Shown here: one piece after another, positions 1 to 64,000 of the stretch
Position numbering within the stretch: position 1 is the first letter of the stretch
Layout of the letters: every line of letters starts with the position of its first letter
NCBI RefSeq assembly: GCF_004010195.1
Contig: NC_057718.1
Location: forward strand, 72,345,018 to 72,409,017
From: Chiloscyllium plagiosum
Taxonomy: Eukaryota
Length of the DNA: 64,000 bases
Reading direction: 5' to 3'
Made by a program: the position numbers and the translations under genes
The notes under the pieces: generated by a model
Told to the model about the DNA's origin: nothing
The model's input: the letters and a program-made list of their open reading frames with translations, nothing else
Database searches by the model: none

Positions 1-236
1 TGTTCACTCAGAGGGTGGTACATGAATGGAATGAACTGTCAGAGGAAGTGGTGGAGGCTGGTACAATTGCAACATTTAAAATGCAGCTCGATGGGTATAT
101 GAATGGGAAGGTTTGGAGGGATTTGGGCCAAGTGCTTGAAAAATAGTCTAGAGTAGGTTAGGATATCTGGTCGGCATGGTCGGATTGGATCAAAGGGTCT
201 GTTTCCATGCTGTACATCTCTATGACTGTATGACTC
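1..236 (+). mobile_element. CR1/HER1-type LINE 3' end
   Basis: Matches the tail of the CR1 copies at 2280-2516 and 53560-53798, ending in ...catctctatgact. Confidence 0.85.
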
Positions 237-245
237 CGTGATTTT

Positions 246-530
246 GTGACTCACTCCTTGTTATCTGTTATTCTGTCTGTAAACCACGTTGAACCCTTCG
301 ATTCGATTCCAATCTGTAACTCACTCTGGGCTATCTGTTATTCTGTATATAACCCACCCTGAACCCCTCGATTCGATTCCAGGCTGTAACTCACTCTGGG
401 CTGTCTGTTGTTCTGTATATAACCCACCCTGAACCCTGCGATTAGATTCCAGGCTGTAACTCACTCCAGGCTATCTGTTATTCTGTACGTAAACCACCCT
501 GAACACCGCGATGAGATTCCAGGCTGTAAC
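246..530. repeat. About 4 copies of a 70-bp tandem minisatellite
   Basis: tgtaactcact...gattccaggc recurs at 315, 385, 455 and 525, with a degenerate first unit at 246. Confidence 0.9.
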
Positions 531-536
531 TTCCAG

Positions 537-2516
537 TCATGGTTGAAAGGGAAGGCTGATAGTTATAGGGAATGCTGGCTGACTAAAGAAATTGAGGATT
601 TGGTTCAGAAAAAGATGGAAGCATATGTCAGGTATAGACAGGATAGATCGAGTGAATCCTTAGAAGCGTATAAAGGAATTTGGAGTATACTTAAGAGGGA
701 AATCAGGAGGGCAAAACGCGGACATGAGATAGCTTTGGCAAATAGAATTAAGGAGAATCCAAAGTGTTTTTACAAATAGATTAAGGACAAAGGGTAACTA
801 GGGAGAGAATAGGGCCCCTCTAAGATCAGCAAGGCGGCCTTTGTGTGGAGCCACAGAAAATGGGGAAGATATTAAATGAATATTTTGCATCAGTATTTAC
901 GTTGGAAAAAGATATGGAAGACATAGACTGTAGGGAAATCGATGGTGACATCTTGCAAAATGTCCCGATATACAGAGGAGGAAGTGCTGGATGTCTTCAA
1001 ATGGTTAAAGGTGGATAAATCCCCAGGACCTGATCAGGTGTACCCGAGAACTCTGTGGGAAGCTCGAGAAGTGATTGCTGGGCCTCTTGCTGAGATATTT
1101 GTATCATCGATAGACACAGGTGAGATGCCGGAAGACTGGAGTTTGGCAAACGTGGTGCCACTGTTTAAGAAGGGTGATAAAGACAAGCCAGGGAACTATA
1201 GACCGGTGAGCCTGACCTCAGCGTTGAGCAAGTTGTTGGAGGGAATCCTGAGGAAGAGGATGTACATGAATTTGGAAAGGCAAGGACTGATTCGGGATAG
1301 TCAACATGGCTTTGTGCGTGGNNNNNNNNNNNNNNNNNNNNNNNNNNNNNNNNNNNNNNNNNNNNNNNNNNNNNNNNNNNNNNNNNNNNNNNNNNNNNNN
1401 NNNNNNNNNNNNNNNNNNNNNNNNNNNNNNNNNNNNNNNNNNNNNNNNNNNNNNNNNNNNNNNNNNNNNNNNNNNNNNNNNNNNNNNNNNNNNNNNNNNN
1501 NNNNNNNNNNNNNNNNNGGTGCTGGGCCCTTTACTTTTTGTCATTTACATAAATGATTTCAATGCGAGCATAAGAGGTACAGTTGGTAAGTTAGCAGATG
1601 ACACCAAAATTGCAGGTTTAGTGGACGGCGAAGAGGGTTTCCTCAGATTACAACAGGATCTGGACCAGATGGGCCAATGGGCTGAGAAGTGGCAGATGGA
1701 GTTTAATTCAGATAAATGCGAGGTGCTGCATTTTGGGAAAGCAAATCTTAGCAGGACTTCTACATTTAATGGTAAGTTCCTAGGGTGTGTTGCTGAACAA
1801 AGAGACCTTGGAGTGCAGGTTCATAGCTCCTTGAAAGTGGAGTTGCAGGTAGATAGGATAGTGAAGGCGGCGTTTTGTATGCTTTCCTCTATTGGCCAGA
1901 GTACCGAGTACAGGAGTTGGGAGGTCATGTTGCGGCTGTACAGGGCATGGGTTAGGTCACTCTTGGAATATTGCGTGCAATTCTGGTCACCTTCCTATCG
2001 GAAAGATGTTGTGAAACTTGAAAGGGTTCAGAAAGGATTTACGAGGAGGTTGCCAGGGTTAGAGGATTTGAGCTTCAGGGAGAGGCTGAACAGGCTGGGG
2101 CTGTTTTCCCTGAAGTGTCAGAGGCTGAGGGATGACCTTATAGAGGTTTACAAAATTATGAGGGACATGGATAGGATAGGATAAATAGACAAAGTCTTTT
2201 CCTTGGGGTCAGGGAGTCCAGAACTAGAGGGCATTGGTTTAGTTTGAGAGGGGAAAGATATGAAAAAGAGTCCTGAGGGACAACTTTTTCACGCAGAAGG
2301 TGGTACGTGTATGGAGTGAGCTGCCAGAGGAAGGGTGGAGGCTGGTACAATTGCAACATTTAAGAGGCATTTGGATGGGTATATGAATAGGAAGGGTTTG
2401 GAGGGATATGGGCCGGGTGCTGGCAGGTGGGACAAGATTGGGTTGGGATATCTGGTCGGCATGGACAGGTTGGACCGAAGGGTCTGTTTCCATGCTTTAC
2501 ATCTCTATGATTCTAT
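537..2516 (+). mobile_element. 5'-truncated CR1/HER1-type LINE with disrupted ORF2 (RT) and 3' UTR
   Basis: KSPGPD, PGNYRPVSLTS, QHGF, VLGPLLFVIYIND and LADDTK motifs; frameshifted; spans the gap at 1322-1517. Confidence 0.95.
1322..1517. other. Assembly gap
   Basis: N run. Confidence 1.
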
Positions 2517-3399
2517 GTCCAGATACTGGAGGTCCAGAATGAGGTGCATGAAGAAAAAGCTTCTCGAAAATATATGTGCCCAGGCTTGGAAAGTATGGGC
2601 GTAAATTTAGGCAATGACTGCTACAATTTCCCTCTCATCAGTGGTATAGCCTCCTTCATCATGATAATGACAATTCACCTGGAGAATCATATCTAGTAAG
2701 CCATTTAGTGGATGCTGGCGAGAAGTGCAGACCTGCTATCATCTTGCTGAAAAGCTAAAGGAATGAATAACAGAGTCAGAGGGGCATGTGGAGTTTCAAT
2801 CTAATCCTCAAGTCGACATGGAGGCACAAGTGCGCCTTACAGGGGAGAAGATTTCAGCTCTTTAGCCCTGCTGTTGGTAACACCAATGACTCAAGTTGCC
2901 ATGATGACAGGTAAAGCTCCTGCTCCTGTCCAGAACCCTTCAGACCTCAGGCTACTTCATGCTTTGTCAGACAGGGATCTATAGATCCAACAATGAAAAC
3001 ACATTGGAGATATAAGAATGCTCTTTCTCAAGCACACCTTGAGATTTCTTTTGTGACCATAATGTGGTAGCTCTCCTGACTGCAAAAGGCCTCGCTGTCT
3101 GTGGTAGAGCAACCACCATGAAACCAGGCAGCACCAGTCATCTCTTCCATGGGTGTTACAATGTTCATGATTAGGGGACTGCTATTAGTTTGAGTTCTCT
3201 CCCTCAGACCTCAGGCTAACCTCATCATCACAGCAGCTAGATCAGCAACCTATTCCAGTATAAGTGGTGCAGAGAACAATGTATGAAAGAGTATGCTCAG
3301 AGTATGAAAGTATGTGGCCTGGGCAATATTAGATGCATTGGTGATCATCTTCCAAAATGCTGTAGATTCTGGAGCAGTTATTACATTTGGCAGTACAGT

Positions 3400-3920
3400 C
3401 ACTTGGTCTAAATTTCTAAGCTCAGGTTCATGTCAGAAGTTCACGTTTGTGGCATTTCCCATTTAACTGCACATTTCTGCATCAAAGTCATGACAAATGC
3501 CTTCTTCGGTAATGCTGATCTGTATGTGCATCACTGAATGGACGTAGTCAAAACAGGTTTAGCACCATTACTTTTCACCATGCACCAGACGTAAAGTCTT
3601 ACAGACAGTGTGCGTTTGTGATCACACCCTGACAGATCAGCCCGTCGTCTCAATATTCTCTATCACTCTCAGATGCCACAGAATTTTATAGTCCTCTCAC
3701 CCACCCTCCCATTTGACCTAAAGGATGCTGACAATGCACATCCACCAGACACCTGTGAGGAAACCTAAGTCAAAAGAAAGCTACATGCCACGCTGTAGAT
3801 GAAGGAAGCCTCAGGTCGACCTCTAATGAGGAAGGTGAGGAATCAGATGCCTAGCACCCTGAGACACATGAGAGACCATTTGAAGGATGTTGAGACATAG
3901 GTATAACAGAGGCATATGAC
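3400..3920 (+). mobile_element. Degenerate PIF/Harbinger transposase remnant
   Basis: Translation near 3444, VCGISHLTAHFCIKVMTNAFF, resembles HARBI1-like HTH segments; a VCDH motif lies near 3615. Confidence 0.45.
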
Positions 3921-4029
3921 ATACGTAATACAAATCCAACTCGACAAATAAAGAATGAAGACCCACTGCTCATGTCATTAAATACTCTTCAATTCTGCCC
4001 TCTAATAAGACTCTTTCAAGGATGAGTAA

Positions 4030-4980
4030 AGATAAATGTAGGTCTTTTACATTCAGAAGCCAGGGAAATTATTTTGTGGAACAAATAAATGGCAAAACAA
4101 CTGAACAGTATTTTGGTTCTGCCTTCACAGAGGAGAACACAAATAACCTCGCAGAAATGTTGTGGAACTAAGAGTCCAATCAGAATGCAGAATTAAAAGC
4201 TATCAGTACCAGTAAGGCAATGGGACTGGGAAATTAATAGGGTTAAAGGCTGACAAGTCACCAGAGTCTGATAATGTGCATCTCAGACTACTAAAGGAAG
4301 TGGCCGAGGAATTACTGGATATATAGGTGGTCATCTTCCAAAATTCTTTAGAATTCTGGAGGAGTTCCTACAAATTTGAGGGTGGCAAATGTAATCCCAT
4401 CACATAAAAAGGGAGGGAGAGGAAAAAAAAACAGTATTACAGACCTGTTACCCAAACTTCAGTCATGGAGAAAATGTTAGGATCACAAAAGACGTGATAA
4501 CAGAACATTCAGAAAGTATAGACATGATTGGATAAAGCAAGCATGGTTTTAATTTATGAGGAGAAAGTGAGGACTGCAGATGCTGGAGATCAGAGCTGAA
4601 AATGTGTTGCTGGAAAAGCGCAGCAGGTCAGGCAGCATCCAAGGAGCAGGAGAATCGACGTTTCGGACATATGAAAGGCAAATCATAGTTAACAAATTGA
4701 TTGGGAAGTGTTTGAGAATGAGGTAGCTAAATGTAACACATCTAAGTTTGCTGACAGCCCAAAACTGGACAGGATTAGGAGTTGTGAGGAAGATGCAACA
4801 AGGCTTCTGTGTAATTTAGACAAGTTGAGTCAGTGAGCAAACACATGGCAAATGAAATATAATGTGATTATGTAGTTACATGCTCTGGCGTGAAAAACAG
4901 AAAACCTGAAGATTATTTAAATGGTAACATATTGGTATGTGTGAATGTACAAAAGGATCTGCGTGTTCACCAGTCAATGA
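4030..4980 (+). mobile_element. Old CR1 ORF2 fragment, with a probable tail at about 8650-8785 beyond the LTR element
   Basis: Decayed KSPESD, YRPV, QHGF/MKGKS and KFADSPK motifs. Confidence 0.75.
4559..4670 (-). mobile_element. Short Penelope-derived element, family A, single arm
   Basis: aggagaaagtgaggactgcagatgctggagatc...gacgtttcgg interrupts the CR1 QHGF|MKGK codons. Confidence 0.8.
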
Positions 4981-4982
4981 AA

Positions 4983-7900
4983 AGATCTGGATTTGAGAGA
5001 GCTGGCTACACACATTCAGGTTGTTAAAAAAGCTAAAGACTCCCAAGCTGTTTCCTTAAGTGTTATTCAGTAGCCATTTTGGTACCACTCCCTTACAACT
5101 TCTCTTGAAAACAAAACAGGACAAAATATTCTCTTAAAGTGACAGCATCATCACAACTCCTGCTTAAAATAAAACATCAATATACAAAGATGGATTCATA
5201 TTTAAAATCCTTAGTCTTACTCTATTAGTACACTACAATCCATCTACATAACATTGACTCTTAGCATGCAACATTCATTACTATATAGTATTTTGGTCAT
5301 TCTACTCACGCCACTGAAGGCCTCCATCTTTCTTCATCAAAGCCACGACAACGCATCGGCAATTACATTTTCTCATCCTGCCACATGTATAATTTTCGAA
5401 TTGAATAGCTGCATTAATAAGCTCCATCTAAACAGTCTGGAATTTTCAAACCAAATGGCATGACTTTAAATTGGTATAGGCCATTTGATGTCATTTAATT
5501 GTCTTTGCTCTTTCGGGTAAAGGTATCTCCCAGTATCGTCTGAGTAAGTTCAACTTAGAAATATAAGCTGTTTGCCTCACCTTCTAAATATAGTCTTCCA
5601 ACGTGGAATAGGATATGAAATAAACTTTGTAACTACACTGACTTTGTCATAACCCACACATAATCATTGAGCACCATCTGATTTTGACACTATTACTATG
5701 GGCAAGCTCCAGTCACTGCAACTCACTTCAATTATGTTGTCTTTAAACATGCATTCAATCTCTGTTTGAACTTGTGCCAACTTTAGAAGGTTAAGTCTAT
5801 AAGGATATTGCTTAATTAGAATACTATTTCCTATTTCTATATCATAGAACATAGAACATAGAAGAATACAGCACAGTACAGGCCCTTTGGCCCTCGATGT
5901 TGCGCCGATCCAAGCCCACCTAACCTATACTAACCCACTATCCTCCATATACCTATCCAATGCCCGCTTAAATGCCCATAAAGAGGGAGAGTCCACCCAC
6001 ATTACACAAATGTGTAATTTGTTTAGTACTTCCCAGCTTATTTCCACATATCTCCCCATGTGGTAGTAATAACTCTTTCAGATCATTTCAATTTTCCTCT
6101 GGAAGGTAACTCAATAATTTACTCCAATTTTTGAGAACTTACCATTGCCCGATTTGAAGTGAGGAATGTCCAATTCAGAATTCTCTACTTGTTTCTTCAC
6201 TATGTTGTAACCAATAACATATTCTCCTTTGCTTTCCTTCCTTCAAGGTACCTTTTCAGCATATTCATATGATACACTGTCAGATTTCTTTCTACCTAGT
6301 GTTCTTATCAAAGAATTCACTTCACTGGATCTTCTTTTGATTTGATAAGGTTCATTAAACCTTGCTTATAAAGGTTCACATCACTGCAAGTAACACTAAC
6401 ATTTTGTTTCCACTTGTAAAATTGGAATTTTTTCATTTCTTGTCTGATTCCTGTTTCATCACATGCTGTGCTACTTTTAAATGCTGTTTAGTCAACTCAC
6501 CCACTCTATTTAATCTTTTCCTAAAATTTGACATTGTCGAAATATGTGGTCTCTGAACTCTGTCTCATTGTTTACTCCTTAATTAATTTCAGTGGTCTGC
6601 TCACCTCATGCCCAAATGGATAACTTTGATAGATTCATTTGGTGCATTCCTAATTGCAAAATGTACAAATGGAATACCTTTGTGCCAATCCTCTGCATAA
6701 TCTTAACTATAAATTTTCAACTTGGTCTTTAAAATGTGATGTCACCACTGTAATGCTCCCAATGATCCTGGATGGTATGTAGTGGATTTGAATTGTTTTA
6801 TTCCTATCTATAACTATCTATTTTATGCTATCTATAACTTCCCTGAATAATTTTAATGTAAAATTTGACCCTTGATCCAATTATGTCTCTGCGGGTAGTC
6901 CATATCTAGTAAAAATAAAATTGAGTAGGTCCTTTGATATTCTGTAATGAAATGGACTCTGGAAATAAGGTGGACACTTCCATTTTTGTGAACAAATAAT
7001 GATTCCCACATTTTGTTTTAAGAAGGGGTCCAATGCAATCAATTAACACTTTCTTCTCAAACAACCCCTGACCAGGTTGCAAATTCTGGTGCAGCTTTTT
7101 AGCAGTGAAAACACCTGATCTTTTTTACTTCACTTTCCCCAGTCATGGGTTTCCTATGATAAACAATCTTCATTGTCTGCTACCACCCAAGGATTTCTGT
7201 TTTCTCCAATTTCTATCCCTCACAAATTGAAATTGATATCAGAAGCCAAAGTTTGATTTATGAACCAACTCAATCACTGGCCATTCCAGCTGCTTCAGCT
7301 TACAGTTTTAACTGTCTGCTTTTCCATACATGCTCTCAGTACTACAGGAAGTGAATTTTTGAACTCCTCCAAAATAATCATATCAGATGATTATTGTAAG
7401 TTTGACTTATTTTCAATGCCCTACTACACCTACCAAAATTACTTTTTTTTGATCATTTCAACTCAACGTATGTTGGACCAGGGTCCCTCCTTAGATTCCT
7501 GAAACATTGTCTTTAGGCTTCTGGCACAAGCTCATATGTACTTAAGGTAGCATATTTCACCTCTTCATACTCCCCAGATACCTCCTCTGATAGTGATGCA
7601 AATACTTCACGAGTTCTACCAAGTTCACTGGCCACTTCATTTGCTTAGCCACTTTCTCAAATCAAATGAAAAAGGCTTCTACATCCTGCTCATCGAATGT
7701 AGGGAATGTTTAGACATATTTAGACAGATTCCCACCAAGCCTTTGGCTACAATTAGTTTGCTCATCTACTATCCTCTTCACTAAGTCGACTTTCCTCTCT
7801 AATTCAGCGAAAGGAAGGACTGCAGATGCTGGAGATTAGAGTCAAGATTAGAGTGGTGCTGGAAATGCACAGCAGGTCAGGCAGCATCTGAGGAGTAGGA

Positions 7901-8634
7901 AACTCAATGTTTTGGGCAGGAGCCCTTTTATCAGGAATTACTGATTTCTGATAATTCTGAAAGCCTTTAAGTCCAACAATCCTAAACACAACTTGGAATT
8001 ACTGATCCTAACAGGCCCCCCAATTTGTTATGGATCAGACCAGACCTCAAAATAGTTTAAAGGGGTAGCCTGGACCCTACCTTTCTCTTATTTTAAAGAT
8101 AGATATGAAATGTGATGTTCCAGATGCAATGTGACTGGCCAAACTACTTGACGTTAAGCAAAACACAATGTATGGAAACACAATAGTTAAAAAATGGACA
8201 AAAGAAAGTAGAATTTAGACTATTTGAAAGCTTAACCGAATGCTCAATACAATAACTATTACTAATTAACTGTTCCAATCTGAAGACCTTTCATTAACAC
8301 ACCGCTTGTCAAAAAGGCAAATTCAGACACAGATTCTCACATACAGTTCTCCAATCCGGGAGGAAACAACATAAAAAGAAAATTCAGAGAAAGTCGCAGC
8401 TCAGGCACATACATAGAGGCTTCCAACTTTTTGAAATCCTAATATCCTCTGATGTTACTGAAACCAGAAATATGGATCTGAGAGAGCTGGCTACACCCTT
8501 TCAGGCTGTTAAAACAAATCCAAGTCCTTCCAAGCTATTTACTGAAATTGTCTCCAGTAGCCAATTCTGCCTTACAACCTCTCTTCAAAAGAAGCTAGGG
8601 CAAAATAACCTCTTAAAGTGACAACATTGTCACA
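4983..8634 (-). mobile_element. Decayed Gmr1-like LTR retrotransposon (gag - integrase - RT order)
   Basis: 5' LTR at 8634-8026 (TG...CA), then a tRNA-Pro-like PBS (TGGGGGGCCTGTTAGGAT). gag FDEQDVEAFF..FEKVAKQMKWP at about 7700; integrase VLIDCIGPL at about 7045; RT IKQYPYRL...DWSLPIVIV at 5850-5660; partial 3' LTR at 5155-4983. Confidence 0.8.
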
Positions 8635-9857
8635 ATATTCATCTAAAGAATATTTTGAGATTTTAAAAGCATCAAGCGTTATAGGGAAAAAGCAGGAAGA
8701 TGGCACAGAGACAGCTATGATCATACTGAATGACAGAGCAAGTGTGAAGGACCGACTGGTGCACTCCTGCTCCTAGTTTCTATGATTGGTGACCTCGGAC
8801 AACAACCAGTACAGCCATAGTATCCTCCATTACTATACCACAAAGATCAGTCAGAAGGAGAGCCACAATCTTTGGCTACGCAGATGATTTGACATCTGCA
8901 TGTAGCTCATTCATTGGCTGTCTACACTGGCTACAGGTTACTTTTCACTCCACATTTCTGCTTGCTCGCAGTCTGCTTTGGGTTCTTCTGTGGCTTCCTA
9001 TGCAGGTAAACAAAAGATTTCTGTTGTCCTATTCAGTATATACACAACTCTCCCCTCTCAGGTTGCCCTGCTCACTTGACGTTCCTTCTGAACAATGTCC
9101 ATGGCATTTAGGTACTATTGGCCTGACCAGCATGTGCTGCTAGTTGTTACTGCATTGTTGACCAACTCACAAGCCCCCAGACTCCCCTCTCTACATTGCC
9201 AAACGCATAATGTTATCATTGGGACCTGTATCATAAATCAACAACTGTCCAACTCCTACAACGACTGCAAGAATGAAGACTCATTCCTCAGCTGTCAAGT
9301 TCAACAATGACAACAGGTGTCACCAGCTGTCACTTTTTAAAAGCTGCCAAGGCTTTAACGTTGTGTGTTCCGTGCATGCTTACCAATAAATTCAAAATTG
9401 TGGTTTATTATCTCTTTGACTGGCCTAAATGCCTGTTACTTGCTGATTTAAAGAAAGTGTGTGATGTCTCATTGTGACTTCCCAACTGCTTCTTATAAAA
9501 TTTGCATCCAGCATTAGGGGGAGATCCAACCCAATTTTACAGATTGTCCACGCTAATTGCCATTCATTTTTAAGATCACAATCTCACCATTTTGCACATT
9601 TGTGAGTGAAAAAAAACAAATACACCAGTTAACCATGCAGAGTGCCCATTCTATACGGCCTCTGCACTTTAGCCCACCGACATATGGTGACTTCAATTTG
9701 CTGTACTAATATAATTGCAACTCTATGGTGCAAAAATGCTACCTCAATGTTTCACCACTTAGTTCAATTTATTCAATTATAATTATTACATATTTTAAAA
9801 GGCTAAAAGCTTGCCATGTATTTCAACTCTGTCTCAATAATGGAAATATTTACTAAC

Positions 9858-9947
9858 CATCCAGGGGCAATGAGAAAATCTTGGCTGTGGCTTGCACCAG
9901 TCTTTTGACTGCCTTTTGTAGTCCTTTTCTGGCTTTGCCTGGAACTC
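9858..9947 (-). CDS. Candidate internal exon (90 nt) of an unidentified gene; phase-1 reading GVPGKARKGLQKAVKRLVQATAKIFSLPLD
   Basis: Acceptor tgctgttttttag, donor G|gttagt, non-repetitive sequence; all three frames are open, so the frame is inferred. Confidence 0.5.
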
Positions 9948-10106
9948 CTAAAAAACAGCAAAACTGACAATCAACATTATGCAAACTGAACATGAGCTTT
10001 GAGAATGGGAAGATTAAAGAAGAGAAACACTGCAAACTTCCCAGTTGGAACAAATCACCAAATAAATTAAGTCAATTTTTTTTGTCTTGCACTTATCAAG
10101 ACTAGA

Positions 10107-10250
10107 AAGCATCCAAGGAGCAGGCGAGTCAATGTTTCGGGCAATGCCCTTCACCAGGAATCATTCTGAAGGGCTTATGCCCGAAACATCGATCCTTCTG
10201 CTGGTCAGATGCTGCCTTACCTGCTGTGCTTTTCCAGCACCACACTTTTT
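10107..10250. mobile_element. Fold-back Penelope-derived element, family A, degenerate
   Basis: Inverted arms around ...tttcgggcaatgcccttc / gaagggcttatgcccgaaac... Confidence 0.75.
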
Positions 10251-10490
10251 GATGATGCATCTTATTAAACTCAGTCCACACAGGTAGACACTGGTTTGAC
10301 TGAGTATGTCATGCACAGAACAGCGGGGACTGGCATTAGATAAGAACTAGGAGCAAAAGAAGACAACTCAGCCCCTTATAAGTCTGTTCTACCATTTGAT
10401 ACGATCATGGCTGATCCCATCTCGGCATTAACCCTTCCATTTTCCTGCCTGCTCTCCATAACCCTTTAACACATGACTAATTAAAAATCT

Positions 10491-10691
10491 TGATTTGGAG
10501 ATGCTGGTGTTGGACTGGGGTGTACAAAGTTAAAAATGACAACACCAGGTTAAAGTCTAACAAGTTTACTTGGAGGCAGTAGCTTTCGGAGCGCAGCTCC
10601 TTCATCAGGTGACAATCACCTGATGAAGGAGCGATGCTCCGAAAGCTGGTGCTTCCAATTAAACCTGTTGGACTATAACCTGGTGTTGTGA
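10491..10691. mobile_element. Fold-back Penelope-derived element, family B, with hammerhead cores on both strands
   Basis: Arms inverted about caggtgacaatcacctg; 12-bp TSD aattaaaaatct at 10479-10490 and 10692-10703. Confidence 0.8.
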
Positions 10692-10921
10692 AATTAAAAA
10701 TCTGTCTACTTCCTCCTTACTTTTAATGTCCCAACATCCACCGAATTCTGAGGTAATGAATTCCATAGATTTACAACCTTTTGAGAGAATTAATTTCTTA
10801 TTTTGGTTTTAAATCTGCTATCACTTCTCCTAAAACCATGATCTCTTTTTCCAGATTGCCCCATGAGAAAATATCCTTTCTACTTTATCCTTTCTCTTTC
10901 ATGGCTTATCTCCTCCAATTA

Positions 10922-11916
10922 CATAGAGTCATAGAGATGTACAGCATGGAAACAGATCCTTCGGTCCAACCTGTCCATGCCGACCAGATATTCCAACCCA
11001 ATCTAGTCCCACCTGTCAGCACACGGCCCATATCCCTCCAAACCCTTCCTATTTATATACCCATCCAAATGCCTCTTAAATGTTGCAATTGTACCAGCCT
11101 CCACCACATCCTCTGGCAGCTTATTCCATACACGTACCATCCTCTACGTGAAAAAGTTGCCCCTTAGGTCTCTTTTATATCTTTCCCCTCTCACCTTAAA
11201 CTTATGCCCTTTAGTTCTGGACTCCCTCACCCCAGGAAAAAGACTTTATTTATCCTACCCATGCCCCTCATAATTTTGTAAACCTCTAAGGTCACCCCTC
11301 AGCCTCCGACACGCCAGGGAAAACAGCCCCAGTCTGTTCAGCCTCTCCCTATAGCTCAAATCCTCCAACCCTGGCAACATCCTTGTAAATCTTTTCTGAA
11401 CCCTTTCAAGTTTCACAACATCTTTCTGATAGGAAGGAGACCAGAATTGCACACAATATTCCAACAGTGGCCTAACCAACGTCCTGTACAGCCGCAACAT
11501 GACCTCCCAACTCCTGTACTCAATACTCTGACCAACAAAGGAAAGCATACCAAACGCCTTCTTCACTATCCTATTTAACTGCGACTCCACTTTCAAGGAG
11601 CTATGAACCTGCACTCCCTAAGACCTTACCATTAAGTGTATAAGTCTTGCTAAGATTTGCTTTCCCAAAATGCAGCACCTCGCATTTATCTGAATTAACC
11701 TACGCCTGCCACTTCTCAGCCCATTGGCCCATCTGGTCCAGATCCTGCTGTAATCGGAGGTAACCCTCTTTGCTGTCCACTACACTTCCAATTTTGGTGT
11801 CATCTGCAAACTTACTAACTGTACCTCTTATGCTCGCATCCAAATCATTGATGTAAATGACAAAAAGTAGCGGACCCAGCACCGATCCTTGTGGCACTCC
11901 ACTGGTCACAGGCCTC
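10922..11916 (-). mobile_element. Young 5'-truncated CR1/HER1 LINE
   Basis: SGVPQGSVLGPLLF, KFADDTK and RPLLEYCVQFWSP motifs; intact 3' tail. Confidence 0.95.
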
Positions 11917-13093
11917 CCCAGGGAGTGTACGCTTAATCTGTTTTTTCACGAGACAAACCCCTCATACCTGGAATCAATTTCGTGAACCTCCTTTGAAATG
12001 TCTCCGATACAACAACATCCCTCCTCAGGAAGGGGACCAAACTGCATGTAATATTCCAGGTGCAGTTTGACTAAAACCTTGTACAGTTGCTGCAACAATT
12101 ATCTATTTTTATATTTTGTACCGTTAGTAATTAATGCTAAAATTTCATTTGCCTTCCTTGTTACCTGCAGTAACGACATGCTAGTTTTCTGAGAATCATG
12201 CATGAGGACATCCAGACCCCTCTGCACTGAAGCACTCTGCAGTTTCTCTATTTAGACAATACATTTCCTTTCTTTTCTTCGAACAAAAATGACTGGGCTC
12301 ACACTTATTCACAATAAATTTGATCAGCCAAATTTTGGCTGATTCACCTAACCTATAATATCCATTTATAAATTTATTTCTTCATTGCAATTAACATTTC
12401 CACCTATGTTACTGTGATCTGCAAATGTGGTTATCCAGGTCAATCAAATAGATTATAAATAGTTGAGCCCCGAGGACTGAACCTCATGGCATCCCACTAA
12501 TTATATCTTGCCAAACAGAAAAATACCATTTATCCCAACTCTCTACTTTCTATTAGTTAGCCATCCTCTATCCAAGCTAACAAATTACCCATAACCCCTT
12601 CCTACAATACACCGACATCAGTTCCTCATTATCCATATTGCTTGTTATATCTTCAATGAAATCTAGCAAATTAGTGAAACATGATTTACCCTTCATAAAA
12701 CCATGCTTACACTGATGCATTCTACTTTGACTTCCCATTGTTAATAATGGGTTTTAACAATCTCCCAACATGTTAAGCTGACTGGTTTGTCGTCACCGGC
12801 TTTCTGAATCCCAGTGTTTTTGAATAAGAATCTTATATTTGCATTTTTCCTATCCAATGGAACCTTTCTTGCATCCAGGCATTTTTGAAATATTGTAATC
12901 AATGGATTCACTACCTCTGCTGTTACTTCCTTTATGTCTGGGCTATTAGGCCCTGGGTTCTGATCTGGCTTCAATCTCAAAAATCTGCTTAGTACTTTTT
13001 ACCTCGTGATAATAACAATTCCAAGTTCCTCTCTTTCTATAATATCTGTACGGGATGGTAGTGTGAAAAGGAAAGCTAAATATGACTTAGTTT

Positions 13094-13378
13094 CCCTAAC
13101 ACGGTCTTGGAGGAGCTGGAGATGGGTGCACTTCCTGCAAGTGTAATCGGCAGGGACGTCGATGGCATCCCTCACCTCATACATGTTGCAGGAGGAACAT
13201 TGCACTGCCTTCACTGCCATCCCTCTAAAGCTAACTGTTTAAAAAAAAACTGTGTCCAAATAATACAAGCAAAATTCAGCACTTACCTGCTTGCCACAAC
13301 AGATGTTATTATTAGGTTAGAGGAGGAGGGCGGGTGGGAGGCACTACCCGTGTAGTGCCTCGGGTTCCTCTCCTTCAC
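13094..13378 (-). mobile_element. CR1 5' UTR and ORF1 N-terminal Cys-rich fragment between 107-bp direct repeats
   Basis: MAVKAVQCSSCNMYE...YTCRKC; homologous to the CxxC region at about 58800-58890. Confidence 0.65.
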
Positions 13379-13849
13379 GCTTAGTACTTTTTATCTCGTG
13401 ATAATAACAATTCCAAGTTCCTCTCTTTCTATAATATCTGTACGGGATGGTAGTGTGAAAAGGAAAGCTAAATATTGACTTAGTTTACGTTCATCATACT
13501 TGCCTTAATAAAAGCAGTGCTATGTATGGACAAATTCATTTTATCGAAAAACAGCAGGGTCCTGTTTATGAATGTGTAGCTTTTAGCACATGAAAATGAA
13601 TCACACTGTCAGCCCAAATGATAATCTTGAATTAGTTTGAGACTCAATTTTGAGCACACTCAGGTTTATTCAGTAAATGTGGTCCAACAGTAGAATTGCA
13701 ACCAATGTCAGGCACGATATTCTGAGGTATGCAAGCACAGACTAGTTGAACAATTGTTAGCATGCTGCAGATAATCAAAGGAATATGTTGTTTGATACAA
13801 TCTGCCAATCATTGTAGAAACAAAAACAGAAGTTGAGGCAGGGTCACTG

Positions 13850-14715
13850 GACACACCCTCTCTCTTGCACACACATAAGCAACTTCTCTCTCGCACAGAT
13901 ACAAAACCCCTCTCTCTCGCTCTCTGTCTTGGAGATGCATATACCCTCTCATTCTTGGACAGATACAAAACACCCTCGCTCTCTCTCTCTCTTTCGCACG
14001 CAGAGACAAACACACTCTTCAGCTCTCTCTCTCACAGACACAAACACCCTTGCTCTCGCATAGAAGCACATTCTCTCTCTCTCTTGCACGGACACACGCT
14101 CTCTCTCTTGCACAGACACAAACACCCCCTCCCTCTCTCGCAGAGACGCAAACACACACAAACATCCCCTCTCTCTCTCTTGCACAGACACACTCTCTCA
14201 CTCATTTGCAGTCACAAACACCCTTCTCTCTCTCTCTCTCACTCGCACAGACACAAACACCCTCTCTCTCTCTTGCACAGACATAAACACCCTCTCACGT
14301 TCTCTCACTCGCACAAACACCCTCTCTCTCCCTCTTACATAGACGCAAACACAGTCTCTCTCTCTCTTGCACAGCCACAAACACCTCTCCCTCGCACAGA
14401 CGCAAAGACCCTCTCTCACGCAAACGAACATACTCCCTCTTTCTCACAGGCGCACACATCCTCACTCTCCCTCGCACAGAGATAAACACTCTCTCGCGCA
14501 CACAAGCACTCTTTCTCCTCACAGACGCACATACTCGCTCTCTCTCTTGCACAGACACAAACACCCTCTCATGGACGTTCTCACTCGCATAAACACAAAA
14601 ACACTCTCTCTCCTTCTCGCATAGACACAAACACATGCTTTCTCTTGCGGACTCAAAACACCCTCTCTCTCACACACATGCAAACAGCCTCTCTCTCGCA
14701 CACATGCAAACACAT
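13850..14715. repeat. CT/CA-rich degenerate tandem array (unit like cacagacacaaacaccctctctctctcttg)
   Basis: Visible low-complexity repeat. Confidence 0.9.
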
Positions 14716-14786
14716 GGAATCATAGCAAGGCAGTCTTTCCACTTATGCAATCAGAATATTGCTACATTCAACCACCCATAAGTCTG

Positions 14787-14960
14787 TGTACAAAAAGCAA
14801 AGACCTGCAGATGCTGGAAATCCGAAACAAAAACATAAATCGCTGGAGAAACTCAGTAGTTCTGGCAGTATCTGTGGAGAGAAAGCAGAGTAAAAGTTTC
14901 AAGTCCAGTGAGTCTTCTTCAGAACAGTTCCAGTTCTCTGGCAATTTATATTTTTGTTGC
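14787..14960 (-). mobile_element. Older Penelope-terminus-derived short element; relatives at about 22900-22950 and 54205-54325
   Basis: ctgcagatgctggaaat...ctggagaaactcag; minus strand has a degenerate CTGAAGA...GAAAC. Confidence 0.5.
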
Positions 14961-15145
14961 CATAACTCTAAATTCTCTTGATATTGTATAGCAAAACATC
15001 ATTGCCCTTACCCTTGACTGCTCAGAAGAGAATTACGGGATCCTTGACATGATTGAAATATAAATTTGTTAACTTTTTGAATGTTATTTTTATAGCTATA
15101 ATTAAAATTAAAACTGCTTTCTACAATTACTGCATTGTATTCCTT

Positions 15146-15368
15146 GGGAGGCAATGGCATAGTGGTGTTTCTTTGGATGTGCGATTTTTTTGTTAGGATG
15201 TCCCCCCCCAGTAAGGCAGTGGAATAACGGCGTTGTCACTGGATTAGTAATGTTCTAGGGATATTAGTCTGAATCCCACTAAAGCAGATGGAGAAATGTG
15301 AATTTTATGAAAAGCTAATCTAATGGTGAAAACATAGCCACTGTCAATTGTCATCAAAAACACAACTG
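15146..15368 (+). mobile_element. tRNA-derived SINE (SacSINE1/DeuSINE-like), split by the L1; resumes at about 21988-22055
   Basis: Similar to copies at 19490-19698, 41460-42125 (-) and 51660-52030; ...caactg|attcactaat...agggaaggaaatctg continues across the L1. Confidence 0.6.
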
Positions 15369-16905
15369 GGGGATCCAAGGTGGCAGCGATCTAGGAAGAT
15401 CACGTTGCACTACACCACAAGCGGGACAAATTTTTAACCCGTCTTACCCAGATCACCATGATATCCTGGGACTCTGGAAAGGTTGTTGCATCCCAGGAAA
15501 CTTAAAAATCAATTTACTTTGGCTTTTGCTGTCCAGGGATGCCAAAGAAGGGTGAAAGAGCGTCCAAGGCTGGGCCTGTGGCCCAGCCTGCAGGATCCTC
15601 AGATTCTATTTCTTACCAGGCCCTGCTGAAGGAGCTCACGAAATCTCGGTGAGTTGTTGGATAAGCAGATAGAGGAGAAGCTGGCCCTGATCTCGGCCAT
15701 GCTGCAGAATCATGAACAGCAACTGGGAGTCCTGGAAAAAAGGATGGATGAGGTAGAACACAGAGTCGCAGTGGTGGAAGTTGATACTGGTTCCTCAAAG
15801 AATAGGATCCAAGCCCTGGAGACGCAGGTCTGTAATTTGCTTGACCAAGTTGATGACCTCGAGAAAAGGGGAAGGAGAAAAAAATATTCAGTTCATTGGT
15901 CTGCTGGACTGTAAGAAAGGTGTGTGGCCGGCGGAATTTATTGCGGACTGGTTGCCGAAGTTCCTTAACTTAGAGGCTGGAATGAGTGGCTTGAAGATCA
16001 AGAGGGCTCACCGGTTCACGGCGCAGAGGTTAGGTCTGGATCAACATCCTTGTCCTATCTTGGTCTGGTTTCATCATTATAGAGATAAGGAGAGAATCAT
16101 GGAAGTTTCCAGAATCCGGGGCAAGGATCCGAAAGCCCTAGTTTACGAGAGTTCTAAGATCATGTTCTTCCAGGACCTCTCTGCAGCAATGATCCAGGAA
16201 AGAAAATCCTATGAGGCGTCATGAGATGACTGAAGGAGCTTGGGTTCCAGCATGCTCTGAAGTATCTGGCAGTGTTTCGGATCACGTTAGATGGATCTGT
16301 ACATCTCTTTGACATGTCAGAGAAGGCAAGAGACTTTGTGGACAAATTAACTTAATCTGAACAACTTAGTATGTACAAATAGTAGTGTTTTTGGGTATAT
16401 CTTTGCTTTTCCCTTTAAAAAAACAGGGAAGTCCGTTCGGAGCTTTCTCCTCCTATCTTTTTATTGGTAAAAATCTGGTCTAAACTATGTTTGACGGCAG
16501 TTGAGATGTGCACTTTCAATTTCTGAGTTAAGTTATACCAAAGGATGGATGGGGTACTTACCTTTTTGTTCAAAATGTCTTTATTCACTAGAAATTACAG
16601 CATGGAATAGCATTCTTTTCTGCTTGTGTTTGTGGTACAGCTCTAGCTAGGAGGAGGGAAATGGCTAGATGCCTACTTATGGGCAGTTTATGCCCGGTTC
16701 AGGTATTTAAATACCCGGACTGCAGTACTGGCAGCGGGATGGCAAGTTGGGTTTTGGGATGTGTAGTTTCCCCCTTTGAGCAGGGGTGTTAATTCCCCTA
16801 TTCAGCACCATTGGCGCTTTATATGTTGGCCTGTTTTTTGGTTTTTGTTGTATATAATCTTTGATAGTTTTGTAGATTTGATAATTGTAGTGGTTTTAAT
16901 TTATG

Positions 16906-17117
16906 AGGAGAAAGTGAGGACTGCAGATGCTGGAGATCAGAGCTGAAAATGTGTTGCTGGAAAAGCGCAGCAGGTCAGGCAGCATCCAAGGAACAGGAGA
17001 ATCGACGTTTCGGGCATAAGCCCTCCTGAAGAAGGGCTTATGCCCGAAACGTCGATTCTCCTGTTCCTTGGATGCTGCCTGACCTGCTGTGCTTTTCCAG
17101 CAACACATTTTCAGCTC
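16906..17117. mobile_element. Fold-back Penelope-derived element, family A, young
   Basis: Near-perfect inverted arms; 15-bp TSD tggttttaatttatg at 16891-16905 and 17118-17132. Confidence 0.85.
17026..17053 (+). ncRNA. Minimal hammerhead ribozyme core, family A
   Basis: CTGAAGA-A-GGGC ttat GCCC-GAAAC-GTC: core boxes, helix II, palindromic AC/GT helix III and GUC cleavage triplet; helix I is weak in this copy. Confidence 0.65.
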
Positions 17118-18920
17118 TGGTTTTAATTTATGTAGTTTTTATGTTTGATGGATCTTGCCACACTAAGGCTCGGCGATTTGTGATTTGAATTCCTCCTCTC
17201 TGGAATCTAAATGTTACTGCAGAACGTTATGGCTAATGACTTAATTAAATGGTGAACCTGGAACATCAACGGGAGTCACTCACCTTTTAAGAGGAAGAAG
17301 ATACCTTCAAGTCTTAGAAAGGAGAAGGTAGATATTGCTTTGTTACAGGAGACACACTGGGATGATAGGGAGCATTTGAAACTACAGCAGAATGGCTTTG
17401 AATGGGTTTATTTTTCATCTTTTAATACCAGAAGCAGGGGAGTGGCTATATTGATTAGGAGGAATCTCCCATTTAAGTTAGTAAGTTAAAGACACCCACG
17501 GGAGGTTTGTAATTCTCAAAGCCCTGATAAATGAGGAAGAATATGGTGTTTTAAACGTTTATTGCCCTCTGGCTCATCATCTCAAATTTCTGGTAGATGC
17601 ATTCTCTAAATTGATCAGTCTCAAGTCCCGGCATGTCATTATAGGGGGAGATTTTGACTGTCTCATGGATCCCACAGTAGACAGGTTGCCCAAAGGCCCC
17701 CCGATACCCTCTGTACAAACTAAATAATTAGTGGATCCGTGTGTTGAGTTAGAGTTGATGGATGTCTGGAGGCGTCTCCACCCTACAGGCAGGGATTTCA
17801 CATTTTTTTCCAATCCACACAGATGTCACACCAGGATTGATTCTTTTCTGACCCTCGTGGCAACCCTGGACTTGATGGCATTTTGTACGATTGGTAATAT
17901 TATTATCCCTGATCATGCTCCAGTGTACCTGTTGGTTAAGATTAAGGACGTTACAGTGGGTTCAAGGCACTTACGAATGGATCCCTTTATCCGCAAGGAC
18001 AATAAGTTTGTGGAGTACCTCTCTAGGGAATTTCGGGCATTCCTAGGCATTAACTCAGGCTTGGTTTCCTTTGGGAAACTGACAAAGCCTATACCAGCGA
18101 CTTAGGTATTTCCTACTCTGTTAGTAGGAAGTAGTAGAAGGGTGAACAGCAAAGTCTCCTCGAAGCACAGTTGAAGGCAGTCGAGAAGGCTTACTTTGAC
18201 AGGTCCTCATTTTTCAAGCTACAGAGGATTACGACGCTGAGGTCTGCATTGAATTCCGTGCTCACACAGACAGCAAAGAAGGAGCTTACTTTCGCAAAGT
18301 AAAGGTTATAGGAGCGTGGTGACAAGCCAGGCAAGTCTCCCCAGGAAAAGGAGTGCCCCTCAAGCCATTACATTGATTAGGGAAGGGTCTGGGAACTTAA
18401 CATGCGATTCCAAAAAGATGAATGTGGCATTTCAGATATTTTACTCCAAGTTATACCAATCTGAGGGTTGTGAGGATGGGTATGTCAAGATGGAGTCCTT
18501 CTTCAAGGATCTGGAGCGACACCCGAACAAGAGTCTTTTCTCAAAGCCCCCTTATCAGAGCAAGAGGTGCAGGAGGCTGCGAAGCAGCTTCAGGATGGAA
18601 AGGCGCCCGGTCATGATGGACTTCCCAGCGAATTCTATAAGGAATTTATAAACATTGTCAGGCCGGATGCTCAACATGTTCAATGACTCATACAGTTATG
18701 ATCGTCTCTTGCCATGTCTGAGAAGGGCCAATATTTTGCTTATTCTTAAAAAAGGGAAGGTCCTGGACCTTAGTAGAAGCCCATTTCAGTCTTAAATGTA
18801 GACTTCAAAATCCTCTCTAAGACCATTGCGTTAAGGCTGGAGAGTGTTACCTTCTATTGTTAAAGAGGACCAGATGGGCTTCATAAAGGGCCATAGATTT
18901 TCCAATAGTGTTAGGAGGCT

Positions 18921-19262
18921 GCATAATATAATTCAAGCATGTCAACAACAGTCAATACAGGGATTGGGGATTTCTCTAGATGCAGAGAAGGCATTTGACC
19001 AAGTTGAGTGGCTGTACCTTTTTTATATTCTGGAGCTATTTGGTTTGGGCGAAGCCTTTATAAGATGGGTGAAGGTTCTCTATAGTGACCCGCATAATAT
19101 AATTCAAGCATGTCAACAACAGTCAATACAGGGATTGGGGATTTCTCTAGATGCAGAGAAGGCATTTGACCAAGTTGAGTGGCTGTACCTTTTTTATATT
19201 CTGGAGCTATTTGGTTTGGGCGAAGCCTTTATAAGATGGGTGAAGGTTCTCTATAGTGACCC
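18921..19262 (+). repeat. 171-bp in-frame tandem duplication in L1 RT
   Basis: Identical units at 18921-19091 and 19092-19262. Confidence 0.9.
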
Positions 19263-19698
19263 TCATTCACTGCAGTCATCATCAGTGGGGTACGATCAAG
19301 CAATTTTAACCCGTGCCTTGGTGCTGGGTGTCAGATACACAGCCTGATTGCTGAGGGACGGTAAGCGAGCTGGGTGTGGTCAGGGAATGTCAGAAGCATT
19401 AGGATGGAATGGTTTGTGGTTAAAGTGGTTGTAGAATCAGTGGAGAATGGAGCAGACCATGGGTGAGGTGAGGACCCAGCGATATTATTGCTGGCCTGTG
19501 AATCCCGAGCCCTGGGTAACTCTCTGTGGACCGCAGTTTGAATCCTGCCACACAGCAGATGATGCAATCTGAATCCATTAAAACAAATCAGGAATTATGA
19601 GCCTAATGATGAGTATGAACACATTGATTGTTGGAGAAACCCATCTGACTCATTAATGATCCTTTTTTAGGGAAAGTAACTACTGTCCTGAACTGGTC

Positions 19699-20358
19699 NN
19701 NNNNNNNNNNNNNNNNNNNNNNNNNNNNNNNNNNNNNNNNNNNNNNNNNNNNNNNNNNNNNNNNNNNNNNNNNNNNNNNNNNNNNNNNNNNNNNNNNNNN
19801 NNNNNNNNNNNNNNNNNNNNNNNNNNNNNNNNNNNNNNNNNNNNNNNNNNNNNNNNNNNNNNNNNNNNNNNNNNNNNNNNNNNNNNNNNNNNNNNNNNNN
19901 NNNNNNNNNNNNNNNNNNNNNNNNNNNNNNNNNNNNNNNNNNNNNNNNNNNNNNNNNNNNNNNNNNNNNNNNNNNNNNNNNNNNNNNNNNNNNNNNNNNN
20001 NNNNNNNNNNNNNNNNNNNNNNNNNNNNNNNNNNNNNNNNNNNNNNNNNNNNNNNNNNNNNNNNNNNNNNNNNNNNNNNNNNNNNNNNNNNNNNNNNNNN
20101 NNNNNNNNNNNNNNNNNNNNNNNNNNNNNNNNNNNNNNNNNNNNNNNNNNNNNNNNNNNNNNNNNNNNNNNNNNNNNNNNNNNNNNNNNNNNNNNNNNNN
20201 NNNNNNNNNNNNNNNNNNNNNNNNNNNNNNNNNNNNNNNNNNNNNNNNNNNNNNNNNNNNNNNNNNNNNNNNNNNNNNNNNNNNNNNNNNNNNNNNNNNN
20301 NNNNNNNNNNNNNNNNNNNNNNNNNNNNNNNNNNNNNNNNNNNNNNNNNNNNNNNNNN
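19699..20358. other. Assembly gap
   Basis: N run. Confidence 1.
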
Positions 20359-21095
20359 CGTTTCGTCCCCTGTCTAAGTGACATCCTCAGTGCTTGGGAG
20401 CCTCCTGTGAAGCGCTTCTGTGATCTTTCCTCAAACCACTACAAATGCTGTCACCTAGACAGGGGACAAAACATCTGCAACACAAATTCCCAGCTTGGCG
20501 AACAGAACCACAACAAGATGAGGACAGTTAGGGAATACTGCCATAACCCAATAGTTATCAATACTGTTAAAGCATGGAGGGTAATTCGACAGAGGCAAGG
20601 CAATATAGGCAAAACATCTTCTCTTACACCTATAGTGGGTATGCCAGGTTTTCAATCGGGGATGATCGATTCATGATTCAAACAATTGGCAGCTACGGGT
20701 ATGTCTTGCATGGGCGATTTATTTGAGGGAGACACAATGATGTCATTTGATCAGTTAGCTATCTACAAGGGACCCCTTTCTTTCTTTCAAAGTTAGGGAT
20801 TGTATTTAAAACAAGACTACACTTTTGACTGATCTCTACAAATCCAAAATAGACAGGAGGGTGCTGAGTGCAAAGAGTGCACTTTCTGTCTGCACTTTAT
20901 ATCATCAATTTGGGAGGGGGGAGGAGCCTTAGAGGAGTTCAAACGACTCTGCAGTGTGTGGGAGAGAGCGCGAGGTGTTGAGGTCTCCTCACAGGCATGG
21001 GAAGATGTTTCTGAAAATGCAAGTAAGATATCAATTTGCATTAGAGCCCGTGCTTTACAGTTGAAGATTCTCCACAGGGTCCACTTGGCTCCGGA

Positions 21096-21342
21096 TTAGA
21101 TTAGATTACTTAGTGTGGAAACAGGCCCTTCGGCCCAACAAGTCCATACCGCCCCGCCGAAGCGCAACCCACCCATTCCCCTACATCTAACCCTTACCTA
21201 ACACTACGGGCAATTTAGCATGGCAATTCACCTGACCTGCACATTTTTGGACTGTGGGAGGAAAGCGGAGCACCCGGAGGAAACCCACGCAGACACAGGG
21301 AGAATGTGCAAACTCCACACAATCAGTCGCCTGAGGCGGGAA
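21096..21342 (-). mobile_element. HE1-type SINE inserted in L1 ORF2
   Basis: Contains gtgtggagtttgcacattctccc...gggtttcctccgggtgctcc on the minus strand. Confidence 0.85.
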
Positions 21343-22213
21343 TCATTTGTCAAAATTTAAACCAGGGGTATCTTCAACATGTCCCAAGTACAAAGTTGGT
21401 ATGGGCACTCTTACCCATTGGTCCTGTGATAGGCTTCAAACATACCGGAGTGCTGTGGCAGGTGCAATGGAGGGGATTTCAGAAGGGTGGAGAAGGACCC
21501 GATCTTCTTCTTGGCCTGCCCAGTTCCCTGTAGATGCGCATAAGAAAAAAAACTTTCCAACATCCTCACTGGCGGCCTTTTTTGGAATACCTAGAGACAG
21601 ATTTGTCTGCCACACTAATAAGGTCTTTTACATAGCCGTAATGATTGTGCTTTACAAGTCCAATATCCAGAGAGGGGGAACTGCGAATGTATGAATATGT
21701 AAAACTAATGCTCTCGATATTCAAGAGTGAGTGTTTTGTTTGGCTGAGCTATTATTATTTATTAGTTTGTTGTTGATTATTATTTATTTAGTTAAATAGT
21801 TAGTTGTTTTTTTTTTAAATATGTATTTTTCTATACATATTTATTCATTTGTACAGGAGGGCAGTTTGGGTTTTTTACATTTTTTTGGTGTTCCTTCTTT
21901 GTATTGTTTTGAATTGTTTTTTTTAAACATTTTTATTGAAAAATAGATTTTTAAATATTACAACAAATGCAATGCAAAACAATACAACTGATTCACTAAT
22001 AGCCTTTAGGGAAGGAAATCTGCTGTCTTTACGGACCTGATTTATATTTGAATCCATACCCTAAACTTCTACATTCCACGAACAAATTACAAAACAAAAT
22101 TGCTCAAAAGTTAGGGGGTCACTGGAATAATGTCAATAGTAACAAGGCCACGCTTGCACAAATGTTATACATGACTCCAAAGTAGTGAATTTAACATAAA
22201 TGATAGGACTCAC

Positions 22214-22350
22214 CCTCCAATCCTTGCTTTTCTAGTAGAATGGGATACACATAGACATACGACTTCAGCTTTTCTTGTTCTACAGCTTGTGTGTCAAGCG
22301 TCACGCTTTCTCCCAGTACCAGAGTTTCATAGGAAATGAATATGCAGCCA
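22214..22350 (-). CDS. Candidate internal exon (137 nt, phase 2 to 1): GCIFISYETLVLGESVTLDTQAVEQEKLKSYVYVYPILLEKQGLE
   Basis: Branch-like ttaac, acceptor cttttcgcttgcctactttag, consensus donor G|gtgagt; only one frame is open. Confidence 0.55.
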
Positions 22351-23034
22351 CTAAAGTAGGCAAGCGAAAAGGTTAATTCACTTCAACAAATTGCAAAACA
22401 ATGTTATTCTTTTCAAGGGTTACTTTAATCATTCAATTTCTTCATAAAACCTTTCCATACCTAGATGCTAAATGAGCCAACAGAAAGTTCTTGAAAATAC
22501 AACAAACTAAAATGGTCTTTCAATACCCGAATAGTCAGGCCCAACTAAAACCTTGCAAGTGCAAGTTTTATAAACTTCAGTATCAACCCAATATGTAGAA
22601 AAAAATAGCTGAATCTTGTGAACATGTGGATATACAATTGGTGAAGGACTTCAGCGTCCATCATGATGATTTGCTTGGTAGCAGTTCGGAATTAAGATAG
22701 CTCAGTTCTGAGGAGCATATTTGACAGACTGGGCCTGCAGGAGATAGTAAGAGAACAAATAAAGGGGAAAACTTACTTGACCTCGTCACCACCCATCTAC
22801 TTATTATATCATGGCAAGCTCGCAGCAGAATTGCATATATCTCAATATGTACTGTCAAGATCCAGTATGTCCTTCACTCTATAAGTACCATCAAGATAGA
22901 AGACAGCAAAAACAAAGTGCTGGAGAAAATCAGAGGATCTAGCAGCAATCAGATGTTAATGTATTTGGAATTGAAGGAGGCAGGGAAATTATTTATGCTG
23001 TGGTCAAATAGGTTGGAAGAGCATCAGGAGATTA

Positions 23035-24420
23035 CATAGAACAGTACAGCACAGCACAGGCCCTTCGGCCCTCGATGTTGTGTTGGCCTTTTATCCTACT
23101 CAAAAATCAGACTAACCTACACACCCCTCAATTTATTGCCATCCATGTGCTTGTCCAGCAGTCGCTTAAATGTTCCAAATGTATCTGACTCTACTAGAAC
23201 CGCTGGCAGTGCATTCCACACTATATAAGTAAAGAACCTACCTCTGACATCTCTCCTAAACCTTCCTCTGATTACCCTAAATTTATGTCCCCTTGTGATA
23301 GCCATTTCTGTCCTGGGAAAAAGTTTCTGGCTATCCACTCTATCTATGCCTTTCAACATCTTGTACACCTCTATTAAGTCACCGTTCATCCTTCATCCCT
23401 CCAATGAGAAAAGTCATAGCTCTCTCAGCCTTTCTTCATAAGACATGCCCTCCAGTCCAGGCAGCAGCCTGGTAACTCTACAGACCTGCAGACTAACCTC
23501 GCAGCTCTTAAACTCAATCCCCCTGCTAATGAAAGCAAACACATCATATGCCTTCTTAACAATCCTATCAACCTGGGTGGCAGCTTTGAAGGATCTATGG
23601 ACATGGACTCCATGGATCTCTAATTATAAAAGGTTATGCCTCAGTTACAGAGTGCTAGTGAGACTACATCTTGAATACTGCGCTCAGTTTTGACATCCTC
23701 ACCTAAAGAAGAATGAAAATGCATTAAAGGCAATTCACAGAAGGTTAACTAGATTGACACCCAGAATGACAGGCAGAGGTGGGTACTGCAGATGCTGGAG
23801 ATTAGAATCAAATTTAGAGTGATGCTGTAAACGCACAGCAGGTCAAGCAGCATCCGAGGAGCAGGAAAACCGATGTTTCAGGCAAAAATGACATTCCCGA
23901 TGAAGGGCTTTTCCCCGAAACATCGATTTTCCTGCTCCTTGATGGTGCCTTACCTGCTGTGCATTTCCAGCATCACTTTAATCTTGACACCCAGAATGAG
24001 CAGACTGTCTAATGGGGAATCATTAGACAGGCAGATCTTATTTTCACCAGAGTTTAGAATAGCAAAGGGTGAATTGATTGAAGTTTCTATTAATCTGAAT
24101 GGTCTGGACAAGATGGATGTAGAAAGATGTTTATTTACTTCTGTGAATGAACAATGAGATTACCCTTTTATGATAAAAATGGAGAGAGTTTTGTTTGGAA
24201 GATTGTGCAGCTTTGGAAAGCTTTGCCTCAGAAGATAGTGGAGGCAGGACCATTGAATATCTTTAAGGCAGAAGTAGATTGATTCCTTTGCCTAACAAGA
24301 ATCTAAGGTTATGGGGATGCATGTGAAGGTGCAATGTATAACACAAACTAATCAGCCATTATCCTCTAGGGGTGGAGCAGGCTTGAAGAGCTGAATGGTC
24401 TACTGCAGCTCGTAATTCGC
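23035..24420. mobile_element. Two CR1 3' fragments (minus 23035-23612, plus 23620-24420)
   Basis: GDLIEVYKML and LVRLHLEYCAQF motifs with CR1 tails. Confidence 0.8.
23770..23983. mobile_element. Fold-back family-A element
   Basis: 16-bp TSD ttgacacccagaatga at 23754-23769 and 23984-23999. Confidence 0.8.
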
Positions 24421-25696
24421 ACATTCATATATTCTGCGAGCTACAATGATCCGAGTTTGACAAGCATAAATTTCCATTAAGTCTATCTTCACTCAGCTCA
24501 GTCCTATCATTTATTTTTTAACTGTTCTGCTGTTGTACCCTTCATTGTAGATTCCTTCCTACCAATGTTAGGTCAACACATCTGTAGTTTTGCCTTTGCT
24601 CTCTTCCTTCGTTCTAAAACAGTGGGATTACATATGCCACCTTCCAATTAACATGGCCCAAACCACCAGGTCCAGAGAATTTACCTCCTTTAAATTGTAT
24701 GCAAATCGCTGGTGCGTTTTTGTTTCATACATATTAATATCCTTCAATTCTTCATCAAATCTAGCCCTTAGATTTATCATTATTTTTCGGAGCTATTAGT
24801 ATTTTCCATTGAATGAAGTTGCTGTCACTGAATCTATTATCATCAATATCCGGTGATTTAAATCTGTGGCCTTCTGATTCGGAGAGAAGGCTGATACCTA
24901 CTGACTACCAGCTGGTTTGGGTATATGGCTATCACCAACACTGTGGTAGTTTGGGAAATCCATCCTTGTTGGGCCAGTACTCAACTAACACTGCTCAGAG
25001 TCAAAGGAGTTGACAATGTCATGCTGGAATCAGGCTGCAATTTCATTTATCTGAAACAGATCAGATGTTTCCTGCCTCTGTGTCAAAAGCAAAGACAATG
25101 TCCAAAGAATCTGTCCCTAGTGGACGTTTACTACCAACAATTGGAGTCTAAGACCTTTGTCCTTGGTTACTGATAGCTTATTGCTCTAGGGGTTGCATCA
25201 AGGGGACAACTATCTAGTTCTTGGTTAACTATCAACTATCTAGGTCAGGATAGGCATCAACTTGTGCAGAAAGGAGCACGAGAAAGCTAAACAGCACTCA
25301 TAGGTTAAATGAATGAGTGGAAAAATTGTTTAATGTCCTCCAATATGGCAAAATGAGAATCATTCATTTTTCATCCAAGACAGACTGATTGGAGAAATTC
25401 TTAAATGATGTGAAACTCAGTACTATAGGAGGAAAAAGACTTTGGAGTTCAAGTACACAAATCATCAAAAGTAGTAGACAGGTACAAAAAGCAATTGAAA
25501 AATACAAATAGAGGCCTCTTTTACAAAGGACATGAAATACATAGCATTGAAAGTTAAGTTTCAGTTCCAAGAATCATAGAATTATAACACCACAGGTAGA
25601 GACCACAGGCCTGTCATGACTGCACTGGTTTTAATACTCGCATTCAAAAACAAACAAAGCAACACAATACAGTCAAGTGATCATTCAAAAACTTAC

Positions 25697-25733
25697 CCTA
25701 CAATAATTGGCCCAGCATATTGTCCAATTCTTC
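25697..25733 (-). CDS. Candidate micro-exon (37 nt, phase 1 to 2): (G)RIGQYAGPIIVG
   Basis: Acceptor cttttattttctaaatactttggcag, donor G|gtaagt; phase fits the 22214-22350 exon. Confidence 0.45.
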
Positions 25734-26359
25734 CTGCCAAAGTATTTAGAAAATAAAAGAATTTTAGCATTTTAAATTCAGAAGAGCACTATCATTAGGT
25801 CAAGAATTAAATTGATTCACACAATTTTTTTATGAAAAGCACAAATCTGGCAGATCGAAACTTTTCTAATATAGGACCAATTTACAGCCTTTTAAAACAC
25901 AGGATGGTTACAGCGTAAAAGGCCATTCATCTGATCATGTCCATGTTGACTCTGCAAGAACCACTCTCATCCATTGTACATTACCAACCCCCTCACCCTC
26001 CATAACCTTTGCAGAGCTAATGCGTAATCTCATGAATATCTCTTCAGATAACTGAGCAGTTTCATTAGGAGGCATTGACTGAATCTGCCTATAACACAAT
26101 TAGTTCATTCTCGATCCAATCATACATAAAACTGTCTTTCCTTCAATCATCATTGTCTCTTCTGCCAATTACTGTATATCAGTGGTTTTTGGCTTGCAAT
26201 CTTCCTGACCAGGTTTTTCATAATTTTGAGCAGTTCAATCAAATCTTGTAGCTTTTGCTTCTCCAATGAGCTTCAACTTCTCCAACTCATCAGGCGACTC
26301 TACTTCACGAATCTGTCCTGCATCTTTTAAAATATGTTAAATGACATTATTGCGATTAC

Positions 26360-26870
26360 AGAGACTTTTTGACGAGGTGATGAAGATGATTGATGAGGAA
26401 AAAGCAGTTGATGTTGTCTGCACAGACTTCAGTAAAGCCTTTGACAAGGTCCCTCATGGCAGACTGGTACAAAAAGTGAAGTCACATGGTATCAGGATGA
26501 GCTGGCAAAATGGATACAAATAGCCATAGGAGACAGTGGGTAGCAATGGAAGGATGCTTTTCGGAATGGAGGACTATGACTAGTGGTGCTCCATAGGCCT
26601 CTGCTGTTCATGATCTACATAAATAATTTGAAGAAAAATGTAGCTGGCTTAATTAATATGTTTATGGATGATGCAAAGATTGGTAGAGTTGCAGATAGTG
26701 AGGAGGATTGTCAGAGGATACAGAACGATACAGATTAGTTGGAGGCATGGGCAGAAAAACGGGAAGATGGAGTTTAATCCAGACAAATGTGAGGTGATGC
26801 ATTTTGGAAGTTCAAGTACAGGTGAAAATTATACAGTGAGTGGCAGAACACTTTGGAGTATTGATGCGCA
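26360..26870 (+). mobile_element. CR1 RT fragment
   Basis: DFSKAFDKVPHGRL and EFNPDKCEVMHFG motifs. Confidence 0.85.
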
Positions 26871-27246
26871 ACACTAGTCCAGGCAAAAGGTTGACTGAAA
26901 CAGAGTTTGTTAATGAAGTTTCGACAGCATTCAACAAAAAGATCTCAGTTATAAATTTGATTGATTTAACGAAAAGAAACCAAAAGATTCAGACTTCAAG
27001 TTCTCATCTTAGCTTAAGGAAATCTGAGAAAAAGGGCAAGGAATCCAGGACAGCTCAGCATGGACCAAGACCTGATAATAGCCACATTTTCATGAATTCA
27101 GTCAGGCCAGACCTATTATTATATCAACCGAAAGGCAGAAATTATGCAATCAGAAATCATGAGTGCAGTACCTATGCATCAATGACATTTAAGCAGAGGA
27201 GGAAAACTTGAGATAAGGGTGAGGTACCCATGTATCAGTTGCCAGC

Positions 27247-27740
27247 TCAAAAGGTCGAAGAGTGAGGTGTTGGAAAAGCACAACCAGTCAGGCAGCATCT
27301 GAGGAGCAGGAGAATGGACGTTTCAAGCATAAACCTTTCATCAGGATTGAGGCATGTGGCCCAAGAGGCCTGAGAGATAATTGAGAGGGGAGGTGGGGTT
27401 GGGGAAAGGTAGCTGAGAATGCGATAGGTAGATGAAGGTGAGGGTGAAGTTGATAGGTCAGAGAGGAGGTTGGAGCGGATAGATGGGAACGAAGATGAAC
27501 AGATAGGGTAGCCCAAGAGGGCAGTGCTGAGTTGGAAAGTTGAATTTGGGATGGGGGGGGGGGGGGAAAAGAAGGGAAATGAGGAAACTGGTTAAATCCA
27601 CATTGATCCCATGTAGTTGCAGGGTCCCAAAGTGGAAGACGAGGCCTTCTTTCTCCAGGCATGGGGTGGTTAGGGCACGGCAGTGGAGGAAGCCCAGGAC
27701 TTGCATCTCCTTGGCGGAGGAAGAGTTCAAGATGTGGATT
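27247..27740 (-). mobile_element. Penelope-like element 3' end ending in the family-A terminal sequence
   Basis: LEKEGLVFHFGTLQLHGINVD (C-terminus of the GIY-YIG region), a pyrimidine-rich UTR, then aatcCTGATGA...GAAACGTC. Confidence 0.7.
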
Positions 27741-27944
27741 TAATGGAAGCTCCATGGATAGACAAGTATCAACAACTGTCCATATATGGGAGATGGGAAA
27801 TATTGCATTAATACATGGCAGCAGGAGTTTCGATATGGGGACAGTCACTGGCAGGAACTTTAGGCATGATTAGAGGGTTTTAAGATTGCATGTGTAGGGT
27901 AAGGGTACTTTGAGGAGTTTGGGCAGTGAAGCGCTGTGATAGGA

Positions 27945-29050
27945 CATAAAACAGTGCAGCACAGTACAGGCCCTTCAGCCCACAATGTTGTGCCAAGCAT
28001 TTATTTTAATCTAAAATCAATCTAACCTACACACCCCTCAATTTATTGCCATCCATGTGCTTGTACAGCAGTTGCTTAAATGTCCCTAAGGTTTCTGACT
28101 CTACTATCACCGCTGGAAGTGCATTCCACACGCCCACCATTCTCTGTGTTAAGAACCTACCTCTGACATCTCCCCTAAACCTTCTTCCAATCACCTTAAT
28201 ATTGTGACCCCTCGAAATAGACATTTCAGTGCTGAGAACGAGAGGCTATCTACGCCTCTGATTATCTTGTACACCACCATCAAGTCACCTCTCTTCTTTC
28301 TTCTCTCCAATGTGAAAAGCCCTAGCTCACTCAACTTCTGTTCATACGACATGCCCTTCAATCTTGGCAGCATCCGAGTAAATCTCCTCTGCACTCCCTT
28401 TAAAGAATCCACATCCTTTTTATAATGAGGCAACCAGATATGGGCACAATATTCCAAGTGTGGTCTAACCAGGGTTTTACAGAGCTACAGCAAAACCTCG
28501 CAGCTCTTAAACTCAATCCCCAGTTACTGAAAGCCAAAATACTACATGTCTTCTAAACAACCCTATCAACTTAGGTGGCAACTTTGAGGGATCTATGTAC
28601 CTGGACCCCAAGATCCTGCTGTTCCTCCACACTGCCAAGAATCCAATCTCACCCTATACCCTGTATTCAGCATTCAAATTTGACCTTCCAAAATGAATCG
28701 CTTCACATTTATCCAGGTTGAACCCCATCTATCTCTTCTCAGCCCAGAGCTTTTCAGCCCTACATCCTGTCAATGTCTTGTTGTAGCCTGCAACACCCCT
28801 TGACACTATCTACAACACCACTGACCTTTGTGTTATCAACAAACTTACTAACCCACCCTTCCACTTCTTCATCCAAGTTATTTATAAAACTACGAATAAC
28901 AGAGGCCCAAGAACAGATTACTGCGGGGCACCACTGGCCACTGATCTCCAGGCGGAAAACTATACATCCACTACCACTTGCTGTCCCCTTTCAACCAGCC
29001 AATACTGTAGTCAGACGCCAAATTTCCATGTATCCCATGCCTCCTATCTT
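27945..29050 (-). mobile_element. CR1 3' fragment
   Basis: EYCAHIWLPHY and RGDLMVVYKI motifs with tail. Confidence 0.85.
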
Positions 29051-29659
29051 TCTGAATGAAAATGCTTCTTCATCCTTAAAATAATTCTCTATTTAAATTT
29101 GTCCACCACAGTTTCAATTTCACAATTGCATTGATTCTGCCTGATTGAATAGACTTTTCTCCCATTGTCAGTGCCCATTTTTTTTCCTCCTCAATATTTC
29201 CTGGTTCTTACACTTTGGGAGAGAGTTTATTCCTCGGCCATCCAGCCTCAGAGGCTGAGAGTTCCTGATGCAGGTAGATGGAAAGCTTGTCTTCGGGCTC
29301 TCATACTTTAGAGAGTTTAAAGATAAAGAAGAAATCATAAAATATCCCTCCCGCTCACTCCCCCTCATTCAAGCCATTCGATTTGTTTTTATCCATTCCC
29401 ATGGCCCTTAATACTTTCCATGTGTCACTAAGACAATTTACTCAACAATCCTCCACCACAGTCCCTCAAACTCCCTCTGCTTATTTAGCCAGTGACATGG
29501 TCATTTATAGCCTTTGTGCTATCCTATGCTCACCTACTATCCTCCATAACTCCTCAGACCCGTCTCACCCTATACCCCAATTATCCCCATGAACATTTAT
29601 AGTCCCATACAAGCTCATTTCCCCAAAACATCATCCTTTGTCCTTCTCTGTCCATGTAA

Positions 29660-30946
29660 ATCCACATAGCATCCACAATGGCAGACCTCAGGACGTGTAC
29701 TCGCAATTGATGATGTCACTTTAGAGAAAGAAAACACACATGCTGGTAACAAGTAAGTTCCTTCAAAAAATCTGCAAACGCCTATGGGCACAATATGCTC
29801 AAACTAGTTTGAAGATGGGAAACCAATGCCATCCGCGAACAAGTGTATTTCCGACATGAATGCCTCTGGAAACAGGTATTACCATGATGTGTCAAATGCA
29901 AACCACCTCTCAGCACCCAACAAGTCAGAAGAACAGTAGAACAAAATGCCGCAGAATGTTACAAGAAATGATACCCACAACCGACTCCACAAATACGAAT
30001 GGGAAGCTTTGCGCCAAAAAGCTCTGTATACCAACATAACTGACCATGAGTTGACAAGTACATTAGACCGAGTCATCAACACTAAACAACAGTGGACCAA
30101 GACAAAGAAAAGACTAGCCCTTCAAGAAAAACCTGGACAAATTCACAAGCAACAGACAATTCAGAAGCTTGGATAAAAAAAAACCTGTGGGACCGACCAT
30201 TCACATACACAGAAAAAGCAGTCTTAGTACGAGGGATGAGCTACAACTACAGTCACGTGGACAAAATGGACTTTCTAGCAGCACTGGAATCAACCCTGAA
30301 AGACAATGGACTTAAGTAAGAAATCCAGCAGGCCATCAGACAGACTGTAGCACCAACACTAAGCAGGAAGAAAGAAAGGTACACTCTCAACACACTGGAA
30401 TGGAAAGCCCTGGAAGGACTCAGAAAAGACAGAAATGCTGTAATCATACCGGCAGACAGAGTGCATCACCGTCATCCTGAACAAAACATAGTACATTGAA
30501 AAAGCAAACACACTACTCGCAGATACCAACACCTACCAACAGGAGGCGATGGATCAGACTCCACAGCTAGAAAACCGAATGACAGCTGCACTGAAGAAAC
30601 CCCACAAGGCAGGTGAAATTAACAAAGAATGAAACCTGGTAGATCCAACACACTCCATTTCTACAGGTTACCAAAGGTACACAAACCAGGGACCCCCAAT
30701 CAGATCCGTAGTCTCATTTCCCAGCATTTCAACATCAACCGGAATACCTAATAGAAGACTCACGCCACTCCATCCACTCCACCCAGCAATTCCTGAACAT
30801 CAAAGACACCAAAGTGGGTGATGACGTGGTCATGATTTCTTCAACATGATGGCCCTATTCACATTAATAAACATCACCCTGGCCAAAGAAACACTGGCCT
30901 CACTAACACAAACACCAGACAGCACCAACTCAATCAGCAAGGACAG
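29660..30946 (+). mobile_element. Degenerate Penelope-like element (N-terminus and RT), truncated by a gap
   Basis: EKAVLVRG, VIIPAD, FYRLPKVHKPG and ALFTLINI motifs. Confidence 0.75.
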
Positions 30947-31446
30947 NNNNNNNNNNNNNNNNNNNNNNNNNNNNNNNNNNNNNNNNNNNNNNNNNNNNNN
31001 NNNNNNNNNNNNNNNNNNNNNNNNNNNNNNNNNNNNNNNNNNNNNNNNNNNNNNNNNNNNNNNNNNNNNNNNNNNNNNNNNNNNNNNNNNNNNNNNNNNN
31101 NNNNNNNNNNNNNNNNNNNNNNNNNNNNNNNNNNNNNNNNNNNNNNNNNNNNNNNNNNNNNNNNNNNNNNNNNNNNNNNNNNNNNNNNNNNNNNNNNNNN
31201 NNNNNNNNNNNNNNNNNNNNNNNNNNNNNNNNNNNNNNNNNNNNNNNNNNNNNNNNNNNNNNNNNNNNNNNNNNNNNNNNNNNNNNNNNNNNNNNNNNNN
31301 NNNNNNNNNNNNNNNNNNNNNNNNNNNNNNNNNNNNNNNNNNNNNNNNNNNNNNNNNNNNNNNNNNNNNNNNNNNNNNNNNNNNNNNNNNNNNNNNNNNN
31401 NNNNNNNNNNNNNNNNNNNNNNNNNNNNNNNNNNNNNNNNNNNNNN
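30947..31446. other. Assembly gap (500 N)
   Basis: N run. Confidence 1.
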
Positions 31447-31448
31447 AT

Positions 31449-31556
31449 TCATGCCGCCAGCACAAAAAACGAAAGGCCAGGAAGACCGTGCTCCACGCCA
31501 TCGACTCCTGGCGGGCGATCAGGTACCGTGAGCTCACAGGGCTCGAGTTAATGTGA
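31449..31556 (+). CDS. Probable C-terminal cytoplasmic tail of a retroviral Env; 5' part lies in the gap
   Basis: SCRQHKKRKARKTVLHAIDSWRAIRYRELTGLELM*: basic cluster plus YxxL, ending about 125 nt before the PPT. Confidence 0.4.
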   Translation, partial: SCRQHKKRKARKTVLHAIDSWRAIRYRELTGLELM

Positions 31557-31691
31557 CTTTCTCCCGGGACTATCCAAAGGCCCCATGACTGCAGCATGAC
31601 GGCCGACGGAATGTACCGGGCGAGGAGCCGACTTTTAAAATATCGGCATCGGGGGTGTGGACGTGTCCAACCCCTTGCCGAAAGGGGGGAC

Positions 31692-32419
31692 TGCAAGCGG
31701 GCATCAGAGCCGCCCTGCTTTTGCCACGGGACTGCCTACATCAGGAAACTATAGGAATTCATTTTGTGTTTTAAACAGCAGTCGCAGCTTTAAACCCACA
31801 GAACTCAGCAGCTGCCGGTCCGCCCACGTGACCGGGAGATAGGAGACAGAGGACAGATAAAATCCACACTATACCAACACTACCCATAACTCTTGGACCA
31901 AAACTCCGGAATTAATTAATATGGAAACCCATCTCCTAATCACATCAAGAGACTGACTGAAACACACCCATACCCATCGATACGGAGCCACCCTGACACA
32001 AAGGACAGGTATCCACCAGACAGGAACAGACAGACCAATACACACCAACACCCCAAGGGAACAAAGGGGGGTGCTAGCCCCTGCCCTCACAAAGAGAGAC
32101 AAGCAGATAATACCCGGACCCGTTTTACATAAACCAATTAGCACCCTAAAGTGCGTGCCCTGCAACTCTCCTGGGACGGCAGGAAACATTCTATTTACAC
32201 CTACTCCAGTGATGATGGGGAACTATCATCCCATTCATCCTCAAATTCCACACATCCTGACAACTAAAAGTATATAATATGTAGCAGCGCGCGGGAACAG
32301 GAGAGCAGCCGAGATTCAGACCTCGGTTGGTCTCCGCCGGCGTTACTGTAGCAATAAACGTTACCGATTGTTGAACCGCACTCTGGGCTCGGACTGATAT
32401 CATTTCATCCGCGCTAACA
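31692..32419 (+). mobile_element. 3' LTR (728 bp) of an endogenous retrovirus or LTR element
   Basis: PPT GAAAGGGGGG-AC at 31680-31691; termini TGCAAGCGGG...CCGCGCTAACA; TATATAA at 32271; AATAAA at 32353; abrupt junction into a CR1 at 32420. Confidence 0.75.
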
Positions 32420-34598
32420 AGGTATACAAGTTAATGAATGGAATAGATCGAGTCAATAGCCAGAGACTTTTCCCCAGGGCAGAATTGACTGGTAGAAGGA
32501 GTCATAGTTTTAAGATATTAGGAGAAAGGTATAGAGGAGATGTCAGAGGTATGTTCTTTATGCAGAGAGTGGAATGCGTAGCCAGCTGTGGTGGTCGAAG
32601 CAGAGACATTGGGGACATTTAAGCGACTGCTAGATAGGCACATGGAGACCAGTGAGTTGAGGGATGCGTAGATTAAGTAATTATATTTTATATTAGGATT
32701 AAACCTCGGCACAACATCGTGACCAAAGGGCCTGTTCTGTGCTGTACTTTTCTATGTTCTAGTCCACACTACAGAAGGAGGTGCTGTAAGTCTTAAAATG
32801 CATTAAGTTAAATAAAGATCTAATTCTAGGGACACTTATTTAAGGTGAGGGGGGGAAGTTCAAAGGAGATGCGAAGAGCAAATTTTTATATAGAGAGTGG
32901 TAGGAGTCTGGAACGTGCTGCCAGCACTGGTGGTTGTGGCAGAAGCGATAAGGGCATTTAAAGGACTTTTAAATAAGCGTATGAATATGCAAGGAATGGA
33001 GGGATATGGACTAAGGTCAGGCGGAAGGGATCAGTTTCATTAGCGTCATATTTGGTACAACATTGTGGGCCATAGGGCCCATTCCTGTGCTGTACTGTTT
33101 TATGTTCTAAATCCCCAGGAAATTTGGAAATGTATCCCAGGACTTTGTGGGGTCGAGAAAGGAAATTGCAGGGACTCCTAGTGGAGATATTTGTATCATC
33201 AACAGCCACGGGTGAAGTGTCTGAAGATTGGAAAAATGGTTAACATTGTGCCAATATTTAAGAAAAATTGCAGGGAATTGCCTGGAAACTATAGACCAGT
33301 GAGCCTAACTTCTGTGGTGCGTAAGTTGTGAGAGAGAATTCTGAAAGATAGGACCTACAGGCATTTGGAGAGGCAAGGACTCATTTGGGATAGTCAGGAT
33401 GGCTTTGTATTTGGAAATCGTGTCTCATGAATTTGATTGAGTTTTCTGAAGGGATTATCATGAAAGTAGATGAGGGTAGTGTGTTAGAAGTTGTCTAGAT
33501 GGACTTTAGCAAGATCTTTGACAAAGTACCGCATGGTAGATTGATGAGTAAGGTTAAATTTTGCAGGATCCCGAGAGAGTTGGCCAATTTGATACAAAAT
33601 TGGCTTAAAGGTAAAAGGCAGAGGTTAGTGGTACAGGCTTGTTTTTTTCGACTGGAGGTCTGTGACCAACAGTGTGCCACAGGAATCGGTGCTGGGTCCA
33701 CTGTTATTCATTATTTATATGAATGATTTAGATAAGAATTTAGGACGTATGTTTAGTACGTTTGTGGATAACACCAAGATTGATGGTGTAATGGACAATG
33801 ATGAAAGTTATGTGGGAATTTATCAAATGGACCAGTGGTCTGAGGAATGGCAGATCGAGTTTAATTTAGATAAATGTCAGGTGTTGAATTTTAGTTGGTC
33901 AAACCAAGGCAGGACCTACACAGGGCCCCAATGAGTGTTGTAGAACAAAGTGATCTCACAGTACAAGTTCATAGCTTTGAAAGTGAAGTGAAGAAGGCTT
34001 TCCCTGTGCTTGTTTTCATTGATCAGAGGATTGAGTATAGGAATTGGGACGTCTTGTTGCAGCTGTACAAGTTGTTATATCTGGAGTACTGCATGCAGTT
34101 TCTGATTGCCCTACTATAGAAAGAATATTATAAAACTAGAAAGATTGCAGAAAAGATTTATTAAGATACAATCTGTACTAGAAGATATAACTTATAAGGA
34201 GAGGTTAGATAGGCTGGGACCTTTTCCCTGCAGTATAAGTGGTGACCTTATAGAGGTATACAAAATGATGAGAGGCACAGATAAGATAGACATCTTTATC
34301 CCGTGGTGAGGGAGTCTAAAACTAGAGGGCATACGTTTCAGGGAGGGGGAGAGATGCTAAAGGGTCTGGAGAGGCAATTTTATCACACAGATGGTGGGTG
34401 TCTGGAATGGGCAGCCAGAAGTAGTGGTGGAAGCGAGCACAATTTCATAATTTAAGAAACATTTACACAGGTACACAGATGGGATTAGGTACACAGGGAT
34501 ATGGACCAAACATGGGCAACAGGGCTGGTTTAATTGTGAAAATTGGGTGGCTTGGTCAAGTTGGGCCTTTTTCCATGCTGTAGACCTTGTGACTCTAT
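32420..34598 (+). mobile_element. Three tandem CR1 fragments (32420-32760, 32830-33108, 33108-34598)
   Basis: VYKLMNGIDRV, PGNYRPVSLTS, DFSKIFDKVPH and VLGPLLFIIY motifs with CR1 tails. Confidence 0.85.
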
Positions 34599-34944
34599 AG
34601 TTTCAGCTGGCAGCTGAACATTAAGGACACTGGTGAGCACTGGGTCATTGCATGTGATGTGTACCTGTACATGCTGATAATTCACCATCCTAGTTACACC
34701 TTCCCTTTTGAGTGTTAAAGCCCTGCTTCAGAGTTTGGATAAATCTCTCCACCTGGCTGTTTTTTTGCCAGTTGATATGGAGCCGATCTCACAATTATGA
34801 TACTGTAATTTTCCAGGTAATCCTCAAACTCTTACACCACAAACTGTGGATAATTGTTACTCACGACTTGTTTGGGATTCTGTAGGGATTCTGTTAAAAA
34901 TGACACAACACCAGGTTATAGTCCAACAGGTTTAATTGGAAGCA

Positions 34945-34979
34945 CACTAGCTTTCAGAGCAATGCTCCTTCATCAGGTG
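34945..34979 (-). ncRNA. Minimal type I hammerhead ribozyme, family B, at a Penelope 3' end
   Basis: CAC-CTGATGA-A-GGAGC att GCTCT-GAAA-GCTA-GTG: helix I CAC/GTG, helix II, palindromic AG/CT helix III and CUA triplet. Confidence 0.7.
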
Positions 34980-35576
34980 ATAGTGGAGGGCTCAATCGTA
35001 ACACAGAATTTATAGCAAAAATTTACAGTGTGATGTAACTGAAATTATACATTGAAAAATTGATTGTCTGTTAAGCCTTTCATCTGTTAAGCCTTTCATC
35101 TGTTAGAGTACAGTGATAGTTTCACTTCTTTCATGTGTAAACTGTTAACAATGGTGATAGCTAGACAATATATTGAAGGTGTTGGCCCCCTGTGTTCTCT
35201 GTCTATGCCATGATGCTTAGATTGATTCTAACCTAAAAAGTGAGATAACGGACTTTTACATAAATTCATGCAGTTTTTGAGCTCAGAGTTCTACATGAAT
35301 GCATGCAGTTTTTGAGCAAAGTACAATGTAACCCTGCAAGTACAAATTCACCCCACAAAACATATGTGTGCATGTGGGTCTTTGTCTGTCTGTGTGTGTG
35401 TCTGTCTGGGTTGGGGGTTGTGAGTATGAGAAAGTGTATGTGTGTGTATAGTTTTTTGCAGAGTGTCTTAAGTCTGTGAGGGGGTGCATGTGTGAGTGTG
35501 GGAATGTGTGTGTCTGTAAGGGTGTGTGTGGGTGTCTGTGTGCGCGTCTGTGTGGATGTGTGTCCATGTGTATGTG

Positions 35577-35675
35577 AGGAGAAAGTGAAGAAGGGCTTAT
35601 GCCCGAAACGTCGATTCTCCTGTTTCCTGGATGCTGCCTGACCTGCTGCGCTTTTCCAGTAACACATTTTCGGCT
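35577..35675 (+). mobile_element. Family-A short element with an 11-nt inverted stub
   Basis: 12-bp TSD catgtgtatgtg at 35565-35576 and 35676-35687. Confidence 0.8.
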
Positions 35676-37363
35676 CATGTGTATGTGAGAGTGTGTGTTT
35701 GTAGGAGTATCTGTGTGTGTGTTTAGTGGTCAGCTGTAATGTTACATGAACCCAAGGTCCCTCCCTATGGGTACCGAACTTAGCTATCAGCCTCTGCTCA
35801 GCCACTTTTCTCTGCTGCCTGTCCCGAAGTCCACCTTGGAGGATGGTCACCCGAAGGTCCGAGGCTGAATGTCCTGGACCACTGAAGTGTTCCCCAACTG
35901 GGAGGGAACCCTCCTGTCTGTTGATTGTTGTGTGGTGCCCATTCATCCGTTGTTGTGTAGCCTTTGCTCGGTTTCCCCAATGTACCATGCCTCCAGGCAT
36001 TCTTGCCTGCAACGTATAAGATAGAATTTGGCTGAGTCACATGAGTATCTACCATGTACAAGGTGGGAGGTGTCCCCATGTGTAATGGTGGTATCTATGT
36101 CCACACTCTGACACGTCTTGCAGCATCTACCGTGACAGGGTTGTATGGGGTTGTCCTGAGAGCCGGGCAGCTTGCTACGAACAATGATCTGTTTGAGGTT
36201 TGGCGGTGGTTTAAAGGCAAGTAGTGGAGGTGTGGGGAAGGTCTTGGTGAGGTGCTCATCCTCATTGATAATGTGTTGCAGGTCATGAAGAACATGGTTT
36301 TTCAGCTCCTGGGAAGTACTGAACAACGAAGGGTACCCTGTCAGTTGCAGCATGTGTCTGTCTCCTGAGGAGGTCATTATGGTTCCTTGCTGTGGCACGT
36401 CGGAACTGGCGGTCGATGAGTTGAGCATCGTACCCCGTTCTTGTGAGGACATCCTTGAGTACTTCCAGGTGTCCATCACGTTCCTCCTCATCTGAGCAGA
36501 TCCGGCGATCAATAATTTGCTGATTTTTAGGCAGTTCAAATCACCCCCACATCCCTGGTTCTGACACTGGATTTATTACAGGAAATGTGAAATGAAGAAG
36601 GCAGTAGACAGGTGTTTCAGGGCAAAAGGATCTCTGCGTTAATCAAATACAAATGTATAACACAAGAAATAAAAGGCAAGTGCAATAAAACAGTGAAATC
36701 AACACAGTTATACAGAGGACAGTGATTAGATACACTATTAAATTGAATACAAGTTAAACACTATTGGAACTAAATATTAGGTCTTTATCATAGAAACTAT
36801 TCCTTCGGCTTCCTACCCTTAGGGTTCCCTGCTCTGTAACCACCCAACTCCCACTCCCGGTTAGCAAGGTTCGAAACTTTGGGATTTCGGAAATTAAGCT
36901 CACCACTTGGGTGAATTCGCGATCCTGAAACACAAGTGGCTGTTCCCGCTTGCCGTAGTGGGTGCTTTACTGAGGATTATAGACGGTGTAGGCCTTCAGG
37001 CTGCGTTGAGTCCGCTGATGCAGTAGGATTCGTATTGGAATTACCTGGTGAGTATTTGATTCTTCTTATAATCTGGTGATTATTGTGAGCTGGTTTTCAC
37101 CTCAGGATGTGCTTGAGGCCTTGTGGTGCCGGTCAGGTCGGTAGTTTTCGGGGGTTGCACCGCTGGTTTCCCTGGCAAGGAACAGGCCTGTGTCGGTATG
37201 TCTCGTTTCTCAGAGCGTTAACTATCTGTGATCCTTCTCCTGGTGGTAGCTGTGGGGAATAACTCAAATGAGGAGGGCCTACATTATACAAAATTGCATG
37301 CCATTTACCTCCCCATCACATCTGGTTTCCTACAATAATCGCTTTGTTGTTTCTTCTGTAATG

Positions 37364-37852
37364 ATTTGGAGGTGCCGATGTTGGACTGGGGTGGACAAAG
37401 TTAAAAATCACACAATTCCTGAGGAAGGGCTTATGCCCGAAACGTCGATTCTCCTGCTTCTTTGATGCTGCCTGACGTGTTGCGCTTTTCCAGCAACACA
37501 TTTTTCAGCTCTGATCTCCAGCATCTGCACCCCTCACTTTCTCCTAAAAATCACACAATACCCGGTTATAGTCCAACAGATTTATTTGGAAGTAATAGCT
37601 TTCGGAGCCCTGTTCCTTCATCAGGTGGTTGTGAAATATAAAATCCGAAGACACAGAATTTAGAGCAAAAGTTTACAATCCAGCTCTTTTCAATATATCA
37701 TCTCAGTTGCACCACACTGTAAACGTTTACTCTAAATTCTGTCTTCCGATTTTATACTTCACAGCTACCAGATGAAAGAGCAGTGCTCCGAGAGCTAGTG
37801 CCTCCAAATAAATCTGTTGGACTATAATCTGGAGTTGTGTGATTTTTAACTT
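37364..37852. mobile_element. Fold-back family-B element containing a family-A insert at 37417-37545
   Basis: Inverted arms; the insert has a 14-bp TSD aaaaatcacacaat (37403-37416, 37546-37559) and the core CTGAGGA-A-GGGCttatGCCC-GAAACGTC. Confidence 0.8.
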
Positions 37853-38569
37853 ATGTGATGAATTGGTCTTCCTGATTATTAGAGTAGGTGTTTGTGATTA
37901 AATATCCATTGAAGTTGGAGGTCTTGAATTTGTCAGGGGCGAAAGTGAGGACTGCAGATGCTGGAGATCAGAGTCAAGATTAAAGTGGTGCTGGAAAAGC
38001 CCAGCAGGTCAGGCAGCATCCGATGAGCAGGAAAATCAACATTTCGGGCAAAAGCATCGATTTTCCTGTGTCTTGGAATTTGTAGAGACTCCATGTTGTC
38101 TGAATTCAGTTTGTCATAAAGGTTTGATCATTGTTCTTGTAGAGTAGACCTGACAAAGGAGCAGCACTTCAAAAGTTTGTACTTCTAAATAAACCTGTTG
38201 GACTATAACCTGGTGTTGTGTGATTTTTTTTTAACCTTGTGGAGCTGAGATGTGAACAGGTGTCCCCAGTTTCTAGACTAGCAGCATAGCTCAGCTGCTA
38301 GTTTTATTTTTGTTAAGTTTAATTTTGAAAAACAATCTCCAAGATTCTGGTAGAAGCCCAGAATGGTGAGGAATCTTCTCAAAGCAATTGAGATTTTTGC
38401 TTAACCCTACAATTCTGAAACTTGGCAAATATTTCATCCAGGATAAAGTAAGGACTGTAGATACTGGAGATCAGAGTTGAGAATGTGGTGCTGGAAAAGC
38501 ACAGCAGGTCAGGCAGCATCTGAGGAGCAGGAGAATTGACGTTTTGGCACAAGCCCTTCATTCATCCAG

Positions 38570-41040
38570 TAGGGCTATCGTTGCTCCTGCTGATACTGAC
38601 TTCATTACCACCACCATGGGCCATTTAGAATGGGCATCCAGATTAATAGCATCTGTTCCTCTATCAGTCAATGTAAATCCACTGCCATAGTGTTTGAGGC
38701 CATTGCTATGGTTAAAGGGCTGGCAACGGTGCCACCTTTCTTACTAAAGCACAGAATTTGCATGATCCCACTTCCTCCTCAATCTGGAAGTGCACGTTCT
38801 GCCACCAAAAATAGCTCCTGGCTATCTCTTTCATTTGCACTCCACCAGAGTGCCTTTGGTGCATTTATTCTAGCACCATTCCTCTTAATGGGAGAGGAAT
38901 AACAATTCTCTTTCTCCACATTAAACATCTGATAGCGATAATTCCCACCTCTGGACAGGTAAGAGCATAATTCTGGACAGTTTCCATGACTGGTCCTCTC
39001 TCTCAGGACCAAGTCCATTTCTCAGCTCAAAAGCGGGACATTCCAAGTAGTGTTCAGCACCCTGACCTGCTGACACCAGAACTTTGTGGTCCCAGGAAAG
39101 GTGCATAATTTTCAGGCTCTAATCAGCAATATCTTTATTTCCTGGTAGTGGTAGACTTGACAGAGCATCTGGATTGTCCTGCTTTTCCACCTGTCTATAT
39201 TTGATTTCATATGAGTGCCCATCTGTTTAGGTGTGCTGCTGTCATTAATGGAATCCCTGTATACGGTCAAATTTGGAGATTAGAGGCCTGTGGTCGGTCA
39301 AATGCATGAAGTGCCTGCCATAACAGAAATGCATAAACATCTTTACACCAAACACAATGTTTAATCCTTCTTTTTGATCTTGGGCATAATTCTGCTCCGT
39401 CTTTGTTTTAAAGGCTTGCCTCACATTCCTGTGCATATTTCCGTGGCCAACCTTTTCCTAGCAACCAATGCAGGAGCTTTAACACATTTGCCAGATTTTT
39501 AAAAATAGAATCCCTACAGTGTGAAAACAGGCCCTTTAGCTCAACAAGTCCACACTGACCCTCCGAAGAGTAACCCACCCGGACCTATTCCCCTACGTTT
39601 ATTTCTTTATGAATCAAGTGAGCTGTCTGAATCTGGAGAATTGTGAATGGTGACATTGAGACTGTACACCTTTAAAACTGAATAACCCGTTGGGAACATG
39701 AGAATATTTTCAATGCAGCATGCTGTTTATTTCATCTTTATTTATTAGTGTTGGAAATCATAGTTGATGTTTGAGGGAATATGCACCTGCAATATTAGAA
39801 CTCTCAGACGATCTCGGTCAACATGGGTGCTGCCTCAGCTGTTTGACTAGAAGGGCATTACAGCTACACCCAATCTAAGATGAACTTGCCTTTATAATTG
39901 ACAAGTCCCAAGAAAATTCTCTGGTCATGGGGCCTCCATTTTTTTGGACGCCTTGTTTAGTCCTTTGCTATTGATTACATGGCCCATGTGTTCTGCAGAG
40001 TCTTTAAACAAATCTCACAATCTATTTAGGGATCCCTATTGATTTTTCAATCACTCCTTGTTGGAGGATCCAGTAATCAAAATATTACCTAGGTAACATT
40101 GGACCCCTGGAAACCCATTTAATATTTGATATGTGGCCCTCTGCCGGCACTGATGTGATGCCAAAAGGACATTGCTTGTAGCAAAAAAGTCCCTTGTTTC
40201 TCACCATTGTCCACAGTGACAGTCACTCCTTTGTGACCTCATCTGTAAGTAGCCCTGCAACTGATCAACTTTTAAAAATCTTTTCCCTCTTCCACTGGAT
40301 AGATCTTCTATGAGTGGAAGGGGGCTTTAATTTGCACCACCAATCCTCATTGTTTTTAAGACCAGAATGATTGGAGTGGCCCATTCACTGGTGGTTAGTA
40401 GTCCTGGTTTTTCTTCCTCAACATTCACTAGTTTCAGTGCTGCCTCCACATTAGGCTGGATAGCATAAGGTACCAGATATGCCTTCAAACTGTTAGGATC
40501 AAGCCTCTAGCTTCACCTATAATTTAATTTTGATGCCTTTCATTTTCCCCAGGGTTCCTTTGAAGACATATGAAGGCATGTCCAGGATCTCATCTTGGCA
40601 TCTGCCAAGCTATTAACCACACCTCAGTTCAACTTTAATTTTTGCAACCAGCTATGTCCAAATAATGCCTTTGAAAATGTAATGTGGAAATTCTGTACAT
40701 TGGTTCCTTCATTGTACTTTTGCCAATGTGTAGCCCTCCAGTGCCATCATTTTCTCCAGGTAAGTTTGTAGTGAAATCTTTTATGGTTTCAATGGTAATG
40801 CCCTTAACTTCTCCCTGTATACCAATTGGGAATAAAAGACACTTCTGCACCCATATCTATTTCCATTTTTAGGTCTTCCCTCTATTTTTGGAAGAACCCA
40901 GAAGCGATCAGCTTCACCCGATACTAACAGTATGTTTAACCGTAACTCCACTAACTCTGGGCCTACAACTTCTACTGCACACTCAGCTGATTCCTTGTCT
41001 ACAACCTGGCTGGCAACATGTACATTATACTTGCCGTCTG
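38570..41040 (-). mobile_element. Highly decayed Gypsy-type pol
   Basis: RNase H-like NYAQDQKEGLNIVFGVK..F..LTDHRPL at 39400-39280; other pol-like remnants. Confidence 0.65.
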
Positions 41041-41119
41041 ACTCATCTCCTGAACATAATTCTCAGATTATGCTCCCTAGTTCCAGAATACCCAATTAAT
41101 GGAAGTAGTTTATCTATCC

Positions 41120-42960
41120 TGTCTTTTCCTGTTATTATCTTTGAAGACTTCCATCAGACCACTCCTTAACCTTCTGAATTCTGGAGAAAATAGACCTAAT
41201 TTGTATAATCTCTCCTCATAGATTAACCCCTGAAGTCCAGGTATCATTCTTGGAAATCTATTTAGGAGAAAGTGAGGACTGCAGATGCTGGAGATCAGAG
41301 CTGAAAATGTGTTGCTGGAAAATCTAATTATTTTCCGTCCAAGACCACTATCTCCTTCCTAAGATGTGGTGCCCAGATCTGCTCACAGTACTCGAAGTGG
41401 GGTGTTACCAGGGTTTTGCATAACTGAAGCATGGTTCTGCATTTTAAAAACTTCAATTACAGAATGAGGGTATCACTGGTTAGGTCAGTGTTTATTGCCC
41501 ACACCAGAAGCTAGTTAAGAGTCAACCACATTGCTGTGGCTCTGGAGTCACTTTTTTAAATTAATTCATGAGATGAGGGCATCGTTGGCTAGGCTAGCAT
41601 TTTTATTGCCCATCCCTAATTGCTCAGAGGGCAGTTAAGAGTCAACCTCATTGCTGTGGGTCTGGAGTTGCAATGTAGGTCAGACCATGTAAGGATGACA
41701 GTTTCCTTCCCTAAAGGACATTAATGAACCTTTGGGATTTTCTGACAATTGACAATGGATTCATGGCAACCACTAGATTCTTAATTCCAGTTGCCATGGT
41801 GGGATTTGAACCCGGGCCCTCAGAATATTCCCTGGATTTTTGGATTAACAGTCCAGTGATAATAGGACATTGCCTCCCCGTATTGTTGGCCAGACCAGGT
41901 AAGAATGGCAGTTTTCTTTCCCAAAGGACATTAATGGACCAGATAGCTTTTTCTTGATAATCGACAATGGTTTTATGTTCCTTATTAGATTTTTAATTTC
42001 AGATTTGTGTTGAATTCAATTTCCACCATCTGCCTTTTCAGGATTTGAGCTGGGTTCCCCAGAATATTACCTGGGACTCTGGTTCAACACTCCAGTGATA
42101 ATGATACTAAGCTATTGCCATCCTTGTGGTCAAGTCCTCTTGACAAAACGGCTAGCATTCCATTAGGTTTCTTGATTATTTTCTTCCCCTGTTCAAGACA
42201 TTTTAACGATCTATGCACCTGCACCCCCAAATCTCTTTAGAAGTCAGTTGTCTAAGGCAAAGTAATTATTCATAATGTCTGCCATTTCACCATAGTTATT
42301 GTCGATATCCCCACTTTCAGTCTTTATACCATCTAGAAAGTACCTTTTTTGGTCATACTTGCTTCCACTGAATTCCATCTGCCACAGTTTTGCCCCTTCA
42401 TTTCATCTATCCCTTTGTAATTTTATACTGTCATCTGCACTGTCTGCAATGTCACTTAACTTCACATCATTAGGAAATTTGGATATATGTCTTTCTATGC
42501 TATTATTCAAGTTGTTATTAATTGAGGTTTCCCATTGATCTTAATGAGATACCACTGGTCACATCTTGCTATTTTGAGTACCTTCCCATTATCCCTACTT
42601 TGTATTACCTGCCACTCAACCAATTTCCCAGCCTTACCAGTAATTTACCCTCGATTCCAAGGACTTCTACCCTAGTTACAGACTTTTACATGGAATGTTA
42701 GCAAAAGCCTTCTGGAAGTCCGCATAAGCAACATCTGTAGGCAGTTCCCTATCCACTATCTTAGTCAGCTGTTCAAAAAACTCAAATGTTTGACAAGCAT
42801 GATTTACCTGTCATTGATCCATGCTGGCTGTCCCTAATTAATTGAAACTTTTCAAGATGTTCAGTTACCCCATCCTTGATTATAGATTCCAGCAATTTCT
42901 CACCAAAGATGTTAAGCTACTGGTCTGTAATTCCCTGGTTTTCTTATGTTTCCCTTTTGT
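41120..42960 (-). mobile_element. CR1 fragment with nested SINEs (41460-42125) and a family-A stub (about 41264-41320)
   Basis: CR1 RT motifs such as DFQKAF on the minus strand; SINEs similar to 51660-52030. Confidence 0.65.
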
Positions 42961-43539
42961 CAAATCATGTTTTTCCCTCAATCCCTCATGTTTAACTTTT
43001 CGTAGTTTTTGTTGTTCAGATTTAAGACCCTAGTTTCAAAGCAAATAACGTTGCATCTAACCATCAAGTAAAACTTGACCATATTACAGTCAGTTTGGTG
43101 AGTAAATGTGCCTGGCTTGCATTTCTGCATTGGACACACCCAAATCTAGAACCCACAGCTCTTTGAACAGTTAGAATTTTGTTAGGTACTCTGTGTCCTA
43201 ATTTAAAATAGTAAATTTTGTGGACATTGTCTGCTTACCAGCGCACATTGTCTTCACCACTGTCTGACACTATAATCAAGCAAGACATTGGCCTCCAGCC
43301 CTCTCCACTTCGGATCTCAGCCGCACAACTCCATGCCTCCGGCCCACTTCCCTCCGGCTCTCAGCTGCTCCACATTGCAACAAGTTTCTGGCCCTTTCTG
43401 GTTGTCGGTCGCTGTGCACCTATCACCCTTTTCACTTTAAAAGTGTGTCCCCTTCTTCTTGACGTTTTGACTAATGGGACACAGATTCAGAGTTGGGGGG
43501 GTGGGGGGTGGGGGGGGGGGAGGGGAGGGAGTTGGTGTT

Positions 43540-44575
43540 TAAAAGAGATGTGCAAGGCAAGCTTTTCACATAAAGTGTGGTGAGTGCCTGGAGCAGGCTG
43601 CCAGAGGAGGTGGTGGAAGCAGACACAATAGCAGTATTCAAGAAGCACCTGAATGAATATTTGAATACGAAGGGAATGGAGGGAGCCAAATCCTTTAAGT
43701 GAAAACAGTTTTAATACGGAAGGGCCAAATGTGTCGGTGCACACTTGGAGGGCTGAACAGCCTGTTCCTGAGCCAGATTGATCTTGACTTATCTGTTCTA
43801 AGAGAGTAGCTGCTTTCTATTCTCCATGTCTCTCATAATCTTATACACTTCTATAGGGACCCCCCCCAACATACTCTATTCCAAAGAAAACAACCTAAGT
43901 TTATCCAATCTCTCTTCATAGCTGAAATGTTCCATCCCAAACAACATCCTGTTGAATCTCCTCTGTAACTCCTCCAGTGCAATCACATTGTTCCTATTGT
44001 GTGAAGAGAACTGCACATAGTATTCCAGCTGTGGTTTAACCAAAGCTCTATAGAGCTCCATTATAACCTCCCTGCTCTGCTAATCTATGCCTCAGTTGAT
44101 AAAGGCAAGCATCCCGTAAGCTTAACTTCCCTATTTACCTGTCCTACCATCTTCAAGGATCAGTGCACAAGCATCCTAATAACCCTCTGAGCTTTCTGGT
44201 GTCTTGCCCTTTATTGAATACTCTGTTGTCTTATTGCTTCTTCCAGAATGCATCATGTCACATTTATCAGCATTAAATACCATCTGCCCATCTGACCAAT
44301 CCATCTATATCTTCTTGTAACTGAAGATTTGCCTCCACACTATTAGCCAACAGCCAACCTTTGTGTCATCGACAAACTTATCAGCCCCCACATTCTCATC
44401 TGCATCATTTATGAATTTCACAAACAGGGTCCCAGCACTGATCCCTGCGGAACAATGGTGTCCAGTTACACAAATAACCTTCTGCTACCATCCTTTGTCT
44501 TGTGCCACTAAGTCAATTTTGGATCCAAATTGCCAAGCAACTGTGGATTCCATGAGTTTTAATTTCTTTACCAGG
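43540..44575. mobile_element. CR1 tail (+, 43540-43770) and CR1 RT fragment (-, 43820-44575)
   Basis: LYRALVKPQLEYYVQF and KFVDDTK motifs. Confidence 0.75.
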
Positions 44576-45038
44576 ATGTGGTTGAAAGAATGTGAAAGGT
44601 TGAAAGTGTTCCATGCCCATCTGCTTTTGAAAGAAAAACGATACAGATATTACAACGGGGAGAGGTATTCAATAATATTGACATAATCAAAGGCTACGTA
44701 TTAAGGGATTTAATATCTTTCAATGTACATAAATCTGAGACATGGTTGAAATGGCTGTGATGGGTACCAAGAGTTATTTTCTTTGAAACAAAGGAGGAGT
44801 GTGGGTCTGGATGGAATGCTGTTCTGAGGGTTGATGTGGACTTGATGGGCCAAATGGCATGCTTCCACACTGTAGGGATTGTGTGATTCTATGAAAAGTA
44901 AGAATACAGTTTAACTTAAAAATGGACTTCAAAAGCTTCAATAAATATGTACGAAGGAAACGTTGGCTAAGACACGTGGATCGATTAAAGATAGAGTGAG
45001 GAATAGAGAAGTGTTTGAGAAACTAAATGATTACCTTG

Positions 45039-45714
45039 TGTTATGACATGGGGTAAACTCTTCTGCTAATTTAAACCAGACACACAGAAAAACTCACTTC
45101 GTGCCGTAATCTGTTAAATTTCGAGTGGTGAAGAACTATCCCAAATATCACTATTTAAAGAAAAACTGTAACAATTTTAATCTTTAAGTCCAAATGAGAA
45201 CATTAAATAACAATTATTTATAACTCCTTTCTCTTAAACCTATTTTTACCTCCCACTCTATAATACGGGTCCGATAAATTCCCTCTTACATTTACAGCAA
45301 ATCGATTCGGATGTTGAACTTCCTCTGTAGATTCCTCTAGGCTGTCTTCAGTCTTCTGCTGCACAACGTTCTGATTGGCGGTACCTTTCAGAGAGCTATT
45401 CTGCTGGCAGTCTGTTGGTGCTTGGCTGCTCTTTGCTTTTCTCTCCAACTGTTCAAAATGCCTGATTTTATATACCCCAAAACATTGGACCTGCTCATCC
45501 AAAACAGTAAAATTCAAATTCAATTGGATTTTGGTATCTGGGGCATAATTTAAACTGATTGGCCAAATTTGAATTTGTTGTGTCCATGACAATGCAGCTC
45601 CAGCGATATGTTTCACAGCCAAATGTTACATTTTTAAATTTTTCAGTACACTCTGTGCCAGCCAGAAGTTTCAGCTCCTTTAAAATTACAGTGCAAATCT
45701 ACAACTTCATAACA
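45039..45714. mobile_element. Solo LTR (676 bp)
   Basis: CTTG|TGTTATGA...TCATAACA|CTTG: 4-bp TSD and perfect 8-bp inverted termini; related to 52321-53978. Confidence 0.85.
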
Positions 45715-45814
45715 CTTGTGCCCATTATTACTCTGGAATACATAAGAAATCTTGCTAAATTGGAAGTCCAAGTGGCTAGAAAGAGGTGTTGAATGAAATT
45801 ATTATAAGCAAAAG

Positions 45815-46890
45815 AAATTAACTGGAAAAATTAATGAGATGGGAAGTTGATAAATCTCCAGGATCTAATAGTCTGCATCCCAAACTATTGAAGGAGTTGG
45901 TAATAGGAGGAATCAAAGCCTTGGTAATCATCTTCCAAAACTGTATAGATTCTGGAATGATTCCTGCAGATGGTAAGCTTACAGTTGTCATCCCACTATT
46001 TGAAAAAGAAAGAAGAGAAAAACAGGGAACTGTAGACCCTTTAACCTTGTCATTTGTAGAGAAAATGCTACGATCCATCATAAAGGACATGATAAAAGGA
46101 CTTTTGCATGAAAAAGATTTGATTGGGTACCGTTAGCATAGGTTTATGAATGGAAAATCCTGTTTGACAAATTTAAGATCTTTTGAAGACATTGCGAACC
46201 ATCTTAGTAAAGAGAGTCAATGTGGTATACTTGGATTATCAGAAGGCTCTTCATAAGATTCCCTAGAGGAGGGAAATTAAAGCACATGGCAAAGGTGGAA
46301 ATGTGCTGCGTGAATTAGGAATTGTCTAACAGACAGAAAACTGAGAATAAGAATACATGTCTTATCTCATATTGGCAGACTGTGATTAGTGGGATATTAG
46401 GAGAAAGTGAGGACTGCAAATCTGGAGATCAGAGCTGAAAATGTGTTGCTGGAAAAGCGCAGCAGGTCAGGCAGCATCCAAGGAGCAGGAGAATCGACGT
46501 TTCGGGCATGAGCCCTTCTTCAGGGTAGTGGGATATTGCAAGGATCAGTAATTTGGGCCCCAGTGATTCATGATACGTTTCAATAGTTTTGATAAAAAGT
46601 GTTTCCAAATTTGCACATAACACAAGCCTGAGCAGGAATGTGTATTGAGTAAGATGTAAACCATTTTTGAGAGAATTTCAACAGGGCTTAGTAAATGGGT
46701 AAGAGCTTGGCATATGCAATACAGTGTTGAAAAAATGTGAGGTTATCTTCTTTGGTAGGAAGAACAGATATGCAGAGTATTTCTTAAGTGGTCAGAGGTC
46801 AGAAGTTGTAGATGCGAAAAGGGACCTGGGTGTCCCTGTCATTAAGCCACCGAAGGCTGATATGTTATTAGGACGTTATTAGGAAGGTTA
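45815..46890 (+). mobile_element. CR1 RT fragment with a family-A insert at 46399-46525
   Basis: DKSPGSNSLHPK motif; insert has a 12-bp TSD tagtgggatatt (46387-46398, 46526-46537) and an intact hammerhead core on the minus strand. Confidence 0.8.
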
Positions 46891-47387
46891 TTAGGAAGGT
46901 TAAAGAAATCTATATGTAATCTGTTGTTTTTTGCATTTCTCAGATTTGCCTACGTGTTTGCTCTTTCATTTCTCTGTTGTGGTTGGGAATCTATGTAAAT
47001 TTCTAGGAGTATAATTTGTCCTTTTTTGGTCTTCAGTTAATCCATACATGATAAAATGCTTCTTCTTTAGAGCTATAATTGCTGTTTTGATCAGTATTGC
47101 AACCATTCTTTTTATTTGCCTATCTTTGTCTGAAAACCTTACGAGCAGAAATGTTGAGCTACCATTTGTCTTTTATTTTCAGCCTTGTCTCAGTAATAAC
47201 CATAATATCATGTATTCCAAGATAATCTGAGCTCTATTTATATGACTTATTTCCTAGACTAATTATATTGGAAGTATATACCGAACAGTACCTAATAAAC
47301 TTCATTGTCTACTCTTTTCTTCCTTTGCCTTCTGCATGCTTGTATATAATTATGTTGAACATGCATGTCTTCCAATTCTAGCATTTA

Positions 47388-50300
47388 GAACATAAGAACT
47401 AGGAGCAGGAATAGGCCATCCGGCCCTTCGAGCCTGCTCAGTCATTCAATAAGATCATGGCTGATATTTTCATGGATTCAGATCCACTTACCCGCACTCT
47501 GACCGTATCCCTTAATTCCTTTATTGTTAGAAAAATAAAATCCACCTTAGCTTTAAAAACATTTACTGAAGTAGCATCAACTACTTCACTGGGCAAGGAA
47601 ATCCATAAATTAACAGCTCTCTGGGTGAAGACGTTCCTCTCAATTCATCCTAAATCTGCTCCCTCGTTTTGTCTTAGTTTCACTTGCCAATGGAAATATC
47701 CTTTCTACTTCTACCTCATCTATTCCTTTCATAGTTTTATATGTTTCTATAAGATCCCACCCCCCATTATTCTGAATTCCAATGAATATAATCCCAATCT
47801 ATTCAGTCTCTCCTCATAAGCCAACCCCGTCAACTCTGAAATCAACCTAGTGAACCTCCTCTGCATCCCCTCCAGTGCCAGTACATTCTTTCTCAAGTAA
47901 GGAAAACAAAACTGCACACAGTATTCCAGGTGTGGCCTCACCAGCACCCTATACAGCTGCAGCGTAACCTTACTGCTTGATAAACTCAATCCCTTTATCA
48001 ATGGTGGACAAAATTCCATTTGCTGGCAGACCAATCTCTGTGATTGATGCAGAAGGACACCCAGGTCCTTCTGCATAGCAGCATGCTGCAACTTTTTACC
48101 ATTCAAGTAATCATCCTGTTTGCTGTTACTCCTACCAAAATGTATGACTTCACATTTATTAACATTGTGTTCCATCTTTTGCCAGACCTTTGCCTGCTCA
48201 CTCAAAGTATCTATGTTCCTCTGCAGATTTTCACAGTGCCGCTCATCTTAGTGTCATCTGCAAACGTAGACACCTTACACGTGGTCCCAACTTCCAACTC
48301 ATGTATATGAATTGTAAATAATTGCAGTCCCAACACCGATCCCTGAGGCACACCACTAGTCACTAATTGCCAGCCAGAATACCACTCATTTATCCCCGCT
48401 CTTTGCTTCCTATTAGTCAACCAATTCTCTCTCCATGCTAATATTTTACCCCTGACGCCATGCACCCTTGAAGGATTTTTGGAAATCCGGGTACACCACA
48501 TTGTCTGGCTCCCCATTGTCCACCTTGCTCGTAATGTCTTCATAGAATTCCAAAAGATTTGTCAAGCATGAAATGCCCTTCATGAACTCATGCTGCATCT
48601 GCCCAATGGGACACTTTCTACTGGCATGCCTTGCTATCTCTTCCTTGATAATACACTCAAGCATCCTCTCCACTGCAGAGGTAAAGCTAACCGATCTATA
48701 ATTCCCCATCTTATGTCTACCTCCCTTTTTAAACAGTGGCGTCATATTTCCTATTTTCCAATCTTCTGGGACTGCCCCAGAGTTCAGCGAATTTTGGAAA
48801 ATTACCGCCAGTGCACCTGCTATTTCTCCCGCCATCTCTTTGAATACCCTGTGATGCATTCCATCAGGGCCAGGAGACTACCTTCACCTATTTGTCAATT
48901 ACTGGCATTTTATTAGTGCCTTCCACTGTGAAGACTGATACAAAATACATTTTCAATGCCTTGGCCATTTCATCATAAATTCCCCTTCACATCCTGTAAA
49001 GGGCTAATATTTACTTTAGCCACTCTTTTTCATTTTATATATTTGTAGAAACTTTTGCTATCAGTTTTTATATTCTGTGCTAGTTTTTTCTCATGTTCTA
49101 TCATACTTTTCTTTATAGCTCTTTTTTTGTGGCTTTTTGATCTTTAAAGTTTTCCCAATCTTCTAGTTTTATGCTGTTTTGAACACTTTGTATGCCTTCT
49201 CTTTCAATTTGGTAGCCTCCTTTAGTTCCTTGGATACCAATGGAAGATTACCCCTTTTCTTACAGTCTTTCCTTTTCACTGGAATATACTTTTGCTGAGC
49301 ACTTTGAAAAATTGCTTTGAAAATCCTCCACTGCTTGTCAACTGTCCCACCGTAAAATCTTTGTTTCCAGTCTACTTTAGCCAAGTCCTCCCTTTCTATT
49401 GTAGACCTCTTTGTTCAAGCACATTGGATTTTATCTTCACATTCCCCACTAATATTCTCAATTCAACCATACGGTGATAACTCCTGCTAAGAGGATCCCT
49501 AACTATGAGGTTATTAGTTATTTCTGTCTCATTACCCAGGACCAGATCTAGGATAGCTGCTCTCTCATTGGTTCCATTACATACTGTTCAAGAAAACTAT
49601 CACTCAACAAACTCCTTCTCGAGGCTACCCTGACTGAGCTGGTTTGACCAACCTACATGTAGATTAAAATCCCCCATGATAATTGCTGAACTATTTTTAC
49701 AGGCATTAATAATTTCTTTATTTATTGTCAGCCCCAATGTGATGTTATTATTTGGTGGCCTATACACTATACCTATCAGTGACTTTTTTCTCTTAGAGTT
49801 GCTAATTTCCACCCAAATGGATTTAACCTCATTCTCCATAGAACCAATATCATCTCACAGCACTGTCCTGCTGTTGCCCTTGAGTATCAGAGCTACACCA
49901 CCTCCCTTACATTCCTTTCTGTCCTTCCAAATAGTCTGGTACCACTGGATATTTAACTCCCAGACGTGGCCATCCTGTAACCAACTCTCCGTAATGGCTA
50001 TCAAATCGTATTCATTCGTGATGATTTGTGCTGTTAACTCATCAACCTTATTACGAATGCTAAGAAGAATTCAGGTAAAATGTCTTTGTCCTAGCTTTCT
50101 TACGCTCATGATTTCCCAACATCTCAAATAATATCTCCTGAGTTATCCTTCATAGAAGAAGTTAGTTTATAGAATCCATACCGTGTGGAAACAGGCTGTT
50201 TGGCCCAACAAGTCCACACTGATCCTCCGAAGAGAAACCCACCCAGTCCCATTCCCCGACCCTAATATCCTACATTTACCCCTGACTAATGCACCTAACC

Positions 50301-50870
50301 TACACATTCCTGAGCACTATGGGACAATTTAGCACAGCCAATCCACCCTTACGTGCACGTCTTTGGACTGTGGAAGGAAACTGGAACACCCGGATTAAAC
50401 CCAAGTAGACACAGGGAGAATGTGCAGACTCTACAGAGACAGTCACCTGAGGCTGAGTTACCGTGCCACCCGAAAGCCACCGCGTGCCACCTTCCTTTTT
50501 GCTTCTTTCATAGCCTGCCTTGAACTTTAACCTTCCTGCACACATGCTAACCTGCTGCTTACCTTTTTATTTACTATCATACTCCCTGTCGCTTTCCCCT
50601 TCCCTTCGCCCCCATATTCTCTTATTTGACCTTTCTGAATTTATTCTCATGTTCCCATCCCTCAGTCAAGCTAGTTTAAATCATTACTATATTGTCTGGT
50701 TCCTTTCCAGCTTGTATAGCTCACATCTCCCCAAACACACAATCATTTGTTCTATGTTCATATTTCTGTAGCATGTGTCGGAGCGTAATTGGGAGGTTTT
50801 GCTTTTCAATCTCTCTTCAATCCCTGAACCCTGCCTTCAGAGTCTCGCCCTCCTCTCTGCTCAAATCATT
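47388..50870 (-). mobile_element. Long CR1 LINE (APE and RT, decayed) with an HE1 SINE at about 50170-50455
   Basis: IGIVYRPPN, IIMGDFNL, GNYRSVSFTS, SGVPQGSVLG and FADDTK motifs. Confidence 0.9.
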
Positions 50871-50878
50871 GATACTAA

Positions 50879-51207
50879 GGGGCAGCATGATGTCTCAGTG
50901 GTTAGCACTGCTGCCTCACAGCACCAGGGACCTGGGTTTGATTCCAGCCTCGGGCGACTGTCTGTGTAGAGTCTGCACATTCTCCCCGTGTCTGCGTGAG
51001 TTGACTCTGGGTGCTCCAGTTTCCTCCCACAATCCAAAGGTTAGGTGAATTGGCCAAGCTAAATTACCCATATTATTCAGGGATGTTGGGTAAATATAAG
51101 ATAATAGGGTAGGGGCATGGGTTTGGGTGGGTTAATCTTCGGAGGATTGGTGTGGACTTGTTGGGCTGAAGGGCCTATTTCCACACTGTAGGAATTCTAT
51201 GATTCTA
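50879..51207 (+). mobile_element. HE1-type SINE; other copies at 39505-39600, 55410-55720 and 63691-63930
   Basis: tRNA-like head cagtggttagcactgctgcctcacagcaccagggacc, HE1 body and ...ccacactgtagg tail. Confidence 0.85.
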
Positions 51208-51659
51208 TGAAGGTGTATCACCACTTCCACCCTCAATGTCCTGTGACATCTTCAAACTGAGCACCAGGGAGGAACATTCCTCTTGAATTTCAAACTCTGA
51301 GGACAGAAGACATCTCTGATGTCTACTCCCTTCCCGAATGGAGAGCGAGACAACCCTGCTGACCCCAGATACCTGCCTAGCTGTCTTTGAGTGCTTGGTA
51401 GTCATCTATTTCGTTTCTGATTGCACTCTCTTGAGCTGCTGAGTAATCAAGTCAGGAAATGTATAATTTATAAATCTGTCAACCCTGCAGATACACAAAT
51501 GTGACTTTAGCTGTCAGTCGAATTCCAAAATCTGTGATTAGAGCTGCTTTTGCTGGTGATACTTTATGCATAGTCATCCAGACTGCAAGAATGTCTAAGA
51601 GTCCCACAGGGCATGGATTTGCATTTCATGGGGCTGAGTTGCATTGCCATGCCTTTTGT

Positions 51660-52030
51660 GGGAGGCAATGGCAATATCACTGAGCTATTATTCAAGAAGA
51701 GGCCCAAGCTAATGCTCTGTAGACATAGGTTCATATTCCACTACAGCAGCTGCTGGAATTTTAAATGCACTCAGTTAATCTGGAATTGAAAACATGAGTC
51801 AGTAATGGTAACATAAACTATCATCAGTTGTTGTTAAATAATAATCTGATTTCCTTATGTTCTTTTAGGGAAAGGGATCTGCTATCTTTCCTGACCTGGT
51901 CTACTCGTGCTCCACACCCAAAGCAATTTATTTGACTCTTAACTGCCTTCTGAAACACTGAGCAAGTCAGTCTTTTCAAGGGCGGTCAGGGAAGTGCAAC
52001 AAATGTTTGCCAGCAATGCCCATATCCTAT
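51660..52030 (+). mobile_element. tRNA-derived SINE (SacSINE1/DeuSINE-like)
   Basis: gaggcaatggc head; ...tttagggaa..atctg and ttgactcttaactgcc core shared with the other copies. Confidence 0.6.
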
Positions 52031-52320
52031 AAAACCCTATGAAGTCAGCCATTCAACCAAGAGAGTCTGTTCTGTCATTTGACCACACGATGACTCATCT
52101 GGTAATCCTCAACTCTACTTCAAAGCCTTATCCCCATAACTTTTGATTCTCTTACTGATTGATTAAAATCTGTCAATCACAAACCTTAAGTATATTGATC
52201 TTCTATAAATTCAGTAAGTCTCTCAGATGGTGACCCCTGACTTGGACATTATGATGCCTGATCTTAGATTCCCCTACAATGTGGAACATGGCATAAAGAA
52301 CACAAAATGTGCAACAGTAT

Positions 52321-53978
52321 TGTTAACTAAACCAAATACCCAGAAAAGATCGCCTTGCCTCGTAATCTGTTAAAATATGGGTAACAGAGAATTCCCAAAT
52401 TCTACTATTTGAAGAAAAATAACAATTTATTTTCATAACTCTAATAGTGAAAACTAAACAACAACTATTCACAAATCTAAGCCCCCATTTTTTTAGAGAC
52501 TACTTTCTATCTGACCCCAACTCTATAAAAAATACGCTGTTCCAATAACACACTTATTAAATATTAAAGTAACTTAATCTCAAGACCACACAGTCTCTGT
52601 CTTCCCTACTGCTGCTGATATCTCTGGGTTATCTTCTTTCTATTTTACTGCAAATAGGTTTCACATGAAAAGATATCTTTGGAGAGTGTTTTCAGATTTC
52701 TTTGAGAGCAAGATTTTAGATGGGCTGTTAACTCTCTGGCTCTTTAGCAGTTGCTTCCTGTTCGATGGCAGTTGCTCTCCCTCTAATTTTCAAAATACTG
52801 GGTTTATGTATCCCCCAAGACACATTATATGCTTATACCATTGGTTTCCTGGTATCAAAACAATAAAATTCAAAATCCATTGGCTTCTGGTATGCTGGAC
52901 ATAATTTAAACTAAGCAAATCAGAGCAGGACTTATACACTTAATGGTAAGATCCTGAAGAGTGTTACTGAGCAAAGAGACCTTGGAGTACAGGTTCATAG
53001 TTCCTTGAAAGCAGAGTCACAGGTAGATAGGATAGTGAAGAAGGGGTTTGGTATGCTTTCCTTTATTGGTCAGAGAGAGAAAGTGAGGGTTGCAGATGCT
53101 GGAGATCAGAGCTGAAAATGTGTTGCTGGAAAAGCACAGCAGGTCAGGCAACATTCAAGGAACAGGAGAATCGACGTTTTGGGCATAAGCCCTTCTTCAG
53201 GAATTGGACAGAGAGGTCATGTTGAATCTGTATAGGACATTGGTTAGGCCACTTTTGGAATACCATGTGCATATCTGGTCTCCTTATTGGAAGGATGTTG
53301 TGAAACCTGAAAGGATTCAGAAAAGATTTACAAGGATATTGGCAGGGTTGGAGGCTTTGAGCTATAGGGACAGGCTGAATAGGCTGGGGCTGTTTTCCCT
53401 GGAGCGTCAGAGGCTGAGGGGTGACCTTTTGGAGGTTTATGAAACTGTGAGGGGCATGGATAGGATAAACAGACAAGGTCTTTTCCCTTCGGTGGGGTAA
53501 CTCAGAACTAGAGGGCATAGGTTTAGGATGACAGGGGAAAGATATAAAAGGGACCTAAGGGGCAATATTTTCATGTAGACGTTGGTGTGTGTGTGGAATG
53601 AGTTGCCAGAGGAAATGGAGGATGCTGGTACAATTACAGCATTTAAAAGGCATCTGAATGGGTATATGAATAGGAAGGGTTTAGAGGGATACAGGTCAAG
53701 TGCTGGCAAATGGGACTAGATTAGGTTAGGATATTTCGTCGGCATGGACGAGTTGGACTGAAGGGTCAGTTTCCGTGCTGTACGCTCTATGACTCTATGC
53801 CTTATAACTTGGTTAAATTAGAATTGTTGTCAAAACAACAAACAAAACTCAAGTATCCATTTAATAGTTAATTCATTTGGAACAGCCCGACCTTTAGCTG
53901 GCAGTTATGGCTGTACTTTAAATTCAGGAAAGGACTTTCTATCTTAAAGTAAATATACATGCTTTTGACTTCATAACA
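52321..53978. mobile_element. Solo LTR interrupted by a young CR1 (52913-53798, +), itself carrying a family-A insert (about 53078-53202)
   Basis: GTAT|TGTTA...TCATAACA|GTAC; internal similarity to 45039-45714. Confidence 0.7.
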
Positions 53979-53979
53979 G

Positions 53980-55900
53980 TACACCGTAGGAAGAGGCCCT
54001 TCGGCCCACCATTATAATCTAATTCTGTCTGTGCATGTGGTCCCTCTATTCCCTTCCTATTCAAATGTCTGTCTAAATTGCTCTTAATCATATCTGCTTC
54101 TACCACCTCGTTTGACAGTGTTTCAGGCTGAGAGATATAAAAACTTGCCTGGCATATCTCCTATTTAAACTTTTCTCCTCGCACCTTAAACCTCTGCCCC
54201 CTAGAATCGACTCATAATGTTAACTTTGATTTCTGTCCATAGATGCTGGCAGACCTGCTGAGCTTTTCCAGCAATTTCTGTTTATGTTTCTGATTTACAA
54301 CATCTGCACTTCTTTCAGTTTTTATTTGTTACTTCCACCCTGGAAGAAAGAGTATGACTATCGACCCTATCCGTGCCCCTCATAATTTAATGTACCTTTA
54401 TCTGGTTGCACCACAGCCTCCAACATTCCAGCGAAATGATCCAAGTTTGTCTAACACTTCTCCTCATATCTAATATATTCCAATCCAGACAACATCCTGG
54501 TAAACCTCCTCTACACCATCTCCAAAACCTACATATTCTTTCTATAGTGTGGCAACCAGAACTGCTCACATTGGAGTAGATTAGGATACTGCTTAAGTGA
54601 ATCGTATGCTGCCTGACATTGATAACACGAATTGCTAATTGTTATACTTAGTGCCATGGCTGATGAGAGCAAGCAAGATGTATGTCTTCCTTGTCACTTT
54701 TATCCATTGTGTTGCCATTTTCAGGAAGCTATGGATTTGGATCCCAAGATCCCTCTGTATATTAATCCTTTTAAGGGTCCTGCCATTTACAGTATATTTC
54801 TTACGTTTAATCTCCCAACATGCATCACCTCACACCTGTCTGATGATACTCAATCTGCCTTTTCTCCACCTAACTTTCCACTGGCTCTACATCTTGCTGT
54901 ATTCGTTGACAAGCTTCCTCACTATCCACAATATCACCAATTTTTGCATCAGTTTAGTTTCCTAAATCTTACATATGCTTCCTTTTTCTTTTGAACTAAA
55001 CTTTCAAAATCTCTTGTCATCCAAAGTTTCCAAATATTGACATCCTGATATTTCATCCTCACAGGAGCGTGCTGGTCCTGAACTCTGATCAACTGGCCTT
55101 TTAAATAAAAATCATGTAGTCGGATGGAGATTTACCCTCAGTCACCCCAAACTAATTTCTCCAGTTTCTGCCTACTACTGTTGTAATTAGCTTCCTCTAA
55201 TTTAGCGCTTCCACCTAAGAATTCGTCTTGTCCTTATCTATATATATCTTAAAACTTACGCAGTTATGATCACTGTTCCTATGATGTTCCCCCACCTTTG
55301 AAAATTCGATCATATGGCCAGGCTCATTCCCAGTCCAAGGGAATAGCCTCCTGGATTCACCTAACAAATTCTGCCTTATCAAAACCTCTGCAGTAAGGGG
55401 GTCCAGGGATGATGTGCTGGCTCACTGGCTAGCGTCTGCCTCACAGTGCCAGGGACCCAGGTTTGATTCCTCCCTCGGATGTAGAGTTTATACATTCTCC
55501 CTGAGTCTGTTTGGTTTCCTGTAGGTGTTCCAGCTTCCTTCCATAGTCCAAAGATGTGCAGGTTGGGTGGATTGGTTGTGGCTAGGGTGGATTGGTTGTG
55601 GCTAGGATGGATTAGCTGTTGGAAATGTAGGGCTAAGATGGGTCAGAGTGGGATGCTCTTTGGAGGGTTGGTGTGGACCCGATAAGTCGAATGGCCTGCT
55701 TCCACACTGTAGAGATTTTATGAATATTAGGGAATTTAAAATCACCCATAATAGCGATGTTGTCGTATTTACATCTTTCCATGATTTTCCTACATATCTG
55801 TTCCTTTATCTTCCGCTGGTTATTGGGAGCCTGCACTATAACCCCATCATAGTGATTGCACCTTTCTTATTCTTAAGTTCTAACTATGTACCATGGACTT
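53980..55900 (-). mobile_element. Decayed CR1 fragments with SINE inserts
   Basis: CR1 tail at about 53990; RT and APE remnants such as AIMGDFKFP. Confidence 0.65.
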
Positions 55901-56329
55901 GTACATTAAAGGGAAAGGCTTAGAGGGATATGAGCCAAATTCAGGCAAGTGGGACTTGTTCAGTTTAGGATACTTGGTTGGCATGGACATGTTGGACTGA
56001 CGGTCTGTTTTCTTTATGTACAACTATGACATTCTCCTGAATCGGTATTGCAACTCTCCTGTCCCTTTCTATCATGCCTGAAGCATCTAAACCTTGACAC
56101 TTTTAACTGAATCCTGCTTTTCACTCAGGAGAAAGTGAGGACTGCAGATACTGGAGATCAGAGTCAAGTGTGTGGTGCTGGAAATCCTGATGAGGGGTTA
56201 TGCCTGAAAAATCGATTCTCCTGCTCCTCAGATGTTGCCTGACCTGCTTTGCTTTGCCAGCACCACACTGCTCTTCTCTCAGCCAAGGTTTTGTAATGGC
56301 TATCACATTGTTGTCCCACGTACTAAGCT

Positions 56330-57420
56330 TATCTGGCAATTTTTGAGATGATTTGTAGTTCAGGTTGATGATAAGTATATAAGTTAGTTCGCTGAACTGA
56401 AAGGTAACATCATCAGTGAGAGTCTCCGGTGAAGCGCTGGTGGTATGTCCTGCCTCTCTATTTGTCAGTCTTGCTTTCTTAAGGTGGGTGATGTCATTTC
56501 CATTTTTTTTTCTCAAGGGAAGGTAGATAGGGTCTAAATTGATGTGTTTATTGATGTAGTTCTCATTAGAATGCTATGCCTCTAAGAATTCTCATGCGTG
56601 GATGTGTGGTATCCTTCTTTGTCTGTTACGTATGGAAGCTATTGATAGTGGATCGTGTCTTTTGGTGGCTAGTTGGTGTTCGTGTCTCCTGATGGCAAGT
56701 TTCCTGCTTGTTTGTCGGATGTAATTTTTTTAAATAGTTCTTGCATGGTATCTTGCAAATGGCGTTAGATTTGCTGATAGTATCTAATGGATCCTTTAGT
56801 TTCATTAGTCGCTGTCTAAATGTGTTGGTAGGTTTGTGGGTTGCCATAATGCCAAGGGGTCTGAGTAGTTTGGAAGTCATTTTTGATATGTCTTTGCTGT
56901 AAGGCAATGTGGCTTTAGTTTTTGGTTGCGTTGTGTCTGCTTGTTTGGGTTTGTGTCTGAGGAATTGACAGATTGTGTTTATTGGATATCTATTTTTCTT
57001 GAAAACGCTATAGTTATTTTTCGTAGTTTGTGGGTGCTGCAGTATGATGTAGCTCGTTGAAATAATGTCTTGATGCAGCTCCATTTGTGGGTGTTGGAAT
57101 GATTGCTTCTGAAGTTAAGGGTTTGGTCTGTTTTTGTTGTTTTTCTGTAGATGCTGGTTTGAAGCTCTCCATTAACTGTCCGTTCAACTGTCACATCTAG
57201 GAATGGGAGTCTGTTGTCGTTCTCCTCCTCTTTTGTGAATTTTATGCCTGTCAGGATATTAGTGTTGTACGTTTCCTCTAATTTGTTCTGTTTTGTGATG
57301 ACAAAGGTGTCATCCATGTAGCGGACCCAAAGTTTCAGTTGGATAGATGGGAAGGCAGCTTGTTCAAGTCTCTGCATTACTGCATCCGCTATGAGACCTG
57401 ATATTGATGATCCCATGGGT
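56330..57420 (-). mobile_element. Penelope-like element fragment (RT and GIY-YIG)
   Basis: MGSSISG, WVRYMDDTF, LPFLDV, IYRKTT and ICKIPC motifs. Confidence 0.9.
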
Positions 57421-57601
57421 GTTCTGCCTTATCTTTTATATTCCTTACTTCCAGCGTGGCACTAGCAAATCTCCCTGCAAGGATATTGGCGCACTTCCAG
57501 TTTTTGTGCAACCTGTCCTTGTACAGATCCCTCTTGCCCTGGAAGAGTTACCAACGATCCAGATATCCTCCATCAATTCATCAGCCATGCATTCAACTAT
57601 A

Positions 57602-58245
57602 TTTTGGATGTATGTTTGCTCGCTGAGTTTGGAGGTTCATTTCCAGACATTTCGTTACCTTACTAGGTAACATCTTCAGTGGGCCTCATGCGAAGCAATG
57701 CTGAAAATTCCTGTATACAGACAATGAGCAAAACTAACGTCATTTACAAAATACCGTGCAAGAACTGAAACAAAAACTACATTGGATAGTTAGGCAGAAA
57801 ACTAGCCACCAGGACTAGCCACAAAAAGACATGACCCTCTCTCACTAGTATCCTCACATATGGATGAGGAAGGACACCACTTCGACTGGGACAACACATC
57901 CATCCTAGGACAAGCCAAACAAAGACATGCATGAGAATTCCTAGAAGCATGGTATTCCAACTCTATCAACAAACACATCGAGTTAGACCCCATCTACCAT
58001 CCCCTGAGAAAAGGAACAGGAAGTGACTTCACCACAGGAAATAACATCACCACAGGAAATGACATCACCAACCCAAAGAAACCCAAACATATAAATAGAA
58101 AGCAGGAATTTTCAGCATTGCTTCGCCTGAGGCCCACTAAAGATGTTATCTAGTAAGGTAACGAAACGTCTGGTAATGAACCTCCAAGCTCAGCAAGCAA
58201 ACCTACATCCAAAACCTCAACCTGAACTACAAATCTTCTCAAAGC
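57602..58245 (+). mobile_element. Penelope 3' fragment with an inverted terminal repeat copy, family C
   Basis: VIYKIPC..YIG and FDWDNTSILGQ motifs; 112-bp inverted repeat at 57602-57713 and 58103-58214. Confidence 0.85.
57643..57682 (-). ncRNA. Minimal hammerhead ribozyme, family C
   Basis: CCA-CTGAAGA-T-GTTACC tagtaa GGTAAC-GAAA-TGTC-TGG; the plus-strand partner at about 58134-58173 has a mutated core (CTAAAGA). Confidence 0.65.
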
Positions 58246-58249
58246 TCGC

Positions 58250-58960
58250 TTCAACTTATTATATTCCAATTCCGGTCCACTGGCAAGTGGCACGGGAGTA
58301 ATCCTGAGATTAGCCTTCGAGGTCCTGCTTTTCAGTTTTCTACCTAATTCCTTAAACTCCCATTGCGGGACTCCACTCTCTATGTCATTAATACCTATAC
58401 AGACCATGACCCCTGGCTGTTGACTCTCTTTTAGAATATCCTATGCCCGCTTGATGACATCCTTGACCATGGCATTAGGAAGGGAACACACTATGCTCGA
58501 TCTCAGTCGTGGCCACAGAAACATCTATCTGCTCCTGACTATGGAGTCCTCTACTTCCATACAACTACTTTGACCCACTGAGCTGTGCACCAGAGCCAAT
58601 TGTGGCATCACTGACCTGGTGCTGCTTTCCCCTGACAGGCCATTTCCCCCCACCCACCCACCTGCCCCCAAACAATGTCCAAAATGATATACTTGCTTGA
58701 GAGGGAATGGACTGTCTGCTCACACTTACTCGTCTTCCTGGTGGTTATCCAATGCTTTTCTGTCTGTGTAGCCCTTACGTATAGTGTGACTGACTTGCTC
58801 AACATGCTTTTCACAGCATGCATGCTCCATCATAAATTCATCTGTAGCTGCAGCCTTTCCATGTGGCAAATCAGGAGCTGCAGGTGAATTTGTTCCTGCA
58901 TACATGGTCATCATCGACACTGCATGAGGAGCATTCCACAGGGCCGAGATCTCCTACCGT
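58250..58960 (-). mobile_element. CR1 ORF1 remnant (Cys-rich N-terminus and SGNH esterase-like domain)
   Basis: VCIGINDI and EFKELGRKLKSRTSK motifs. Confidence 0.65.
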
Positions 58961-60024
58961 TGTGAACGCTGACAACTGCAAGCAATAAACTAGAAATCCA
59001 ACCTTCCCCACTATTCGCCAAAATCAGATTTTTCATTCTTGCTCTCTATTCTGAACAAACTACAAACCACAAAAATAAGTACTTTATGCTCTATCTTCCT
59101 CTAGATAATTCACTCAATCTCTAAACCTGATTTCTAAGTAGCTAATTGAATGTCACAGTGACATCACCTCTGGAGCTCTGCTTTTGTATTCATTTCTGCT
59201 GCTGCTCTGACTGAACTCGATCTAGGCCCTGGCCTCAGGCTTTTATCTATAAGCTCCTGCTGCTGTTTATTCCCAGGTTTGCTCTGTTCTCCTCCTGCTG
59301 CCACTCTGACTGACCTTCATCCAGGTCCAGCTCTTCAGACATTTATCAGGAAGCTCCTGCCTCTGTTTGCCCTCAAGTTCACTCTGCTCTGCTCTCATTG
59401 ACATCTCTATCCTGTCAAATTCTGAAGAATCTTGTATGTTTCAGTAATGTCTGCTCTCATTCTTCTAACTCCGAGCAGTACAAACCCAACCCACTCAAGC
59501 TCTCCTCATAAGAAAATCCCTCCATAAACAGAACCAACCTAAAGAACCTTCTCTGGATTGCCTCAAATGCTAGTATATCGTTCCTTAGATATACAATAAA
59601 AGAATAAAGACATGGAAGGAAACTTGAAACACAGTTGCTCACCAATTAATTCTATCTCTGGTTGTGAAATTGCTCTATATGTTAGTTATTTCACTGGGTA
59701 CTCTTGCCATGAGTTGATCTTGGTTATTGCGTTCAGACTCAATCCAGGTTTGCGGTTGCCACAAGTGAGTCTTTGAGGTACCTCTGACCTCTGCTTTAAC
59801 TCCTGTGTTATGCTCAGTGCACCCAGCTCTGCTTCTGCCACTTGTGATTCTGATTAATATGAACAGTATTGACAAACTTAATCTAGTCATGTCATTCTTT
59901 AATAACATGAATAGAGTTCTGATAAAGTTATTGCACATTCCTGGAATGGGCTTTGGAGATGATCAGATTGTGCAACCTCACAATCTTTCCTTATTACTAA
60001 AACGTGATTTTCTTTTTAATAGAT

Positions 60025-60222
60025 ATGGCTTGTTTTCATAACGTTTCTGGACAACATCCTAAACCTGTTGGACTGGTCCTTCATTATGGAACAGCAGGAT
60101 TTCGTGCAAGGGCTGAACAGCTGGATCATGTGATGTATCGCATGGGTTTGCTGGCAGTGTTGAGGTCCAAGAAAACCAAATCAACTATTGGTGTGATGGT
60201 CACAGCATCCCATAATCCAGAA
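60025..60222 (+). CDS. PGM3: Phosphoacetylglucosamine mutase (phosphoglucomutase 3), first coding exon; the exon starts at 60023
   Basis: [66 protein letters not shown], with YGTAGFR and the catalytic-Ser motif TASHNP; acceptor tttctttttaatag; donor gaa|gtaag (phase 0). Confidence 0.95.
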
Positions 60223-60644
60223 GTAAGATTCAAAAGGAAATTAATTTATGAATGGACTGAGATGAAGGACAGAAAAATACTGATGTTACACTATGCCTTT
60301 TCTAATGTTTCTGACGTTCTAACATGTTTGATGGTTCCACAACAAATACTTGAACACAACTTTGAAGCAAGAATTGACCAGTTGGCCCTTTTGAACCTGT
60401 GCTTCCATTTAATAAGATCATGATTGTGGTTTCAACTCCACTCTCCTGTCTTTTGTCTCGCCCCTATTATCCTTGTTACCCTTGTTGATCAAATTTCTAT
60501 TTAACTCATCTTGAATAAATTTAATGACTTGGCCTTGTCTGCTCTCTAGGGAACATAATTGTAAATACTAACAACACTGGGAAAAAAAAGTCTTCTTACT
60601 ATTAAATTCCGCTTCTTGTTCTAGACTACGTCCAGAAGAAGATG

Positions 60645-61160
60645 TAGCCAAGGTTGGATGGTTTGAGCTATTGGGGGAGTTTAAATAGGCTGGAGCTATT
60701 TTCCTTCGCATGTCGAAGGCTGAGGGGTGACCTTTCAGAAGTTTATAAAATCATGAGGGGCATGGGTAGGATAAATAGCCAATATCTTTCCCCCAGGAAG
60801 GGTGAATTATCTGGAGGGAGATAGAGCATAAAGTACTTATTTTTGTGGTTTGTAGTTTGTTCAGAATAGAGAGCAAAACTTGAGGACATACGTTTAAAGT
60901 GAGAGAAGAAAGATTTAGAAGGAACTTAAGGGGTAGCTTTTTCACACAGAGAGTGGTGCAAGTATGGAATGAGATGCTATGGGAAGTGGTGGAGGCTTGT
61001 ACAGTTGAGGATATTTAAAAGACATCTGGATGGGTATATGAATAGGAAGAGTTTAGAGGGATATGGGCCAATTGCCAGCAAATGGGATTAGATTAATTTA
61101 AGATATCTGATTGGCATGGATAGGTTCAACCGACCGTTCTGTTTCCATGCTGTATGATTA
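60645..61160 (+). mobile_element. CR1 3' fragment in a PGM3 intron with a 77-bp foreign insert
   Basis: RLRGDLSEVYKIMRG motif and tail; insert at 60800-60876. Confidence 0.85.
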
Positions 61161-63130
61161 TCTTTCCTATACCCAGGAGACCAGAATTGGCTTTTTCCAA
61201 CATCATCTGTTCCATTTCAGAAATTCACAATATACCTCTTCCTGGCCCAGGGTAACCATGTATGCTGTCTACTGTACATGGCCTCTGGTCATGATCAGCA
61301 GTCTCTTTAAGATTATTTATTTCTCACTGAGACAAATCTTCCTGAAAATGATTAAATAACTCCTTAAAAGTTTGCCATTGTACATTTGCTGTCTGACCTA
61401 TCAAACCTGTTCACTTCAACAATCTCTCTTCATACTTTGGTAGTTATGTTTATTTAGATTTAAAATTAAAAGGTCAGTATTAGACCCTTATAACTCAGTG
61501 TGAAATTCGACCAGGAATGATCGCTGTAGCCTAGAAGCACCTTTATTTTGAGGTTAATGATTAATGTACTTTCGTTAGACATTACACACCTCATTTTGTT
61601 TTCCTCTATTGTTTGCCCTACAGTGTAGCTCCTGTTAGGCAGAGTATAGAGTAGTCCCACAAATGATGCCTTATCTTCCTTTTCTTATCTCTACTCAAAC
61701 TGATTTTACATTTTATTTTGAGCTAAGTTCATCTTTCACTATTGTATGGAAGGATATTCTTAACTTGCAGAGCAATGTCACCATTGTTTTCCTAGTTTCA
61801 TGTCTTTCCATGATATCAAAATGTCTTCAATATTGAAGTTCTAGCTTTGGTCATCTTGCTGCAGCCAGGTGTCTGTATGCATTTCTATTTGAGCTGTCAG
61901 TCCATCCATTTTGTTATGAATGCTGCACACATTCAGATATAGAGCCTTTAATTCTGACTTTTTAACATTCGTGTAATCTCTGGCTATTTCTACTCGTGGA
62001 TTCTTAAATCAGCAAGCATGCTTTGTCCCTTCCAACTGTTATTCAAATTGCTACTGCGCTGTATTACCTTCTTGTTTCCCTTCGATTTAACAGATTTTCT
62101 GTCACATGATTATTTCCCCCAACTGTTTAGTTTAAAGCCCTCTCTGCTCTGCTCGTTATATGAAAATTCCTGGTGAAGGGTTTATGCCCGAAGAACTGAC
62201 TCTCCTGTTCTTTGGATACTTCCTGACTTGCTGTGCTTTTTTAGTGCCATGCTTTTCGACTCTGACTCTTCAATATCTGCAGTCCACACTTTTTCCTTAT
62301 TATATGACTTGCCAGAATTCTAGTCTGAGTACAATTCAGGTGAAATCTGTCCCAACAGTACTGTTCTCAGCTACTTTCACTGGTCCCCATGAGTCAACGC
62401 ATTCAACCTTCTCAGTCTTTGAGCCAAGCGTTCATCTCGCTAATCTTATTTTATCTAAATTAGTTTGCTACTGACTCAGGTAATAATCTAAAAAATATTG
62501 CCTTAAAGTTCTGTGCTTTAATGTAGTCTCTTGCAGCTGATATTTCCTTGACAGAATCCCTTTCCTAGTCCAATCTATGTTGGCTGCAACAGCTAGATTC
62601 TCTGTCCTTGTACTTCAAATTCTTCTCCAGCCTTGAGCAGATATTGTGAATCTTCGAACCCAGCAGGCAGCACAGCCTTCTGAACTCTTGTTCATAACTG
62701 CAGAGAACTGTGTCTAACTCTCAACCATAATCTAGTCTCATACTTGAATTTTTTTTTATCAGGGTGCCATGATTAGATCATTCATCCAACTTCCAGCCTT
62801 CACGCTCATCCATACAGGCTGCAAGAACTTATAGTTTTTGGACAATTCTAAGGACTTTAGCTTCTCCACTCTATCTTCTCGATCTACTTAATGCCTTAGT
62901 TGTGGTCATATCCGCCTGTACCTACCATTTCCCTAGTCCGATAAATTTATCCTGAGCAATATGATAGCCTTCTAGAGGAATTTATTTAATGCCTCCATGA
63001 TGTTGTGCCTCTAAGCTGTGTCTGTAGCTTGGCCTCTAGCTTATTGACATTGAGCCATAGCCCCTCAAACCACGGATATATATTGCGGAAATGGTTGTGT
63101 TGGATCATGATAGCATTCATCAATTCTTAT
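61160..63130 (-). mobile_element. Highly decayed CR1 5' half with a family-A insert (about 62165-62297)
   Basis: LGYSDH APE motif at about 61530; patchy similarity to 49400-50870. Confidence 0.5.
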
Positions 63131-63934
63131 GTGACATGTGACCTGCTCTGCATTTTTATTATGTGTTAATGAATTTATTTTTCTTAATCTATAATTAATA
63201 CGTTTTAGTAATTTAAATAAATTTTACTACAGTTATTAAATCTTGCTGTTAATAAAGCCTAACATTTACTCATAAATTAACTATGTTTCAAAAGATAAAG
63301 GAGAAAATACCCACTAACCAGTTGCCTGATTCCATGTGACATCACAGTTTGATGATCCCCAAGTCCGCTGTGAATCTAGCTGCTTTATGATCGCCTCTTG
63401 CTCTCTGTCCTTGCGTTGCTTTATGGTCTCTTGTAGCCCTATCACATATTATGTTTTGTTATGGTCTTTTCCTGCTCTCACCCTCTTTCCTCATGTTGCC
63501 ATGTAATCTCTCAATGCTCTCTGTTTACTGTTGCTGTTTTATGATTTTTCATGGCTCGTTTCTCCTCTTTCTGCTTTATGGATTCTTGCTGCTGTCTTTG
63601 TAGATGCAGTCTGACCTGAGGACTTCCAGCATTTTCTGTATTGGTATCTATAAATCCTCTCTTGTATTGTCGTGCTTTAACTTCGACACATGGGCACGAT
63701 GGTTAGCACTGCTGCCTCACAGGGCCAGAGACCTGGGTTCAATTCCCACCTCAGGCAACTGTCTGTGTGGAGTTTGCACATTCTCCCCATGTCTGCGTGG
63801 GTTTCCTCCGGGTGCTCCAGTTTCCTCCCACGATCCAAAGATGTGCAGGTTGGGTGAATTGGCCATGCTGAATTGTCTTGAATTGTAGGGGAATGGGTCT
63901 GGGTGGTTTGCTGTTTGGAGGGTTGGTGTGGGCT

Positions 63935-64000
63935 CACCAGAACGAAGGACCCGATACCCAGCATGACCAAAACCAATGTAGTGTACAAAATCCCATGCAA
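63935..64000 (+). mobile_element. Penelope GIY-YIG fragment running off the window
   Basis: KTNVVYKIPC. Confidence 0.6.

Follow-up and report, generated by a model that had tools for sequence, protein, structure and literature searches.

Short hammerhead-bearing inserts in a shark genome as probable run-off copies of a Penelope leader

Results

The 64,000-nucleotide stretch of Chiloscyllium plagiosum DNA analysed here (contig NC_057718.1, positions 72,345,018 to 72,409,017; hereafter the window) holds 15 loci of a short repeat, family A (21 BLAST arms, two of them from a fourth related family), and four loci of a second, family B (seven arms). An initial annotation had described more than a dozen short, often fold-back inserts of two families. 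Inserts do lie at all ten coordinates it named, but "often" was overstated: five of the 15 A loci and two of the four B loci are fold-backs, and the rest are not. The loci, with positions in the family A reference given as ref and no strand given for fold-backs, are:

4559..4671, minus strand: A solo arm, ref 1-113, ending within helix II; without TSD
7805..7938, minus strand: older solo arm of an A subfamily, ending at ref 130
10107..10248: degraded A fold-back, ref 76-130 / 119-41; without a clean TSD
10493..10698: B fold-back, one arm tailed and one tail-less; TSD 12 bp; core on both strands, neither passing the full descriptor
16906..17119: young A fold-back, ref 1-122 / 128-33; TSD 15 bp; 5' strand of helix I lost at the junction
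23770..23982: older A fold-back; TSD 16 bp
27263..27496, minus strand: A read-through copy that extends past the pLTR to cover the autonomous element's 3' UTR and the end of its ORF (73% identity; mapped as far as the end of the 296-nt reference)
34891..36572, minus strand: 3' portion of family B's autonomous partner, with a broken linker/GIY-YIG ORF, a microsatellite 3' UTR and a pLTR bearing an intact hammerhead at 34976
35577..35676, plus strand: A insert inside the microsatellite of that B element, a ~13-nt inverted tail stub preceding ref 125-35; TSD 14 bp
37364..37852: long-armed B fold-back in which an A copy is nested
37415..37545, plus strand: complete A solo unit, ref 130-1, with an intact hammerhead (core from 37419); TSD ~14-15 bp
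37935..38055, minus strand: older A solo arm
38148..38228, plus strand: degraded B solo arm
38440..38557, minus strand: A solo arm, ref 1-119; TSD 9 bp
41264..41322, minus strand: A stub of 59 nt, without hammerhead
46399..46524, minus strand: A solo arm, ref 1-127; TSD 12 bp
53077..53204, minus strand: A solo arm ending at ref 130; TSD ~12-13 bp
56127..56267: A fold-back, ref 1-58 / ~126-45; degraded TSD of 15 bp
62166..62297, plus strand: degraded A solo unit with a broken core; TSD 8 bp; downstream of, and on the same strand as, a PGM3-like exon

The copies at 4559 and 16906 have 15 nt of left flank in common. In sampled genomic sequence, family A reaches ~140 loci per Mb and 1.8% of bases, which by extrapolation gives ~450,000-500,000 A loci in the genome.

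Family A inserts bear the motif CTGANGA-A-helix II-GAAA-CGTC; in family B its last part reads GAAA-GCTA. A conserved core, helix II, a palindromic helix III and an NUH site are all present, and helices I, II and III each differ between the families, with changes on either side. Judged by these motifs, the minimal type I hammerhead architecture ascribed to both families is genuine, making A and B putative ribozymes. A strict minimal-hammerhead descriptor yielded 41 matches in 1.15 Mb of random genome sequence versus 0, 0 and 0 in three Markov controls, each 1.15 Mb long; in the window, only two copies passed it in full (37419, plus strand; 34976, minus strand). Over the inserts, the Rfam search returned no hammerhead family, only spurious miRNA-hairpin matches. 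Stronger conservation of the core than of the arms held across all copies (0 of 10 core columns below 85% among subfamilies, versus 9 of 35 arm columns; p=0.006) but not for young copies only (p=0.34). Helix I has three of four pairs in young A copies (with a U-U mismatch), all four in one subfamily and three to four in B, and is absent from the predicted folds. Folding z-scores for the whole unit range from +0.6 to -2.8 and are uninformative. Core and helix III are intact in 37 of 114 arms, and the cores decay at CpG.

What are these repeats derived from? Family A arms are 87-100% identical to the 3' end of copies encoding RT, linker and GIY-YIG (10 of 12 loci), and the unit is also contiguous with the 5' UTR and ATG, the leader lying 36 nt ahead of the ATG of the ORF. 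Family B lies downstream of the endonuclease in sense orientation at 15 of 15 loci. The repeat is therefore found at the 3' end for both families, and 5' linkage is seen for A. Pfam matches on one such locus (L098) were RVT_1 (E=4e-4) and GIY-YIG (E=1.5e-4), both slightly below curated cut-offs. The linker reads CNRKKCKTC in the A partner and CHGGRCKTC in the B partner, and a CX2-5CxxC linker between RT and EN marks Neptune/Nematis (PMC8557442). A tail of 30-40 bp at one end and an inverted, 5'-truncated copy, features of EN+ PLE pLTRs, are present as well. By sequence, then, A and B are the pLTRs, terminal repeats of ~130 nt, of two autonomous Neptune-type Penelope elements in the same genome. 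This upholds the Penelope origin suggested initially and leaves the label of protein-free parasite families wrong or unsupported, the more so as each of the five haplotypes most frequent among short copies is also found in copies linked to an ORF. Ratios of short to ORF-linked copies are uneven between haplotypes (40:4 and 49:15, in a biased sample).

Target sites point to retroelement-type insertion. Of the 48 A fold-backs, 31 scored at least 9 for a TSD, as compared to 0.4% of 281 flank pairs after shuffling, and lengths were 9-17 bp (mode 14-15); for B fold-backs the figures were 8 of 18 versus 0 of 99 shuffled. The long, variable TSDs initially reported, which set these inserts apart from MITEs, are thus real, except that the 4559 and 10107 copies lack a clean one. 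A single arm is present at 107 of 162 loci. Outer ends fall into two clusters, ref 1-3 (82 of 220) and ref 31-50 (79 of 220), and ends at two such fixed sites correspond to the known PLE "tail", a 30-40 nt segment marking two internal RT starts (PMC11167929). At all eight positions tested, the target flank matches the element's own continuation, with G at -1 in 49 of 106 cases (background 21%); this match may reflect nuclease preference rather than priming.

Fold-backs are asymmetric: none of 29 had two tails, the tailed arm is longer than the tail-less one, and either arm can carry the tail. Their two arms agree at subfamily sites in 94% of cases (75% when shuffled). Away from diagnostic sites, agreement barely exceeds the shuffled figure (0.945 versus 0.919; young copies, 0.960 versus 0.952), on which ground we rejected homogenisation of the arms after insertion. 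Centres vary, and the same centre recurs in different subfamilies; one centre was common to 16 of the 30 top matches, which were picked by the query and comprise several haplotypes and end points. A fixed fold-back master was likewise rejected, two random copies sharing one centre while belonging to different subfamilies: the centres are not inherited from a master. Head-to-tail dimers are rare. We found 19 exact-pattern junctions genome-wide for young A, all different, made of two to three pieces and forming no arrays; no head-to-tail tandem dimer lies within the window.

The inner ends proved most informative. They lie at the 5' edge of the hammerhead, an Initiator-like A (ref 130, within TCATTCC), rather than at the cleavage site: in young arms, 26 of 66 end at ref 124-135 and 2 of 66 at the cut site (ref 95-102), so that a peak of ends at the site of ribozyme cleavage was not found. 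The stops form a band spread over ref 116-130 rather than a single base, and in an unselected set of 57 young arms, 16 ended at ref 130, four at 131-138 and 22 read through. Among exact matches, 8,930 read through at ref 130 and 8,439 leave one base before it. Genome-wide, where the template has G, the base after ref 130 is C in 4,874 cases versus A or T in 3,219. C also came next in 11 of the 16 unselected arms stopping there and at 37 of the 100 re-copy junctions listed out of 118 (9 A, 9 T, 45 G; hand count), as compared to 13 of the first 100 matches one base earlier (hand count). Nineteen of 20 sampled C loci were true ends, about half of the sampled C ends also being readable as microhomology with the TSD or the partner arm. 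Read-through copies showed no excess of a C variant at ref 131 (28 of 30 G and 1 of 30 C, the latter a pattern-selected copy), which speaks against homologous strand transfer marked by that base. We also rejected the idea that cDNAs jump to a 3' end left by the ribozyme at ref 99: ~4 of 35 junctions fit, most lying at ref 94-98 or further in. In family B the boundary is loose (0-8 nt in 16 of 20) and no clear added C is seen. Among 30 loci with ORF-bearing copies of A, the 5' end falls within ref 123-130 at 11, and at 14 of 30 a downstream unit ending at ref 121-131 is joined without homology to mid-ORF.

Could the inserts affect host pre-mRNA? The copy at 62166 is the only one demonstrably intronic. 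We scanned 271 of the 316 candidate ORFs, which tests only weakly for short exons, and no other host exon came to light; the initial placement of the inserts in introns is shown for this copy alone. The 16906..17119 RNA is predicted to form a single hairpin (-185 kcal/mol), and the predicted pairing probability of helix II is 0.0 in fold-back RNA versus 0.91-0.97 in solo copies, suggesting that fold-back RNA buries the ribozyme. As helix II is predicted to be unpaired there and so few arms are intact, the proposed effect of the cores from within introns is unsupported. One raw-read RNA run showed no pile-up of molecule starts, this being a single-cell polyA library, unsuited to ends and possibly from a different species.

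Discussion

Taken together, the observations first made on this DNA are partly confirmed and their interpretation partly supported. We propose that the inserts are run-off copies of the element's own mRNA leader, made afresh at each site rather than descending from short masters, and put the probability of this reading at roughly 0.75. The family A unit is the 5' leader of the ORF and begins with the hammerhead. Transcription would start at the Initiator-like A, the first base of helix I, giving a capped RNA. By analogy to an Anolis element in vitro, the GIY-YIG endonuclease would nick both target strands ~12-16 bp apart, and RT would start inside the RNA at ref 1 or ~31-50 via short primer-template matches. 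It would then copy 90-130 nt over the uncut hammerhead and run off the 5' end, often adding a C opposite the cap. A non-templated C after ref 130 is expected if RT copies a cap, although an RT with a plain preference for adding C may need none. Four outcomes, whose structures we observe and whose order we infer, could follow: the cDNA end joins the target, leaving a solo unit; it joins a second cDNA started at the opposite nick, on this RNA or a sister molecule, giving a one-tailed head-to-head fold-back; it slips back and copies again; or it jumps to a non-homologous site in the ORF. Jumping of this kind from the end of a template is familiar from R2, whose RT jumps end to end, and retroviral strong-stop DNA offers a further precedent. 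Inserted copies decay neutrally thereafter, and transcripts of fold-backs are predicted to form a long hairpin that hides the ribozyme. A capped sense RNA is the template that the data favour, with the uncut ribozyme copied from two internal starts. The short repeats are likely dead-end by-products and probably not independent parasites.

Our reading places two separate primings behind each inversion. That one cDNA instead snapped back on itself, or was primed from an antisense template as proposed in PMC3846280, is unlikely. Self-priming predicts the agreement of arms at subfamily sites and the short overlaps at centres equally well, and some centres are indeed mini-hairpins (L020). However, it sits poorly with a tailed arm that exceeds its partner in length and may be either of the two, and with RT-start positions and target microhomology at both outer ends. 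At L296, moreover, each arm stops at ref 130 with a C added, and foreign bases separate the two, as expected of two separate sense-templated cDNAs.

In the reading favoured initially, A and B would each be an independent, non-autonomous family of retrozyme or SINE type, transcribed, cleaving itself as a dimer and moved again in trans by Penelope proteins; we consider this improbable. Solo units begin at the putative start site and so may retain an internal promoter, as is shown for D. virilis Penelope (PMC2377424); pLTRs can mobilise other DNA in trans (PMC3846280); and pLTR-derived tandem retrozymes exist in vertebrates, one chondrichthyan among them (bioRxiv 10.64898/2026.07.22.740005). RNA depth is ~2,000 on the unit versus 1-13 on the ORF, yet 93% of the aligned reads extend into unrelated sequence, and they come in both orientations, as expected of passengers. 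Two raw reads join ref 1 to ref ~129, which genomic dimers explain equally. Exact stops at ref 130 number more than 8,000, as compared to the 19 differing head-to-tail junctions, and a search of young A found no tandem units with a complete hammerhead each, amplified as a family—the hallmark of retrozymes. Nor did the Rfam search over the inserts reveal a SINE-type head (tRNA, 7SL or 5S RNA). Of 168 distinct tailed arms, only the pair 4559/16906 has a genomic flank in common; the first may have arisen secondarily from the second, and some short inserts may have been mobilised. Further points against a self-propagating family are the top haplotypes, which ORF-linked copies also have, and the decay of cores at CpG.

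Equally doubtful is 5' truncation, in which RT starting from the 3' pLTR of a long read-through RNA stalls at the hammerhead and the boundary is a pause site. Such pieces have been treated as truncated PLEs (PMC4209133, PMC8557442), and the read-through of 22 of 57 young arms and the spread of stops accord with pausing. Yet the fall past ref 130 is sharp (16 stops versus four in the next eight positions) and comes where helices I-III have already been opened, the C excess is specific to ref 130, re-copied and jumped cDNAs stop there again, and the target flank matches 5' UTR sequence absent from the terminal 3' pLTR. MITEs moved by a DNA transposase, which the inverted arms of 90-130 bp might recall, can practically be discounted, as TSD and end data refute them: instead of symmetric TIR ends, a fixed TSD and an inherited centre, we find variable TSDs, asymmetric ends, variable centres, mostly single arms and a sequence identical to PLE pLTRs.

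If leader run-off is indeed what the inserts record, one may speculate, tentatively, that Penelope replicates in a retrovirus-like manner without a tRNA: a strong-stop cDNA of 95-130 nt from the cap would have to transfer to the 3' end, received by a hammerhead-made 32-nt terminal repeat (start to cut site), the short inserts being failed transfers and re-copying a telomerase-like reiteration by a TERT-related RT. Our literature search, with most subscription papers and Repbase reports outside it, found no account of cap or strong-stop run-off in PLEs, and none of shark Penelope hammerheads.

Solo and inverted Penelope pLTRs with minimal hammerheads are already known as objects. Yet the inserts form a major genome component, one that annotation would mistake for MITEs, SINEs or miRNA hairpins. 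Their junctions would also preserve a record of the way a poorly understood element class copies itself, touching questions that the cited papers leave open: the template strand, the origin of pLTRs, tails and inverted repeats, and the role of the hammerhead. EN+ Neptune/Nematis insertion units (PMC8557442, PMC3846280) are alike in RT-CX4CxxC linker-GIY-YIG organisation, pLTRs at both ends, an inverted head-to-head copy, a tail at one end and variable TSDs; they differ in that here we see mostly the leader alone, at ~140 loci per Mb, its inner boundary sharp and followed by an added C. In those accounts the inversion is explained via antisense-template self-priming or endonuclease resolution. 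Poseidon PAc of Anolis carolinensis (PMC11167929) likewise has two internal RT starts downstream of the hammerhead, which make up the tail, nicking and extension of both strands, and uncut RNA as main template. Its ATG lies within the hammerhead, whereas here it lies 36 nt beyond the outer RT start, and its main text proposes multi-copy mRNAs and does not describe capped-end run-off.

Minimal PLE hammerheads (PMC4209133) share the type I fold, an extra base before helix II, a loopless palindromic helix III and a short helix I. As here, they are mostly solo, with some opposite-strand pairs 100-700 bp apart, and are described as "probably truncated PLEs"; helix II is 4-5 bp in our families and helix I of young A carries the U-U mismatch. 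Their activity is low even as dimers (PMC4209133), and ours are putative ribozymes known from sequence. Non-LTR retrozymes (bioRxiv 10.64898/2026.07.22.740005) are also non-coding, pLTR-derived and equipped with a type I hammerhead, but consist of tandem units with a complete hammerhead each, while our head-to-tail dimers are rare by-products. A further parallel is L1 (PMC2912911), where a reverse-transcribed cap leaves an extra G at full-length 5' ends, like the C added here, and where twin priming of two target ends on one RNA yields inversions with microhomologies. In the inserts, priming would occur twice inside the RNA, close to its 5' end, so that each arm would copy the same leader and the two would produce a perfect fold-back.

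The inserts in the window are real, abundant and mostly explained, and their significance rests on the mechanistic record kept in their junctions. All those named in the initial annotation are present. Head-to-head inverted dimers, proposed there as the form of many copies, do exist but make up just 5 of the 15 family A loci and 2 of the 4 family B loci. Elsewhere, 120 stretches at round coordinates (1,151,572 non-N bases of a 3.56-Gb genome) contained 76 B arms (BLAST-matched repeat copies) and 220 A arms in 162 loci, including 107 single-armed loci and 46 simple fold-backs, that is, two arms head-to-head. Extrapolated from this sample, family A would comprise ~450,000–500,000 loci and 1.8% of bases. 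Target site duplications (TSDs) are indeed variable, at 9–17 bp: 31 of the 48 A fold-backs scored (44 random, 4 from the window) reached at least 9, as compared to 0.4% of shuffled pairs, and 8/18 B fold-backs reached this score.

Hammerhead motifs

A strict descriptor of the proposed minimal hammerhead gave 41 matches versus 0 in three controls, upholding the motif, albeit with only 2 matches in the window. Between A and B, pairs of helices I, II and III are altered on both sides, by direct reading of matches preselected for pairing. The expected conservation of the core holds in part: its sequence does not vary between subfamilies, but young copies preserve it no better than the arms, its CpG positions have decayed and 37/114 arms are intact. 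Selection therefore worked on the source elements, not on the inserts. A third hammerhead family, with a 6-bp helix II, occurs in inverted terminal repeats of Penelope type flanking an endonuclease fragment (window 56626–58214 and 20359–20472); it has 12 matches in 1.15 Mb and adjoins a broken Penelope-like RT, presumably Poseidon-like, without an obvious cysteine linker.

Relation to Penelope-like elements

What are these inserts? Family A runs unbroken into the 3′ UTR, GIY-YIG domain, CX4CxxC linker and RT of a young Penelope-like element (PLE) family, lying downstream in sense at 10/12 RT loci (the remaining 2 end in gaps), while its other end continues unbroken into a 36-nt spacer and then the ORF's ATG. 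Owing to this continuity on either side, the unit is a PLE terminal repeat (pLTR), serving both as 3′ end and as 5′ leader. Ahead of the RT, the A partner has a variable, low-complexity Ala/Thr/Pro-rich N-terminal region (L132 1000–1360, L138 880–1360). A second endonuclease of this kind has family B downstream of it in 15/15 loci, one of them in the window:

34891–36572, endonuclease with family B downstream

Copies of A recurrently sit inside B elements (window 35577–35676 and 37415–37545; L005, L025, L203, L205), in several cases exactly at the boundary of the B tail or close to it, possibly reflecting a target preference for pLTR DNA.

The objects themselves, solo or inverted PLE pLTRs with minimal hammerheads, are of known type. 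In the literature, minimal hammerheads, solo or on opposite strands, are interpreted as truncated PLEs (PMC4209133), inverted pLTRs plus tail are already described (PMC3846280, PMC8557442), and tandem retrozymes are derived from pLTRs (bioRxiv 10.64898/2026.07.22.740005); template polarity is left open (PMC3846280) and hammerhead function called unclear (PMC8557442).

Outer ends

Positions in family A ('ref') are numbered on the strand opposite the hammerhead, starting with ref 1 at the fixed outer end (window 16906); the hammerhead itself is on the sense strand of the element. On this scale core C3 falls at ref 126, the scissile bond joins ref 99 and 98, and ref 130 is the first position of helix I. 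Outer ends bunch at ref 1–3 (82/220) and ref 31–50 (79/220), and these clusters are the optional 30–40 bp PLE tail, described at one end of PLEs (PMC8557442) and, for an Anolis element, as marking two internal RT starts (PMC11167929). Two-tailed fold-backs numbered 0 among 29 random copies. The target flank at ref 1 matches the element's own continuation in 8/8 positions tested, a likeness that either priming or nuclease preference may produce. A fourth family (window 14805–14872 and 54236–54313) has only the segment ref 46–81 in common with A, a candidate RT-binding element.

Inner ends, added C and re-copying

Inner ends shun the cleavage site and accumulate at the 5′ edge of the hammerhead. 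In 57 young arms unselected by pattern, stops fall at ref 127 (7), ref 128 (4), ref 129 (4) and ref 130 (16), with 4 in the 8 positions past ref 130 and 22 arms reading through. At ref 130 stands the A of the sequence TCATTCC, a match to the Initiator consensus, YYANWYY. The Penelope pLTR of D. virilis is described as having an internal Inr/DPE promoter (PMC2377424). Where an ORF start was found (30 loci), 11 begin at ref 123–130 and 5 extend further into the 3′ UTR; in 14/30, a second unit ending at ref 121–131 is joined mid-ORF, with 0–10 extra bases and no homology. Runs of 7–9 A at template-jump junctions (L224, L234, L263) suggest untemplated tailing or poly(A) capture.

The templated base after ref 130 is G; in exact genome counts, C follows 4,874 times and A or T 3,219 times, and G was counted as read-through to ref 138, with 8,930 exact matches. 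One base before ref 130, 8,439 matches depart from the template, and C occurs in 13 of the first 100 (hand count). Of 20 C loci sampled, 19 proved to be true ends; roughly half are unambiguous additions, and the others are also readable as microhomology. By comparison with the reverse-transcribed cap described for full-length L1 and SVA (PMC2912911), the added C would point to a capped 5′ end of the template RNA. Alternatively, RT bias toward C may explain it.

Re-copying, a restart of the sequence ~30–65 nt back after ref 130, was found at 118 junctions genome-wide by exact pattern; frequently the re-copied segment stops once more at ref 130, in up to four rounds. In L254, L264 and L269 (around 1500) the ~35-nt hammerhead core is re-copied two to four times in tandem, with every re-copy stopping at ref 127–130, which we read as telomerase-like reiteration at a template boundary. 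A probable run-off boundary at an Initiator-like site with added C, the re-copying and the mid-ORF jumps were not found in the accessible literature; the supplements of PMC4209133 and of the preprint may list the insert families themselves.

Formation of fold-backs

Fold-back centres are heterogeneous, and recurrent centres occur in differing subfamilies; at subfamily sites the paired arms are concordant (94%, against 75% when shuffled), and otherwise they mutate independently. Priming of one RNA, or of sister RNAs, from both nicks fits these features, the rival being snap-back. The 16906 and 10491 copies are predicted to fold as single RNA hairpins, with a helix II probability of 0.0 as compared to 0.91–0.97 in solo copies.

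Independent mobility and RNA

The proposal that the inserts are independent parasites found no support: the 19 head-to-tail dimers (young A pattern) are each different and without arrays, a genomic flank is common to 1 pair among 168 tailed arms, and the five commonest haplotypes occur in both short and ORF-linked copies, at ratios that are uneven in a biased sample. In one RNA run of matching organism (2% sampled; 3,281 reads assigned), depth was ~2,000 on the unit versus 1–13 on the ORF, with reads in both directions, 93% continuing into unlike sequence, and loose read ends at ref ~130, ~37–46 and 1–3. No pile-up of starts or ends was seen in this sample, which says little on cleavage. The pattern is consistent with passenger transcription.

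Low-level re-mobilization of short inserts is possible, the 4559 copy being a candidate. This copy (window 4544–4674) lacks a TSD, sits inside an RT fragment that we take to be CR1-like, and 15 nt of its flank recur in the TSD (16891–16905) belonging to the 16906 copy, 12 kb away; either a locally templated patch or secondary mobilization may account for it.

Host and other features of the window

An intronic setting, initially assumed for the inserts, could be assigned solely to the degraded 62166 copy, by virtue of a PGM3-like exon; for the others the claim is unsupported. The 16906 fold-back lies within a broken LINE, presumably L1-like.

Other features of the window
262–531, 70-bp tandem repeat, 3.9 copies
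13846–14713, degenerate 26–30 bp CT/CA minisatellite
15757–19347, + strand, broken LINE ORF1/ORF2 with a 171-bp internal duplication
38715–39457, − strand, remnants of LTR-retrotransposon RT-RNase H and integrase zinc-binding domain
~60050–60225, + strand, PGM3-like exon (phosphoacetylglucosamine mutase), E=1e-15

Follow-up and report, generated by a model that had tools for sequence, protein, structure and literature searches.

The window, the whole stretch of 64,000 nt of the Chiloscyllium plagiosum contig NC_057718.1 that we analysed, holds between a gap of 500 N and the 3′ remainder of a CR1 LINE a segment of 973 nt (31447–32419) that is almost certainly the 3′ end of a provirus, whatever its lineage (Table 1). 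A plus-strand reading frame of 35 codons (31449–31553; SCRQHKKRKARK...YREL...ELM) runs to a stop codon at 31554–31556. Downstream, the purine tract GAAAGGGGGG (31680–31689) is followed by AC and, at 31692, by the TG that opens a unit of 728 bp (31692–32419). The unit closes with CA, and its termini pair as an inverted repeat at 9 of 13 positions. A polypurine tract (PPT) followed by a TG...CA LTR with a U3 promoter and a poly(A) signal, a hallmark of retroviruses, is thus present. The original prediction had described an ORF end with a basic cluster, the purine tract-AC-TG junction and the 728-bp unit with imperfect inverted termini, CCAAT, TATATAA and AATAAA, and we recovered all of these elements in place. 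The segment contains 49 CpG dinucleotides (observed/expected 0.76), compared with 12.2±5.4 and a maximum of 31 in 578 other segments of 973 nt, which bears out its description as a CpG-rich block.

Within the 64-kb window the 728-bp unit had no second copy. An Rfam search returned no matches at E≤1, and when 15 frames of the window were searched against Pfam, matches were obtained only for CR1 reverse transcriptase (RT) frames.

Table 1. Features of the segment and its flanks (positions in the window)
Feature	Position	Strand	Basis or remark
Decayed retroelement RT fragments left of the gap, outside the provirus	30316–30946	+	Frames
500-N gap	30947–31446		Probably a placeholder
3′ end of env: basic cluster after the transmembrane helix, cytoplasmic tail and stop	31447–31556	+	71% identity to P0001
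Spacer between env and PPT, 123 nt, CpG-rich, moderately structured as RNA	31557–31679	+	Length, predicted fold
PPT (10 nt) and 2-nt AC spacer	31680–31691	+	Sequence
3′ LTR, 728 bp, TG...CA	31692–32419	+	Termini 9/13 inverted; depth in 3/3 contig runs
Second PPT-like tract directly before TG, within U3	32055–32073	+	16/17 purines; 6/7 match to LTR end
CCAAT	32134–32138; second at 32035	+	Motif only
TATA box, TATATAA	32271–32277	+	Sole TATA(A/T)A in the unit
Predicted stem-loop at the expected R start, 36 nt, 29 nt past the TATA box	32300–32335	+	Predicted fold
Polyadenylation signal AATAAA, within the second predicted stem	32353–32358	+	Motif, predicted fold; one in the unit
Target CR1 LINE, 3′ remainder, resuming at AGGT (E/VYK)	32420–32761	+	Alignment to 23034–23370

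From the order of these signals, U3 would extend from about 31692 to 32299 and R would begin at about 32300, followed by a short U5. Established retrovirology, extended to this element, suggests how the segment arose. RNase H would leave the purine tract as the plus-strand primer, and integrase would remove two bases from the terminus, namely the AC that stands between PPT and TG, before joining the CA end to the CR1 target. The U3 signals (CCAAT, TATA) in the 5′ LTR would drive a transcript from near the equivalent of 32300, which the AATAAA in the 3′ LTR would end.

Two parts of the segment had stable predicted RNA folds. Region 32295–32419, which covers the best of the 18 windows folded, had a z-score of −3.28 (1 of 200 shuffled sequences was equally stable); here, a predicted stem-loop opens R and a second predicted stem encloses AATAAA (32300–32375), an arrangement resembling the TAR hairpin and the poly(A) hairpin of HIV-1. 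For 31557–31691 the z-score was −2.26 (3 of 200), and the predicted hairpin of the spacer pairs into the PPT. On these folding predictions, the CpG-rich spacer might serve in the export or packaging of the RNA.

Copies of the element and the start of its LTR

The segment was contained in 20 of the 24 listed sequencing runs, which came from 9 studies under four organism labels; the best run held 0.51 of its words. Four of the 24 runs were aligned onto it, three contig runs (X1, X11 and X18) and one raw RNA run. All 30 bins were covered in each of the three contig runs. In X1 the depth ran into the thousands, and as many as 46 variant contigs were present at a single site, compared with depths of 7–32 for single listed contigs; such run depth gives no copy number and is interpretable only as multi-copy. 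The element is a dispersed multi-copy family. Instead of a single-copy unit without an env partner, as the original prediction had envisaged for the case that it was wrong, we found many copies and env relatives (see below). None of the listed runs that contained the segment was an RNA run. In the raw RNA run, of which about 2% was sampled, the LTR had a depth of at most 3 on both strands and env had zero, which is uninformative on expression.

Median depths over the env side, 31687–32086, 32087–32286 and R-U5 were 8.7k, 9.6k, 5.3k and 20.9k in X1, 13, 51, 37 and 54 in X11, and 72, 175, 107 and 223 in X18. The depth of 31687–32086 equalled or exceeded that of the env side in all three contig runs. 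The ratio of LTR to internal depth was approximately 1–4 and noisy; so low a ratio hints at many env-bearing copies.

The purine tract inside U3 (Table 1), which the original prediction does not mention, offers a second candidate for the start of the LTR. Two motifs of a purine tract followed by TG arose in 1 of 500 dinucleotide shuffles, and at least one such motif in 18 of 500. The second junction, at 32072, reads GGGTG, which is absent at 31692. No rise of depth at 32072 was found in X1, X11 or X18, where X1 was noisy and X11 had a step near 31770–31800. Because of this, and because the depth of 31687–32086 is LTR-like, we favour an LTR of 728 bp that starts at 31692. The second tract, which resembles the first junction and the LTR end, may be left over from an LTR that was older and shorter, or may have arisen by duplication of an end.

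Two candidates from this region were discarded. A 52-codon ATG frame (31598–31754), which spans the PPT into U3, was rejected as an accessory gene because it had no Pfam match and because a 2-nt insertion at 31732 was present in about half of the X1 depth and in the X11 contig. A phage contig (L001, 4616–4637) shared 22 nt with the LTR end only and was dropped as a chance match.

Among the 33 variant places listed in the unit, at least 14 positions (at least 1.4%) differed in at least 95% of the X1 depth, a count to which differences between species or errors of the assembly may contribute. At an assumed shark substitution rate of 2.2×10−10 (PMC4422223), a distance of at least 1.4% could correspond to tens of millions of years. 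The proposed youth of the provirus holds only relative to the neighbouring repeats, as the copy is at least 1.4% away from nearly all aligned copies.

The CR1 target and the assembly gap

On the right-hand side, a CR1 copy of the window (23034–23370, minus strand) gave a 75% match that starts exactly at 32420, and this copy itself extends upstream through GDLIEVYK. The CR1 was therefore cut at the end of the 728-bp unit, and the cut at its EVYK codons agrees with what had been predicted. Ordinary CR1 reads departed from the segment just before 32420.

On the left-hand side, the segment borders on the gap; the other gaps in the window measure 196 and 660 N. The RT fragments beyond it (30316–30946) are presumably Penelope-like, judging by their motifs. 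Five pieces of this region had no Pfam match, and none matched the Env relatives or the CR1 copies of the window, so that the 5′ half of the target CR1 was not found there. In the relatives, the env gene takes up over 2 kb by itself. With neither env nor a CR1 5′ half left of the gap, either the 500 N are therefore a placeholder or the two sides were not joined in colinear order. That most of the provirus is hidden in the gap, as the original prediction had it, was an overstatement, given the length of env and the unrelated left flank.

A full-length provirus is probably present at this locus. There is an appreciable, though clearly smaller, chance that the family is real and the locus is a truncated 3′ fragment, or a contig joined to a non-adjacent neighbour, with any backbone. 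This would account for the sequence left of the gap, which is unrelated to env and CR1, and for the round number of 500 N; moreover, none of the contigs listed bridges the LTR–CR1 junction, so that the runs confirm the family rather than this exact locus. However, the contig ends inside a high-copy repeat, as is usual for short-read contigs, a related contig in X11 carries on for 118 nt further upstream than 31447, and the LTR–CR1 junction is precise to the base.

The envelope tail, its shark relatives and the lineage of the element

A search with the 35-residue tail against 1.84 billion representatives (E≤0.001) yielded two matches. One was chiPu_0021390 of Chiloscyllium punctatum (P0001), with 71% identity over all 35 residues (E=3.4×10−7). 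The tail aligns to residues 167–201 of P0001, which are its C-terminus, and a transmembrane helix (147–165) lies directly before them. The second match, P0002, was a chance match to a repeat protein and was dropped. With P0001 as query, five longer proteins passed among 1240 candidates, and with the longest relative (P0003) eight passed among 6949. All named relatives come from sharks (Mustelus, Chiloscyllium, Pristiophorus and Heterodontus), and C. punctatum is among the hosts of the env family; XP_078074422.1, GCC19764.1 and GCC16524.1 are named natural Env proteins. Several shark 'uncharacterized proteins' (P0001, P0006, P0008 and P0009) are parts of env that carry internal deletions or foreign sequence at an end.

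The relatives are approximately 700 aa long. P0003 has 714 residues, with RSKR at 249–252, a transmembrane helix at 660–678 and a basic cluster; its part behind the furin site comprises 462 aa, with an ectodomain of approximately 400 residues and nine cysteines. A furin site (RxKR/RxRR) occurred in all six relatives that cover it, as RSKR, RNKR or RIKR and, in one, RHRR. The CX6CC motif was found in none of the eight proteins examined, and Pfam and PDB searches did not recognise the family. A GP41 match in Pfam (E=0.041) appeared only for the internally deleted P0001 and for none of the full-length proteins. The ORF end is thus the cytoplasmic tail of an Env, and the family consists of furin-cleaved type I membrane proteins with a long, cysteine-rich fusion subunit. 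Since CX6CC was absent and the Pfam and PDB searches were blank, this Env is not gamma-type, which the original prediction had not noticed; its fusion subunit is presumably about twice as long as a gamma-type TM. The architecture of a retroviral env is thus found upstream of the PPT, with the tail in the window and the furin site and transmembrane helix in the relatives.

The YREL motif had also been put forward as support for an Env tail. It is no evidence, because the Tyr codon is peculiar to this copy: position 31524, where that codon starts, held another base in approximately 99% of the X1 depth and in all of the X11 and X18 depth. P0001 has His at this position. The tails of the Mustelus cluster contain a YSR(L/I) as well, but it is out of register with YREL.

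In an ESM Atlas feature search, the best clusters were Baculo_F, Fusion_gly and Gypsy env (0.91–0.93), with a recognition value of 1608, which is below the gauge of 2300. The 10 best named Atlas matches all fell within one family or clan and were weak by the tool's own gauge; the 35-residue tail alone reached 0.89 at best and was uninformative. Pfam and PDB searches returned no match backing an F protein, and PF00523 had no row at E≤10 for six proteins. AlphaFold gave no confident model (P0003 with 11 alignment rows, pLDDT 29; P0018 alone, pLDDT 35). We infer that the fold is most likely F-type, like paramyxovirus and baculovirus F and the Env of lokiretroviruses and foamy viruses, and not gamma-type. 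Through furin cleavage and class I fusion, the Env would have enabled the ancestor to infect cells.

Taken together, an env tail, a PPT and a 3′ LTR, all belonging to a retrovirus-like element with many copies, uphold the prediction of an ERV 3′ end. We put the probability at roughly 0.55 that it belongs to an SnRV-like or epsilon-like multi-copy shark ERV with an F-type Env, the 3′ end of which is inserted in an older CR1. For the backbone taken by itself, the balance tips slightly towards an SnRV-like or epsilon-like retrovirus. Scans of the contig collection confirmed no pol linked to this env, and none of gag, PBS, 5′ LTR and target-site duplication was seen. P0009, a C. punctatum gene model that is possibly spliced, has a piece resembling an integrase (IN) C-terminus directly before env. 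The best match of this piece was the C-terminal domain of MLV IN (Pfam E=0.15, PDB E=0.094; non-significant and not independent), and a protein search with it returned only P0009. The relatives sit on contigs of approximately 9 kb.

The elephant shark carries SnRV-like (clade Huo) and epsilon-like ERVs, namely CmiERV lineages I–III (Han 2015, PMC4422223; Xu 2018, PMC6001957). They share a shark host with the element described here, form proviruses of approximately 9.5–10 kb with env, and epsilon Env likewise lacks the cysteine pair of gamma and beta Env (PMC3758190). These lineages were typed by Pol, and the available text of both CmiERV papers does not describe an F-like Env; our comparison is with the descriptions. 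Most shark RTs belong to clade III (PMC11089739). ERVs with gamma-type Env in anamniotes including Chiloscyllium (bioRxiv 10.1101/2021.11.23.469661) resemble the present family in host group, multiple copies and an env that is often kept. In contrast to them, the shark Env has no CX6CC and no GP41 or TLV-type match above noise.

Alternatively, the element could be a lokiretrovirus with the same anatomy, and cartilaginous fish would then join the hosts of that lineage; we regard this as unlikely. The Env of lokiretroviruses is F-related and has an RXKR site, a long subunit behind it, a signal peptide, a coiled coil and a transmembrane helix, as in the relatives, and their genomes end in a plain env-PPT-LTR layout (Wang and Han 2021, PMC7947760). 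The available text of that study does not report them in cartilaginous fish, although C. plagiosum, C. punctatum and the whale shark were among the genomes that it screened (the entry for Orectolobiformes is 3 / 0, which, going by the figure legend, we read as three genomes and no lokiretrovirus). The env family described here does occur in C. punctatum, one of those genomes. Loki-Str Env matches PF00523 (E=2.2×10−7), whereas no counterpart was found here at E≤10, and the IN-end piece is nearest to MLV, albeit weakly. We therefore favour an SnRV-like or epsilon-like backbone over a lokiretrovirus.

A foamy-like ERV, a relative of FLERVs and class III spumaretroviruses, would have its LTR start at 32072 and an accessory region at 31557–32071. 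That junction reads GGGTG, as does the border between PPT and LTR in foamy viruses and in the foamy-like ERVs of fish (PMC5210030), and its purine tract is the longer of the two; the Env of foamy viruses is related to F (PMC11468914), and FLERVs exist in sharks (PMC5512871). We consider this origin improbable: in all three contig runs the depth of 31687–32086 was at least that of 32087–32286 and exceeded that of the env side, without a jump at 32072, and the working junction is apparently PPT-AC-TG. No large ORF separates env from the LTR, as the 123 nt between the env stop and the PPT hold only short frames, and Pfam returned no match to a foamy Env family. In addition, fish foamy-like ERVs measure 12–17 kb and have accessory genes (PMC5210030), compared with the contigs of approximately 9 kb in the relatives. 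An env-bearing Ty3/gypsy retrotransposon of sharks, similar to the invertebrate errantiviruses, which are LTR elements with an F-type ENV cleaved by furin, would agree with the arthropod Baculo_F and Gypsy env clusters among the Atlas neighbours and with a PPT, LTR and GPY-like IN end, which are common to Metaviridae (PMC12440569), but is the least probable origin, as the best IN-end match was MLV and a survey, in its available part, lists no vertebrate homologues of the invertebrate errantiviruses (bioRxiv 10.1101/2023.10.26.564294).

Returning to the SnRV-like or epsilon-like reading, shark ERVs are already known, and so are F-related Env proteins in lokiretroviruses, foamy viruses and errantiviruses. 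Among the open-access papers that our searches returned, we found no description of a shark-wide Env family of this architecture. The family was overlooked by Pfam and PDB searches and would be skipped by surveys of fish for gamma and beta Env. With somewhat less than an even chance, it marks a shark-wide lineage (carpet, hound, bullhead and saw sharks) that has either an F-type Env on an SnRV-like or epsilon-like backbone or represents the first lokiretrovirus of cartilaginous fish. If true, either reading bears directly on the four scenarios for the origin of Env that were left open by PMC7947760. If an F-type Env sits on an orthoretroviral backbone, this type is not confined to lokiretroviruses and foamy viruses and may be ancestral or repeatedly swapped; a new branch would then enter the question of whether an F-like ancestral Env was later replaced. 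Taken alone, the locus is a common kind of proviral 3′ end next to a gap in the assembly, and its value is that of an entry to the Env family.

Other repeats were observed elsewhere in the window. A perfect tandem duplication of 171 bp (18921–19262) is possibly an assembly artefact, and a degenerate (CT)n/(CA)n minisatellite array with units of approximately 30 bp occupies 13846–14714. Two copies of a frequent repeat of approximately 128 bp, of which the window holds at least 10 related copies, stand head to head at 16891–17136, with arms (16938–17027 and 17030–17119) that are 98% complementary. We assume this pair to be a Penelope-type terminal repeat, and the fragments at 56121–57428 (minus strand), judging by their motifs, are presumably derived from a Penelope-like RT and endonuclease.
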